A stretch of 63,998 nucleotides of DNA, the filler included, from Bonamia ostreae (taxonomy: Eukaryota), in assembly GCA_040357525.1 (NCBI GenBank). It is 4 parts of 4 records of this genome, joined end to end, with 100 filler letters (N's around TTAATTAATTAA, not from the genome) between each part and the next. Parts side by side here need not be neighbours in the genome. Positions count along the whole stretch, not along the records: positions 1 to 21,256 come from JBDODL010000001.1; positions 21,357 to 39,935 come from JBDODL010000003.1; positions 40,036 to 58,439 come from JBDODL010000004.1; positions 58,540 to 63,998 come from JBDODL010000193.1. The stretch is one strand, 5' to 3'. How positions within the stretch are numbered: the stretch's first letter is position 1; every line of letters begins with the position of its first letter. Both the position numbers and the translations under genes were made by a program. Shown in pieces: positions 1 through 63,998 of this stretch. The notes below the pieces were generated by a model. It was not told where the DNA came from. It ran no database searches and was given only the letters and a program-made list of their open reading frames with translations.

Positions 1-143
1 AATTTTTCTTGTTGAATTTTAATTTAAAATTTTTTTGGCGCTTTCAGTATGAAGATTTTTAATTGTAACAAAATTTACTTCGGTAAATAATAATGCAGTA
101 CTCTTAAACAAAACTAGTATCTTGTAAATCAACCGGATTAAAA

Positions 144-525
144 ATGGCAGAAGAAACGAAGGATATCGAAAAAAGCTTAAGTGAAAAAATAAAGCCGATC
201 GATCTTCGCGGGAAACCGGAAATCGAGAAGAAATATACAGATTATCTCAAATCAGGAACACTTTATGCCTTATTTCTCATCTGGTATTATTCATTGGGGA
301 TAGGAATGTCTGTAGCGATGTACGTCGCAGTGAAAAGCACAAAAAACGTCGGTTTGGTCATAATGTTTGCCGTTTTCTGTCTTTTCATTTTCTTCGTAGT
401 TTTCTTTATTGTTCATGGAATGCTCTATTCAAAGCCAAAAGAGTTAAAAATTGTCGTTGAGTTGAGGTTACAAAATATAAATTTTTAGTGAAGAAGAGTT
501 GGTCGAAAAGTCTTTGGCCATGTGA
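144..525 (+). CDS. Small hypothetical membrane protein (2 TM)
   Basis: ORF 144-488 has two hydrophobic stretches. A predicted 22-nt GT-AG intron (467-488) gives the C-terminus SEEELVEKSLAM*. Confidence 0.55.
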
Positions 526-731
526 AGTAAATTGCTTTCTAATATGTTAAATTAAGTTTATATCTTTCTTATTATATCTTCGATTTTGATCTACGATTTC
601 GAAATTATAAAATTAAGTAAATTTTAATCAACGAACGTTTTTCATTTTATACAAAATGTTGTTAAGTGGTAAAACATTAAGTTGCATTTTGTGACATAAA
701 GAAATTTTATCTTTACTTATATTTCTTTATT

Positions 732-779
732 CAGAGCTTCACCAACTCTTTTACGCCCGGGGTATCCAGAGCTTCACCA
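732..779. repeat. 13-bp direct repeat CAGAGCTTCACCA x2 with a 22-nt spacer
   Basis: Exact copies at 732-744 and 767-779. Confidence 0.8.
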
Positions 780-1075
780 GTTTTATCTACGAAAGATTAT
801 CATCTTTTTAGATTAATGCAAAACGTATTAGATAAAAAATTCCAAAATAAATAGATTTAGAATATTTTAGTTATTTTTGCTTGGAAAAGTGTAGCAGAAT
901 ATTGTAGATAGAGAAGGAAATACAATATAGTTCAAAAATTATTCTATTTGAGTGATATATTGCAGATATAGGAGCGCAGAAGGAAAAATAAATTTTCTTG
1001 AATCACATTGAAAAAAATTTTCTTTACAAATTACTGAAGAACTATTTTAAGCTTTGTCGATATAGATTATTTGAG

Positions 1076-1405
1076 ATGGCGAATGACAAAAAACGCAAAA
1101 GAAAATCAAAGAGGAAAAGAAAGAAAGAGAGAGAAAAAGAAGAAAAAGCCAAAAAAGTTATAGCGAAAATTGAGGTTATCGAACAAAGAGGCAACAATAA
1201 AGAATTGAGCGAATTAGAAAATGCGCTGAAAAAGCAAAACGAAATGATGAAAAAAATGGGGCTGCCCGTTTCATTTGAAAGTACAAAAGGAAAAGAAGTG
1301 CCGGAAGCGAACGCTTCTGCGGTCAGACTTCGGAGCAAAAGACGATATCGCCAGTACATGAACAATAAAGGCGGCTTCAATAGAAATCTCGCTCCTTCTT
1401 TTTAA
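1076..1405 (+). CDS. SNRNP27: U4/U6.U5 tri-snRNP 27 kDa protein (DUF1777)
   Basis: C-terminus MMKKMGLPVSFESTKGK...KRRYRQYMNNKGGFNRNL matches the family signature. First ATG is at 1076. Confidence 0.9.
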   Translation: MANDKKRKRKSKRKRKKEREKEEKAKKVIAKIEVIEQRGNNKELSELENALKKQNEMMKKMGLPVSFESTKGKEVPEANASAVRLRSKRRYRQYMNNKGGFNRNLAPSF

Positions 1406-1744
1406 ATAGATAAATATTCTGGAAATTTTACGCATTTTTAGTAGAAAAATATTCTCATACATTTTGTAAAAAAACTCGCCATTTTTTGTTAAATAATCCC
1501 CTCATTGCATTGAACTGACAAAAATAACTTTTTTAGAATAAATATAAAGGTTTGTCAAATCTCGCCATTTTGCATTTTTCTTTTGTGGGCAGAAAAAATG
1601 CTCAAATCTTTGCAATTTTGTGGTCNNNNNNNNNNAACCATTTCTAGATAAGATTTACAATTTTAGCATTTGTAGTTGAAGTTTCTATTAATTGGCAATA
1701 TTAAAGTCAAAATTTTTAGTAATGAAAATTAAATTGAGCGTTTA

Positions 1745-3258
1745 TTAGAATAAGCTGGCGAGCTTCGATACTTCATTCGGGTTCTTGTTGGACAGAACTT
1801 CCAATCGCTTAATTGTTTTAGTGTCAGAGTTCTGCAGAACTCCGACGTTCTGTAAATGTTCAGTCCATTTTTCGAACTCTTCTTTTGAGTAAGTTTCTGG
1901 TATTTGGAATGTTTCAGCCGAATCCGGGGGCGAGTAGTCTTTTTTCCGGTTGGAATTTGCAATGACCGTTAAGCCGTTCTTCAGACTATTGTCGTAAATA
2001 AATGGCGTGAATGCGTCCACTACAGAAAGTTGTTCGGCTTCAAGTTTTTTGAAATCTGGATCTCTGAACGTTGACATTCCAGTCCAGAAATCGACGTTGT
2101 CGATCGTCACGAGCACCTTCAAACTTTAGATGACTCAAAAAACTTTTCGCACTGACTAATTTCCTCCAAAAAATCGTATAGCAGCTCAGCTGGATTAACG
2201 CAACTGTTTCCGGCGCCGAAAGAGGCCATGTCGTAAAGAGAGTTGCTTGCTCCTCCGTTGAATCCTGTTTCTCGGTCCAAACTCAAATGTTCTTTAATGT
2301 TTTCTTTGAGCTTTTCGGCGGCCTTTTGGCGCTCTTTGTCTTCCGAAATTTCAGCTTTTAGACTTTTTTCTTGTTGTTCCACCATTTTTTCGTAATCTTC
2401 TGGGCTCAGTTCGGTCTCAGATTTCTCTTCGTCTTTGTTTTGGCTTTCGCTTTCTTCCTTTTCTTCTGGGACAAAGTTTGATTTGTACTCTTTTTTCAGA
2501 TTTTCCGTCTTCAGCTTTTCCGCTTGCGTGTGCAAAATGTCTCTGAAAAAAGTCCGGGCCACTTCGACTTGGTAGAATGTTTCTTCTCTTTCTTTGGCGC
2601 GCATAATTTGCCCGGAGTAATTGGAGATTTTCTCCGCGAACGGAAAGTTGATCCACAGCCAGTTGTGTTCCAATGCGAACATCCCCAAATAGTTCAACGA
2701 CAGCGACTTCCCGCTTCCTTTTGAACCAGACAAAAACACTGTTTTCGAATAGTTTCCGGCACTGCGCAATTTTTCCGACAAACTTAACATGTGCTCGCGG
2801 AGAAGAATCGCCGGGAAGCCGTTTCTAGCAAGAATTTCTTGAGTTAAATTGCAAAAACTTTCAATTTTGCCACCAAATTCGCCGGATATCATCTCTCGAT
2901 TGAACAAAAATACTTTCCCCGCGTCTGTCGAAGCGTGTTCGCTCTAAAACGTTTTGATGGAAACAGTTAAAATCGGAGCCAGTTTCTCTTTGTTTTCCGG
3001 GTTTTGTGTGTATGTATATAATCGAGAAGCGTCTTCAAACAGCTTTTCGATAAGTTCGGTATTCTTTGACAAAAACTTTTTCGGGAATCCGATTTTTCCG
3101 AGAAGATTTTTTCTTTCGATTAGTGCTTTATTGGCGATGGGGAAAATCCTGTTTGTCAATCTCGTTTCCGGCAATGATTTCGCCGACATCGATTTGGAAT
3201 TAAAAGTGATCAAGCTGTTGTTTAAAGCTCTGTTCCATTTTTTCTGACTGGCAAACAT
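1745..3258 (-). CDS. DAP3: Mitochondrial small-subunit ribosomal protein mS29/DAP3
   Basis: P-loop GSKGSGKS, FALEHNW, KVLVTIDNVD and the C-terminal LSNKNPNEV. Three ORF pieces join via 21-nt and 20-nt GT-AG introns. Confidence 0.8.
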
Positions 3259-3403
3259 AAAGGAACGCGATATAATTTCTGCTCAGAAATATATGAAGCA
3301 AAAGTAAATTTCGGATATTCTCCGTTCGTTATCGTAAATACAAACCTTATATTAAATCACAACAAACATAATAAATAATAAGCTTTAACAATAAATTTGC
3401 TAA

Positions 3404-4436
3404 ATGGCCGGCGGCGACAAAACGAATGTATTGTCCGAAATGAAATGCGAGAAAATGTTTGGGATCAAAGAAAAGGTTCTTGTCTACTTCAAAGGGGCAC
3501 TCTACGATGCACGGATTCTAAAAAAGAACGGAGACAAAAGATTTAAGGTCCATTATCTGGGTTGGAATAAGCGTTGGGATGAAAATGTGGACGTTTCAAG
3601 AATATTCCCATTTGAAAAAGAGTTCGAAGAGATTAGAGACAAAATTGAAAAAGGGCAGATCCCGTTACAAAAAGAAATCGGAATTGGCAGAACGAAAAAT
3701 AAAAAACTGGAGAAAAAATCTGCTTTTTCACACATAAACAGAGAAAGAAGAAGTAATGTGCTGTACAACAAAGAGGATAAAAAGATTTCGAATTTGAGCG
3801 AAGAAAAGAGGAAAACGACCATTGAAACACAGAAAAGCGAAATAACAGATGTCCTTAGACAAATGGACAGTAACAAAGATAAAAAACAAAATGTTGAAAA
3901 AAGAAAAAAACCAAATGGCGAAAGTCTGAAAAACTTTGGTCACCCAAGTCGCTCGCTTGCGTCCATAAAAAGTATCAGAGAAGCCCACATTACTTTCTCT
4001 CCGGTTTTTAGGCGGATAGTTGGAAGCGATTTTGTGCGCGCTGGCGAAAAGCAAGCTCCACACTTTCCCGCAAACGCTTTCACCGTTTCGTCTCTTTTGG
4101 AAAGAACGAATTTGAATAGAGAGCAAAAAAAAGAACTGGCAAATCTGTTCGACCAGTTAATGCCGGAAATGCTGCTTTTTGACTTTGAAAAAAAAATTTA
4201 CTTGAGAGAAGCAGCCGCACTGAATTTCAAGGCGAGCCAAGTTTACGGCGTGACGCACTTGTTTCGTCTCTTAGGTTTGCTTGTAATTCTTAGTGCTGAT
4301 ATCCACTTCTTTGTCGGCACTCTCTTCGACCGAGAAAATAGAGTTGATTTCCTTTCTTCGTAAAGTCGACAAAGAGCTCGTCGACGTATTGTGCTCAAGC
4401 GACGATTTCGAACTTTGTTATAGAGACATTAAATAA
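3404..4436 (+). CDS. MRG15/Eaf3-family chromodomain + MRG domain protein
   Basis: Chromo-barrel LYDARIL..FKVHYLGWNKRWDENV and MRG motif ASQVYGVTHLFRL. A 19-nt intron (4275-4293) restores HLFRLLV. Confidence 0.85.
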
Positions 4437-4970
4437 ATTTTAGATGTTTCTTTAGTTTACGAATTTTAGCGGCAAATTTGCCATTTTTGCAAAATATCTC
4501 CACTTTGTTCGATTGAATGATATTTCTAGTTCGAGCTCTCTCCTTCATTTCCGAAGATTTGCGTTTTTGGATTGTTCCGCTAAAGATAAATTATTGCCAT
4601 TGTTTATTTGAACTTTTGAATCTAATTGTGATGAATAAACTGAGTAAGTACATTATTATTAATTTTATTGTTTCGAAATCATCTTTATACGATAGCAGAT
4701 CTTTGCTTTAATTTCCCGTTCTTCGTTTAAACAACTTTTCATCGTTTAAACAAACTTTCTGTTAAAAGAATTGCGATAATTTTCAATTTTCTTATTGGAT
4801 TTTTCAAATTGACAGAAGATTGAAGAGATAAATATTAAATTTTTTGAATTGTTTGAAGAGATTAAATTGGAACAGAAATCAAATTGTTTGTAGAGATAAT
4901 ATGCGATAAATATTTTCCAATTATCTTCTCGACTAAACATCAAAGATCCAAAGGAAGCTTGAACCAACGG

Positions 4971-5516
4971 ATGACCAGTGTAATTTTTAATTAATTTAAA
5001 GGAAAATCTAATCAGTTCCATTTTTAACTTTTAGATCTCCAAAACTCGCTCTTCAATTTGTCAGAAGCGGCGACCTGCCCCTGCACAGTCCGGCCAGGCA
5101 CCAGACTCCCCGACTCCACTTTCGCGGGACTTGCTCCGGTCTCGCCTTACGACGAAATCGGGTCGATCCTCCGCTCCCTGAAGAGTCGGCCGCCAGCTCC
5201 AAACCCTCCGCGCAAGCGCGGGTGCAACTTTTTCCCCTATTGCGAAAAGCTGTGTCCTCCTTGCAAGCGCAGGGGCCGTCGCAAAAAGAAGAAGTATATT
5301 TGGTGCGAAAAAATGAGCAGTTCTTCGAGATGCGGCAAACGGCGCTCTTCTCAAAGACTGTCTTGCGACAAGTACAATTGCCCGAGTGACTATGACCAGA
5401 ATTTTCCGTCGGATGTCTGCTACAGCGATCTCTGCGACTCTTGCAAGCACAGCTATAAAAAGTCGTACGGGTCCAATTACAAAAGACGTAGGCGGTACAC
5501 GGAAACTTCTGATTAA
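4971..5516 (+). CDS. Cys/Arg/Ser-rich basic hypothetical protein
   Basis: The GC-rich ORF 5058-5516 lacks an ATG. It joins ATG 4971 in frame via introns 4980-5001 and 5015-5034 around a 13-nt micro-exon. The true start may be further upstream. Confidence 0.55.
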
Positions 5517-5676
5517 ATTTCTGAGAATATAATTTTAGTTCCTAATTAAATTACCTTTTGTGCAGGAAAAATGCCAAATTAGTTAACAAAATATCAGAAC
5601 ACCACAGCAAAAAGTTAAATTATTAAACTTAAAATTTTTCGCGCAGTTTTACAGAAATCAGATAAAATATTCGAAA

Positions 5677-6435
5677 ATGGACGATATAAATGCAGAAATT
5701 GAGCAACATCTGAAATCGAAAGAGGATACCGGTAAAATAGTGGTACAACAACCTTTGCACCCGCTGGAGCTTGCAATATTGTATTCAAATAGAAGCAAAA
5801 ATAAACAAACGAAGACAACTTTATTCGAAACTTACAACAACAACATTTCTCAATTCGGATATGAAGAAAAGATGTCGAAAAAAGTGAAAACTGACGAAAA
5901 TCCAAATTTCGATAAAAGAGACGAAAAATTTCGAGCTTGCACTAGAATTCATTTTGAAGGCATTTTTAAGGAAGGGCAAGAAAACGAACATTGTTGGCTC
6001 GCTCTTCTCGGTGCAGACAGTCTCCGAACTAAAGAAAACTTGCTTTGGAAATGCAAATGGTGCGACGCTTTCATTGGATACGCAAAAACTAAGAGCAAAA
6101 ACACCGAAACTGAGTTCCCTGAAACAAGTGCCCAAAAAACTACAAAGAAAAATGGCTTCAAAAGACGACTAGCCGAAGCAAATGAATTGCAGGGATATGT
6201 CTTCAAGACCTGTTCCAACGAAAACACTTATTACTCTGCTTCGATCGAAAAAGAACAAGAAGGACAGAAAAGTTTTTGTGCCTCGAAATTGGAAGATTTG
6301 ACAGAAAAGGATAAAAAGAACTTTCTGCGAAAATTTTTTCCTTCCGTCGCTTTGGAAATCAAAGAGACGGAAGGAGAAATCGATCTTGTCAGAGCAGTAC
6401 AAAATGCACATAATTCAGTAAACAACAATTTATAA
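5677..6435 (+). CDS. Hypothetical protein with CxxC (WKCKWCD)
   Basis: 252-aa ATG-initiated ORF; family not recognised. Confidence 0.6.
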   Translation: MDDINAEIEQHLKSKEDTGKIVVQQPLHPLELAILYSNRSKNKQTKTTLFETYNNNISQFGYEEKMSKKVKTDENPNFDKRDEKFRACTRIHFEGIFKEGQENEHCWLALLGADSLRTKENLLWKCKWCDAFIGYAKTKSKNTETEFPETSAQKTTKKNGFKRRLAEANELQGYVFKTCSNENTYYSASIEKEQEGQKSFCASKLEDLTEKDKKNFLRKFFPSVALEIKETEGEIDLVRAVQNAHNSVNNNL

Positions 6436-6449
6436 AAATTGCGGCTATT

Positions 6450-6790
6450 TCATCGTTGCGAGAAAATGCCTTTTTGCACTCTTTTCAGGGCGTTTTCGAA
6501 GGATTCTTCTTTTTCACATTGCGAACTGTTGTTCGGCTTCCATTCTGCGCGCGCTTTGCACATTATTTTGATCTTGAGTAGAAACTTATTGTGACCACTG
6601 TCCATTAGATCGCCCGAGAGAACGATCAGCAACGTGCTCCTTGCACGCTTCATTAATTCGCGCAATCGCTTCATCCATTTCGGAAGCTGGGCGGTTGTCT
6701 TTTTTGCCGAAGCTATCGATGGAAACCCAGCAAAAGCCGTCTTTCTTCGTTAGAATTTTTTCGGTCAAAGCAACCGCGTTTTCAATGTCT
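6450..6790 (-). pseudogene. Possible frameshifted coding remnant, weakly like the C-terminus of Rex1/REXO RNA exonucleases
   Basis: Two overlapping ORFs (MDEAIARINEACKEH / TLLIVLSGD...FENALKRVQKGIF) join only with a frameshift; stops lie upstream. Confidence 0.25.
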
Positions 6791-7194
6791 TAGCAAACGT
6801 ACTCAGATAGCTGCTTTAAGCTGTTATAAAAGACCAATTTTATTCGAATCGACGCACGTTAATGTTGCACTTATTCCGCATACACAACAATCGCGCTCTC
6901 TTTTGTTTTTTGTTTATAATATTTTTGATCCAAGATTTACCTATTTTTTATGTGACAAACGATTTGCTTTAATCAAACAACTGTGTTGTAACATTAATTT
7001 ATTTTTATTAGACTGGGATATATCATCTCATATATTCATTATCTAATTATAATTCTAATAAGTTTTTAATTTTTGAGATTACGACTCCAATGCAAAAAAT
7101 CTTGCTACAGATACAAGAATATAAAAAAGATAATCTTAAAGTCATTTCTGAGCGATGATAGACTTTCACCAGAAAAAGAGAAAAAATAGATGAA

Positions 7195-8535
7195 ACAGTT
7201 TATTGAAGATCAATAAAACAATTCTCTCGATCGATCATCAGTTAAAGTTTTGGCTTTAATAACATTTAAAACCATGATTTAGCAAAGAAGCGCAGCAGCA
7301 AAAACTTAAGCATGAAATAATAACGTTAATCGCTTTTCCAGATTGTAGAAATTCCGCCAAACTCCTAAAAGTCTCAATCACGGAATCTTGTAATGTCATA
7401 AACAAAACGAATGCATGTCATTTCTTTGTGGCCGTCAATTACAGAGGAGAGCTCACTTATGAAATATCTGTGATCAATAACTGAAGCGTTGTCTTTAAGT
7501 TGGGACAAACATATCATCAATGCATCACGATCACTTTCGATTAATAACTTGTGATCTCTGTTTGAAAAAATTTTGATGTTTTGGACAACATCTTTTACTA
7601 TTGCCAATCCCCGGTATTTTTTGTAGTATAAATGCGAGGATGGTTGGAATTTTCGGGTTTTAACTCTCTTGACTCCACATACCGCCAATTCGCTTTCCAC
7701 TAAGTCTTGTTCCTCTTGTCCGATCGTTTTCTGTTTTTTCTGAAGTGCTAATTTTGCCTCGTCGAAAATATCCTTTGCGTGCACAGAAAGTTGATGGGCG
7801 GCTTTGATGCTATTCAAATAAGCTTCACGAGACCCATCTGGCGTAAAAATACCATGTCGCGCTTCGAGTGCTACGACTAATTTGATAAAAATTAACCTGA
7901 GTTGCAAAGAATATCAATGACCACATTTTTGCTAATTAGCTCAAATTTTTCTTTGGATTTGCTGTTCGGGAAAAAATGAATTTTGGGAACATAAATGGCA
8001 CTTTGAGTATTAAGCATTTTCAGGAGATTGTTCAAGAAAATTGGTTTTGGGCCATTTTCTACAAACTGAACGATTGTGAAATTTGTGGATCCTCCCATTG
8101 TTTTAGATGCGCGCTGAAATGAGGACATTAATTTGTTTATAACGGAATCACTGATAGGCGAATTGCACAATTGAAGTGCTAATTAAATAATGGCAAAAAC
8201 TCAGTTTGTAGATTTTTTTATAAGTGGGAAACAGCTCTATCAGATCGCCTGATAATTTTCTAAGAGCATCATTAAAATCAAAAGGAGATTGATTTAAATT
8301 GACAAACGTATCGGGTTCTGTCCCTTTCATATTGGGTTCGAAAAGAAAAGTATTTAAATCCAAAAATAAAATTTCACGGTATTGCCCGTTATTGAAGAAA
8401 AAATCATGCAAATGTTTGAATATTCCGGGAATGTCGCATACTCTGTGACGGGATCGAATTTTGGCAACTTTAATATTATTTAAAACCCAATTCACATGAA
8501 TTTTTCATAGATTTTGTAACAAATTCGTTTTCCAT
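7195..8535 (-). CDS. Orphan tandem family, paralog A (3' end approximate)
   Basis: ORF pieces join through 19-, 22-, 20- and 22-nt GT-AG introns. N-terminal motif IR-x14-LHDFFFNNG. Confidence 0.65.
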
Positions 8536-8591
8536 TTTTCTCTGGTTTAGTCGATTTTTTAATTTTATTATATAATAAAACTTCCGGAATG

Positions 8592-8631
8592 CGGTCTAGT
8601 GGTTGATTTTTTTCTTGGGTTCAAATCCTAG
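8592..8631 (+). promoter_or_regulatory. tRNA-like Pol III A-box/B-box element lacking an anticodon arm
   Basis: CGGTCTAGTGG (A-box-like, 8592-8602) and GGTTCAAATCC (B-box, 8618-8628) within a T-arm-like hairpin TTGGG-TTCAAAT-CCTAG. Only 15 nt, including a T7 run, separate the boxes. Confidence 0.5.
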
Positions 8632-8899
8632 TGTCAGTGTTTATACAACCTCAGAAGGATCACGAAAAGGATAACTTGAAAGGATCATTTTATATTAATA
8701 CTCGAAAGGATTGCAAATACTGTTTTGTCCATTTTAGATAAATCGCCAGAAAAAATTAAAAAAATGTGGTACATTGCAGAAATTACTAAAAAATGTAAAA
8801 TTATGAAGAGAAAGAGACAAAAAAGTTAATAATATTTGACCAAAATTATATAATTATGATTTAATCAGTTAATAATTTAACAAACTGGAGTATCTCAAT

Positions 8900-10202
8900 A
8901 ATTCGTTTGCTTAATTTAATTTCTAATTAAACCTTTGACTTCTAAACTAAAGCATTGTCTCTCAGAACAATTATTTTCGGGTATTTTAGTCATCAAATCA
9001 TCATCCAAGATAACAACAAAATAAAAGAATATTTGTTGTGCATGGTCTTTTTGTACTTAAATAAAAAAACATATGCATGTTTTTCTCCGCAAGTCTTTGT
9101 ATTTTTCATGCAAAGTTTTAGCCAAACTTGGTAAATCAAAATTTTCTCTATCATCTTTTATAACCCTTAAATTTGTTCTTAGCAAGTCATTGTAGCTGAT
9201 TGGGATCGGTTGATGGTCAGATCTAAAGACAATTTCGATATCCTTTAACAGATTTTGAAGCTTCATGCCATTTTTTAGCGCTTTGTAATAGAAGGCATTT
9301 TCTACGGCTGCTTTAATAAATTGTTCAAAACAATGATTTGAGAGAGTTATCAACGACATTCTTAAACAACATTGCATAAGAGCTTTGAAATTTTTTAAAT
9401 ACAATTCGGCCAAGTAAACGGGCGGAGTCAAACGTTTTCTTTCAAAATTTTCGATCTGACTAGCTTAAAATTAGAATAAAAACACAAAGAAGAACAAAAC
9501 GTGTTGTTTATAGACAGCACTTTATAAATGTTATAAATAAAACAGTAATTCATAAGATTTGCGGATTGTTTTTCTTCGACTTCGTATAAAGTTGTGAATG
9601 GTAGATATTTAGCATTTTGGTTGTTCATGGCCATTTGCAAGGTATTGAAGACGACACTGAAAAAACAATCCTCCTTTAAGCACACGACTGTACAATCTGG
9701 AGCACGTCCTAGTGTTGCCGTTAGCTTAGAATATAATGCGAATAGTTCTTTTACTTTATTCAAAGAGTCGTTTCCTTTCAGAATGATTTCGATTTCTTAG
9801 AATTTTAAACAAAAACTTTTTTTGTAAATTTCACTTTCCAATTTAGAAGCTTCGATCAATTTTAATTTGTCTTGATCAATTAAAGAGTCCACTTTTCTGC
9901 TTTCTGGAGCAATTCCAGCAGACATTAGTCTTGCTATACCATGGCTGCTTGCTACAGGTTGTAGCTTCGGAAATTGTACTCTATTCGGGTGATTAAATAT
10001 CTCGTCCACGAAAACGACGAAACTAATAGATTTTAGATCTCCATTATTGATTAAGTAGTCGTGAAGAGCTCTCATCAGTTTTGGAAAATTTCCTTCGGCG
10101 TAAAATTTTCTTATGTCAAGCACTTTAATGTTTAACTTTCAAACGAATATGTTTTGTCAAACTCAATGAGCTGTCGTTAAAGGCTCTAACCTTTTGATGC
10201 AT
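8900..10202 (-). CDS. Orphan tandem family, paralog B (3' end approximate)
   Basis: ATG 10202, 22-nt intron 10123-10144, motif IR-x14-LHDYLINNG. Downstream ORFs 9797-10123, 9428-9763 and 9057-9431. Confidence 0.65.
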
Positions 10203-10429
10203 TCTAATTCTTTCAATTAAGCAATATAAAGTAAATATGATACAAGCCAACACTAATTTGTATTTGATAACTATTTACGTTTTATTTCGAGACTAATAAA
10301 TACTGTTCCACTTTATCGCAAAACATTGAAGAAATGATTTTTGAAATTTTATCGCAAATGTAAATCATTAAATCTAACAAACTCATTCGCAAATATATTT
10401 CGGCACATACAAAAATTTCAATAAAGGTT

Positions 10430-12430
10430 TATTCAAATCTCTCCACTTTCTGTTCTATTCGTTCTTTGTAGACAAGGCGAAGAATCTTCGTTTTCAAAGA
10501 TAAAGTTTATTGAAAGTTCTCTTAATAATTGAACCTGAAATTTTATCCAAATCAGAGGAAGATTTTGATACCTCTCGGCAAAATATTTGAATAATGTAGT
10601 TAGAACACCAAATGTATTTCTATTTTTGGTGGAACAGTCATTTTGATGCTTATGAGTTATTTAGTAGATGATTATCTAATTCCTTCTAATTTTTGGTTTA
10701 AATAATATTTGTTTATCCACGAAAATATTTGTATTTTAAGACAAAAAAGCATATTTTGAAAAACGGAAAATCTAACAGGGAAATTTTCCAACATGAGAAT
10801 TTGCTTTTTAATAACGAATTTATAAAAATAAGAAATAAAAATGTTTATTCGAGATTTAGTAATAAATCACATTTGCATTTTTTTGTATAATATCATAAAC
10901 TTTTTGATGAATAATTGTTAAAACTTATTGTGTTCAATTCGTTACAAATTTCGCAATTTTCTGTGCAAACGAAAGTACCAAGATGATAAAATTGTTTTCC
11001 GGATAAATATAATAAAAAATCGTTCAATTTTCTAATATTCGTTCCTATTTCTATTATTTTAAAAACTTTTACACTTGTCCAAGTATAAATTGTCATGCAA
11101 CATAAGAAAAGACTTTGAAGCTTCAGTGGCTCTTATACATTCCATGCACGCACTTAATCTCCAAAAACAGTTCTTCAACTCTTTCATAAAAGCTTCGGAA
11201 AAATATTCTTTTTCCTTGGAGTAGAATTCAGTACTTTTGATTAGATCGCTCAGGACAATATCAGCAATCTTTTTCTTTGTGTTAAATGCATACTCCTTTA
11301 TAAACAACGACAAATCGTTATTTTCAACTAATTCTAATACTCTGTGTACATAGTTTATTGTTTCCAAATCGACCTCACTGACCAATTTTGATGGTGAACG
11401 ATTTTCGTCTAGTTCCACATAAAAATCATCATAAGATAATTTTGTTAGATTTGATTGCAAAAATGCAATTAAATCTTTTACGATGTTTTTATGTTGCTCT
11501 TCGGTGGGTTTATGTGTTTCGAAAAATTTTACTACAGGTAACAATGCAAACTTTTATTTTTGAAAATATATTCTGTAAATTTTGCCACTTTAAATTTTGT
11601 TAAAAAACTTTCATTTTTAAGAAATTGATAGTTGTATGGATCAAAACCATAAATTTTGGGACAATAATAACATCTCCCATGATTTACGCTTTTCAAAACG
11701 CAATTGCTTACGTTAAAAAAAATACTTACTTCCGAAAACTTGATTAGAGTAAATTCCGGAGGACCGTTAAACAGTGTCTCTAACTCTTCAAACTCTTTTG
11801 CCAGATCTATAACATCATCGAATTTTTTTCCACGAATAATTTTGGTAACTTTGTATTATAATTATGAGCACCTCATGACAATATAGAACAAGTAACTGAT
11901 GATTCGCAAAAAAACGCAAAGCATTGTTATAAAACTTTTTTTTCTCATTCTATCATATTTATCCTTGTTTTTGACCAAAATCGGAATATTATCTCTGACA
12001 AATTTTTCTCTTTTTGCTTTTTCAACAGTGTCCTTTTCATTTTGGTATTTCTCATCTGAACTGTCATAACTTTTCTCTGGAACAGTAAAAGATTCAAATT
12101 CATCAACATATTCGAAAGACTCGTCTTCAGAAGAACTAATTTGGATTTGGATATCAGAAATTGGCGTTTTATTATATTCAGCCATAAATATGTTTTTAAT
12201 AAAGTTTATCTCGTCTTTAATCGACGAAAGTTCGCCTCCATTGTATAAAAAATCGTGTAAAAGCTTAAAAAGTGTATTCATATTCTTTTTGCGATATTGT
12301 TTTTTTATTTTTTTGGCTTTAATTTAAAATAATAACTTAAATTAGTGCAAATAGTAAAGTATTTTGATGCGAATCTATTAATCTCGTCAAATTCTGTTTT
12401 AACTATGCGAGTCCTTGTTTTGCTGGCCAT
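10430..12430 (-). CDS. Orphan tandem family, paralog C (3' end approximate)
   Basis: ATG 12430, 20-nt intron 12317-12336, motif IK-x14-LHDFLYNGG. Downstream ORFs 11862-12281, 11059-11544 and 10893-11096. Confidence 0.6.
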
Positions 12431-13144
12431 ATAAATTCTGTCAAACGTGCCTTCGTTCATTTTCCTTTAATAAATCTAATAAGTCGATAAACTAATCGAA
12501 TACTAAGTTATACAAAAAAATGTTAATAAATGAAAAATCAGTAAAATCGAAAATAAATAAAAGAATTTGTTTATATTTAATGATCTCAATAAGTTTTCAT
12601 TGTCATAACAATTAATTATTGATCCTTGAGGGGAAATTGCACGCATTGTTGGTGTTCCATTAATTTTCCTTTTCCCTCTTTGTTTTCACAATCATAAAAT
12701 TTTGTTTTTCTTTATAGAGATTTTTTCTTTGACATATTTTGTTTTCGTAATTCTAATTCTTTAGACTTAAAATAAGAAAATGGGGAACATTGAATCAAAA
12801 ATAGCTTCTAGAAACACTGAATCACAAAAATTTAATATAAAAANNNNNNNNNNNNNNNNNNNNNNNNNNNNNNNNNNNNNNNNNNNNNNNNNNNNNNNNN
12901 NNNNNNNNNNNNNNNNNNNNNNNNNNNNNNNNNNNNNNNNNNNATAACAAATTTGTATTCCGAGATACTCAGTTATACTAACTTTACACGTTTTAAACGA
13001 TGACCATTCAATTCTCAATAGATTATATATTATATTCCCGTTTTTGTTTTGAATAGATTGACCCCTTAAAAGATAAATAAAAAATGAACACTGTTTATCG
13101 AAAATTCATATACTAAAGGTCTAATATTCTAACAAAAAGAAAAA

Positions 13145-16100
13145 ATGAACAGAACGATTCAGAAAACTATATTGTTCATCTCCACTTTTGGGGCTAGAGG
13201 ATGTCAAGTCGGCTCAATTTGGGAATTTCTCAAAAGTCTAAAAATGCTTGTCACGCCAAAAATAAAAGATCACTTTCTCGCGAATCTAATAAAATCAGAC
13301 CAAGTGCAATTATTTTGTATAAAGGGCTACAAAAAAGATGCCGAAAATCTGTCTGAAACCGGCGTGCAACCAAAAGAAATTACAGATTTCAGTATTATTG
13401 CCAAAAATCCTGGGAAAGATGTTTTGTCGCATCTTCAAGAAGTAGAAAAAAAGTTTGTTGTTTTTTTCAGAGCTTTGGTCGAACTGAGATTTGATTATCT
13501 GGAATACAAAGTTTTTAAGATAAAAAGAAGAAATGTTTGGATTTGAATATTTGGCAAATCTGCATTTTAGAGACGATCGGAAAATCCAAACAAGAAGGGA
13601 TCCTTCAGTCCGCTCTTTTAAAACTGGGAATAAGTTCAAAAGATTTGTTTTATCACCTCAAAAACTTGCAAAACTACAATTTGATGTTTTTAAAAACAAT
13701 TTAGAGAACACTTTTATAAAAATTTCGGTCAACGAAACAAAATGTGGAGATTGCGAAAGTTTTCAAAGCAATTTAATTTGTCCAAACGCTCTTTTGAAAA
13801 GTTTCTGATCTTTTAAATTTTATTTTTTCTCTTGTTAATTTAAATTTTTTTCTTTTGTTAATTTAGAATTTTTTTCTTTTGTTAATTTAGAATTTTTGTC
13901 TTCCAAATTGAGAAAAATTGAAATCGCCAGACATTAAATATTTAAAGATCAGAAGAAGCGGAAGAATCGATAATGGCGGAAAAAAAGTTTCCGAAACTTC
14001 GAAAAATTTTGCTCGAAAACAACAATTTCATGAGCGAAGCAAAAATAAAGCCTTTGCTTTTCAAGAAGTTGAAATCGACCGAATGGACTCGACTCAGAAA
14101 TTTTCTGATTGATCGAAAAGTGATTAAGCCTTGTGTCGTCAAATCCAGCTCCAAAAGACGTCAACCCGGGATCATTTTGATAGACAACAAAAACAAAATC
14201 CAATTTTCGTGCGAAAAGAAAACCGAAAATCGAGTGAAAGAATTTGACCGGTTATCGAAAATCACCGATTTCCGCGATGGAATTGGATTCTATGCGTTCG
14301 TGAACATCGTCGTTTTTGAAGCCGGTTCGGAAGGAATAAGTTACAGCGCCCTTTCCAAAAAACTAAATTTGCCGGAAAAAACTTCTGCAAAAGAAATAGC
14401 GGTTTCGAAAGTACAAACAACATTATAAAAAGATATTCATCAAACGATTCGAAGCCGATTTTGTTTCAAATGGAGACGAAAACCAAGCGGGCGGGATAAT
14501 CAAATCAAAAGTGCACAAAAAAGACTATTTTGAATCATCGAAGAAAACACAGAAAAAGTCGTTTAAAGACTCGAAAACAAAATTCAATTTTGAAAAGAGG
14601 AAAAATCTCGTTTTGGAATGTTTGCGTGAAAACAATGGCATTTGCACTACAATGGAAACCAGAAAACATTTGAGTTTTATAAGTACACACCAATTCTAAA
14701 AATTGCAGCAATGACACGTGGCAACATCAATTTAAACAATGTCACAAAAAGTAACATCGGATCCGAAAAAAACGAAAACGAAAGCAAAGTTTTTCGACTT
14801 CAAAATGTCTCAAACTCTTTTCGAAAAAATGGTTCAGATGAAACTGATTTGCTTGAGTCGACTGGCCATTAAATCCAAAAACTCTTCCACTTTCCAAATA
14901 GCTTATCTTCCCGGAACAAACGTCAATGATCCAAAAGTGATCGCCGCCTTTCTAGACCGACTCGAAAAAGCCAAAAACAATAATCTGCCTGTTAGGATTA
15001 GCACTGCCGTCCCTTCTCCGCACAAAAAAGCAAAATTTGTTTTTACAAATCAAAAAATTGTTACAAAATTGTGAACTTGCTAAATGTGTTTCAATGAAAA
15101 AGGACTATTTTTCGATAAAATGTCTAAATGGCTATTTGCAGTCTAAAAGGGGAAGAGCTCGGTTGTTGCATCAGCATTTATGGGAACACCAAAGGGAAAT
15201 TTTCAAAGATCTTTCGCTGAAGGTTTATGGAAACTTGGCTAAAGTTTTGGTGGAAAAACTGACTTTGAAAAATTACTTGCAGGTTTTGCTGCTTATTGCA
15301 TTAATGCAAACTTTATTGCATCAATCTTTTTATCTTCGGTGCATTAATGAAAAAATCAATGTTGCCACATAAACTGCAAAAAATTGTATTGATGCATCAA
15401 AACGTAAAAAACGAAGATAATCGGGATAAAAAGGCGATTTCCTTGGATAAAAGATGAAAATCTGTTGGAAAAGTTTATTTGCGACTTGCCGCAAAACGCA
15501 CAATCGTTCGTTAAAAAGGGTTTGGACTACAAAGTTTCGAGGATAGTCGAAAATTTGTTGGTGTTGTTGGCCAAAATGAAGCTTGTGCGCGTAAAAAGTG
15601 ATATCAGTGAAGACAGAATAATGGTTTCTAACAATTGTGGTCGAAAATGATAATTTTATCGAAAATTAATTCGTTGTCTTGAAACCAAAATTTAATCAAA
15701 AATAATTAAAATTAATTCGGTTTTGAAAAACTGAAAGGAACAATTGGATCTTTTGCCAAAATGCGAAATGGGCGAATTAAGGTACGACTTCTTAGAAGAA
15801 AAAACAGATTATTTTTGGAATGACATCAGAGCTGGCTTTTACGCCATCTTCGACATTTGCGGAGAACAATCGGATTCAGAAACATTGCTTGAATTGACGA
15901 AAAACTTCAATTTCAACAAAATGGCGACTGAAACTGTAATAAATTTTATTTTGCAAAAGAACATTGGAATCCCCAAACAGAAACGAATTTTGCGCATTTT
16001 GAAAAAACGCAAAGTGTCTCCGTCGCAGAAACATCCTCTTTCCGCCATCATCCCCTCGATCTTGAAACTTTACCCCGTTCAAAACTTGCCCGAACTGTAC

Positions 16101-18367
16101 AGCTCGAAAAACTGGCGGCTCTTGAAACTGTCTCAGACGGCGAAAGAAAATCTGCTGCAAGCGGAGCCGGAAACTCTCCCTGGCAGCAGTGCCATCGAAG
16201 CGATATCAGCAAAACTCAAAATCGCAAAGTCGACTGTCGCGAGTTTCTACGCTTCTCGTTGGCTGCCATTCGTCGAGGAAACGCATTCCATCCAAAGACC
16301 GTACGCGAATTCCGTCGACGACCTGGAAGCCCCTTTCGTGGCGCCCGCCAGAAAGTTTGTTTTGTGGAAGGTGTTCTATTCGCTTCCCGTCGCCGAAAAG
16401 GAAGACGAAAAACAATCGATTCGGTCAAGAAAACGCAAAACCGAACCGAACTTCAATGTCGGCGCACTCAAAATGGGTAAACTCTCTCCTGACAACAGAG
16501 ATGTCCTGATAAGCGAAAACGGGGTCACTTCGGAAAAAAAGACTGGAGAAACAGAAAAAGGTTTTGGGCGAACCCCGCTGTCACTAAGAGAACAGGAAAT
16601 CTTGTTCAGACAAATCTATTTCAAAATAGCCGAAGAAAGCATAATGTACTCCAAAAAGAGAAAATCTGCCGTTTGGACAGAAAGCGAAACGGAACAGATG
16701 GTCAGAGCAGTTGTGGATTGGCACATCCGCGAAATGGTGAAGCCAAAACCTCTCATGGAACCGCCAAAATGGGATCCAACAAGTTCCGAAGATGTGAAAG
16801 AAAACGATAATGATTGCTCCGCGAGCGAAAAGAACAAAAAGAAGGTTCGATTGGATTTCGTTTGGGATTTTGCAGCTGAGAAAGTGCCCGGTAAATCTGC
16901 TATTCAATGCAACAATCGATTTACAAAATTTTCTTCCCATTTTAAGCAGGTTTAACATCTTCAATTAGTTTACTAAATAATTTGCCAAAAACTGCACTTT
17001 TTCGTATTTAAATAATTTGCCGAAAACGCGCAATTATTCTTATGCGCGCTCTTTTTCGTATTTAAATCTATTTTTTTTGACAATTTTTATTCAAAACGTG
17101 CACTTATTTATACGAAAAGGAACTGAAGAAGCACATTCTCTTGTCGATCGGTTATTCGCCAAATTCAAAATTGGTGAGCTCGGAACTGCCGGAAAACGAT
17201 TTGCTGAGCAATTACAAATTCAAAAAATTGTCAATCGGAAAAAATGACAAAAAGGCTTTCTTCGCTTCGATCAAAACTAGCGATGAAAAGAAAAGCGAAA
17301 GCGCAGCTAAAACAGCCCAAATTTCAGCGGCCAAAGATTTGCTGAAAATAGTCTTTTCTGAATTGGATGCGACTTACGACAAAAATATAGGCAAAAAAAT
17401 GTTAGAAAAAGCGGACGAAGATATTCTGAAAAACGCTTTTGTCGAACTTTTTGAGGATGAAGCCATCGAAAGAGTGCAGTCGGATCACGGGAAACTTCGA
17501 TCTTGGCAAATGTCTTTTCCTTATAGAAATGCGATGGACTTGAACAAAATCAAATCGAAAAGCACTCCCGAAAAAACTTTTGGAATCAATTTGAGGCGCC
17601 AAATCAGGTTAAACGATTGGGACGAAAATATTACTTTGAGCAAAAAGGAGACAATCAAAAGTTTTGATTGCACGATTATGAAAAATGACGAAGCTGAAAA
17701 CTTAAGAGAATTGAAAATCGCCAAAAGCCATTTTTCTCTAGATTTTGAAAAAGAAACTAAAATTGAAAAAATATCGGAAAAAATTGAAAAAATTATCGAA
17801 AACGATATTTTGACCAAACAACAAATCTACACACTTTTTCAAATTTCGGAATCAAAAAATATAAATTCAGAAGAAACGAAAAAAATTTTGGCAGAGCCCA
17901 CGAAAAAAGAAGATTTTGAAGACGCAATGCGCTATTTGAAAAACCGCGCAAAAATTTTCGACGTGGACGCGAAAGAAAATCGATTTTACCTTCGAACAGA
18001 CATCGGAAGATATTGTGTCGACGTTGTAGACGAACACAAAGTTGTGGATTTGAGCAGAAACTGCGACATTGGAAAAAGAGCGATAAGACCATGGCTCAAT
18101 CTTCGCGGGGAAATAAACAGCGAACTAGTTCAAAAAATATTGCTGAAAATCAAGTCGATAGTTTGTAAAATGCCAGGAATCAGAATCGAAGGATTGTGCA
18201 AACACTTTAAAGTTGTACTTGGGAAATCTCAATTGAAGCGATTTTTGCGTGTTTTGAGGATTGACGGCGAGATTAGGAAAAGAGTTGAGACAAAATGTGA
18301 AAAAGGCGTTGCGACAGAACGGATTGTGCGGTTTTATCCCGCTGTGAGTAGTAAATATTTTGAATAA
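13145..18367 (+). CDS. GTF3C1: Transcription factor IIIC largest (B-block binding) subunit, multi-exon
   Basis: Spliced B-block domain ICILETIGKSKQEGILQSALLKLGISSKDLFYHLKNL, plus EAGSEGIS, NGYLQSKRGRARLLHQHLW, VWTESETEQM and C-terminal IRPWLNLRGEIN...MPGI. Confidence 0.8.
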
Positions 18368-18741
18368 AGTTTTGCTGGAAACTGAAATTTCAATTTCTTC
18401 GCTTAAAAGGTTTAATTTTTAAATCCCTTCCAGCAATCGATCGAGAAACAATGTATCTCAAAATTCCTTTGTTTTAAAAAGTCGGCCTCTATTGTATTTA
18501 CGTCAATTTCAACTATCATGTTTTCGCCATTATTAAAGACGGCGACTTCTCTCGAAAAATGGTGACAATCGACAACTGTTTTTATCAATCCCAATTTCTC
18601 CAGAAACTATTTATTCTAAAACGAAGCGTCGGTCCACAAAAGATGAAAAGAAATTAAATCTATTAGACTAAAAACCACAGAAAATGTTATATATCAAGAA
18701 TCGCTAAAGCTATTCAGCAAATCAAAAAGCTAAATTCACGA

Positions 18742-20617
18742 ATGGAAACTTACGAACTGGTCTCCTCCGGAGACTTCAGCGAAGCCTCAGACTACGACAG
18801 CTCCGAAGTCGCGGAGTCGAGCGAGTCCTCCGAAGTTGAAGATCTGGACAAACACAAGATCGCCCGCGACTTCTGGCTGCGCAAGGAAACCAACCTCGGC
18901 CCCAAAAAACGCCGCCAACGCAAAAAAGAAACCGACGCGAGGCGCTTCGGCGAAAAGAAAGCCGACGCGCCCGGCTCCGAAGACGTCAAACTGGGCGCCA
19001 AAGCGCTCGCGGTCGAGCTGACGAAGCCGTCGATTCTAAAACGCGGCACTCGCTCAAACTCCTTCGAAACGGCGTCGGACCTCCTCCGCATCCGGAGCGC
19101 GGCCGCGAACGCGGAACTCGCCGCTCTCGTCGACATCCACGTTTTCCGCTTTCTCCGGAACGCGCTCGAAGAAGCCTTCGGCGAAACAGAGCACGAGAAG
19201 ATCTGGAAGGTCTCCGCGGACTGTCTCGGCCGATCGCTGAGCTTTTTGGAGAGCGACGTGAAATCCAAATTGGCGGACTTTGATTCGATCAGAGACGATC
19301 TGGAGAAGAAGGAAACGAAAGAATGCGACTCTGAAGACAAAGCGATTTCGGAGAACGAACACAAAGAACGCTTCGCGAAAATAGTTTAAACTAAAATATC
19401 GAAAGTCCGAAATGGCGAAAAGCGGAGAGCTGCTGAACTCGATCTGCGGTTTTCTGTTGTCTTTGAGCGCCTATTTGGAGAACCGCACAAAAAGCCACTC
19501 GACTCTCGAGCAATTGGAAAGCGACGTAAAAAAAGAAGAGGTTCTGCGTGCTTTGGTGAAAAGGGCCAAATCCGTTTTCACCGAAGCCGGCGACGAGAAG
19601 ACAACTTTGCTTCTCAGCGAAGCTCTGCTCAATATCTGCTTCCAAGACATTTCGCCCAAACCGAAAAGCGACTTCGACCGAACCCATTTTTCGGTCGAAG
19701 AATTTAAAGCTCATAATCCGTTAGATTTAGCTTTCTTCGTTTTATCGAAAAGTCCAAGTACCGAAGAGCGGTCAAGAATGGCCGTTCTGTTGCAATTAGC
19801 GACTCTGTATTCCGTGAACGACTTTCCGTTGAAAGCGCATCGACTCGTTCGGACTTTGGGCCCGTTAATGGGCGCGTTCCCGGAAGACGAGCGCCTGCGC
19901 GTTCTGTTCAACCGCGCGAGCGCTCTTTTGGCCGTCAGTCTGTTCCGCAATGGCCTCTTCGACGACTGCGCGCGTCTTTGCCAGGCCATTTTCCCGGTCC
20001 GCAGAACGCAGATCGGGCAGGCGCGCGACGGCAACGCGAACAACGTTTCCGCGTTGCGGCACTTCGATGTCGAGGACGTTGAAGCGGCCCACTATTTTTC
20101 GTCGCTCTTCGTCGAGGCGGAGCAGCAAGCGCTTGTGGCGGCGGGGAGGCCGCTCGGCGACAGACTCGACCCCGAAAACGGTCTAGTTCGCGTTGCGGCG
20201 ACGCGCAAGTCGAAGAGCATTTTCGCGCAAAACGGGGTCGCTTTGAGGGATTTCGCGGTCCGCTGTTTGGACGCCATTTCCAAAGCGGATTGGAAGAGCT
20301 TTGTCGAAGAAATGGACCAAATGTGCGCCGTGAGCGCCCCGATGGGCGATTTTTGGCCGCGGGAAGCGCTATTGGCCAAAGCGAAAGAGAGTTCTCTAAA
20401 AGTCTTTTGTTTGCGCTTCGGCGGCAATTTCAGAAATCTGAGCGTTGCTCGTTTGGAAAGGCGTTTCTGTATAAAGGAAGACAAAGTCCGCGAACTTTTG
20501 AGAGAGATTTCGCTCGGAAATGGCGAGAGCAGCGATGGAAAGCTAAATTTGGGCGTGCGGAGGATTTCCGCGATTGGCAGAAGTTTGCTCGTCGGCGCTA
20601 CTTTACTCGGAAAATAA
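18742..20617 (+). CDS. EIF3C: Divergent eIF3 subunit C-like PCI protein
   Basis: RVLFNRASALLAVSLFRNG (cf. QILYNRTMVQLGICAFRQG) and ESSLKVFCLRFGGNFRNLSVARLERRF (cf. ESLRTYLFTYSSVYDSIS). 22-nt intron 19384-19405. Confidence 0.7.
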
Positions 20618-21256
20618 TTATTGAGTTTTCTGTTTTTATCGTTAAAATAATTAATTTTGTATGGCCAATGCCGCTCACATAAATCGTTTTCGGTGCGAGA
20701 TTGCGGTTGTTGTTTTAATAGCTGTAATTAACATTGTTTCTAATTTGCTACACAAAACAGATAATATTTTTTGTGTTATTATTTGTGTTCTTTTGGAAAG
20801 TTGCGCCAAAACGAAGGATTTAATAACCGTAAATTGGATCGTTAATTTTCTCCAAATCATCGAAAAATGAACACATTTTGTTTACTGCGAACTTAAAAAT
20901 TTATTTGAAAACATTTGAACTTAAAAAATCAACACTATTTTGTAAATAGTTCTTTAAATTTATAATTTTGTTTTTTTGTAATTCCGTTATAAAATCCATC
21001 GGTTACTGACAAGATTTTGCAATCGTAACTTTCTTTAAGGAGGATTTTATATCATTCAATTTTTGATTAGTGACGCAATTTTTTATAGTGCATCCATCAT
21101 AGAAGGAAATGTGATTGACTTTTGAAAGTCAACTTAGTTTAGGAAATTTTTAAAAGTCAACGGTTCCGATTTTTTACGAAAAATTTTAAAAATACAAAAT
21201 TGACTAAGTTTATTTATTGCGAACAAATTGCACAATTATCGCACTAATAGTGCAGA

Positions 21257-21356
21257 NNNNNNNNNNNNNNNNNNNNNNNNNNNNNNNNNNNNNNNNNNNN
21301 TTAATTAATTAANNNNNNNNNNNNNNNNNNNNNNNNNNNNNNNNNNNNNNNNNNNN
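21257..21356. other. Artificial contig linker (N-TTAATTAATTAA-N)
   Basis: Six-frame stop linker at 21301-21312 flanked by Ns. Confidence 0.95.
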
Positions 21357-21401
21357 CATAAAAGTCTCTCGGAACCGAATTTGTTAAAGAAGATCGACGT
21401 A

Positions 21402-22261
21402 ATGATGGAACCATCGACATCAAAATCGATTGCGTTCAAAATCAGATTTTTAGTCAAAGATTTAATCAAATCTCTCCATTTATATAAAACATAACCGCCA
21501 TTTATTCAAAATTTTAGTCAAAAATCATTATCGGACACAGAGCAAATTTTCGAGTCGTCTTTTGTCTCGGAAACAGACATAACAGAGCCAACGTTTTCGT
21601 ATAGAAACATATTATTGGCCATCGACCATACAAACATGGCACATCGAATAGTCAATTTCACAATAGATGAGCTAGTAGATAAAACCTACAACTCTCGAGA
21701 CATCGTCCATTTACTGACTGTTGTTAATTATGACATCGAAATCGAACTATCTGGACAAGGTTTGTGCAGATAGTTAAAATTTGTTGAAACCGTAAAAACT
21801 GTACTATAAAAAATAATTGTTAAAAAATCAAAAATGTAGAAGTACTAAAGAAACTGCGCAAAAATGGTTTGTCAGTTGTGTAAAGTCTCCAATCTCACAT
21901 TTTATTAGATGACTTAAAAAAATAGATGTTCTAGGTTCGATTAAAAGGTTGAGAGAAAAACAAGTTTTGAAAACAAAATATCGAATGGGAACTTTTGAAC
22001 GAATCTGCGAACAAAACAATGTGCTATTTTTTAATAAAAATTTTTACAAAAATTAAGCTCGCATATGCTACGCACATTATAGCAAGTCTTTCTAAAGCTC
22101 AAATAGGAGAAAAAATTGTATCGAAAGCGAAAGAGCTGAAATGCAAATTAATTGTTTTGGGGAAAACTCATCTCAAATTTGCGAAGAAATTGATTCATCG
22201 AAGCGTTTCGAAGCATTGTATTGAGAAGTCGCCCATTCCGGTTATAGTTATAAGAGATTAA
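21402..22261 (+). CDS. Universal stress protein (UspA domain); start uncertain
   Basis: RNILLAIDHT...DIVHLLTV and IGEKIVSKAKELKCKLIVLGK...RSVSKHCIEKSPIPVIVIR. Confidence 0.8.
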
Positions 22262-23207
22262 ATTTTTTTATAGACGGAATAGAATTTTGTCCCTCCTTTT
22301 CCGTCGACTCTTTTGGCTTCGTCTGTTTCCGATATCATTAGTTTGACGCAATCGTCATTGAACTTTGAAGTGATTTAATATTTATCGGTGATTTTACAGC
22401 ATTAATTTATTATATGGAAGATTGATAATTATTTTTAAGCTTAAACAAATTGTTAGTTTTATAACAAATTGCGAAAATGTTTATCGAAATTGAAAAAAGT
22501 AATTTTGCAATCAAATTTTAAACAATTTGTTCATCGGTTAATTTTTCGAATTGCGAGTTCTTGGAAAAACAGTCGACAGTCCAATCGTGCAAATCTTTGA
22601 CGTCTGTTATGTTGTAAATCAATCCTCCAATTTTTAAGCAAAAAGCGTATTCCGATAATAAGCTTGGACTTTTGTAAAATAGTGAGAATTTATTGCAGAA
22701 TGTTTTGGTTTTAATGAAACTTGATTATCCTCCTCTTCCAGTGGACCTTTTTAAAGTGCGGATCCGGAAAACAGAAAAAGATTTTTTCCAGCGAGTTTTT
22801 CTCAAAATAATTTGCGAAAAATTTCATTGCGTTTGTGTTAATAACGAGAACGTTTTCTTCTGTTTTGATCTTTTTTGCTGCTATCTTTGAGACCTTCTCT
22901 CTGATTTCCAGACCTACGACTATTTTTGAGTGTTTGTAGAATTTTGCCAGTGTTTCTAGAAAGCTTCCGAATCCGCATCCCACGTCGACGATGGTCGGTT
23001 TTTGTTGGGGCAATGTTTCGGTTTTGGCTAATTTTGGATTTTCTGGTTTTCTGATTTTGTTAATTCTTGTTTTTGATGTCCTGAGTTTTGTCCAATTAAT
23101 GTGGCGGGGCGAAACAGGACTTTTTTATGTTGGCCAAATTACTATTCGAAGATCGCGTCGTTGTATGGATTAAAATGAGCGTGTATTTTGATGCCGCTTT
23201 TCGTCAT
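22258..23207 (-). CDS. TRM8: tRNA (guanine-N7)-methyltransferase
   Basis: HAHFNP..EYPVSP (after a 23-nt intron), VDVGCGFGS, GLEIR, NAMKF, FFCFPDPHFKK, ETDEAKRV. Confidence 0.93.
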
Positions 23208-23537
23208 TAAGACTATTAATTTTATATGACGAAATTTTATAAAATTACAATTTAGATTATCGCTTGTTTCTGTTTTTCTTAGAAATGGCCATAAAACTTT
23301 ATAATTTAGAATAAAGTTTAATAAATTGAAAATTAGAATGTTAAAATTTCTGGTGTCCTTTAAACTATTAAAAACAACACATTTTATCACTTATTCTGTC
23401 CTTTGAACAATCATTTAAAATAGCCACCAGTCACTGTCTCCCATCAGAGAGGGCAAAATTATAAAAAATGAAAATTTTACAGTAAGAGAACAAATTGTAA
23501 TTCTATAGTAAAAAAGCATCCTTACAGATTTACTTTT

Positions 23538-24298
23538 TCAAGGATTTATTGTATCTCTATTATCTGTTACATCTGTATCTCTAATTGATCCGTTTCTCAG
23601 AATCCTTAATTGTTCTGGAGTCTTTAAATAAAAAATAATTACCAGAACGCTTTCTTCATAAGATGGAAGATATACATTCGGAGAATTAGAATTTAGAAAC
23701 AAAACGCTTTGATTGGTGGATCTGCCATCAGGTGAATTTGCTCTCTGTGTGTAATCTATATCTACCCATTCTCTATCACTTCTGTTTGAACCTCTTCTAA
23801 CACCTCTATTTGACGTCTGTCTTGTATTTGTGTTGGAGCCTACACTATTATTTGTATTTGTAGCTTCTCTGTTAATACCACTTCTTTGGCGTTCTCTTCG
23901 ACATGGCTTCAAAGTAATGTTTTAAAAACTTTTTTCTTAATAACAAATAAAGAAATGGAAAATGAAAGGATACAAATCATTATAACAGAAATCAGAATAA
24001 AGATATCAAACTTAAAATTAAGATCGCATGTAATCGAATTGAATTCTGAATCATCAAATATGCTGTATAATTTATTGTTGTAGCATTTAAAGTATTTGTT
24101 TGTGACAGTAGCTACATCTTTTCCGTTATATTTTAAGGACCTAAAAAACGTGAAGCATTTTACATCATAAGAATAATATCCATCAAGGTACGTTTCGATG
24201 ACTTCTCCTCCTTCTACTTTAGGTTTTGCGCAGAATGTATTAGTGTTGGATAATTTAAATATTGTTAAAATTATTATCATCATTGAGATTATTTCCAT
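23538..24298 (-). CDS. Type I membrane protein, sushi/CCP-like ectodomain + LPSY motif (paralog 1)
   Basis: Signal peptide, four Cys (CAKPKVEGG..YDVKC..FKC..ITC), TM, 23-nt intron, tail YLPSYEESVL, 21-nt intron 23622-23642. Confidence 0.75.
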
Positions 24299-24408
24299 TG
24301 TTTTTCTGAAAGTTTAAATGTTTCTATTGTAAAAGTTACTAAATATGATTCTTAATTCTATAAATATTTATTTCTAAATTTAAAAAAAATTTGATTTGCG
24401 ATTTATCA

Positions 24409-25308
24409 TTAATTATCATCAACATTTTCATGCCTTCTTAAAACTCGCAACTGGGCTGGACTCTAATTATTAAATAATATTACCAGAACGCTTTCTTCGT
24501 AAGTCGGTGGAGGATAATCCGGAAATATTTCTCTTCTTCCAGAAATTCTTACATTTGAATCGTTATTTTCATTGCCGCCTTCTTCGTGACTTTCTGTTTC
24601 ATATGTGTTTGAAGATTCTCTTTCTCGGGTAATATGTTCGCATCCATTGGAAACAGATATTTGTCTCTCGTTTCTAAAATTCTCGTCAATTACATTTTCT
24701 CTATCTGTCAAATTTTCTGTTAACACGTTTAATCTCTGATTTCTAATATTTGAATTTTGACTACATATTCCATTTAAATGTTGTCTTAAACTTTCTTGTT
24801 GATTTTCATTCACGCTTCGAATTGTTAAGTTTTCTATGTAATCGACATTGGTGCTTTGTGTGTTCTCTAATTCTGTATTGAAAATGTTTTCATTATTCAT
24901 AGAAGTAATATCACGCAGAGGATATCGAGCTGGATTTCGATGATATAAAATATTCCTTTTTTTCCAAATAAACGATCCAAGACAATAACAAAACATAGAC
25001 ATCACCAATATGAACACTATTGACAATAAAATAGTTAACAGGAGTGTAAACGGATCAAGAGCGCATCGAACTGAATCCAATGGAATTTCATCATTAACAA
25101 GTTCGTTGTCAATACACTTAAATTCTATTTTTGTTTCATTTCCATCGAGAATTTTACCCACAATAAGAGAATAAAAGAAAGGATAGCACGAAAGTTCGTA
25201 AGTATTGTTCCCAGTGGAAACGATTTTTCCTCCATACAAAAATGGTACTTCACATTTATTTTCTTGGCTTGAAGACATGGTTATTAAAAGTATTATAATT
25301 ATCAGCAT
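24409..25308 (-). CDS. Type I membrane protein, sushi/CCP-like ectodomain + PPTY motif (paralog 2)
   Basis: Signal peptide, CEVPFLYGG..YELSC..FKC..VRC, TM, long tail ending YPPPTYEESVL, then a 21-nt intron and SPAQLRVLRR. Confidence 0.8.
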
Positions 25309-25813
25309 TGAAACTCTTTCTTTTGTATTAACGTTATTAGTGGTTTACAAGTTTATTGTAACAATATATCGAACATTTCAGTATGTCATAAAATTCACTT
25401 ATAATTTTTGTAGTTTTTATTAAATTTCGAATCACTCAACACAGATTTCTTGCGAGTCAATGTTTTCAGTAGAAAACTCAAAATTTGCTCTAACTAAATA
25501 AATAAACACAATATTAACCAGAAATGATTGATTGCTTTTTGCAATCTTAATTGAAAATAGAGTTTGATCTAGTTCTATTAAAGTCTTTTTTTCGTACTCG
25601 TTAGCCAATGCAAAAATATTTTTAAGAAAAATGGATGACAGAATAAAAATTACACTAAATTTACATAAAAATAGACGATGGTTCAAATTAAAATATTCAT
25701 GTGCAAAATGAGGTTGGAAAGATTTAATCTCATCGATTACAATAAACAGTTAATTAAATGACATTTATAAACACAATCTTTTTCTTAAATAAAAAACAAA
25801 AAATTGAATTTCA

Positions 25814-26333
25814 ATGATAACAAAGATAATATTTTTAATGGTGGGATTCTCGGAACAGAAAAATAACTGCTCTCTACCAATTTTAAAAGGAGGAGAAGTT
25901 ACCCAAATAACCACTGGTCGTTACAGTACTTACGATGTTAGATGCAAGAGTATTTTTAGATCACTATATATGAATGGAGAGTATATGGATACGTTAACAA
26001 ACACGAAATTTGAATGCTACAAAAATATATTATTAAGTGTTCCTCATTTGATATCATTCGACAAAATTAAATGCGATGGTAACGGTTGGATTGGTTTTCT
26101 CGTTACAATTGGGATAATGGTGATTTTGTTAGTTGGTTTTATCACTATCGTAGTTGGTTATTGCCGCGATATCGCGAGGGATCAATGTGCTTTGCGTGAA
26201 TTTATTGCAAGGAAAAATATAATCAACATTCCGTCTTACAAGGAAAGTTTTCTGGTAAATATTTTTTTATTTTAAGATGTCAGATCAAGTAAAACTCTTA
26301 AAAGAAGGCTCACTTTTTGATCAGGATGCATGA
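25814..26333 (+). CDS. Type I membrane protein, sushi/CCP-like ectodomain + IPSY motif (paralog 3)
   Basis: CSLPILKGG..YDVRC..FEC..IKC, TM, IPSYKESFL, 22-nt intron 26255-26276, then MSDQVKLLKEGS. Confidence 0.8.
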
Positions 26334-26523
26334 GATAATTTTGAGCTAATAAATAATTGAGTAATTTCTGCGTTTTGAGAAGTTTTTTCATAAAAAATGA
26401 TATTTAGTTGTAAATGATATTTTGACATAATAAAAATGATATTTCCGTTTTGAAATAAATAAAAATGATATTTTCGCTTATTTTGACAAATAAATCGCTT
26501 TAAAAACAAATTTTTGAATTTAA

Positions 26524-27108
26524 ATGGTAACAACAATAATGTTGCTTTTGATTAAATTGTCGAACACTAAAAATACCTGCGTTCTGCCTACTGTACACGG
26601 AGGAAGAGTTTACCAAAAAACCTCTGGTCCTGGAAATTTTAGTACTTATGAAGTAAGATGCAAATCAGTTTTAAAATCATTATGGATGAATGGAAAACCT
26701 ATCGATACATTAACAGAAACAAAATTTAAATGTATTGGAACAACATTGTACAGTTATCCAGATTCTTTAACATTCGACTCAATTCAATGCAAATTTAATG
26801 GTTGGTTTTACGTTCTTGTTGTATTTGGACCACTATTTTCAATTAGCCTAGTTGTCGCCAGAGTTTGTTTGTATAGGATAAGACAAAGGGCTAATTTGGA
26901 AAACAATGATGTTCAAAATTATCATAACAACAGCGAAAGTTTATATATATCAGATGACGAGAACAATAGACAAATCGGTAATAGATTTTACAAACAAATT
27001 ATCAGTCACGGCATCGGGTTTCGAAATACAAGTACTCCAAGTTTGTATCTGCCCAACAACCCGGAAGTTGCTCTCGTAAAATATTTTATTTAGTAGAATC
27101 CAGAATGA
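26524..27108 (+). CDS. Type I membrane protein, sushi/CCP-like ectodomain, PY motif lost (paralog 4)
   Basis: CVLPTVHGG..YEVRC..FKC..IQC, TM, tail YLPNNPEVAL, intron at the equivalent position (27076-27096). Confidence 0.75.
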
Positions 27109-27650
27109 AATCAAAGACGAGAATCAGTTTAAATAAATTGATGAAAAAATCTTCTAATTTCTGACAGAAAATTTATAACAGTTTTTAAAAATTGAACAGA
27201 AAATTCATTTCTTATAAAAAAAATCATATTTGAGTAAATTTACAAAATATTTCAGTAATATTTTTATAATATTTTTATAAATTTACGAACACTGTAAATA
27301 ACTGTGAATACTTGTGACGTAACTTGCAAATGTAAAACAACATCAATAATATCCTTACCGATGAATGAAAAATATTTTCATTCTCGCAAATCGGAGAGAA
27401 AATATCATTGTCGCAAATATTAATTATCGCAGATAGTTATAGAAGCAAATTTTTTTATGCAAACGAAGATGAGAATATCGACATAGAAAATTCCCAGATT
27501 GCAAATTCTAATTACAACATTTGTGAAAATAACAAAGATAGAAAGATTTTAATATTTAATAATACAGTAAGAAATTGTAAACTGATAAATTTGGTTCACA
27601 TTCGTCTAATGTATTCAAGTTATTACTGTCGCTAAAAATAAATTATAAAA

Positions 27651-29797
27651 CTATAGAACCATTGCAGCGTTGATATAATCGTGATACGTCGTTTCTGGTA
27701 GACATATATTGCCAATCCTTTTTTCCTCAGGCAATGTTAATAAACTTGAAAGAAATACTTTCCAATCAAATGAACAAGTGCATTCATTAAGTTTTGTACA
27801 AATAGTTTTGTACACAGGTGTGTGATAAATAGTTTTAAAATAATTTTCAACAGACATGCTTTCATCTCCAACAACAAAATTTCCCGTCGTTAACCTATAC
27901 AGAATTGTTCCAAGGCTCCAAAAAGGACTTTTCATTGTTACCAATTTTCTTGTTACTTCAGGGGGAACCCAGGGCGGCAGATTACTCTTGTAAACTGTAC
28001 TGTCGTCTCTGTCCAAATCCAGACATTTCCCGAAACCGGAAATTTTTATATTTCCAGCATCTGTAAACAAAATGTTTCTCGGCTTTAGATTCGTGTGAAT
28101 AATTCTCTGTTTTTTTAGAAGACCCAATGCTTTAAAAACCCACGCACTTATTCCCTCTTTAAGTTAACAAAGAAACGTGTTTTGTATTCGTTCATCTTAT
28201 TTAGATCCTTCCACTCATCGAGTTGTCTGTTTTTAAACAAAAATAAACTCCATGTTATTTTTGCAAAGCTCCAGGCACAAATACAAGAAAATTTTCGTTT
28301 CGTAAACGTGGAGAAGGCGCACAAATAAAGGATGTTTCAATTTGTTCAATACATTTATTTCGTTTGTTGCTACTCTCGAGTTTTCGACAGTTTTTAGATA
28401 AACTTTAACAGCTACTTCTTCACCATTAACGGTAGCTTTGAAAACTTTTCCTGGACTTCCTTTTCCAATGAAAGCATTCATTGACAAATCTTTCGTCGAC
28501 GTTTTGCAAGTGCATTTCGGCCTCACTTTAAAAATTTAAAGCGAAAACTGCATTTTCCAAAATCATTTCCTTCAAAAACGACTGGAAAATCAACACCTCG
28601 CAAAGAATGATTAGGATAGTTTGCAGAAATTTGTGCACTTAACTTCTCATTGACTTTTATTATTGTCTGTATGTTCTCTTCTGTTGTTTTCTCTTTTGAA
28701 TCGAATCGAAATATGTCATTGTTTTGGAACCAAATGTTGCCCATAGCCACACAGACCAATTTTCGAAGTCGATCTGAATAATCCGAACTTTAATGTTTTG
28801 TTGAGAAACAAGTTTATCGTATATTCAGACAAATATTTGTGTTCCAGAAATTGATCTATTGTTATTCGGTCGGATTGTTTTATTCTCATTGATTGCCAAA
28901 TTATATCCTTCAAATCCTTGATATCGCCATCTAAAGCAGTTTTAAAATCGCTTTCATTGTTATCTTTCAAACAACTTAACTTGAATTCAAAATCGTCTCT
29001 AAAATTTTCACTCAACATCGACAAGACGCAAACCCCAACCGAAAAAGTGTCATTTTTGTAACAAAATTGTTTATTCATAACTTCGGGCGCTACGTTTGCA
29101 TTAACTCAAATTTACCTGTAAAATATTTCGTTCCTCTGTGTAATCTTGATTCTTTTGAATTATCCAAATCAAAACTAAGACCAAAATCGATCAACTTAAG
29201 ATCCCCATCTCTGTTGAACATAATATTTCCAGGCTTAATATCTACACCTACGATATTAAAAGTATGCAAATGTTTAACAGCTTCTGCGATTCTTACTGTT
29301 ACAGCACCTTAAGTTTATATCAATTCAACCTATATCATCATCGCCAAAGTCTTCATGTTTGGACATTTGTTCCAAATTGCAAGATAAAAGTTCTATCACA
29401 AAATACGAAAAGTCTCCGCTTCTAAAAGCATGGAAAATATCAACAAAATAGGGATGATTAGATACTTTTTTAAGCAAAGATAATTCCCGTTCTATTTGTG
29501 TTTCATTTCTACTTATTCGTTGAGATTTGAGACAGTAGAATTTACGATCTGTATAATCAATCACTTTAATTGCAAAATTATTTTAACCTCTGTATACATC
29601 TGTTGCTGCTTTTTTACATATTAATGAACATATCAAAAAATCATCCATAGAAACATGGCACTCAGCACTTAAACCTTTAATGATTATTAGTGTTTAAAAA
29701 TATTACAGCACAATTTTCCACCAGCACCTGGTTTTAACCATTCCTTATATGAATCAAGTTCCTTTTCTATATACATTGGTTTACTATTTGCAGACAT
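27651..29797 (-). CDS. Tandem protein kinase / pseudokinase, multi-exon (may extend slightly further 3')
   Basis: Spliced through eight short GT-AG introns. Domain 1: YCLK, ERE, IVGVDIKPGN, IDFG, TAPE. Domain 2: GKGSPG, VAVK, IIHTNLKPRN, ISGFG, VPPE. Confidence 0.8.
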
Positions 29798-29928
29798 TTT
29801 GGTTTAAATTCAAATTTATTCGTAAAACAACACTTAATAAACAAGCCAAGAAATTAAAATCATCGATTAATGTTCATCCAACACCATTTTTATTGCATGT
29901 AAGACTTTATCTTTTAAAGCACGAGAAA

Positions 29929-30255
29929 ACGACCTGTATCCTAACAGTTCGTATTCCGGGTCACCATTACGCCAGGTTGTTCTATAAATTGTACCTCTCT
30001 TATAAATACAGGATTAAGGGAAGCGTCATAAGAGCCTAGCGGCTAATTGGCATAAAAACACAATAGTCTTTAAAACTACATTTCTGTCGCCTCTAAAGAG
30101 TGCTTTTGCTTGTTAAACAGTTCAGTGTGTCTGTTTCTAGACTTTTTGTAATTAGAGTTCCTGACTCCATGTCTTTAAATGTCTCGGCCTCCACTACTTT
30201 TGATAAAAGAGAGTGTTCTGGGCTAATTAGCCCCTCTCAATCTGGAACAGGTCAT
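29929..30255 (-). ncRNA. Candidate structured ncRNA (~325 nt), identity unknown
   Basis: Terminal helix AUGACCUGU-UCC/GGA-U-ACAGGUCGU plus several internal hairpins. G-U pairs favour the minus strand. Intergenic and relatively GC-rich. Confidence 0.45.
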
Positions 30256-30582
30256 ATAACGTTTTTATAAAGAAATTGGAAACTGACGATGAAAAAATAC
30301 ATCAGAAGGTCTCAAGATCGAGACCATTTACTAGAAGCAAAACTACAAAAAGAAAATGGATTCGCATCAAAACGAAGTGCGAATTTTTGAATCAGTGGAA
30401 ATTATCGTAAATTCCCCAAAAGACAGTTTTCGAGAACTTGAACAATTTTGTAGTCGAACGAAGAAGAAAAATTTACTTTATCGCGGTCATTTAATCAATA
30501 AAACTGACACAAAATAAAAATAGCCAAAACTCATTTTATAAATTCCGATATAATAAAACATTAAAGCTTTAATTTCCAGCAA

Positions 30583-33500
30583 ATGCCGAGCCACTCAAAC
30601 TTCCAGATTTATTTGACTGAAAGTCTATTCTTGCTCAAAAAAACATGTAGTCGCCGAGACAAAAACGTCACAGAATCGATAGATTCAGTTCTGACAAAAT
30701 TAAAGGTTGCAAAATTTTGAAAATCAGAATAATGTTCATCCAATGGAATCGATTAATTTGAATATTCTGGAACCATTCAAATTAGCCTGCGAGTCCAGAA
30801 GCACTAAGTTAATGGGCGTCAGTCTTGATTGCCTTCAAAAATTAATATCGACGTCTCTTCAAAATTATCCTCTTGAAGATCCCACTTTCACGCACGCGGT
30901 TCAAAAATTTGTGTAAAAATATTCTAAAACTGTAAAATGGGCAAATTATCCAATTTAAATTCTTCTCGTTTACAAATTTTTTTCTAAAACAGATTTTAGC
31001 GCAATATTAAAATCTTGTGATTAAACGTAAAAATTGGAAAATAATGATAAAATTTTAAAATTTTTCAAAAATTAAGAAAAACAATGAAAAGTGCATAAAT
31101 CAAGTTTTAAAAATAATTTGCGGATGCGGATTGAATCCCTCCGACGAAATTGTTTTAAAAGTTGTGCAAAATATTTTGACTGCAATTTCGTCTTCTTACG
31201 ATATTCACATCGAACACCTTTTTTACGCTGTTCGCACTTGCTTTCATATTTATCTCTCTTCTAACAGCAAATGTCTTTTACAAAAATTTTAACATAACTT
31301 AAAATTTTCAAAAAAATTTACGAGTAAAAATATAAAAAAATCAAATTTAAGTAAATAAAACTTGCGCAAGAGCAACATTGGCACAAATTGTTCAAGTAAC
31401 TTTTGATCGCTCGAAAAACTTTATGAAATTATTTGAACAACTTCTTAAAACGCAAAAAAATAATAAAGAATTGTCGAATAAAAAATTCTCGATGATTAAT
31501 TTTGAAGGTTTTGGCTAAATTTGTATTTTAAAATTAGCAAATTTTTCCAAACTTTTATTAAAAAAATTAATTTCGTTAAATTTTTTTATAAAATTTCACT
31601 AAAAATTTTAAGAGATCAAAATGAATTCGTTTAGCGAAGATTTTATTACAGAACGGAAAAATAAAAGCGATCGAATTTGCAGAGAAATTGTTATCGATAT
31701 GATCAGATCAAAAGTTTTGGGACAGTTAAGCGGAAAATATGGATTTTGTACTGTTTGTAATCGCTCTGCTGACCATTTTTGTTTACAAGTTAAAATTTAG
31801 CCTTTTTGAATAAAAAATAATTTTTCATTTTGGTTATTTTTTATTTTTTTTATATTTTATAAAATAGACAAAAGATTCTGTTTGTTCGATGAAATGCAAA
31901 ATTAAAAATTTGTCTTCGATAATTTTATACAAAGAAACGAATCCGAATCAAAAACATTTTTTGTCGATTGTTTTGTTAACGATTTTATATCAAAACAATT
32001 GTTTGCTAATTTTGCGATCTCTTTGTTCTTTGGCCAATTCAAATCTTGATGGTATTGATTTCACGTCTTATAATTCCAAAAACGTTAAATATTTGAACAA
32101 AATTTTTTAATTGAAATTTGGAAATTTTTATTAAATTTTGAGACTAAATTGAAAAACTTAGGAAAAACCACTGAAATTGCAAAGTAAAGAATTGTCATTA
32201 GATTTGATATTGCACATTTTAAAAGGAAACAGTGAAAATATAAAAAAATCAAAATTGTTTTTGGATTTGATTAAATCCAAATTAATTGGATTGCTGATAC
32301 AAAACGTCTTTGAGAAAAATAGTAATATTAACGGGTTTTTCAATTCACTTAATTTTATTGTCAAAAATAAAAGTAAATTTTAAAAAAAAATTAGGCAAAA
32401 AATATTTTCAAAATAAAAGTAAATTTTGGTAAAAAATATTGTCAAAAACAAAAAATGAAATAAAAATCTATAAAAATTTTGCAAAAAGAACAACAATCGC
32501 AATATTTCTAGAACTTCTCAAAAACTTCAAAACGCATTTAAAAGTCGAAATTGGAGTTTTTCTGCAATGCATTTTAATCAAAATAATCGAAAGCAAAAAT
32601 TCCAATTATCGACAAAAATTGATTTGCGCCGTTGTTTTTCTAAAAGTCTGTTCGAGCGAACAGACTTTGGTCGACATCTTTCTAAATTATGATTGCAACA
32701 CAAACGGTTTCAAGATTTATCAAACTATCGTCAGTTTTATCGAAAAAATGACTCAAATGAAGTTTACTTTTTTTTGTTTAAAATTTGGCTGTTTTGTCAA
32801 AATTTATTTTTTCGTTTCTGCGCAATTTTTAAAATAACAATTTTGTTATAAAGACATATTTTTAAATTTTTTAAGATTAACAGTGAAAGATTGGATAAAC
32901 GAGAGTCAAGAAACGCAATTAAAAATGATCGCTTTGGGATGTTTCAAAAAACTGTTTCAGTCGTTATTGAAATGGGTTGAAAATGCAATAAAAATTAGAA
33001 AAGAAAAATTTTCCAAAAATTTGGGATTCAACAAAAAATTTAATCAAAAAATGGAAATTGAAAATGTTTTGGAAAAAGCGATCGTAAAATTTAACGAATC
33101 TCCAAAAATGGTTTTTCGAATATAAAAATTTATCAAAAAATAAATGTTTTCTAAAAAGTTGGCCAAAATAAAATTTGCAAAATAAATTTCAAAATTTAGC
33201 CAAAATGTTAAAAAAATAAAGGGAATAAATATGCTACAATCAGTTGGTATAATAGACATTAAATCTCCGACAAATATTGCTGAATTTTTATATAAAACAC
33301 CAAATTTGAGTAAAGAAGCAATTGGAAAATATCTCGGAAAGTCCGAAAATGAGGATATATTGTCAGCTTATGTTTTTCTGTTTGAGTTTGATGACTTGAA
33401 AATCGACATTGCTTTGAAAAAATTTTTGAATAATTTTCTTTTGGTCGGTTTTTATCTTATAAAATCTAAAATTTGTTAATGCAAAAATGNNNNNNNNNNN

Positions 33501-36500
33501 NNNNNNNNNNNNNNNNNNNNNNNNNNNNNNNNNNNNNNNNNNNNNNNNNNNNNNNNNNNNNNNNNNNNNNNNNNNNNNNNNNNNNNNNNTCAAAAAATAA
33601 AGGAGAAGGGCAAATAATAGATCGAATAATGTCAAAATTCGCAGTAAAATATTGCTATGATAATCCAAACGTTTTTTCGTCATCAGATTCTGCTCACCTT
33701 TTGTCCTATTCGATTATAATGCTCAACACTGATTTGCATTCTGACAAAATCACAAATAAAATGTCACGCAACGATTTTGTTAAAAATAACAAAAATGTAG
33801 TCAAAAACGAAGAAATTGACACAATTTATATCGAAAACATTTATGATCGAATTTTGAAGGAAGAAATTAGACTTGATTCTAACTCGGAGCACGACTCTAA
33901 TGGATATGTCACTCCTAAATGTTATTTAGAAATTCAATTTGTCAAATTTCTATTGCAATTTCAAATTTTTTTATTTCAAAAACTGAAATTTTTGCAATTT
34001 ATTTTTATTGCAATTTTAAATCTTTTTAATTCAAAAACTGAAAATTTTGCAATTTATTTTTATTGCAATTTCAAATCTTTTATTTCGAAAACTGAAAATT
34101 TTGCAATTTATTTTTATTGCAATTTCAATTTTAAACTTCATTTTGCCTTAAATTCAAAAAATCAAAATTCAGCAAGAGAAAGAAATTTCATAAACGAAGA
34201 AAAAGAAATCAAAAAAGTCGCAGAGCGCTATGTCAAAACAGGCCAGAATTCCAGAGAATTCATAGACGAGTTCATTAACGCCGACAGCGACAACATTGAA
34301 ATCATTTTTTGTATGTTCGAATCAGTTTGGTCTTCCTCTCTAGCTTCTCTAAGCATTTTATTAGACAAAAGCGACGACTCTAATATCGTCTCTGTTTGTT
34401 TAGAAACTTACACTTGCGCAATTAGTTTTTTTTGTTAAACATCGAAAAATTTTTTTTCGTCAAAAATTTCAAAAACTAAATTTTAATATGAACTCAGAAC
34501 TTGCAACATTCTTCAAAATGGATATCATCAAAGAAGCTTACGTCAACACATTAGCTGGATTGACATTGCTTGGAACGACCAAAGATATGAAACCTAAAAA
34601 TATCATGGCCATTATCACTATTCTAGACATCGCACAGTTTTTCTTTCTTTCGAATTTTTAATTATCAAATTTAATTTGCTTCGAACTTTAAGCGATGAAG
34701 GAAATTCGTTGGATAAATCGTGGCTGACAGTTTTGAGATGCATTTCCAATATTGAGCATCTTCATCTAATCGGATCCGGTCAAACTACCGATTCAGCTCA
34801 TTTTTCATTAGACGACGACAAAATAGTTTTCAAAATTAAAAATTTTAGAATTTCTAATTTAATTTCGCTAAAATAAATTTCTTTTTAAAAATTTTTCAAT
34901 TTAATCTGCAAAATTAATTGCTAAATTTTAAAGAACGATTTCCAAGCAATGTTAATGAACAGCGGATTCATATCACAATATAGTGTTCCGATTCCAATCG
35001 AAACCGAAAATGATGTTAATTCAAAAGCCGTCGCTTTTTTAGTTTTTAAATTAAATTTGGCTAAATTTTATTAAAATTGGTAAATTTTAAGATTGAACAG
35101 AATAAAATTGACAGAATATTTATGAATTCGGATAATTTGAACGACGACAAAATTTTGACATTTTTTAAATATTTGTGCAAAGTTTCAATTGAAGAAATTA
35201 ATAACGAATCCGGATCGAGAATTTTTATTCTTGAAAAAATTGTCGAAGTTTTTTGAAAATTGACACAAATTTTGATTAATTTAATAAATGACATTTATAA
35301 ATTACAAATTTTGATTTATTAGACGACAATTTGCAATTTACATCGAAATGCGAAAATTTGGGATGAAATTTGGGATTACTTTTATGAGCTATTTTACAAC
35401 GTTTTAAATTAAATCTTAAAGGGAGGAACTGTTAAAAACACAAATGTCGGAAAATATGTCATAAATTCTTTTAGAGTTATCAGTACAAGATTTTTAAGCA
35501 AAAAAAAGTTTTCTGAGAAACCGAACGTTTTTTATAAAAAAAATTTTTGTAAAATTAAAATAAAAAAGAAATTTTTGTAATATTTGCATTAAAAAATTTA
35601 AAAAATTAGATACAGAAAAAAGTATTTAAGCCATTAATAATGATAATGGCGAAAATAGATGATTTTGGAATTCGAGAAATAATTATTCAATGTGTTTTTA
35701 TGCTGTTGCAATCTGTTTCTGATAACCTTTCTGCTGGTTGGAATGGAGTTTTTGAAGTTTTTTTGATTTTTCAATTTTAAAATATCGCTTTAATCAAAAA
35801 ATTATTTTAAAATTTTTAATTAAATTGCAAAAATTGCTTTAAACGAAAAATGTAAAAATTTTTAGCCAAATTTTCCACAAAATTTGCAAAAATAGCAAAA
35901 ACCAAATTAAAATTTTCAATATAAAGATCGCGTCGATAGCAGCAATAGACCCGAGAGAAAGAATATGTTCGGCAGCTCTAAATTTGGTAAATTTCGCAAA
36001 ATCAAAAATATCGGTAAAAAACAAAACGCAAAATATTGAAGCCTTTTCCGGAATTTTCACATTTGTTCGTTCAGCGAATATCAATTATCATGGCAAATTA
36101 GTCGAAAAATCTCTCGAAATCAATTTTTACGTTCTAAATGTATTTTTTCGTTCAAACTTAAATTTCAATTTTTACAATTTTAATTTTCAAGACGTTCTTA
36201 AAAGAACTTTTGATATCCGAAAATGAAAATATCAAAAGTTCGAAAAGAAAAAATCGACGTAAAAAGTCTAAATACAGAAATTTAGCAAAAAATAATGATC
36301 AAAATTTGGCTGAAAATAATGATCAAAATTTAGCCAAAAACAACGATCAAAATTTTGCTAAAAATGATGATCTAAATTTAGCCGAAAATAAAAACAAAGA
36401 ACGAAAATCTATTGAAAAAACAAAATTTTGGATAAACTTTGGAATAAAAAATATTTTGTTAATGATATTCAAAGAAAACGTTGAACTGGCAACACAAAGC

Positions 36501-37749
36501 ACCGCAATAAATAATTTGGAAAAATTGCTAAAACATTTTAAAAAACTAAATTCTGAAATTTGGACAAAAATATTTGAAACGATTTTCTCAAAATTTAGAA
36601 CAAATGTCAATAAACGTGAAAATTTGACTGAATTTGAAAATTATTTGGATCGTTTAGAAATTGAGCAAATTGAAAACATTTTTGTTAATGTTAAACAAAA
36701 CAAGTTATTAAAAATATTTTTGTCCAAATATTAAAATTTGTTTTTTTGATAAAAATATTTTTGTCCAAATATTAAAATTTGTTTTTTGATAAAAATATTT
36801 TTGTCCAATTATTAAATTTAATAAAAATAGCGAAAAAACAATTTTTAATCAAAATTTGGAAAAATATCAAATTGGCAATTGGAACAAAAGAATATTTAAA
36901 AGTTTTTTAAAAAATTTTAATTTATAAAAGACGAAAATAAATATGTTTTGGAAAATTTGTTAAGAATTATAATCGATATTTTGAGCGAAAATGATTTGAA
37001 ATTTTTAAACAATAAATTGATTTTAGCTTTTGAGCAAATTTCGCAAGTTTTTTTAATTCTTTATTATTAAATTTTATCGAAAAAATTTAAAAGTTGGAAA
37101 ATAATACCGACAAAACTTTATTAAAAACAATAAAATATCATCACGGACGAGAAATTATCGATTTTAAATTATATTTAAAAACACTACAGAATGTTTTTAT
37201 ATTCAAAATTTAGATATTTCACAAAAATCAAGCAAATATTTTAAAATGCGTTTCCAGAAATTTTACAAATTCTGAAAATTGGTCATTAAATGAATACGAA
37301 ATTAATCTTAAAAGTTTTATAAAATTTAAACAAATCAGAAAAATTTGAAATTGAGAAAATATCGAACAAAGAAAAAATGCAAATTCGATTGAAATTTATT
37401 AAGTTTATTGAGATCGTCCAAATTTTTGTCAAATTTTTAAATGTTTTTATTTAAAATTTAGACTAATTTTGAAAAATTGGAAAAATCTATTTTGGTCCAA
37501 ATTTACAAAATTTTGCAGAAATATATTATTTTGCAATCATATCTTAATGGAATCGCAAATTTATTTTCGGAATGTTTTAAATTTACTGATTTTAAAATTT
37601 TTCGATTTTGTTATTTTTCGCAAAATTTGTTTCTTTTTGAAATCTTAATAAATTTAGCAATTCTGAAAATATCTAATACACAAAAAATGGAAATTGAGAA
37701 ATTAATGAAAAGGATTCAACCAGCGGAACTCAATGGAATGAGTAAATAG
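30583..37749 (+). CDS. BIG/Sec7-type ARF guanine-nucleotide exchange factor, multi-exon (3' end approximate)
   Basis: DCB region LEPFKLACES..SLDCLQKLIS, HUS motif FLNYDC, Sec7 domain with LVGEGQIIDRIM and LSYSIIMLNTDLH, HDS region GNSLDKSW. Confidence 0.9.
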
Positions 37750-38149
37750 AACGAAAATGTATTTTGGAATTTTTATTAAAAATTTGCAAATTTATTTAAT
37801 AATTGTGTTGCTTGTATCATTAATATTCGCTTCTGCGAGTATGTCGGGCGAAGGAACTAATTGCAAATTTTCTGTTTTGTTTTGCTTTATTTGATTAAAA
37901 TATTTTTATCGCAAAAAATCAATTTTTTTTATTTTTATTTTATTAAAATATTTTTATCTCAAAATCAATTATTATCATTTTTGTTGATAAATTAATAAAA
38001 ATTATTAAACAAATTTTTTAGATGGAAGAATATTAACGTTTACATTTTCAGCCGCAAAGTTTAGTTTTGATAAATTGCAAATTTGAAATTTTTTTTCTAA
38101 AAGTTCTTTAATTCTTTTAAAATGTTTTTTCGGAATTTTTCTTTTTCTT

Positions 38150-38802
38150 CAACATAATATAATTTAATATTTTTAAGCTTATTGATAACTAAAAACTTAA
38201 TTTTTCTCTTTATTTTTTTAATTTTTTTGTTTAAACTGAAAATTTCCTTTTTAATTTCGTCAAAATATTTTGAAAATCTTTAGAAAGTTTAAATCTGAAA
38301 ACTGTTTAAATTTCTCGTTAATTGTTTCAGTAGTAGTATGTTTTTTATGTTTATTTTCCTCGTTGTTGACCCCGCTTTCATTTTTAGCACCAAAATCACT
38401 ATTCTCGGTATCTAAAATTTAGTCAAATTTTAAAAGTTAACCAAAAGATTCCAAATCACTTTCTTTTTTTCTGTTCAATCCGGAAAAATTATCAAATTGT
38501 TTGGAATATTTTTTTCTAATTTTTTTGTCCAAGTTTAAGTTTTGGCTAAAATCGTTGTTATAATCGCCCATTAAATTGTCCAAAGAAAATTGATTTTTGT
38601 GGTTTTTTTGGAGATCATACGGTGTTTCCTTCGGCATTATTTGTCTACTTTTAAATTCTTGTCAACGCAATATAAAAAATTGCAATTTTTAAGTGAACTG
38701 GTTAAAATAAGGTGTTTCTGGAACAAAATTGTCAAAATTTGTGTTTTCCGAAAGTTTTTTCTTTTTATTGATTTTTCTTTTTGTGCCGCCCATCCAATTC
38801 AT
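38150..38802 (-). CDS. Hypothetical multi-exon protein starting MNWMGG (3' end approximate)
   Basis: ATG 38802. The MNWxGG start recalls REDIC1/C12orf40-like proteins (weak). Includes ORF 38437-38637. Confidence 0.3.
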
Positions 38803-39025
38803 AGAAAATTTTTGCTTTTAATACAAAAGTAAATTTTTATAGTAATTTTGTTGACCTCAAAAAGTTTATAGCACAAAAATTTATTATGATTTTTTTAACG
38901 ATTTTATCCATTAAAAAACAATTTATCCATTAAAACGACATATCTTCGAATACAAAACGTCGAAGAGACCACAAAAAATGAAATTAAAAGTGGAAATTAA
39001 ATCTTTATCCCAAAAAAATGAAAAT

Positions 39026-39768
39026 TCAGCAATTTTTTACTATCCATTTAAATCCTTTGTCGTACCCGAAACGCTTAACTACGCTACACATGAACAACTC
39101 TACAGGGCGAATGTCTTTCGTCTTCGGCGCATTTTTTCCAGTAAGACACATTCTCAAATCTAACACGTCTTTCAATGTTTCTTCCGATGCTGCGTACGGA
39201 TTGTCAACTTTATTTCCCTTTTTCGAAAAAATTGGCAAAAAAGATGAATTTTGGAAATCGGGTTAAAGTCAAAATTTTACCGAAAAAAATTATTTTGGAA
39301 ACCAATATGCAAACAGGAACGTTGTTGAGACTTTCTAAAGTAAGAATTCGTTGAAGTTCTTGTTTGGATTCTTCAAAGCGTTCCTGATCGGCCGCGTCTA
39401 CTAAATAGATTATCCCTGAAATATCCGCACAATAAGATTCCCAAATTTCTCTGATTTTTCAAAAAATGATTTTTGAAAAGTTATTAAATTTAAAAAAGCT
39501 AAATTTTAATAAAATGCCGCATGCTCTTATGTCCGCCTAAATCGAATGCGATGAAATTGACGCCGGCGATTTGGATTTCGTCCTTTTGGGGATGTCCTGT
39601 TGGCGCTGCAGCTTTGACGTTGCCGTCCTTAAAAATTTGGATGAAAACCTTTAAAACACTGAGCAATGTTGTTTTGCCAGCGTTGTCTAATCCGAGAAAG
39701 ACTATTTTGCTATCCTTTCTAAAACCAGCCCAGGTGAGAATAGAATTGAACCAATCTAGAAAAATCAT
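39026..39768 (-). CDS. SAR1: COPII small GTPase Sar1
   Basis: GLDNAGKTT, FDLGGH, YLVDAAD, GNKVD, ELFMCSVV. Introns: 39628-39648 (21 nt), 39451-39517 (GC-AG) and a third GT-AG. Confidence 0.97.
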
Positions 39769-39935
39769 CGGCTAAATTTAAAAAGTTTAAGTGTTTTAAC
39801 ATAATCCAAAAACGCTCAATTTAGGCTTTTTGTTTCGAATTAGTTAAAATTTTGCGATATAACTTTGGCGCTTAAATTAAAAAAGTAATTTTGTAATTCG
39901 AGTTTATATTTAAAATGTTTTGTTTAAACGTTTGA

Positions 39936-40035
39936 NNNNNNNNNNNNNNNNNNNNNNNNNNNNNNNNNNNNNNNNNNNNTTAATTAATTAANNNNNNNNN
40001 NNNNNNNNNNNNNNNNNNNNNNNNNNNNNNNNNNN
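39936..40035. other. Artificial contig linker
   Basis: TTAATTAATTAA at 39980-39991 within Ns. Confidence 0.95.
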
Positions 40036-40099
40036 ACAAAAAATAACAATTGACAACAAAATTTTGCAATAAAACTGCAACAAAAAATAACAATTGACA

Positions 40100-41176
40100 T
40101 CAAAATTTTGCAATAAAACGGCAACAATAAAATATAAAAACTTGGACTAAAATGGGCACGAAGATCCTGTATCGATTGCTCCTCAAAGGAGTGTCCAAAA
40201 TCCAATTAAACCTGTCGCCCTCCACAAACTCAAAATCATAATCGCCGCATAACCGCTTCAGACAACTTTTCGCCGCCCTTTTCTGGATCGTCTGCTTCCG
40301 CAGACATTTTGGTTCCCACAACGACACGAAAAGCTTTTTCTTAAAATTTTTGCTGTTTCTCGCTATTCTCTCCATTTCTGAAACTGCTTTTTTCGCTCCT
40401 TCTTCTTCACAAAAAACGACAAAACCGATTTTTCTATTTTCGCTTTTGAAAACATTGCCATCATCTTTCTTTTGTTCGCCATTTTCGTTGATTTCGTCTG
40501 GACTTTCATTGTTGCGATCTTTTTTATTATTAAATTCAAAACTTCTTTTATTGCTGAATTCTCCGTTTTCAATGTGCACCGACTTTATCTGGCCAAATTT
40601 ACTAAAAATTCTGATCAAATCTTTGTCTTCGTATTTTTGCGGCAAGTTTCGAATGTAAATCGTGTGTCTAAAATGGCACAAATTGTTTTTGTAAGTCTCA
40701 AATTTTATTAAGGACAAATTCTCAGTATTGTCAATTTTTTCTTGGTCAATTTTGATTTGGTCAAATTTGGTCAAATTTTGGTCAATTTCAATGTCGAATG
40801 GACTGATGTTAAAATAAAATGGCGGCGAGTTGTTGACAAAATTAATTACTTTTTTCGAGTCTTTGCTGTTTTTATATTTTATTAAAAAAATATGTTCCTT
40901 TTCTACCAAATTTTGATTATCGTTTTTAAACAAAATTTCATTTTTGGCAAAATTTTGATTTTGAGATTCATCAATAGCATTTAAGAATGGATGATTGTTG
41001 TGACAAACGTAAAAATCTTCAATAGATCCAAATTGTCCAAAAAACTGTAAAATTTGTTCAAAATTTAGTGAGTTCGGAATATTTGAGATTTTGACTGTGT
41101 TTTCGTTAAAATTTTCAAATTGATTTGTTTTTGCTGATGGAATTTTTTGGTTTTCACAAAATAATGTTTTTCCCAT
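40100..41176 (-). CDS. RNA-binding protein with two RRMs
   Basis: TVKISNIP..FGQFGSI; TIYIRNLP..FSKFGQIKSV..KIGFVVF. Confidence 0.75.
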   Translation of the reverse strand: MGKTLFCENQKIPSAKTNQFENFNENTVKISNIPNSLNFEQILQFFGQFGSIEDFYVCHNNHPFLNAIDESQNQNFAKNEILFKNDNQNLVEKEHIFLIKYKNSKDSKKVINFVNNSPPFYFNISPFDIEIDQNLTKFDQIKIDQEKIDNTENLSLIKFETYKNNLCHFRHTIYIRNLPQKYEDKDLIRIFSKFGQIKSVHIENGEFSNKRSFEFNNKKDRNNESPDEINENGEQKKDDGNVFKSENRKIGFVVFCEEEGAKKAVSEMERIARNSKNFKKKLFVSLWEPKCLRKQTIQKRAAKSCLKRLCGDYDFEFVEGDRFNWILDTPLRSNRYRIFVPILVQVFIFYCCRFIAKF

Positions 41177-41279
41177 TTTTTTGTTACCGGAGTTTTTAAA
41201 TTTTTAAATCTGTTGCTAATTTTTTATTCTAAAGAAATTTTTTTTTATTTTTATTAATTTGCATTTTCTAGTTGAAGTT

Positions 41280-41650
41280 TTTGTTAATCCAAAACGACAA
41301 AAATTTATTTTTTGCTTATCCAAAACGACAATAAATTATTANNNNNNNNNNNNNNNNNNNNNNNNNNNNNNNNNNNNNNNNNNNNNNNNNNNNNNNNNNN
41401 NNNNNNNNNNNNNNNNNNNNNNNNNNNNNNNNNNNNNNNNNTCCAAATTTATAAAAACGACAAAAACAATTATTTTTTGCTAATCCAAAACGACAAAAAA
41501 ATTATTATCCAAATTTATAAAAACGACAAAAACAATTATTTTTTGCTAATCCAAAACGACAATAAATTATTATCCAAATTTAAAAAAACGACAAAAAAAT
41601 TATTTTTTGCTAATCCAAAACGACAAAAAATTTGTTTTTGCTTATCAAAA
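41280..41650. repeat. Tandem repeat of ATCCAAAACGACAA-type units containing an assembly gap
   Basis: TTTTGCTAATCCAAAACGACAA...TTATCCAAATTT units recur on both sides of the N run. Confidence 0.85.
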
Positions 41651-41760
41651 TTTGAATGTCTAAAAAATTATCAAAATTTGTCGGAAGAAAGTATCGCTGC
41701 ACTTCGAAACCGAGTCCGACATACGCTCCTCCCTGGCACTATCTCGAACCAGAGAGACAA
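41651..41760. ncRNA. Conserved structured element, copy 1
   Basis: Shares TTTGAATGTCT, TTTGTCGG and TCGAnACCGAGTCCGACATrCGCT with 48587-48680. TGTCGG/CCGACA stem. Confidence 0.45.
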
Positions 41761-41793
41761 CAAATTAAAAAAAATGATAAAAAAACATTTCAA

Positions 41794-42711
41794 TTAATGT
41801 AATTCTTTTTAATTAAACAAATTGAACCTTCCGCAATCAGTTTCCTTATTTCGCCGATAGATTTCGAAGGATTTAACCCCTTTGGACAAGCGGTGACACA
41901 GTTCATTATGCTGTGGCATCTTCCGAGTTTCCACTCGTCGTCTAAATCTTTTAAGCGTTCTGCTCTTGCGCCATCACGGGAATCGATTATCCATCTGTAA
42001 GCTTGATTGAGGACTGCTGGCCCGAGATATTTGTCGGGATTCCACCAATAGCTGGGGCAGGAAGTGCTGCAACACGCACATAAAATGCATTCGTACAAAC
42101 CGTCGAGCAGTTTGCGTTGACCTATCGACTGCAATTGTTCTTTTTCTTTCGATTTTGGATTGTTTTGTTTGGAAGGTTTTTTGATCAAATAAGGTTTAAT
42201 GGATTTGTACTGTTCGTAAAAGTTGGTGAGATCGACGACGAGATCTTTAATAACTGGTAAATGCTATTTTTAAAAGTTTGGTGATTTTACTGGAAGAGGA
42301 AGAACGGTTGTTGTCTTTGACGAATCTGGAATCGGTGTCAAACAAGCCAACCCCTTTTGGTAAATTTTGGAGTGAAAACGTTTGAGCCGTTAATGTTCAT
42401 CGCGCATGAACCACATATACCTTCTCTACAAGATCTGCGAAATGAAAGGGACTAAATATTATTTTCGAAAAAAGAACGGAATCGGTCTCTGATTTTATTT
42501 TAATAAGGGCGTCGAGAACCATTGGACCGCATTGTTTTTTGTCTATTTTATATTCAATTTTTTTGGGTTTCGATGAATTGTTTGGACTCCATCGATAAAT
42601 ATTGAAGGAAACTGACTTTTTACTGTTAACAGAATCAGCTGCGACTGGCCCAGAAAAGAACCTTTTCTGGGCTTTTAAAAAAATTAATGGTTTTCTTGTT
42701 TTAGAAAGCAT
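41794..42711 (-). CDS. SDHB: Succinate dehydrogenase iron-sulfur subunit
   Basis: [54 protein letters not shown]. Introns of 26, 26 and 27 nt, and probably 23 nt. Confidence 0.97.
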
Positions 42712-43371
42712 TCGGACAAAATTTTGGGCTTTACGAAAATATTGCTATAATTATTCTAACTATTTTATGCGAAACTGCTAAAGTATAATTATTCCAACTG
42801 AGAGAAAAATGGATTTGTTATAAGTTTTTTGTATAAAAAGGAAAATTGTTGTTAAAGATTAGTTTCTGCATGATTTTTAGTTTTTTAGTTCCTGAAAATT
42901 GTTCATTAGATTTATTTGACTATTGTAGCTGAACCTCATTGAACTCCATTATTGTTGTAATTCAAATTTCAGCCCATTATTAATAAATATTTCGATCACA
43001 GCCTTTCCCAAAATTGGGAACTCGTTAAAAAAATATGTTACTGTTATGAAAAATTATAAAATAATGTCATTCATTAAAACTTGTTGATTCAATTATATTT
43101 TTTCAAATCATAACTATTTTTTTAACTTTTTTCTTGATTTTATTACATTTCAATCGCGAAATATGAAATCATTACATAAATTAAATTTTCTTCAGATTAC
43201 AGCAAAACTGAAATTTCATATTTTACATTACTAAAAATGTTAAGACGACATATCGTCGAAAACGATCGAGATATCCACAAAGATTTGATTAAATCTTTAT
43301 CGACTAAATATAAGCTTTTTCATGTATAAATATATTCAAAAAATTATATTTGAAAAGCATAATCTAAAAAA

Positions 43372-43444
43372 CATCCACAGAGGGATTTGAACCCCCAATC
43401 TCCCGATTCGTAGTCGGACGCCTTAACCATTAGGCCATGCGGAT
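43372..43444 (-). tRNA. tRNA-Arg (anticodon ACG)
   Basis: 73-nt cloverleaf with acceptor stem ATCCGCA/TGTGGAT, anticodon loop CT-ACG-AA and GGTTCAAATCC, followed by a T-run. Confidence 0.93.
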
Positions 43445-43594
43445 TGATATAAATCAATAAATATTTATATAAATAAATTAGAAAACTATAAAGTTCAGAT
43501 TAATTTTAAGAAAAAACACATGTTGAAAAGCGAAAATTAAAAAAAATAATTGATTTTTGATATCAGTAATTTCGAAAAAAGTCCGGATACAATA

Positions 43595-44438
43595 ATGGCT
43601 ACAAAATTCACAAATTCCGTATTTTTACTCAAAAAGATTAAACACAAATCGAACAAAAACAAAGAAAAATTTTTGTACCAAGTCAAGAAAAACCTTTTCG
43701 TAAATAACTTCGAAAGAAAAATTTTAGTTTTAGATTTGGACAACACATTGGTCCACACTTCTTTGACCGAAAACATTTCTCGGAAACACGATTTTAGCAT
43801 TTACATGGAAACGCTCGATGCGCCGTTCTATGTTTACAAGAGACCAGGTCTAGAATATTTTTTGGAAAATCTCAGCAACAAATATGCCATCTACCTTTTC
43901 ACTGCTTCTTTGAAACAGGTTGAAAATTCTTTATCACCAAATCTTATTAGTCATCGAATTCTTTTATATTAATTTTACACTGCAAAAGTATTGTTTTTAA
44001 TTTTGAGACTCAAAAATGACCAATGCAATTTTTTAGTTTATTTTTATCAAAATTGGCTAAAAAAGTACGCGGATAAAGTAATAGCGAATTTGAAGAACAA
44101 AAACAGGTTCTCGAAGAGATTTTATCGAGAACATTGCTCGGCTTACGACGGGTTTTTGTGGAAGGTTTTTTTCGATTAAACAGAAGGATCTGTCGAGAAT
44201 AGGATGTGGCACGGCTAATTCGATGATAATAGATGACAAAGAACAAATCGGAAACGGCATATTGATAAAGGAATGGACATTCGATCTTAAAAACGATCAA
44301 AGTCTTTATAAGCTCCTTGTCGCACTTAATATTTACGCGGAGAGCGATAATTTGTACAATTTGTTCAAAGGCAAAATGGTCGCCGAAAAAGAAGCGCTTA
44401 AGAAAATAACTGTTTTGGGTGAAGGAATTGTTGTTTAA
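43595..44438 (+). CDS. FCP1/SCP-like (NIF) CTD phosphatase
   Basis: LVLDLDNTLVH, YKRPGL, LFTAS, YADKV, FYREHC, KDLS, IIDD; two introns. Confidence 0.9.
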
Positions 44439-44506
44439 ATTCTAAAAATTTTTTATTGAGTTGTCATAGTAAATATTCTAAATATTATTTAGTCAAAGTT
44501 AGGTTA

Positions 44507-45360
44507 ATGGCCCAGATTAAAGTCGAAAAAAACGAGAATCTAACATTATCCACTCCAGAGTCTCTTAAGAAGAAAAACGCGCGCGATGAGAAATTGGCTC
44601 TCGCAAATAGCAATCGCGTTAAAAAATCAAACCTGAAAGACAAAAGGAATAAAAAGCTCATCTACAAAAAAGCTGAAAAATATGCCAACGAATATATTGA
44701 AGGAGAACGATCTCTTGAAGAACTCCGCAAGAATGCCGAAAAAGAAGGAAAGTTTTTTGTCGAACCCGAAGCAAATTTATTGTTTGTTATCCGCATCAGA
44801 GGGTTTTCAATTTTAAAATTTGAAATTTTAAAAATGACGACAACAAATTTTCATCAAAATTTAAAAAATTGACAACAAAAATTTTTCATCAAAATTATTT
44901 AAAAAGAATAAACAGGATATCCCCGAAAACAAGAAAAATTTTGGATCTTCTGAGACTTAGACAAATCCACAATGGCGTTTTTGTGAAAGTGAACAAACCG
45001 ACTTTAAACATGATAAAACTCGTCGAGCCTTACATCGCTTACGGATATCCTTCTTTAAAAACAGTGCGCGAACTTGTCTACAAAAGAGGACATGGCAAAA
45101 TAAACAAACAGCGAATTGCGATAACAGACAACAAAATGATCCAAGCGACTCTGGGCAAAGACATAATATGCGTCGAAGACATTGTGCACGAGATTTTTAC
45201 GACCGGAAAAAATTTTAAGAAAGCGAACAATTTCTTGTGGCCTTTTAAGATGAGCAGTCCCAAAGGCGGTTACAACAAAAAGGGGACCCATTTTGTGGAA
45301 AAAGGAGATTATGGAAACCGCGGAAAAGCTATCAATGATTTGATCAAACGCATGAATTAA
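44507..45360 (+). CDS. RPL7: 60S ribosomal protein L7 (uL30)
   Basis: FVIRIRGIN (intron 44803-44906), [32 protein letters not shown]. Confidence 0.97.
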
Positions 45361-45829
45361 AATATTGCGGATTTTTATTTTTTGTTAATTTGTTTTGTGA
45401 CTTTGTAAAATTTTCTGCTTTGTTTTGTGATGAACAATCAGATAACAAACGCTTTGTAATTTGATGTTGTCTATTCGTTTTTCTGCATTCGATTGCGATT
45501 TTCGATTCATTTAAACAGCTTTCTTTATTTTCGGATTTTTACAGTTTGCTGAAATATGGGCTAGATCATCGTTATAATCAACAAGATCATTTTTAATCAA
45601 CCGAGACAAATTTTGCCATATTATTAAAATGGGTTCGTTCTAGATAAGTTTAAACCACATTTTTAATTAATAATTTAATCAAATCTCTCCTCTTCACATT
45701 TTTGAATTTTGATGATAGATTTTAATATTCTAATAATTGCAGATTTGATTTTTCTTGATTTTTGATTTCCGATTTTTAAACTAAAACGATAAATTAACGA
45801 TTAATAAATTAAAATGGACAAATTTAAAA

Positions 45830-46793
45830 TATTTAATCGTTATATTGGTTTGGCTTTACAATAAGGATTAAACTAAGAGGTTTCCAGAAATGCCATAATA
45901 ACGAAATTAGAAGACAGGAATATAAAATCTGTTCGAAAATCCATGGCCATCTATTCAAAAAATCAAAACTTTCATTTGTTAAGTTTTTGTTGTATTCATA
46001 CTTTTGAAATTTTAATTTTTAAAAAATATTTGTTTTTGTAAAAATAAAAACTGTTAGAAAGAAAACAACAAAGATGTAGTAAACAAGAACGTTTGAATGA
46101 AAGATATAAACAAAAACACGAAATTTTTTAAATCGTTTTTTTAGTTCCAAACTACTCATTTTTGACAAAATTTTTTCTGTCATAAAAATAAAAAGAACTC
46201 CAATAATCAATTCCGTAGATCCCAACACTCCATAGTAAATATAAGCGGAATATCTTTTTTTTATTTTTACAAAATCTTATCCAAATTATTTCTCAATAAA
46301 TTTAATGTTCAGAAATTTTACAAAATTTAAAATTTTATAAAAAGTACAATTTTTCCCTGCTATCCCCATAAACAATTGAAGTGAATAACAGAACGATTGC
46401 AGCTATAAAAAGTCCGAAAAGAAAAAAATATAAAATTTTTGTATTGATTTTGACGGCTTTGTTAACAGTCTGAATCATCACAACAAACAACGCCATATGT
46501 GACGCCATAAAAAATATGTTGCTCGTCGCATTGAAAATTATGACCCGATTATTTGGAATCGACACAATCAAATCGTATACGAAAAACCAAGAAGCAAAAG
46601 TTATCATTGAAGATATCAAACCACAAATTTGTACAATTGTTTGGACTTTAAATGTTTGGAAAAAATACACGTTGCTGTTTTTACAGCGAACGATGTTTTG
46701 TAACAAAAACATGTAGCCAATAGTAAAAAATAAAGTTAGAAATATCGATGTTATCATTATGTACATTGGATCTATTTGTTCCAAATTTGACAT
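45830..46793 (-). CDS. Seven-transmembrane protein, possibly GPR107/TMEM87 (LUSTR)-like
   Basis: About seven hydrophobic segments over three exons; the last reads RWPWIFEQILYSCLLISLLWHFWKP. Confidence 0.5.
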
Positions 46794-47124
46794 TTTTGAT
46801 TATTTTGTTTTTTAAATATTTTCTTTTTGTTGCTTGCATGTTTCAAAAAGAGGATTTTAATTTAAATGTTAAATTTGTTAAGAAAAATTATTCGGTTAAA
46901 TTTAGAATATGTTTAATATGGGATAATTTTCGAGTTAAAATTTTTTTAATTTCAAAATTAAAAACAACCAAAATTTAATTTTTATTCGAGAAAATAAAAG
47001 GTCATTGGCGATTCGCAATACAATTGTAAATTGGAAAATATAAAATTTCAGTAACAAAGCAATATTATGAGATAACCATTTTCAATACAACATAACAAAA
47101 AAGCTGTAACAAAAACTCCGCAAA

Positions 47125-48364
47125 ATGGATGTACATAACAAAAACGACGCGATTGCAGATAAAGACAATTCGAATAAATTAAGTTTTACAGAACGTTTCG
47201 ACAAAGCGAATAAAGAAAACCGCCTTCAAATCGTCAAAGAACATTTTCTGAACAGAATAAAGAAGATGGTCAACGACACCAGTTTATCCGTTTGCAACAA
47301 ATTTAACAACAAAGGAAAAAATCGCGATGATATTTTCTCGTTTGGATGTAAAGATGCTAAAAACAATTGAAGAAACAAGAAGATTTGAGCAATGTGTGTA
47401 CCAAATTAAAAAGGAAATCAAAGAAGCAGAAAAACGCCATAAAACGACAAAGAATCTGTTGAACAAATACAAACACCAAAAAACAAAACCGATAAATTTT
47501 CGTGAAAACAAATTTGCCAAAAAACAAGAACGTGCTTCAGAAAATTTGAGCAAATCAATGTCACAATTAAAAATTTCGAACAAAGACGTTCCGACTTTCA
47601 AAAACACATTGAAAAGCAATTTGTCGAAAAGTTTTCAAATTTCAAAAACCGAAATCACAAACCAGAAGATCAAACCTCATTCTAAAACTTCTTTTGAAGA
47701 ACCCGAAAACAAATACTTAAAGATAACTGATATCGGCAGAGAAGCCAGCGCGAAAACGATCGCTTTGTATTTTGATCGCTCTTCAGAACAAAACAAGATA
47801 GTTTGGGTCGCTGTATTCACTTCCCGGAACGGCATTTTAAGCACTGTCATTAACTTTGCCGACACCGAGTTTGCACAAACGGCATTTTTGTACTCGAAAA
47901 CGCATCTGTTGATAGGAAGAACGATGAGAGCCAAATTTTTGTCTAATTTTGAGATTTCGTTGTTGTTCCAAAACAAAGTTTTAAGTGTGTATTTGAACAG
48001 CAAATTTTCCGAACTGGATTGGAGAAAAGACTTTGAGAACTGTAGGGCTATCAATATTGACAACAAGCAAAATTTGACTTTTCAAAACTTTAACAAACAG
48101 AGTTTGAATGCTTGTGAAGACGCTGATAGAAGAGAGTTTGCAGCGAAAAATGAAAATTCAAATTGGTTTTCCGGGGGATTTTCGCATAGCAAAGACAATG
48201 GAAGAAACTTTTGTTGTCAAGAAAGCGGTCTATACAGACCAAAGACGTTTGTCGATTCAAATATTCAGTTGGCACCGGAAATTCAATGGACGGCTGAGAT
48301 TGTGAACAGGAAGATAAATGAGGGGATTTGCAAGATTGTGAGTGAGCAATTAACAGTTTTGTAG
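47125..48364 (+). CDS. Hypothetical coiled-coil + RRM-like protein
   Basis: Two ORFs join through a GT-AG intron. RRM-like segment YLKITDIG...TVINFADTEFAQTAF...GRTMRAKF. Confidence 0.55.
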
Positions 48365-48586
48365 ATTGAAATATTTATTTTTTATGCAACTAACGAAAAA
48401 GGAGAATGTGAAGAGACGGTTGATGAGCGAATACAGTTTTGATCAGTTGTACGAATACAGTCAGAAGAATTTGATTGGAAATCTGATTATCAAAACTGTG
48501 GAAGACATAATAACAAGTAAAGCGATGTAATCTTCGTTGTTGTGTACTTTGCAGTAAAAATTTTCACAATAAAAACGCCTTATGCC

Positions 48587-48700
48587 TTTGAATGTCTGTG
48601 ATACCGGGTGCAATCCGAAGGGTAGGTGGTTTTGTCGGTAGGCAAAATATTAAACATCGACACCGAGTCCGACATGCGCTGGGGTCCCCACACGCAGAAT
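48587..48700. ncRNA. Conserved structured element, copy 2
   Basis: Same three conserved blocks as 41651-41727, with extra hairpins in the variable parts. Confidence 0.45.
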
Positions 48701-48815
48701 AAAAAATTCCTAAGAGAAGCGGCAAAACATAAAATTTGTTCTAAAGGATAATTAAAATTTTCATTTCCAAAAATCAAAAATCCTCAAAATATCGAAAAGC
48801 CTTTCAAACATAAAA

Positions 48816-51081
48816 ATGAATTTTAATTTTTACAAGGAAAAAAACGACATTTTTACCAAAGGTAAAATTCTTCAATTCGTCCAGAAGAGAAAATATTTTT
48901 CGGATTCTAAAGAATTTGTAGATACTGTTTTTCACAAATGAATATCAAATTATCAAAATTTAATACAGCAATAACATTTAAACACAATTAACAGAAAATA
49001 AAATTATCACAATCAAAAACCAAATTGGTCGAAAAATAATTTCAAAACAAGTTCATGACAGCGCCATCAAAAACAATAATAAAAGAATTTGAAGAACTTG
49101 ACAAAAATAACAAATTGGATTGTAAAAATTTTGTAAGTTCGAATTTTGTGACATCAAAATTAGAAAAAATCCCATTTATCCCAGAATATTCTGAAAAACT
49201 GCCTCAAAATTACAAAAAACGTTTTAAAAATGTTGATTTTGTAAAATTTGCCGAAGAAATTCATTCAAAATGGCCAAGTTTGATTAAGAAACTGCCAAAA
49301 TATGTTCTAACTTATCCTGATCGAACTAGTTATATCCCTTCTAAACATAATTTTTTGGTCATTCCGGGTGGTCGCTTTAAAGAATATTATTGTTTTTAAT
49401 TTTCATTCAAATGTTTCATTGTAACGATATTAATTCAGTTACAATTCTTATACAAAAATTTAGATTGGGATACATATTGGATATTGTTGGGATTTTATAG
49501 ATCTGGAATGTACCAATCAGCAAAAAAAGTTATAGAAAACTTATTATATTTTGTCAAAAAGTTCGGATTCGTTCCAAACGGTAACAGAACATATTATCTA
49601 AATAGGTCTGATATTAAAGTACAACAAATAATAAAATTGATAGCGGTAAAATAATAACATCTTAAAAGGTCTCAACCACCATTTTTGACATTCATGGTCG
49701 ATAAATATTACAGAAAAACAAACGACGTTCGATTTCTTTCAGAGGCCTTGCCACTTTTAAAAAAAGAATATTCGTTTTGGATGAAGAAGGGAAATCGCGC
49801 GATAAAAATCGAGCACAATGGAAAGCAATATTTTTTGAATAGATATTTTGCCGATGAAGACAGAATTCGTCCTGAAAGTTGGCGTATTGTTTTTAATAAC
49901 AAGTAATTTATTTTGTACATATTATTTTCGGTAACAGTGCATAAACACGGAAACAATAAAAAGGACAAGTTAATATCATCGAAAATGCAAAACTTTGAAG
50001 AGAAAAAACGTTTTTATAGAAATATAACTGCGGCGACAGAGTCGGGATGGGACTTTTCATCTCGTTGGACTGGGATAAATTTTGATTTGAGTGGTATCAA
50101 AACGACCGATATCCTTCCGGCTGATCTCAATGCTTATCTGGTCGGAGTCGAAAGAATTTTGTTTTCTTATTGCAAATTATTGGGCGATCGGCAAATTTTA
50201 AAATTTAAAAAGGTTTTGCAAATTTGAATAAAAAATTTTCAAATTGTGTTTTTGCCAACTGATTTTTTTAATTGAAGAGATACAAGCAACGATTAAAAGC
50301 AATGTATGAAGTGTTTTTCGATAACGAGAGAAATCAATGGTTGGACTATGATTTCAAGAAAAGAGAGAAAAGGTATCACTGTCCCTCTGTTTCCAATTTT
50401 ATTCCTCTCTGGACAAGAGCTTATGAAACAGAAGGCAAACGCGGTATTGATGTTGACAAAGTTTATTGGCGTCAATAAAAACAATGAACATGAAAAGTCA
50501 TGTTTACAATAAAAAGATAGCAGAAGAATTGCAGAAAAGCCATTTGGGGAATGCTGAAGTGCCGTTGGCGGTAACAAGTTGTGTTTCAATGCAACAATGG
50601 GATTATCCTAATGCCTGGAGTCCTGTCACTGTTTATTATACCTTTTTGAGGCTATTATTATTGTGTAGGCGCAACATTGATCGGCATTTTTAATGACAAC
50701 AAAAACTGCATTTAAATAATTTTAACAAAAATAATTTCAATGTCATAAACTCGAAAATATAATTTAAAAATTAACTTGTGACAATGAAGCACATGATAGT
50801 TGAAGGTTTGGAAAAAGCTGGTACTCGAAAAACGAGAAGAATGGCTAGAGAAATCGCTGTAAAATGGATTAAAGCCAATTTTTATTTGTTTAAGAAAACC
50901 GGGTTTTGACAAAAAACAAAAAAGAAAAATATTCGAAAGAATTAACGCGTTAGCAGATTTAGAACATGACGAAATGGGGGAATATGCTGTACAAGTTTCA
51001 AAAATTTATTCACAGTTTGGATTTGGATGGACCAATGGGGTTTTGTTGGAATTGATGTATAGATACGCCATTTATCTTTAA
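48816..51081 (+). CDS. Trehalase (GH37), multi-exon, no obvious signal peptide
   Basis: DSKEFVD, PGGRFKEYYYWD, FVPNGNRTYYLNRSQPP, RPES, ESGWDFSSRW, QQWDYPNAW, GEYAVQFGFGWTNG. Confidence 0.93.
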
Positions 51082-51389
51082 ATATCTTACATTTTTTTAA
51101 TTACAAAAAAATTGCTGCTGATCAAAATTATTTTGAGATCTAAACCAATTTTCTTATGTTTTTGAAGTCCCAAAATCGAAAAAAACTTAAATAATTTTCA
51201 ACTTTTTACAAATTTTATTAGAAATTCAAAAATGTGGTGACAATTTTTTCAGTTAAAATTTTTCAGTTTTACGAAATAAAAATTTTTCAGTTAAAATTCA
51301 AAACGACAAATCTTCAAGAAAAACGTAAAAATTTTAAAAATGTGTAAATTTGGTGGATAAAAATTTTGGTGATTTGAAAAATTGACAGA

Positions 51390-51785
51390 TCATTTATTTT
51401 TAATGTGTTTCTTTATAATTTCGGAGCGCTTCTTCTGCGCTATCATAACTTTAAATCTGTCAAAATCGTTCATTTTTTCTCTTCGCTGCATTCTATCAAT
51501 TTTTTTAAAAGCTGCTGACTTTTGGAATTTCTCGACTATTTTATCGTTTTTAGAGATTTTGTCGATATCAGAAGACGAGGACGTTTGGGTGATGTCCATT
51601 TCCAAAGGCAATATTTCGAGTGATTTGAGGATGACTGAATGTCTTTTTATTTTATTTTGAATTCCTTCTACAACGGCTTTTGTCGTGTCGACGATATCGA
51701 CGATAACGACTAATTTCCCAAAATTGGTTTCGCGGTTGATGAAACAAACTCTTCCGATTTTAAAGGTGTAATCTAAGCGGCCCAT
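51390..51785 (-). CDS. RPL14: 60S ribosomal protein L14 (eL14)
   Basis: IGRVCFI..GKLVVIVDIVD...RREKMNDFDRFKVM. Confidence 0.92.
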   Translation of the reverse strand: MGRLDYTFKIGRVCFINRETNFGKLVVIVDIVDTTKAVVEGIQNKIKRHSVILKSLEILPLEMDITQTSSSSDIDKISKNDKIVEKFQKSAAFKKIDRMQRREKMNDFDRFKVMIAQKKRSEIIKKHIKNK

Positions 51786-53012
51786 GGAAAAGTTATAAAG
51801 CTAAATATTTTATTGTAAAGCTAAATTTGGATAATCTTAGTTTAAATATTTTTGATGTAATATTTGGCTTTAAGTGTTTTCATTATAATAAATAATATTT
51901 TAGCTTTTTCTTTAAAAATGGAGTTTGCCAAACTTAATGTAATTGAGTCTATAAAAAGGAGTCGATAACATTAAAAATGTTTTCGACTTTAAAAGAATGT
52001 TCAGATGAACATTACTGACGAAAAAATTAACATTGATTACAAAAATTGATCAGTTAAATTTCTACGGCTGATTAAACAAACTAGAAAAAACTAAAAATGT
52101 AATAATTGAAAAAATTAAAAACATTTAAATATCAAATAATTTTAACAAAAAATTGTTTTGCAAAAAATGGGTTTCTTTTTTACTCAAAAACACTTTAAAT
52201 TTGCAACACATTCCCCCGTTTTACAAAAATGAAGAAAATCATTAGATAAAAATACTGTTACAAATCAAAGAGATTTAGCTCGCATCACGATAAATGGATC
52301 AAAGGAGAAGAAAATATTAGAAAAAATTTCTTATCGAGTAAATAACAGAACAAATTCAATAACAGCAAATTCAATTAAATAATTAACGAAAAAGAATTGA
52401 CGAAAAGAATTAACGAATTAACGAAAAAGTTTGAACGGAAAAAGAAGTTAAATTTAAAAATTTGCAAAAAATTATGAAGCGCATTGTAATTCTTCGAAAT
52501 TTTTGTTTAAAGTTTGTTACTAATTTTGGCAACGCAATCAATTTTGGCAATAATCAATTTATCGCGACAAAAAAGTACAAAAAGTAGCTTTCAATTTGAA
52601 AAATTAATGTGATGCCGCAATTATATGTCGAAGGCATTTTAATTTAGCAAAGTTTTGAAACAGCGAATTGCAAATTAACTGCAACACACTTTGCACTTTT
52701 GTAGTTTCAAATTAACCGAAAATGGTCATTATTGGGATTTAAAATGACGTTCAGATCTCTGCATCGAATCATTATTGTCATAAGACCGTCGAGAAGTTAA
52801 TCATCATTACGTCATTGTTAAAACTGTCCATTAAATTGTCGTTTTTAAAGTTTAAAGCATCTCAGATTTTAAAGCGATAATCACTTTTCATATCCGAAAG
52901 ATGGTAAATGAAAATCATCAACGATGCGCATTTTAAACTTAAACCTTTTAAAAATAGCTTTACTTACTATATAATGAAAGCCTATGTTACTAAATAGCAA
53001 TTTTAAAATTTA

Positions 53013-54408
53013 CTAATTCGGAAAAAATAGATAATTTTCTACAAATGATTTGGAAATCGTCTTTTCAGTGTTTTTGTACCAATTCAACAATTCGCTATCT
53101 TCCAAAACGCGCTTAAAATCGTCCAAATCTGTGAACATTCTTATTGCACCAAATAAGCTCAAATCAACTAAATTAGGTTGGAAATCCATTTTGTTTCGGA
53201 CTTTATCGATTTTGTTTATTTTTTCATTATATTTATTCAGTTCCTTTATCAAATCTTCGTATGGATTCTTTAAAATAATAATTTTGTCAAATTTTAATCG
53301 AAGTGCATTTTTATTGTTTTAAGATTTTTGCCAATGAAAATCAAATCTCGCCATTTTACATTTCGGTTTAATGGTCGATGCTTCGTTTNNNNNNNNNNNN
53401 NNNNNNNNNNNNNNNNNNNNNNNNNNNNNNNNNNNNNNNNNNNNNNNNNNNNNNNNNNNNNNNNNNNNNNNNNNNNNNNNNNNNNNNNGAAAATCAAATC
53501 TCGCCATTTTACATTTCGGTTTAATGGTCGATGCTTCGTTTTCGAAGATTTGTCATTTTTTATTTTAACATGAAAATCAAATCTCGCCATTTTACATTTC
53601 GGTTTAATGGTCGATGCTTCGTTTTCTATGATTTGTCATTTTTTATTTTAATCGATTTAAAGCAATTTTTAGTCGCCGTCAGTTTTAAAAAAATTAACAG
53701 TGATATTATGATTTTTTTTTATTTTTTGGTAGAGCTCTTTCATTTTATTTACGTGATCAATATTTTTAATGCGAATCAAAAATCGTTTCAAAAAATTATT
53801 CGACGTCATTTCGTTCAAATAAGAAAAAGCTTCATTCGTGCTTTGTCTCGAGCGACACAAATAACAAAGCAAGTAAGGCATTATTTTTTCGTCAATCCAA
53901 TTTTGCGTTTCTCTGACACCTTCAGAAGTCCAGTTTTCTTAAATCGGTAAAAGAACAAACCGTAAATATCTCTGTTGATCAGTTTGTAGTTCAAAGCTTC
54001 GTCCAACAAAAAATCTATTATCACATTTGATTCTCCGATTGCGATTTTGTGTCTATCGGATTTTATTCTAAGCACTGGAACTGTCGCAAAACTACTCCAA
54101 TCTAGCATTTTTTTGCTTCTTGGATCAACTTCCAACAAAGTGTACCATAGTCCAAGCCTATCTAACAACGCTCTTATTTTGCCGGAATAAGGGCATCTTT
54201 TGAATTGGTACAAAAATAAAGCCCCGAAATAATTATTGGTGTTACAATTTTTTTCTAAAAGGAGTCCTGAAATGTCGTGTTGTCTATGGAAGGAATCTGG
54301 ACTTAAAGTGGGCGGTACAAAAGTTTTTTCGAGGGGCTTTTTGGCCCCCGATTTTGCATTTGTTTTTAATGAGATTTTAAATTTTTCTAGTTTCGTTAAA
54401 AGCTTCAT
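53013..54408 (-). CDS. PTGES2: Prostaglandin E synthase 2-like (glutaredoxin + GST-C); 3' end approximate
   Basis: LYQFKRCPYSGKIRALLD..LEVDP..VPVL and QPNLVDLSLFGAIR..LLNWY. Confidence 0.8.
53327..53650. repeat. Intronic tandem repeat (~70-bp unit) spanning an assembly gap
   Basis: At least three copies of GAAAATCAAATCTCGCCATTTTACATTTCGGTTTAATGGTCGATGCTTCGTTT. Confidence 0.9.
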
Positions 54409-54591
54409 TAATTTTAATAACCTTTTGAGTTGGTATTATATGTGTTAAGATTATTTTGTTAAATTTAGATTTTTATTTAGCTCCATGTTTCAAATTCAGA
54501 TTCTAAGAATTCGCGGTTCTTAATGGCGTTAAACAGCCACGGGAAATATTAAAAAGAATCGATATAAAAATTATAAATTTTATTACCTAAA

Positions 54592-55870
54592 ATGAGCTCA
54601 AAGGACAAAAGTTTTACAAATAATTTTTAAGGGCTCGCGAACAAAGAAGTTGATAAAGAAATTGACGAAATGAGACAAAAAATATTTGATCTGTTTTCAT
54701 CAAATTTTATTTAACAGGCTAAATACTGAAACCAAAATTCCGAAGAAAAAACTCAGAAAATTTTATAAGAAAAAGTTTGGAACCAAGTTACTCTGTAAAA
54801 AGTTCGGTTTCAAATCCTCTGAAGATTTTATGGCCAAATTTGATAAAGTCCAAGTTGTTCATATTGACGGCGATAATTTTTATATGCTGAAGACAAATCA
54901 GGATGAACAATCTATAGATGAAAAAGCAAACGAAAATCTTGTCGATTTGCCAAAAGATGTTGCCACAAATGAAGACAACAGCCCAAAAAGCGGCAATGAC
55001 GATTTTTTGAAAGAAGACAACAACCCAAAAAGCGACAATGACGATTTTTTGAACGAAGACCAAAAGTTTTAAAATCAATTCAAAAGCTTTTTAAGCGACG
55101 TGCCCAATTCCACAGACAACGACAATTTTGACGATACATGTTACTATTGCAACAAAAGTACACATCTCCCGAAAGACTGTCCCCGGAAAAAAGAAGTGGA
55201 AGAAAACAAGAGAAGAGAAGACGAATATAATGAATTCCCGGTCGAAGATAATTTTGACAGTACAAACAACAAAAACAAAGAATTTAAAGATAACGACCGA
55301 AGTTCGAAGGAATGTTGGGCTTTCAAAAAAGGCAATTGTCGTTTCGGCCGTAATTGCAATTATAGCCACGAAGGCACAGAAGGCAACAACAATGATTATT
55401 CGCAAAGAAGAAATAGAAATTATAACAAAAATTATAACAACAACGAAAGAAGATTTGACGATAACAATTATAACAACGAAAGAAGAAATGGCGATAAAAA
55501 TTATAACAACGAAAGAAGATTTGACGATAACAATTATAACAACGAAAGAAGATTTGACGATAAAAATTATAACAACGAAAGAAGATTTGACGATAAAAAT
55601 TATAACAACGAAAGAAGATTTGACGATAACAATTATAATAACGAAAGAAGAAATGGCGAATTTGGATATAACAAAAAAGATTTTGGCAGTTACAAAAATG
55701 GGCACAAAAGCAGAAAATCTGAATATGTCGAAAATGAGTCGGACCCGAACTTGAAATTTGAAATTAAAATTTTGGAAATGAGACTAGAAATTAAAGAACT
55801 TAAGAAGGAACTCCGCAAAAGAGAAAAAGAGATAATGAGGCTCAATTACGAGCTAAGACAAGGCCGTTAA
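54592..55870 (+). CDS. LOTUS/OST-HTH + CCHC + CCCH zinc-finger protein with N/R/D/Y repeats and a coiled coil
   Basis: LRKFYKKKFGTKL..KFGFKSSEDFM, CYYCNKSTHLPKDC, CWAFKKGNCRFGRNCNYSH; three short introns. Confidence 0.75.
55439..55669 (+). repeat. Coding tandem repeat, 7 x 33 bp (NNERRFDDxNY)
   Basis: Directly visible in DNA and translation. Confidence 0.9.
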
Positions 55871-56352
55871 AGCTTGTATTTCTTATTTTATTGTTGCTCG
55901 AATGAAAATTTTGTCGGAATGCTTTTGGCAATTTTTGACTAAAATTGTTTAGAAACAATAGTTTGCGTGGCCGGATCGAAGGTCGAGTGTTAACCTTGTC
56001 ACTCGCGATTTTCACTGAACTTTTTAGTTGTCGTATAAACATACTACAATTTCGAATGTCTAATTAGTCGTTGTGAAGGTAATTGGCTTCCATTATGAAG
56101 CGACAAAATTGTTTTATTTGAGACAATGTGTCTTTAATATTTTCATTATTGTCCGATGTTTTGCATTTTCAAAAATTTTTTAATTTAATCTCTTTAAAAA
56201 CGTCTTCTTCTTTTTTGTTTTTCACCGAGATTTTAAAAGGGGGGTATAAAACTATTAAAAATACTTTTTTTCTTCTTTTTTTTTAATTTTTCGCTGATAG
56301 CAATCGACATTGATTTGTAAAGACAATAAAATGAAAAATTGAAAATAGACAT

Positions 56353-57447
56353 TCATTTGTCAAACCATCCATTTTCCTCCATTAAAACCAATTCTTTATA
56401 AACCCCATTTTCGTCATTTGTCCATTTTGAAATTTTAGAGCACTTTTTTTAATCAAAAAACTAGTTTTTTTGTTTTTTCTGAACCGTTCTTCATGCAAAT
56501 GCCATATCCAACAAAATTTAAAAATTCTGCGTCGTTGTTGCCGTCACCAATTCCGACTGTTTTATCAACGTCTTTGTTTTAATTTAAAGTTTACCGATTT
56601 TTAGATGTTTAAGCAAACTGCAAAGCCCTGTTGCTTTATTGGTATTAGCACATAAAAATTCAATAAAAAAATTTCCCAAAATAATGTGCACTTCTGTACC
56701 AAATGTATTTTTCGCTTTTTCGTAAATTGAATCCACTTTATTCGTTGGAACCATTATTGCCAATTTTGGTGCTTTTTTGCATCTTTTTTGTTTTTATAAT
56801 ATTCAGACTTTTCTGAAATAAGAAAATGATATCAAATAAAAAATTCACTTAAATTCGTTGTAGTTTTCAATGTATTGATAGTTTGCAGAACAAAGTTTTA
56901 TATATTTCACAATAAGCTCTTTTTGCTTGTTATCTTTGCAAATACTGTAAACTACCGAATCTGTATAAAAATTGACAGAATATCCCAATTTTTCGGCAAA
57001 ATTGAAAATTTTATTTGTCATTTCGCCTTCTAAAAACTGTTTGTATATTATTGTTCGCTCTCTTTCTTTATCTCTTCATTAAAAATTAAAATATTGTAAA
57101 ATTGTTACTGTGTGCAAAATTTGTAAAAACAGTTTTGAATACGCTAAAGCGCCATTAAACGTAACCAAAGAACAATTTACGCCAATTTTCTCAATAATCG
57201 GGAAGACGCAACTCGGCATTCGCCCAGTACAAATTATTATTTCAACGCCCATTTTGTCCAGTTTTCTTAAAATCTGTTTACTGTCTTCTGATATTTTTTT
57301 CTCGGTTTCGCCGTTTATTGGACTTTTCAGCAGTGTTCTTTGTGTTTTATAAAAAATGTAACAAAATTTCGTTTTGTTAATTTTTACAAATTTTATTTAA
57401 AACCCGTCCAAATCAATAGCAATTGAATGAATTGAGCGAGTAGACAT
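56353..57447 (-). CDS. Cof-type HAD-IIB hydrolase, multi-exon
   Basis: IAIDLDG-TLL, ICTGR, TFNGA, GIGDGNNDAEFL..GICMKNG, WTNDENGV. Includes a 19-nt intron (56443-56461). Largely missed by the ORF track. Confidence 0.88.
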
Positions 57448-57719
57448 TTTTATCCGTTTTATTTAAAGATTCGATAAAAATTACCAGAATTTCAAAATTT
57501 ATCGATTTTTGCTAAATTTAGACTGTTTTTTGCTAAATTTAGACTGTTTTTTGCTCATTTTATTTATAAATTAAAGAAATGTAAAAGCAATTTTATTATA
57601 AAAATGATTTAGCGTTGAAAACATTTTAAATTGAAAAACGACCGTGTTTTTAATGTTCAAAAACTATATTTTTATCAAAATGTTTTGTTAGAAAAAATAA
57701 AAGCAATTCACTTATCACA

Positions 57720-58076
57720 TTAATACTGTTCCTCCATTACACGCATTACAAGTCTTAAAAGAATTGTGAAATTTTCCAAAACGCCATTTTCCCCGTAATT
57801 TGGAAACAATTTTATCATTGCTTTATGGAACGAAGTTATAAAATCTTCGAAGATGTCTATTTTCAGACCTGGCATCCATTCTTCATGACGACTTCCTGTT
57901 TGGATCAATTTTTGTTTCAAAACTTCCCAATTTTTCAAATTAGAAATTGTGAATTGGATCGAGCTAACCAACAGATCGTGTTGTTTTAAAGGGTCTTCAC
58001 CGTTTATACAAGATTGGAACGAGTTGTAGTATTTTTTGTTTTTTTCTATTAATCTGTTAAATATGGCCATTCCGAG
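57720..58076 (-). CDS. Globin-domain protein, 3' exon (5' part lost at contig end)
   Basis: LGMAIFNRLIE..YYNSF (B/C/CD1), KQH (E helix), GSRH (proximal His F8), plus G/H helix pattern. Confidence 0.7.
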   Translation of the reverse strand, partial: LGMAIFNRLIEKNKKYYNSFQSCINGEDPLKQHDLLVSSIQFTISNLKNWEVLKQKLIQTGSRHEEWMPGLKIDIFEDFITSFHKAMIKLFPNYGENGVLENFTILLRLVMRVMEEQY

Positions 58077-58094
58077 CTATATTTATAAATTTTA

Positions 58095-58439
58095 TAATTT
58101 TCATTTTTACAGCGATTTTCAGAAAAGCAAAAGTTAACAAAATTTTTGTTTTATTTTCAATTTTCGTTTTTACAGCGATTTTCAGAAAAGCAAAAGTTAA
58201 CAAAATTTTTGTTTTATTTTCNNNNNNNNNNNNNNNNNNNNNNNNNNNNNNNNNNNNNNNNNNNNNNNNNNNNNNNNNNNNNNNNNNNNNNNNNNNNNNN
58301 NNNNNNNNNNNNNNNNNNNNNAATTTTCGTTTTTACAGCGATTTTCAGAAATGCAAAAGTTAACAAAATTTTTATTTTATTTTCAATTTTCATTTTTACA
58401 GCGATTTTCAGAAAAGCAAAAGTTAACAAAATTTTTGTT
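58095..58439. repeat. Tandem repeat (~63-bp unit) in the globin intron
   Basis: At least four copies of AATTTTCRTTTTTACAGCGATTTTCAGAAAAGCAAAAGTTAACAAAATTTTT. Confidence 0.9.
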
Positions 58440-58539
58440 NNNNNNNNNNNNNNNNNNNNNNNNNNNNNNNNNNNNNNNNNNNNTTAATTAATTAANNNNN
58501 NNNNNNNNNNNNNNNNNNNNNNNNNNNNNNNNNNNNNNN
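58440..58539. other. Artificial contig linker
   Basis: TTAATTAATTAA at 58484-58495 within Ns. Confidence 0.95.
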
Positions 58540-58830
58540 TTTGAATAAAAAGAATTTTAAAAATAAAATTTTCGAATTAATAAAAAATTTAAAAACAAAA
58601 ATTCTCGAGTAAATAAAAAATTTGATAAAAAAGAATTTCAAAAACAATAAATATCGAATAAAAAGAATTTTAGAAACAAAATTTTCGAGTAAATAAAAAA
58701 TTTGAAAAACAATAAATATCGAATAAAAAGAATTTTTAAACAAAATTTTCGAATAAATAAAAAATTTGAAAAACTAAAAATAACTTGAAAAACAAAATTT
58801 TAAAGAATCTAAAAATTTGAAAAAATGTAC

Positions 58831-59259
58831 TGATGGAATACAATATTCTATTGTACTGTAATTTTGCTGTAATTCTGGCGGCATATTTTGTTGAGAAATC
58901 GCGTTATAACTTATCGGAAAATGATTTCGCATAAAGCAAAACGGGCACACCCAAATTTTGTTTGTAAAGTCGACTTGACTATTTAGTCTTTTAATCCAAA
59001 CCAATACGAATTCAGAATTCCAGAGCAATGTCCCCCTTTGCAAAAAACGGGATGTCCATTTACTTTGCCCAGTCCTGTGACGTTTTTCAGGGGCGTGTAC
59101 TAAATGATTTTAGAAAATCGAATAAACAAGGCATCCGATGGGAATCACCAGCTTTGCCGCATCGGCTTTTGTTTCTAATATAACATAAAAATTTAAACTT
59201 GGCCAGATGTTCCAGGACATTCTAATACCGTCTTTAGCTTCTACTTTTTCAAACTCCAT
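58831..59259 (-). CDS. SEC23: COPII coat protein Sec23, 5' part (truncated by contig end)
   Basis: DGIRMSWNIWP, PIGCLYTPLK, zinc finger C..C.GILNSYCQVD..WVCPFC..RNHFP, TIEY. Introns of 24, 28 and 23 nt. Confidence 0.93.
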
Positions 59260-59469
59260 GACTAAACTTTATCACCCTTTTAAACTTTATCTGGAATCTG
59301 TTTAATAAAAATTGATTTTGTTATTTTTAGAAATTTAGTTTTATTGAACAACGCGTTTTACTGTATTTACAAATGAGACTCTGTTAATAAGGCAAAGCGA
59401 CAAGTTTAAATTTCATGTTTTTCCTTAATCTCTTCACGCTTAAAGTTTAAACGATTTTTATAAACAAAA

Positions 59470-59835
59470 ATGTTTGGAAACAAATGGCTCAAATTGGCAG
59501 GATTCAACGGTGCGAGTTCCCTTGTGCTCGCAAGTTTGGGCGCTCACTCTTTAAACCAGAAAACGAAAAATCCCGATTTTAAGAGACTTTGGAAAAAGGC
59601 GCAATATTATCATTCTTCGCACGCGATCGCGATGCTCGCCGTGACAGCGATGCAGAGACTTATCAAGCCAAGCGCTCTGTTTTTCGCCAATTCGTTCTTT
59701 CTCCTCGGAACGGTCATTTTCGCTGGCGGACTTTATTATAAGGCTTATACAGGAAATGAAGCTTTATGGCTCAAAGCGATGCCGTACGGGCAGGTGCTGT
59801 TGTTGCTCGGATGGCTTTCCCTCGTTTTTGCGTAG
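59470..59835 (+). CDS. TMEM256: TMEM256/DUF423 membrane protein
   Basis: LASLGAH, AQYYHSSHA, GTVIFAGGLY, PYGQVLLLLGW. Confidence 0.88.
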   Translation: MFGNKWLKLAGFNGASSLVLASLGAHSLNQKTKNPDFKRLWKKAQYYHSSHAIAMLAVTAMQRLIKPSALFFANSFFLLGTVIFAGGLYYKAYTGNEALWLKAMPYGQVLLLLGWLSLVFA

Positions 59836-59844
59836 AAATTAAAT

Positions 59845-61253
59845 TTAATGTTCTGCACTACTAAAAGAATCTAAAAGAGGCGATTCCGTCAAAGTCGACA
59901 AACTCGATTCTCTAATTTGCTCCAAATCGTCTTTTTCTGTTTCCTTTTCGACCGCTTCCAATTTTTCGTCTTTTTCTGCTTTGACAACGTCTTTTTCCGT
60001 CTTTTCGCATTTAATGTCGTTTTCGCTAAATTGCGTCTCTTTTGCTGTGTTGTTTTGAGTTTTGAACTTTTGCAGTTTTTTAATTTCCTTTAAAATGCGC
60101 ATGCAGTGCACTTTTTTCTCGAGTTTTAAATCGTTTAATAATAAATCCAAATCCATTGATAACAACATTTCGCCGTTAACTTTTAAGGAAATTTTAAATT
60201 CACAGATTTGTAAATTTTTAAGTTGCAAAAGTATAGTGTCGAAGGTTCAACAACTTAATAATGGTTGCCAAATATAAATTGTAAATATTAAGTAATTTTG
60301 AAAGCGAAAATTTTACAAAAATTTGCAAAATTGCAAAAATATTGATCTGTAATTAAAAACTTCCGTTTTCGAAAAATAGTGCACAATATTTTTCTCCAAA
60401 AACAAAATTCCTTTTTAACCACAAACAAACATTTTGTTCATTCCATTTCATAATATCCGATTCTAAATCACTGCTTCCAGTTTCAATTTTTCCATAATTG
60501 AAACAATGAGAAGATTTTAAATTCGGTTTTGAAGAATTTAAATTTGGTTTGAAAGAATTAAAATGTCCTTTTGAAGGTTCAAAATTCTCTTGTAAAAATT
60601 TTGCGTTTTCATTTTTCCGATACCGTTTCCTTTTTCTCTTTTCCCTCAGATTAATTATTAATGCACATTTTCCTGGACTGTTTCTGTCGAAATTTTTGTT
60701 GAGAAAAATTTTGTTGTTTAAAATCGTGAATCCGTGGCTAAATTTTAGATTTTTAAACTTTTTTGCAGATTTGAATTAAAAAATTAATTTCGAATTAATG
60801 TTTCATGTTTTATAATTGGCAACAGTGAGCATTTTAAAGAATGGTGAAACGATTTAAAGAAATAAAAGCGGTAAAAATTAAATTACAATTTTTAATGTAA
60901 CAATAAAATAAACGCGTGGCATTGTCGAGTAAAAGAACTGTACACTTGGATTTTAAAAAACTTTGGCACCAATTTATTCATAAACTTTGGAATGTTTCTG
61001 ATTACAAATCCTGGTTCTTCAGTCCAGCCAAGAACTCCATCTGACTCTCTAAGATGTATCAAATCCCATAACTTTTATTGAATATGTACATTTTGTTAAA
61101 TATTAAATGTTTTACAACTTTTTTTATAAAATCACTTCTTGCATTTTCAAGTCTGACGTATCCGTTCTGCATTTTTTCGAAGGAAGGACAGTTATAAATG
61201 TTGTTACGTTTTGTGTATATTGGAAAATTTTCCTTTTCACCATTAAAAGACAT
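59845..61253 (-). CDS. HSF-type DNA-binding domain + SAM domain protein
   Basis: Spliced FIKKLWDLI..GVLGW..GFVIRN..FMNKLVPKFFK..YSSFTRQCHAHGF..FLNKNF, then WNEQNVCLWL..YCALFFENGINGEMLL..DLKL..HCMRILKEI. Confidence 0.78.
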
Positions 61254-61346
61254 TTGTTTTAAATTCGGAATTTTTTAAACAATAATTTATTGAATATCTA
61301 CAACAGAAAACAATTTGAAATATTTATATCAAAAGTAAAATATTCA

Positions 61347-62051
61347 TCAAATAGATTTATTAGTCAAAAATTCACACATTTCTTTAAGTGAAATGCAGTT
61401 TGGATAATCTTCTTTTATATGTGTCAGCCATTTTTTCTCGGAATGTTCAAACAAAGATTTATTGTCTGTTGAATAAAACTCTTTATCAATTTCAAAATTT
61501 CTAGATTTTCTAAAAGTTTTGGTACATATTCCATCGATACAAAATCTACTTCTGCTATCGTTCGTTTTCTTTAAATGTACACTTTTGTAATTCACCGATT
61601 TTTGATAATTTGTTAGAAAGTCGTTTATAAATTCGACATAAGAGATTTTTTTATTTTTGCCCATTTTGTTGTTTTCAATGATTTTAGAGGGCATGGAAAA
61701 ACTTGAAGATAATTCATCAGATATATAAAGTCTTCCGGTCCAAGCGCTTCTTAATTTATTAAAATTTCGTAATCCATTTTGACCATCGTCAATTTTTGCC
61801 GTTTTCCCAAAATTTTTAATTTTTCTTATTAATTCTTTGTTAATAAAAATTGCATTTGAATTGTCCGTTAAAAAAAGTTTTTTCGACACGGCAAGTTTTT
61901 TACTTTTTTTTAACGTCTGAAAATTTTTTGTTTTATAAATTTTGTTTTCGAATTCGCTCTTTACCTCTGATTTCTGCTTTTCCATAAAATCAATATTATT
62001 TTTTGACAAATATCGATTAATTAATTTATCGTTTCCAGACTTATACGACAT
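61347..62051 (-). CDS. Hypothetical protein
   Basis: 234-aa ATG-initiated ORF; no family recognised. Confidence 0.5.
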   Translation of the reverse strand: MSYKSGNDKLINRYLSKNNIDFMEKQKSEVKSEFENKIYKTKNFQTLKKSKKLAVSKKLFLTDNSNAIFINKELIRKIKNFGKTAKIDDGQNGLRNFNKLRSAWTGRLYISDELSSSFSMPSKIIENNKMGKNKKISYVEFINDFLTNYQKSVNYKSVHLKKTNDSRSRFCIDGICTKTFRKSRNFEIDKEFYSTDNKSLFEHSEKKWLTHIKEDYPNCISLKEMCEFLTNKSI

Positions 62052-62149
62052 TTTTAGTTATATTCTCAAATCAAATTATATTTAAACTAAACCCTTTTTT
62101 AAGCTCTATAATTGTCAAACCCAATTTTTTTTTATTTTTCTTCGTTTTG

Positions 62150-63243
62150 TATACCAAAAAGAATCCAATTTCTATGTTCGCCTTTCAAGCCTTTACACCA
62201 TTTTGAATAAGGATATCTATTCAAGACATTAACTGCTGGAACATGATTAAATATCGATTGATTTCGCTTATCGACTATTTGGGATTTTTAAATTTTGCTG
62301 TATTTTTGGAATTTGTTTTTGAAATTAATTTTTTGTTTTCTGTTTTTTCGTTTTCGGAAAGCAATTTATTTTTGTAAACAATATTCAATAAAAAACGAAG
62401 CAATCGATTATTTAATTTACTTGAACGAATCGAGGACTTGTTCTTTGGTTAATTTTTTATCTGTATTTTTATCTCTTTGAACGATCTTTTCCTTTTTGGC
62501 AAAAATCGACAATATTGTTTTTTTGAATCGAAAGAGCAATAAAACGAAGATCGAAAAATAGAATATTTTCCTAATTTTATTACAATATTTTTCGTTTTAA
62601 TCGCTAATTTTTGTGAAAAAAAATTTGCCAAAATCAGAAAAAATAACGTTTCTTTAGAAATTTCAATTTTGTGGCTTAGCACTTTAATTTCTTCGTCGAC
62701 AATTACAAAACTTTGATCTTCGATTTCTCCAAACTGCCATTATTAAATTTTGTAAAAACTCCTGAATGGTACCCAACTGTAACAACAATTCTATAATTGA
62801 GAGGTTCGACATATTGCGGCACTTTCATCTCAATCGAAATAGTTTTATCTTCATTTATCTTAATTTCACTTTCCGTTTCGCTTTTAAATATCTTTTTCGA
62901 TATTTTAATACAACTTCGATTGGTTGATATTTCGGATTCATAATTGAAGTCAAATTTGCTGTGATCGATGATATTCTCAAATCTTCGATTTCCCTGTTGC
63001 TTATTCCAAGAAGTATTGAAAACGCCGTTCCGACTCGATATTCTTATTTGACAAATAATATTTTGTTGAAAAAATTGTAATTTATTGAAAAATTACAAAA
63101 ATATTTTTCGCAAAATAGAAACTTGGAATGGAGCTATTAGATTTGTCTTGAAGGATATATGAAGCGTTGAAAGGCAAATCGATCAAATTTTGCTGAGCCG
63201 AAAAAGCAAAATCGACCATTAAATAGAAGAACATAAATAACAT
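62150..63243 (-). CDS. Translocon-associated protein alpha (TRAP-alpha)-like; 3' end approximate
   Basis: Signal peptide MLFMFFYLMVDFAFSA, LLGISNREIEDLRISSITANL, PLNYRIVVTVGY, a single TM and a basic tail. Confidence 0.4.
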
Positions 63244-63419
63244 TGTCTAATTTTTGTAAAATAAAGTTTATAATGGCATTTAATATTTAGCCAGAATCGA
63301 TTAATTTTATAAATTTTGTTAATTTCAAAATTCGGAAACTAGTTTTTAATATTTTTCTTATGCTAAAAATTAGCAAATGCTAAAAAACAGTTATTTAGAA
63401 TTTAGAAATAGAACTTAAA

Positions 63420-63970
63420 ATGGCGGTTATCAGAAAAAAAGCAAATTCTACAAAAGTAATAAAACGCAAAAGATCAACGACAAACAAATCCAATAAAGCT
63501 AATAAAAAAATCCGAACAAAAAGAAACAAACAAGAAAAGTCAAAAATCAAAAAAATTGCAATAAAACAAAAAAACGAAAAAGAAAATAAACAACAATCGA
63601 AAAAATCTAAAAATTCATTGGACGATAAAATCGAAGAAATGACAAAAACGATGTGGGGAGAAAGCCTTAAAAATATGGCAAAAAACAAAAGGTTTTTAAC
63701 AAATTTTTCCATCAGAAAAAAAGTTTTAAAATTTAAATCAGAAAATCAATTTTTAAACAAAAGAAAAGAAAAAGTAAACACAATTTTGGGCGAAATGGAA
63801 AAAAGTTTTGCAAAAGCAAGTCGCAAGAAATGTCATTCCAGAGTTATCGAGATTTGTCTCAAATACACTGATCCGGAACATAGAAAAATCGTCTTAGACG
63901 AATTGATGCCTCAATTCTAAGAAATTTGTTGTGACAAACATGGAAAGCACGTTATCACTTCTGTTATCAA
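63420..63970 (+). CDS. PUF6: Puf6/PUM3-like Pumilio-repeat protein, 5' part, with an in-frame TAA
   Basis: Lys-rich N-terminus, HSRVIEICLKY..EHRKIVLDEL, then EICCDKHGKHVI after TAA 63918-63920. Confidence 0.7.
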
Positions 63971-63998
63971 GTTTATTTTTGAATTTTAATAATTTGCA

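Follow-up and report, generated by a model that had tools for sequence, protein, structure and literature searches.

Probable spliceosomal introns with T-rich 5' splice sites in genes of Bonamia ostreae

Genes and introns in the window

Bonamia ostreae is an oyster parasite belonging to the Haplosporida (Rhizaria). In the 63,998-nucleotide stretch of DNA that was analysed (the window), we fixed 53 introns, 28 of them in conserved genes by continuity of the joined exons against Pfam or PDB, and 25 by means of an annotated BIG1 protein. They are listed below, a slash marking the join, together with two interruptions in genes of unknown family that were kept out of the set of 53.

2124-2143, minus strand: DAP3 intron, 20 nt, GTTTTT..TAAAG; joins two DAP3 Pfam ORFs; frame restored only, no residue-level anchor
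2944-2964, minus strand: DAP3 intron, 21 nt, GTTTCC..TTTAG; sole short GT-AG over a single in-frame stop between adjacent ORFs; no homology anchor
4275-4293, plus strand: MRG15-like intron, 19 nt, GTTTGC..CTTAG; frame restored; Pfam MRG match stops at the donor
8468-8486, minus strand: unknown family (outside the set), 19 nt, GTTTTA..TAAAG; frame only, 36 open codons upstream and 105 downstream; read-through meets a stop after 3
12317-12336, minus strand: unknown family (outside the set), 20 nt, GTTATT..TAAAG; frame only, 43 and 150 open codons; read-through meets a stop after 10
22669-22720, minus strand: TrmB/METTL1-like intron, 52 nt, GTTTCA..AAAAG; Pfam Methyltransf_4 excess 0, best of 11 candidates
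29090-29115, minus strand: protein kinase B intron, 26 nt, GTAAAT..CGTAG; Pfam Pkinase 163 to 164, excess 0; ..T/APE.. restored
29308-29329, minus strand: protein kinase B intron, 22 nt, GTTGAA..TTAAG; top Pfam continuity among 45 candidates, at excess -1; ambiguous
30706-37338, plus strand: span of all 25 BIG1 (Sec7 GEF) introns, from exact blocks of P0277, as are the five lines that follow
30706-30727, 30899-31076, 31273-31351, 31508-31612, 31789-31867, plus strand: BIG1 introns 1-5
32084-32161, 32335-32488, 32762-32875, 33111-33221, 33448-33602 (N gap inside), plus strand: BIG1 introns 6-10
33921-34172, 34425-34497, 34637-34692, 34826-34933, 35042-35091, plus strand: BIG1 introns 11-15
35248-35322, 35401-35421, 35527-35609, 35757-35926, 36140-36191, plus strand: BIG1 introns 16-20
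36704-36830, 36902-36930, 37047-37093, 37193-37213, 37314-37338, plus strand: BIG1 introns 21-25
39218-39302, minus strand: SAR1 intron, 85 nt, GTTTCC..AAAAG; Pfam Arf excess 0; ..CIL/GNKVD.. restored
39451-39517, minus strand: SAR1 intron, 67 nt, GC-AG (GCATTT..ATCAG); Pfam excess 0
39628-39648, minus strand: SAR1 intron, 21 nt, GTTTTC..TTAAG; 7-residue insertion versus human SAR1A in the read-through ORF
42452-42477, minus strand: SDHB intron 1, 26 nt, GTTCTT..TTTAG; residues 57 and 58 of 1zoy_B (pig SDHB chain) flank the join of exons 1 and 2
42354-42379, minus strand: SDHB intron 2, 26 nt, GTTTTC..AAAAG; exon 2 ends at pig SDHB chain residue 81
42264-42290, minus strand: SDHB intron 3, 27 nt, GTAAAA..AATAG; exon 4 takes up pig SDHB at chain residue 104
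43919-44065, plus strand: NIF/CTD-phosphatase-like intron, 147 nt, GTTGAA..AAAAG; Pfam NIF excess 0
44165-44186, plus strand: NIF intron, 22 nt, GTTTTT..AGAAG; Pfam excess 0; ambiguous
44803-44906, plus strand: RPL7 intron, 104 nt, GTTTTC..AAAAG; ..IRIRG/IN.. restored
49392-49463, plus strand: trehalase intron 1, 72 nt; Pfam Trehalase excess 0
49606-49668, plus strand: trehalase intron 2, 63 nt; Pfam Trehalase excess 0
49889-49963, plus strand: trehalase intron 3, 75 nt; Pfam Trehalase excess 0
50213-50277, plus strand: trehalase intron 4, 65 nt; ambiguous, GC-AG alternative of 62 nt
50461-50516, plus strand: trehalase intron 5, 56 nt; ambiguous, second 56-nt alternative
50631-50789, plus strand: trehalase intron 6, 159 nt; Pfam Trehalase excess 0
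50903-50924, plus strand: trehalase intron 7, 22 nt; all Pfam-aligned residues of both ORFs retained
56443-56461, minus strand: HAD (Cof-type) intron, 19 nt, GTTTTT..AAAAG; sole GT-AG join of two ORFs
56572-56594, minus strand: HAD intron, 23 nt, GTAAAC..CAAAG; Pfam Hydrolase_3 excess 0
57338-57403, minus strand: HAD intron, 66 nt, GTTTTA..CAAAG; sole GT-AG pair yielding ..DLDG/TLLK..
58979-59001, minus strand: Sec23 intron, 23 nt, GTTTGG..AATAG; exon 3 ends at yeast Sec23 residue 67, next ORF aligns from 70
59100-59127, minus strand: Sec23 intron, 28 nt, GTTTAT..TTTAG; yeast Sec23 chain positions 35 to 36 across the join
59175-59198, minus strand: Sec23 intron, 24 nt, GTTTAA..ATTAG; 8-residue insertion versus human Sec23A

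The homology joins comprise 21 in class A and 28 in classes A and B together, 7 of the 28 being ambiguous. Pfam continuity was tested at 20 joins and gave excess 0 at 13, among them a 16-nt candidate intron that we overruled. The chain numbering of solved structures is unbroken over the SDHB and Sec23 joins: SDHB exon 3 supplies 21 residues for 22 chain positions, and at 58979-59001 the third residue after the join is position 70, with the split codon and one residue filling 68-69. The RPL7 motif IRIRG/IN is unbroken in 104 of the 120 relatives fetched. The exon upstream of 56443-56461 corresponds to Hydrolase_3 profile positions 202-237, the choice at 57338-57403 is anchored by DxDGTLL, which we take to be HAD motif I, and the form of the fifth trehalase intron was chosen by comparison with what we take to be the human trehalase sequence. 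The DAP3 intron 2124-2143 has an ambiguous donor, a 29-nt form being available as well, and the NIF intron 44165-44186 has a 19-nt alternative with a CAG end and Pfam excess +1.

For BIG1, a representative search led to P0126 (98% identity), whose cluster NCBI names BIG1 of Bonamia ostreae. The NCBI B. ostreae BIG1 variant 2 (P0277, 1534 aa) lies on the window in 26 exact blocks, and at every one of the 25 joins a single GT-AG choice reproduces the protein. The annotation admits mainly GT-AG, and its donor model was trained on this same species, so it could itself account for the GT-AG ends of these introns and for some of the GTT bias they show.

All eight introns that the first-pass annotation had offered as examples begin with GT and end with AG. 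Six of them have homology support, which is weak at 4275-4293, where the PDB alignment is weak and stops at the same donor as the Pfam match, and where the downstream exon, searched alone, gave no match; 8468-8486 and 12317-12336 are left with the reading frame.

Evidence that the interruptions are introns

The 53 fixed introns comprise 52 GT-AG and one GC-AG, the latter in SAR1, where the minus strand has no GT in 39545-39451. It is very likely, judging from the sequence and its homologues, that they are genuine spliceosomal introns of B. ostreae nuclear genes, almost all GT-AG, with a lineage-specific splice-site consensus. The short interruptions might instead reflect misassembly, lesions in pseudogenes or stretches of DNA excised from the genome, and in keeping with this, among the sequencing runs on record as RNA none contains the stretch searched (41500-51400), and the 21- and 24-nt introns in SAR1 and Sec23, both stop-free multiples of three, would leave the frame open if retained. 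We consider this scarcely credible, given that every one of the 53 runs from GT or GC to AG, exactly where homologue spacing is restored, and that their host genes include the housekeeping genes SDHB, SAR1, Sec23 and RPL7. Furthermore, as many as 96% of the words sampled from 41500-51400 are present in runs marked 'DNA?', and the public B. ostreae annotation, described as trained and updated with transcript reads, splices the BIG1 introns.

The 5' splice site

The donor consensus is shifted away from the usual GTAAG, and the shift goes beyond the AT-rich background. Position +3 is T in 46 of the 53 introns, even more than the two-thirds first estimated, with A in 5 and C in 2; as had been noted, G at +5 is rare (3/53). 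GTTT begins 37/53 introns against 23% expected (p 8e-13), GTTTT begins 27/53, and the last exonic base is G in 21/53 against a background of 15% (p 1e-5), so that the 5' site overall reads (A)(G)/GTTTT. The preference is seen at 18/21 short and 28/32 long introns. It is present in BIG1 (23/25) and persists when the BIG1 annotation set is left out: 16/21 in class A (p 0.006) and 23/28 in classes A and B (p 1e-4).

A canonical machinery acting on introns that are 83% A+T, with +3 to +6 and -3 unconstrained, would give a GTT/AAG logo from composition only. T does follow 46.8% of all GT in the window, and the 5' site carries only about 1.9 of about 6.6 bits beyond GT. Yet T at +3 lies above that figure (p about 1e-9). 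T is in excess at +3 and +4 whichever background is used (p from 1e-9 to 3e-5), and both T at +3 and GTTT exceed the GT context, the intron interior (T 0.41) and the intron 5' half (T 0.45), with p from 1e-9 to 8e-13; a purine occupies +3 in just 5/53. In the BIG1 pre-mRNA none of the 21 GTAA sites is used, against 16 used and 20 unused GTTTT sites (GTT versus GTA, used versus unused: Fisher p 0.013). Background therefore does not explain the logo at +3 and +4, and we regard the composition-only account as unlikely. GTT is also common among exonic GT sites left unused (72/145), and the donor motif alone therefore cannot define introns.

The 3' splice site and intron interior

At -3 we found A in 33, T in 15, C in 5 and G in none of the 53 introns, the earlier count having been AAG at roughly half and very few CAG. 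A precedes 43.5% of all AG in the whole window, and its excess at -3 is mild (p 0.003-0.01); beyond AG the 3' site carries about 1.2 of about 5.9 bits. Of the shifted consensus originally proposed the donor half stands, whereas the AAG acceptor is largely explained by background. There is no polypyrimidine tract, as previously observed, since pyrimidines make up a fraction of 0.46-0.50 of the bases from -17 to -3; positions -9 to -6 are slightly rich in A, and the 53 introns show no clear branch motif. Introns are 83% A+T and exons 70%.

Intron length

Length could be measured for 52 introns, BIG1 33448-33602 containing an N gap. It ranges from 19 to 252 nt with a median of 56 nt, and falls into two classes with the same ends: 19-29 nt (21 introns) and about 47-250 nt (one of 47 nt, 18 of 50-100 nt and 12 of more than 100 nt). 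The introns had been described as mostly 19-28 nt, which the larger set does not support.

It had also been proposed that introns are defined mainly by length, which could take the form of a fixed short length such as mikrocytids, heterotrich ciliates and the chlorarachniophyte nucleomorph show. The cluster of 21/52 at 19-29 nt, with a single intron between 30 and 49 nt, is what this would lead one to expect. The 31/52 introns of 47-252 nt, which have the same ends, argue against it, and the short class itself is spread over 11 lengths, evenly modulo 3 (6, 8 and 7). The full range of 19-252 nt, in two classes, is unlike the 16-17 nt of mikrocytids. No haplosporidian was among the organisms that the first-pass annotation had listed. 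Definition by fixed length is therefore very improbable.

Recognition of the 5' splice site and comparison with other systems

The preferred reading, then, is of genuine spliceosomal introns with a lineage-specific donor. Since real introns would start GTTTT and not GTAAG, the splicing machinery of B. ostreae probably reads intron starts unusually. The canonical U1 5' end is ACUUACCU. With its ACUUAC a GUUUUU donor would pair poorly, at +1, +2 and +6 only, whereas the ACAGA box of U6 would offer a better match. The 5' site is therefore probably picked by a U1 whose 5' end has become A-rich, as it has in Entamoeba, or else chiefly by U6, U5 and Prp8. Recognition is probably aided by the greater A+T content of introns and by the A-2 and G-1 that remain in the exon, and length would not be the defining signal. 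An altered U1 or U6 had been suggested earlier as one possibility; no snRNA genes were found within the window.

Like canonical U2-type introns, those of Bonamia have GT (52/53) or GC (1), an AG end, no G at -3, and residual A-2 and G-1 in the exon. They lack the canonical purine preference at +3, G at +5, pyrimidine preference at -3 and polypyrimidine tract, and their branch site has no consensus that can be recognised. The 2024 genome paper terms B. ostreae introns "canonical"; our literature search found no description of a T-rich donor motif in this species.

The closest precedent is Entamoeba, whose GUUUGU(U) 5' splice site is accompanied by a co-evolved U1, changed to ACAAAC (Roy and Bowser, bioRxiv 10.1101/2022.06.08.495308). 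Both are parasitic protists with AT-rich introns and U at +3 and +4 for the usual A, and in both the donor would be a better partner for U6 ACAGA than for canonical U1. Entamoeba differs in its +5 G (97-98% GUUUGN, versus 3/53 in Bonamia), in its very strict motif (88-90% GUUUGU, versus GTTTT at 27/53), and in being intron-poor, whereas Bonamia BIG1 alone has 25 introns. The two are unrelated (Amoebozoa and Rhizaria), and Entamoeba is known also from its U1, Bonamia from introns alone.

The mikrocytids Mikrocytos and Paramikrocytos share with Bonamia the class Ascetosporea and very short introns. Theirs are few (224 in the genome), all 16-17 nt and nearly identical in sequence (PMC10245619), whereas those of Bonamia are dense, 19-252 nt long and loose in sequence. 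The mikrocytid snRNAs reported are U2, U4 and U6 only (PMC10245619), a hint that this group may recognise 5' splice sites in an unusual way. Myxobolid myxozoans and Dicyema resemble Bonamia in their many introns of 19-29 nt, reduced logos and lack of a polypyrimidine tract, but are animals with a 'GTa' donor (+3 A in 5/53 in Bonamia) and a median intron length of 22-27 nt (Hadjez et al., Mol Biol Evol 2026, PMC13644364), as against 56 nt in two classes in Bonamia.

Gene content and origin of the DNA

The window is AT-rich, with a GC content of 24–44% per 4-kb window and about 31% overall; it contains twelve N runs, and the standard code reads well. Scanned with Pfam, the full set of 433 stop-to-stop ORFs of at least 50 aa revealed ordinary nuclear genes, broken up among several ORFs: DAP3, an MRG15-like gene, TFIIIC, TrmB, two protein kinases, a BIG1/Sec7 exchange factor, SAR1 (Arf profile), SDHB, a NIF phosphatase, RPL7, trehalase, RPL14, a Cof-type HAD hydrolase, Sec23, HSF and the tri-snRNP protein SNRNP27.

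Comparison of the Sec7 ORF with protein representatives gave one match, at 98% identity, in a cluster with three variants that NCBI names 'Brefeldin A-inhibited guanine nucleotide-exchange protein 1 [Bonamia ostreae]'. Variant 2 of this protein (P0277; MES1917982.1), 1534 aa long, was placed on the window as follows:

30583–37442 (+), BIG1 gene, matched by P0277 in 26 exact blocks

The blocks cover residues 1–1532 except split codons, and hence give identity to an annotated B. ostreae protein for the one gene compared. Judged by its sequence, the window is nuclear DNA of B. ostreae, a haplosporidian (Ascetosporea, Rhizaria). Other proteins were less informative on the organism: RPL7 proved too conserved, a 428-aa ORF had no matches in the length range covered, and RPL14 lacked close relatives. 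A myxozoan, a dicyemid and a ciliate were candidate sources until the BIG1 match decided for B. ostreae.

An anchored set of introns

Calling introns without anchors failed, because any shifted boundary pair also restores the reading frame. When the window was scanned for boundary pairs joining open frames, GT-AG did not stand out from seven other dinucleotide pairs, and in a junction-zone test it came only 101st and 67th of 256 pairs; decoy boundary pairs gave intron counts similar to those of GT-AG, and SDHB was misparsed both by a codon-usage Viterbi finder and by its forced-path version. Homology and annotation anchors were therefore used instead. The resulting set contains 53 introns, comprising 25 from the annotated BIG1 protein, 21 well-anchored homology joins (class A) and 7 ambiguous homology joins (class B).

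At each of the 25 BIG1 joins, one and only one GT-AG pair gives back the protein sequence, and at 11 of the 25 this is the sole solution of any kind. The 2024 genome paper states that the B. ostreae annotation comes from funannotate, with published transcript reads used both to train and to update it. The BIG1 joins are thus transcript-informed, yet splice rules were also enforced by the annotation, and the GT-AG ends of these 25 introns are partly built into it. Among the sequencing runs listed as containing this DNA, none is recorded as RNA, although one small run may be RNA.

The GT-AG ends in SDHB, SAR1 and Sec23 follow from homologue spacing. On the pig SDHB chain, exon 1 ends at residue 57, exon 2 runs from 58 to 81 and exon 4 begins at 104, with exon 3 supplying 21 residues for 22 pig chain positions; exon 3 alone had zero matches when searched against solved structures. 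Two Sec23 joins run from residue 35 to 36 of the yeast Sec23 chain and from 67 to 70, the latter with a split codon and one residue between. The stop-free, multiple-of-three introns of SAR1 and Sec23, at 39628–39648 and 59175–59198, appear in the read-through ORFs as insertions of 7 residues relative to human SAR1A and 8 residues relative to human Sec23A, respectively.

By Pfam profile continuity, the best candidate had an excess of 0 at 13 of the 20 joins tested, namely those in TrmB, kinase B2, HUS, SAR1 (two), NIF (two), trehalase (five) and HAD3; kinase B1 came no closer than −1 and trehalase join 5 no closer than +1. At trehalase join 4 the excess-0 candidate is GC-AG; a GT-AG alternative (excess −1) is listed there and the join is classed as ambiguous. 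At join 7 a 16-nt excess-0 candidate was overruled, as it would delete 15 residues aligned by Pfam itself. The method gave no usable solution for kinase A, DCB, RPL7 (because its two ORFs match different Pfam families) or a connection straight from the sixth trehalase ORF to the last, a gap that is resolved by a short intervening exon. A Pfam scan of 194 ORFs of 20–49 aa yielded two useful anchors only. The MRG15 intron is counted in class A with an anchor that was weak on later checks; some class A choices rest on presumed motifs, namely HAD motif I and, at one trehalase join, human trehalase. Two introns put forward as examples by the first-pass annotation, 8468–8486 and 12317–12336, do restore the frame but lack a homology anchor, and both lie outside the set of 53.

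Splice sites

The introns are GT-AG introns with a T-rich donor, no polypyrimidine tract and two length classes. As in U2-type introns, AG ends all 53 and GT begins 52; the sole exception is a GC-AG intron in SAR1, where there is no GT in the 95 nt around the join:

39451–39517 (−), GC-AG intron of SAR1

Base usage at the splice sites of the 53 anchored introns
Exon position −2: A 30/53
Exon position −1: G 21/53 (exon background 15%, p 1e-5)
Donor +3: T 46, A 5, C 2, G 0 of 53
Donor +4: T 41/53
Donor +5: T 33, A 13, C 4, G 3 of 53
GTTT donors: 37/53
GTTTT donors (commonest pentamer): 27/53
Acceptor −3: A 33, T 15, C 5, G 0 of 53

The U2-type 5′ consensus GTRAGT is complementary to U1 and has a purine at +3 and G at +5; the donors here depart from it, with a +3 purine in 5/53 and +5 G in 3/53. 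U12-type introns are marked by the donor /RTATCCTT and the branch site TCCTTAAC; a donor of the form GTATCC or ATATCC occurs in 0/53, and Rfam gives one weak U11-like match (E 1.3), on the antisense strand within the BIG1 locus. The acceptors also differ from the YAG of U2-type introns, a pyrimidine being present at −3 in 20/53.

The first-pass annotation had seen neither a polypyrimidine tract nor a clear branch motif. The anchored set bears out the lack of a tract, and no clear branch motif emerges from it. The pyrimidine fraction is 0.46–0.50 at −17 to −3, and that of the interior is no lower. Positions −9 to −6 are weakly enriched in A (53–66%), with G nearly absent. The tails of long introns contain TATAA in 7/31 and ACTAA in 3/31, which we regard as leads only. 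TATAA, counted in the last 25 nt, is present in just 0.9% of interior windows; it may mark the branch region or simply reflect AT palindromes. Introns of at least 47 nt have a mean folding z-score of −0.91 against mononucleotide shuffles.

The donor signal compared with background composition

In DNA of this composition, a logo of this kind might reflect background alone. GTT and AAG are abundant throughout: of the 5334 GT dinucleotides in the window, 46.8% have T next, of the 5369 AG dinucleotides 43.5% are preceded by A, and T is the next base at 72/145 unused exonic GT in BIG1. The donor exceeds background both in T at +3 (p 1.4e-9) and in GTTT (p 8e-13), and the +3 T excess persists when the annotation-based introns are left out (class A, 16/21, p 0.006; classes A and B, 23/28, p 1.3e-4). 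Within the BIG1 pre-mRNA, 0/21 GTAA sites are used as against 16/36 GTTTT sites, and GTT and GTA differ between used and unused sites (Fisher p 0.013). The T-rich donor signal beyond composition therefore stands. At the acceptor, background accounts for more: A at −3 is only weakly in excess (p 0.003–0.01), consistent with the A-rich 3′ halves of the introns. What is odd about the acceptor is that the usual pyrimidine preference is missing and that G is excluded at −3. The 5′ site carries about 6.6 bits of information and the 3′ site about 5.9 bits, which together are too small to define introns alone, so that other cues must help.

Intron length and composition

Among the 52 introns of measurable length, 21 are 19–29 nt long, one is 47 nt, 18 are 50–100 nt and 12 exceed 100 nt, with a maximum of 252 nt and a median of 56 nt. 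The two length classes have their ends in common (+3 T in 18/21 short and 28/32 long introns). The range of 19–252 nt, with 31/52 at 47 nt or longer, contradicts the proposal of the first-pass annotation that introns are defined mainly by length, and it sets B. ostreae apart from the fixed-length micro-intron systems (mikrocytids, Stentor and the chlorarachniophyte nucleomorph), where all or nearly all introns fall within a range of 2–4 nt. Intron interiors are 83% A+T, against 70% for BIG1 exons.

Recognition of the donor

A donor of sequence GUUUUU would pair with the canonical U1 5′ end at +1, +2 and +6 only, plus the exonic A−2 and G−1. The U6 ACAGA box would be the better fit, its sole mismatch being at +5. 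The pairing scheme is the textbook one, as restated in an Entamoeba preprint (10.1101/2022.06.08.495308). Poor pairing with U1 and better pairing with U6 would imply either that U1 has changed, or that the donor is chosen mostly by U6, U5 and Prp8, by composition and by the exon side. We tentatively suggest, as a possibility that we rate below even, that 5′ site recognition has been re-tuned in B. ostreae and perhaps in haplosporidians generally, such that the U1 5′ end is now A-rich and pairs with GUUUU, or that pairing with U1 has been given up, in which case U6, U5 and Prp8 would pick the donor. Both alternatives would fit the failure to find U1 in mikrocytids, in which U2, U4 and U6 are the only snRNAs found (PMC10245619).

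Scans of the window with Rfam, by gathering threshold and by E-value, detected no snRNA genes; apart from a tRNA, all matches were to snoRNA and U11 and at the level of chance. Pairing between the intron ends (GUUUU with AAAAG) was considered and rejected: the longest end stem is 4.33, against 4.41 with 3′ ends dealt among introns, 750/1000 permutations reach the observed figure, and there is no covariation beyond composition. For the micro-introns, the mean MFE is −0.31 and z is −0.06.

One gene for a spliceosomal protein lies in the window:

992–1402 (+), SNRNP27 (27K protein of the U4/U6.U5 tri-snRNP; Pfam E 5e-21)

This peripheral component of the spliceosome, at least, has been kept.

Comparison with known systems

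To our knowledge, a donor consensus without a purine at +3/+4 and without G at +5 is rare. Such donors are known from Entamoeba, where U1 changed alongside: Entamoeba U1 is ACAAAC for GUUUGU donors (10.1101/2022.06.08.495308). Entamoeba has U at +3/+4 in most introns, as here (+3 T in 46/53, +4 T in 41/53); however, it keeps +5 G and a near-invariant hexamer and is intron-poor, whereas here +5 G occurs in 3/53 and GTTTT in 27/53. Through U at +3/+4, Entamoeba is the closest system in mechanism. The mikrocytids are the nearest relatives, but their introns are few and all of 16–17 nt (PMC10245619). Myxobolids and Dicyema have micro-intron size and a missing tract in common with Bonamia, and differ in their donor, which is reported as 'GTa' (PMC13644364).

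The 2024 genome paper speaks of Bonamia introns as 'canonical introns' and nothing more. Full-text searches of openly available papers turned up no account of how long the introns are, or of their splice motifs, for Bonamia or any other haplosporidian; earlier single-gene reports may exist in subscription journals or supplements.

Intron density and its implications

With 25 introns interrupting the 4596 coding nt of BIG1, 3 in SDHB, at least 7 in trehalase and 3 within the first 0.4 kb of Sec23, B. ostreae looks intron-dense. Many introns in this DNA are 19–22 nt long. In common read aligners and gene finders, the default minimum intron length is close to 20 nt and donors are modelled on GTRAG; such introns would consequently be missed and reading frames broken. 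The 2024 genome paper reports an assembly N50 of 1.4 kb, a mean coding length of 658 bp and 2 introns per mRNA, the last of which may be an underestimate. B. ostreae is a regulated oyster pathogen, and its published gene set is fragmented.

Such donors in an intron-dense rhizarian unrelated to Entamoeba make it possible to test directly whether co-evolution of snRNAs and splice sites can occur even where thousands of introns have to change too, and the Bonamia donors may illuminate the origin of the 16–17 nt introns of the related mikrocytids. Were the A-rich U1 true, this would be a second independent case of snRNA/splice-site co-evolution after Archamoebae, now in an intron-rich genome, which a 'few introns first' model does not predict.

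Other features of the window

The following features were also noted.

7374–12323 (−), ORFs with the motif ..LHD(F/Y)(L/F).N(N/G)G.. three times, near 8150–8500, 9800–10140 and 11865–12320
15700–20700, both strands, region of about 43% GC (24–37% elsewhere) with long ORFs open in several frames
23538–27093, both strands, clustered genes for at least four small membrane proteins that are paralogues
31510, 33192, 35056, 36278–36386 and seven more places, sites of the 13-mer AAATTTAGCCAAA
53294–53635 and 58061–58540, tandem repeats flanking N gaps
43372–43444 (−), tRNA-Arg(ACG) gene

The ORFs at 7374–12323 represent tandem paralogues or else belong to a single large, repetitive gene; they have no Pfam matches, and two of the example introns from the first-pass annotation fall inside this region. 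The GC-richer region holds the C-terminal part of the TFIIIC-like gene (DUF6581 match), as well as two ORFs that Pfam does not match (240 and 410 aa). The clustered membrane proteins, likewise with no Pfam matches, have an N-terminal hydrophobic stretch, a transmembrane segment and a Cys-containing domain common to them all; ...Y(E/K)ES(V/F)LV stands near the C terminus of at least two, and one has a PPxY-like motif.

With one mismatch allowed, the 13-mer has 11 matches against 1.0 expected. It was rejected as an intron-specific motif, being present in three BIG1 introns but also in a coding repeat (NLAKNNDQ units). The tandem repeats at 53294–53635 and 58061–58540 contain low-complexity phenylalanine/leucine-rich reading frames, and the same ORF text is found on both sides of each gap; the N gaps there probably mark repeats that the assembly did not resolve. 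The tRNA-Arg(ACG) gene, the only RNA gene found in the window, lies between the SDHB and NIF phosphatase genes.

Follow-up and report, generated by a model that had tools for sequence, protein, structure and literature searches.

What are the two short, GC-rich units that lie in the intergenic spacers of a stretch of the Bonamia ostreae genome (GCA_040357525.1)? The stretch, hereafter called the window, is 63,998 nt long and consists of four parts joined end to end with filler. A preliminary description had singled out the two units as dispersed copies of a structured non-coding element and had read them as an RNA family rather than as a recent duplication. Are they genes for a small RNA, insertions of a mobile element, boundary boxes in the DNA, or exons and leaders that take part in splicing?

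Two copies and their surroundings

With up to three mismatches allowed, the 24-mer TCGANACCGAGTCCGACATRCGCT matches the 64-kb window in two places only, 41704-41727 and 48657-48680, both on the plus strand, where no match is expected and none was found in any of 100 shuffles. By blastn the match grows to 27 nt, of which 24 are identical (Table 1). Two further blocks are co-linear with the 24-mer in both copies: block 1, an 11-mer that reads TTTGAATGTCT on the plus strand and is exact in both, and block 2, the 8-mer TTTGTCGG, which lies 19 nt (copy 1) and 18 nt (copy 2) before the 24-mer. With one mismatch allowed the block 1 word is at chance level (7 found, 5.3 expected), so the weight of this block rests on its position. 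Within 100 nt upstream of the 24-mer, 18 of 5000 shuffles gave a match of at least 11 nt at any place and 40 of 5000 one of at least 8 nt at the same distance (±2); both extra blocks together were obtained in none of 5000 shuffles and in 13 of 5000 random pairs of window segments. Global alignment of the copies gives 154 columns with 83 matches (54% identical), and its longest match runs, of 14, 11 and 8, were all three reached in none of 100,000 permutations. Chance similarity is therefore rejected. The spacing between the 27-mer and block 2 is fixed (15-16 nt), that of the next spacer is variable, and the spacers cannot be aligned. This clumping of the matches points to constraint on the blocks rather than to uniform decay of a duplication; the similarity is neither the one nor the product of chance. 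The positions, the two copies, the three ordered blocks and the unrelated spacers had thus all been described correctly.

Table 1. Features of the two copies in the window; positions are counted from its first nucleotide.
Feature	Position	Strand	Remarks
Copy 1 conserved 27-mer	41701..41727	-	ATG 41722-41720; last 2 nt are GT, 41702-41701
Copy 2 conserved 27-mer	48654..48680	-	ATG 48675-48673; last 2 nt are GT, 48655-48654
Copy 1 block 2, minus CCGACAAA	41677..41684	-	forms helix P1 with TGTCGG of the 27-mer; resembles a branch site
Copy 2 block 2, minus CCGACAAA	48631..48638	-	spacing to the 24-mer 18 nt, against 19 nt in copy 1
Copy 1 block 1, minus AGACATTCAAA	41651..41661	-	T6 run before; ATAAG after, 41645-41641
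Copy 2 block 1, minus AGACATTCAAA	48587..48597	-	followed by ATAAG 48583-48579, then T5 48575-48571
Copy 1 5' hairpin adjoining the 27-mer	41728..41757	-	sequence unrelated to copy 2 hairpin
Copy 2 5' hairpin	48675..48696	-	overlaps first 6 nt of the 27-mer
Copy 1 candidate intron	41660..41702	-	43 nt, GT...AG, 33% GC
Copy 2 candidate intron	48596..48655	-	60 nt, GTTTAA...CACAG, 47% GC; contains weak AUUGCAC hairpin
Copy 1 GC island	41677..41766		0.49 GC
Copy 2 GC island	48576..48726		0.49 GC

Both elements are intergenic and rich in GC, as had been noted: their neighbors are supported by Pfam, and the GC content of the islands compares with 0.09-0.22 in the flanks. The non-conserved parts are GC-rich as well, and block 1 of copy 1 falls outside its island. 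Each copy begins 32-46 nt past the stop codon of an upstream gene (SDHB, stop at 41792-41790, for copy 1; a plus-strand gene, stop at 48528-48530, for copy 2) and ahead of the next gene, and the copies are oppositely oriented relative to those upstream genes. An RRM gene lies downstream of copy 1 on the same strand. Between the convergent plus-strand gene and what may be the start of a trehalase gene, copy 2 has no room for more than a small gene. The 367-aa ORFs that flank the copies show no relationship to each other (best E 0.49); the flanking genes are thus not paralogues, and segmental duplication is rejected. A 66-nt tandem array abuts copy 1, and the direct repeat AATAAAAA flanks 48576-48697.

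Could the copies be insertions of a short, modular mobile element, SINE-like or of another type? The blocks would then be the parts needed for mobilization, conserved among master copies, the unrelated spacers would mark different subfamilies, and recent insertion would account for the GC-richness. With two copies in 64 kb, the copy number of such an element could be high, and the tandem array and the direct repeat would also fit. However, a search with a covariance model of the two copies brought up no further copy in the 64-kb window, not even a diverged one (next best 12.8 bits, E 0.11); the flanking repeat is an AT-rich 8-mer that matches at copy 2 only; and perfect blocks beside unalignable spacers would be odd for insertions of one family. 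There are no terminal inverted repeats at the copies, which speaks against transposon ends, and a tRNA or tRNA-derived head is rejected, since ARAGORN reports no genes in the two regions at ps80 or ps70 (the single match at a relaxed ps60 is in an AT-rich tandem repeat, outside the element). A mobile origin is on this evidence rather unlikely.

Folding, strand and known RNA families

The TGTCGG of the 27-mer and the CCGACA of block 2 are paired in the minimum-energy folds of both copies (helix P1), in agreement with the preliminary description; the small TCG-N4-CGA hairpin that it had placed within this helix is absent from both folds. The only helix that the copies share is invariant, and with two copies there is no covariation. 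The minus strand, which had been favored on the basis of G-U pairs, does fold better at the 5' hairpin in both copies: -16.1 kcal/mol against -8.0 on the plus strand in copy 1 (z -3.47; 2 of 200 shuffles as good), and -10.8 (z -1.71) against -8.5 in copy 2. The two 5' hairpins also differ, as had been claimed, their sequences being unrelated. Apart from one 5' hairpin, fold energies are at or near shuffle level, with minus-strand z-scores of -1.85 (copy 1) and +1.45 (copy 2) for the whole element and z-scores of -1.47 and -0.58, respectively, for the P1 domain; copy 2 is unstructured in its 3' part (z +1.47). What stands of the proposed structured RNA family are the clumped blocks, the unalignable spacers, the GC islands, the non-paralogous flanks and the better folding of the minus strand; what does not is the structure as such, with no covariation and with whole-element and P1 folds near shuffle level.

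P1 consists entirely of Watson-Crick pairs and so can form on either strand, which would also suit an element that acts at the DNA level in either orientation, such as a terminator, an insulator or an upstream regulatory module. The place of both copies shortly after a stop codon and ahead of the next gene, and their opposite orientation relative to the upstream genes, would agree with a function of this kind. On the other hand, only two boundaries in the window carry the element, a compact genome puts any intergenic element near a gene end, and the variable parts are GC-rich, hairpin-forming and minus-preferring, all of which would be needless in a DNA module that binds proteins. A boundary function is improbable.

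Does either copy belong to a known family? Membership was judged by a score at or near the gathering threshold of Rfam 15, covering snRNAs, snoRNAs, SRP, RNase P/MRP, 5S, 5.8S, ribozymes and SL RNAs. Searches of 7.7 kb and of 301-nt pieces around each copy returned only noise at E up to 10, the best of it SNORA18, upstream of the block, which scores 17.6 bits (E 0.97) where the gathering score is 70. The earlier failure to recognize an snRNA, snoRNA, SRP RNA or ribozyme is borne out by this result, and likenesses to U2, U6, 5S and 5.8S that had been noticed by eye were given up, as no Rfam model gave a score at E up to 10. (The only gathering-level Rfam match in the window is a tRNA-Arg at 43372-43444.) A metagenome scan with a 19-nt core found no relatives: its 15 loci, about as many as a rough prior estimate of chance matches, were all judged to be chance, all being in contigs of 51-73% GC and none having TGTCGG within 60 nt upstream. 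A 13-nt core, in four spellings, is absent from the searched literature.

The preliminary description had also seen in copy 2 a hairpin with the U1A-type loop AUUGCAC. The word is present, at 48608-48614 on the minus strand, but its count in the window (8, with 7.4 expected) and the hairpin itself (4 bp, -2.8 kcal/mol; 161 of 200 shuffles fold as well) are at chance. The word raises the question of U1. Copy 2 might be a minimal, divergent U1 snRNA gene that starts near CCG/ACAAAAC, complementary to GUUUUGU donors, with AUUGCAC as its loop; the 24-mer, 18-19 nt ahead of the start region, would act from upstream as a promoter element of the snRNA type, and copy 1 would be a degenerate copy or a different gene with the same promoter. 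ACAAAAC does come after block 2 in copy 2, and the spacing from the 24-mer to block 2 is fixed. There is also a precedent in Entamoeba, where U1 was overlooked by standard searches and carries AACAAAC matched to GUUUGUU donors (bioRxiv 10.1101/2022.06.08.495308); Rfam did not find U1 in the related mikrocytids either (PMC10245619). The resemblance to Entamoeba U1 thus extends to an A-rich complement of the 5' splice site, GUUU-type donors and the lack of a standard Rfam match. However, the Entamoeba RNA retains four stem-loops, an Sm site and the 70K and U1A sites; here, none of them is supported. On 301 nt the Rfam U1 model gives no match at E up to 10, AUUGCAC is at chance both as word and as hairpin, and copy 2 lacks an Sm site followed by a 3' hairpin. 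Donors in the window vary after GTT (GTTC, GTTTTC, GTAAAA), and copy 1 retains all blocks yet has no U1-like feature. ACAAAAC in copy 2 is the one U1 feature that fits, and a U1 gene is very unlikely.

Possible splicing signals on the minus strand

Could the blocks be parts of a spliced transcript? The minus strand has an ATG, a GT at the end of the 27-mer, a branch-like CCGACAAA and an AG at the start of block 1, so the blocks also fit the order exon, intron, exon, which the preliminary interpretation had not considered. Each copy would be a cis-spliced leader at the 5' end of either an mRNA or a spliced non-coding RNA: the 27-mer, with an ATG plus six codons (Met-Ser-Asp-Ser-Val-Ser), would close exon 1, the intron of 43 or 60 nt would have CCGACAAA as its branch region, and exon 2 would run from ACATTCAAA. 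Several details agree. Conservation ends 1 nt before GT in both copies; block 1 opens with AG, after TTTTTT in copy 1 or TATCAC in copy 2; and block 2 lies 20 nt (copy 1) and 38 nt (copy 2) before that AG. Of the two substitutions in the 24-mer, one is at position -1 of the ATG and the other is a synonymous change of a third codon position (GTT/GTG). The donor of copy 2, GTTTAA, agrees with GTT-type donors in the window, there is a 46-nt intron nearby (48356-48401), and copy 1 has the RRM gene on its downstream side. In an automatic intron set, T is at donor position +3 in 23 of 58 unique candidates (from 98 clusters), a proportion of qualitative use only, the set being contaminated by false positives.

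Other details do not agree. The donor of copy 1, GTGCAG, is atypical, and the three SDHB introns are 26-27 nt long and AT-rich, whereas the candidates are 43-60 nt with 33-47% GC. Downstream of copy 2 there is no minus-strand gene; the copy runs into the convergent plus-strand gene. The spliced ORFs have 47 and 11 aa, of which only the first 9-10 residues are common, and the unspliced ones 20 and 31 aa. With block 2 in different frames in the two copies and nothing shared beyond Met-Ser-Asp-Ser-Val-Ser and 3-4 residues, a protein-coding exon is rejected. Moreover, some 20 hypotheses were tried by eye, and the coincidence of signals is only moderately significant. A cis-spliced leader is likewise improbable.

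The most specific candidate mechanism, which falls within the reading of the loci as small RNA genes (see below), is a distinct outsider: they could be spliced-leader (mini-exon donor) RNA genes, whose AUG-bearing block of about 25 nt would be trans-spliced onto the mRNAs of this haplosporidian. A conserved block that stops at GU, with pairing downstream of it, is the layout of a spliced-leader RNA, and both copies have the putative leader, conserved at 24 of 27 positions, with a GT at its end. P1 encloses the GT in both minimum-energy folds, with energies no better than those of shuffles. In Paulinella, also a rhizarian, SL RNA genes come in two subtypes with a common leader but different intron parts, and stem-loop I contains the splice junction; 62 candidate SL genes are given for Paulinella micropora, with 43 SL-I and 14 SL-II copies (PMC6053224). 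As in SL-I and SL-II, a short, conserved 5' block is here directly followed by GT (PMC6053224), and the elements resemble Paulinella SL genes in the common block with distinct downstream parts, in a candidate junction that would lie in a predicted leader-intron stem, and in the small size without a long ORF. The source also names a leader that typically ends in G, a UUU in the leader and an Sm-type site in the intron part (PMC6053224). Measured against that account, there are only two dispersed copies here, the last base of the leader would be A or U, only copy 1 has the UUU triplet, and the hairpin is upstream of the block. No Sm-type site is common to the copies, in which U-runs followed by G are found at non-matching places. 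In the literature searched there is no report of trans-splicing in Ascetosporea. If the candidate were true, it would be the first case there within that literature and would make Bonamia the second rhizarian lineage with trans-splicing, next to Paulinella. Splicing in B. ostreae, with its tiny GTT-start introns, does look unusual, judging from the three SDHB introns.

Putative small RNA genes

Any explanation has to account for the blocks and the way they are ordered and spaced, for the GC islands, for the potential to pair and for the asymmetry of the strands. Tentatively, the two units are best read as a pair of paralogous genes, putatively on the minus strand, for a small non-coding RNA that is specific to the lineage. 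Transcription, its strand, the ends of the RNA and any role in splicing are what we infer beyond this, as follows. Read from the minus strand, each unit would begin with the 5' hairpin, the sequence of which is specific to the copy, and continue through the 27-nt block and 15-16 unrelated nucleotides to CCGACAAA; a variable stretch of 15 or 33 nt would then lead to AGACATTCAAA and, after another 3-5 nt, to ATAAG. The CCGACA of CCGACAAA would pair with TGTCGG inside the 27-mer. The 27-mer would presumably be the working part, held in a stem-loop by this pairing, and the AGACATTCAAA box, outside the folded core, may be a 3'-end or processing signal. Since both units contain T4-T6 runs on the minus strand, they do not fit a simple Pol III gene.

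In the AT-rich genomes of protists, GC islands are a typical mark of RNA genes. Lineage-specific families of small non-coding RNAs in such genomes comprise many expressed members that share a promoter box upstream. The elements resemble these families: they are GC islands in AT-rich spacers, combine a short conserved motif and a terminal stem with inner parts that vary, and match no universal family. They differ in having two copies, without a shared upstream motif.

What would the elements mean for the parasite? As a repeat or a boundary box, they would be an ordinary finding. If they are expressed as small RNAs, on the other hand, they would give this oyster parasite, which is commercially important but has barely been characterized, an RNA family specific to its lineage, with the conserved 27-mer as a ready probe.

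Conserved blocks and their distribution

Copies 1 and 2, the two dispersed elements on JBDODL010000004.1, share a 24-mer that has exactly two matches in the window, both on the plus strand (41704-41727 and 48657-48680), as the preliminary description had it; allowing up to three mismatches, matches appeared in 0 of 100 shuffles. With blastn the match grows to 27 nt (identity 24/27). The 11-mer TTTGAATGTCT (block 1) matches exactly at 41651 and 48587, TTTGTCGG (block 2) lies 19 nt (copy 1) and 18 nt (copy 2) before the 24-mer, and CTTAT (plus strand) adds a small match that precedes the 11-mer by 5 or 3 nt. When flanks anchored on the 24-mer were shuffled, the two extra blocks never turned up together (0 of 5000), and among random pairs of segments drawn from the window they did so in 13 of 5000, so the co-linear blocks are not due to chance. 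The GC-richness claimed for the copies is also borne out, at 0.49 in either element vs 0.09-0.22 in the flanks. As a conserved non-coding module in two copies, the pair is real and non-random.

Could the pair be a recent duplication? A global alignment of both elements covers 154 columns at 54% identity, and its longest match runs (14, 11 and 8) were all reached in 0 of 100,000 permutations; conservation is therefore clumped in blocks, unlike that of a decaying duplicate. Segmental duplication was rejected, the left-hand ORFs of the two copies being unrelated, and the earlier view that the pair is not a recent duplication stands.

In a self-comparison of the window, the pair is the only GC-rich dispersed repeat, and a modular SINE-like element is an unlikely identity for it. 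A covariance model of the core gave no third copy in the window (next best 12.8 bits, E 0.11), a metagenome scan gave no relative (15 chance matches, all in GC-rich contigs), and the core sequence did not turn up in the literature searched. Rfam matched no known family to the copies: at E up to 10, with 7.7 kb and 301-nt pieces, nothing meaningful overlapped either one, and at gathering level the only match in the window was a tRNA-Arg(ACG). ARAGORN at relaxed thresholds gave no tRNA-like fold within the elements.

Genomic surroundings

The window, whose GC content is about 30%, carries eukaryotic genes and tiny introns and is interrupted by N gaps. Copy 1 sits between SDHB-type and RRM genes, both on the minus strand, in an interval that also holds a tandem array of 66-nt units and a gap of 100 N; copy 2 sits between two plus-strand genes, one without a Pfam family and one for a trehalase. 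Both elements point the same way in the scaffold and thus in opposite directions with respect to the genes beside them. An element of gene boundaries that acts at the DNA level in either orientation could be placed in this way, and we consider it rather improbable.

Every unit of the AT-rich array carries CGACAAA, the block 2 word, on the opposite strand; this word occurs 41 times in the window vs 16.9 expected, a count reached in 0 of 100 shuffles.

Features of the window and their positions
Feature	Position	Strand	Remarks
GC-richer near-perfect palindrome	1823-1846		24 nt, in AT-rich DNA; possibly a hairpin signal
GC-rich segment	18735-20617		56-59% GC, far above neighbouring genes; open frames on both strands
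Paired 44-N runs	21257-21356, 39936-40035, 58440-58539		12 bases between; differ from 100-N scaffold gaps; more like masked repeats than gaps, at positions that are the filler joins of the window
GC-richer near-perfect palindrome	32643-32668		26 nt, in AT-rich DNA; possibly a hairpin signal
RRM protein gene	40100-41203	-	Other neighbour of copy 1
66-nt array, first part	41278-41340		Across N gap 41342-41441
66-nt array, second part	41442-41632		Directly beside copy 1; 2.9 copies, 96% matches
SDHB-type iron-sulfur protein gene	41790-42744	-	Fer4 domains; stop 41792-41790, 32 nt before copy 1
tRNA-Arg(ACG)	43372-43444	-	Rfam, 65 bits
Gene without Pfam family	last exon ends TAA 48528-48530	+	Left of copy 2
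Intron of this gene	48356-48401	+	46 nt; connects ORF 47261-48355 to last exon; donor GTTTTG; ACTAAC box 7 nt before AG
AATAAA	48568-48573		Just before copy 2
Trehalase gene	possible ATG 48816	+	Right of copy 2

Folding of the elements

P1, the helix of TGTCGG (inside the 27-mer) with CCGACA (block 2), forms in each copy's minimum-energy fold, as had been proposed; being identical in both, it is uninformative on covariation. Whole-element folds gave z-scores of -1.85 and +1.45 (minus strand) or -2.15 and +0.51 (plus strand), and the P1 domain alone gave -1.47 and -0.58. In copy 1, the hairpin that immediately precedes the 27-mer on its 5' side (minus strand) reaches -16.1 kcal/mol (z -3.47) vs -8.0 on the plus strand, and is the sole clearly non-random fold among those tested. 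At the same place, copy 2 forms a hairpin whose sequence is unrelated (-10.8 minus vs -8.5 kcal/mol plus).

The structured-RNA reading of the preliminary description is thus retained in part. The minus strand does fold better, at the 5' hairpins, and the blocks are non-random, but the small inner hairpin falls away as support, and so does the supposed U1A-binding loop of copy 2: the AUUGCAC hairpin has 4 bp and -2.8 kcal/mol, 161 of 200 shuffles fold equally well, and the window holds 8 instances of the word vs 7.4 expected. That copy 2 is a minimal U1 snRNA, with the 24-mer as promoter, is very improbable, since every U1 feature tested in the window failed, even though Entamoeba U1 was missed by standard searches (bioRxiv 10.1101/2022.06.08.495308) and U1 was not found in mikrocytids (PMC10245619). 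A structured-RNA interpretation of the two copies is plausible but unproven.

Readings of the minus strand

On the minus strand, the 27-mer consists of five bases, ATG and five further codons (Met-Ser-Asp-Ser-Val-Ser), one variable base and GT; of the two positions at which the 24-mers differ, one is the base before ATG and the other a synonymous third position. AG opens block 1, after T6 (copy 1) or TATCAC (copy 2), and block 2 (CCGACAAA), which we take to resemble a branch region by loose consensus, lies 20 nt (copy 1) and 38 nt (copy 2) before this AG. From these signals, in a reading absent from the preliminary description, the spacers that it called unrelated could be intronic, with an intron of 43 nt in copy 1 (41702-41660) and of 60 nt in copy 2 (48655-48596). 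In copy 2 the donor would be GTTTAA, which agrees with this genome's GTT-type donors; in a rough automatic set of 58 candidate introns, 23 carry T at position +3. The SDHB-type gene has three introns (26, 26 and 27 nt) starting GTTC, GTTTTC and GTAAAA; they end TTTAG, AAAAG and AATAG. A cis-spliced leader on the minus strand, one form that such a reading could take, is quite unlikely.

A protein-coding reading was rejected: the spliced ORFs (47 and 11 aa) have only their first 9-10 residues in common, block 2 is in different frames between copies, there is no room downstream of copy 2 for a minus-strand gene, and, by the standards of the genome, the candidate introns are long and rich in GC.

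What, then, might the two copies be? They resemble the spliced-leader RNA genes of the rhizarian Paulinella (PMC6053224) in that the conserved block ends at GU, could pair downstream, and is followed by parts that differ between copies. However, the leader here would not end in the G that this source gives as typical, no Sm-type site is common to both copies, and there are two copies only within the window. No report of trans-splicing in Ascetosporea was found in the literature searched, and the transcriptome paper goes no further than allowing that polycistronic transcripts may exist (PMC9329632). By this comparison, the copies are doubtful candidates for spliced-leader RNA genes.

The explanation that we tentatively prefer, at somewhat less than even chances, is that of two small RNA genes on the minus strand. 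GC islands maintained within very AT-rich spacer DNA, conservation clumped in blocks, a 5' hairpin that keeps its position although its sequence differs between copies, the better folding of the minus strand, and a copy 2 locus with space for no more than a small unit all point this way. Judged from sequence, such genes would be of a lineage-specific kind.
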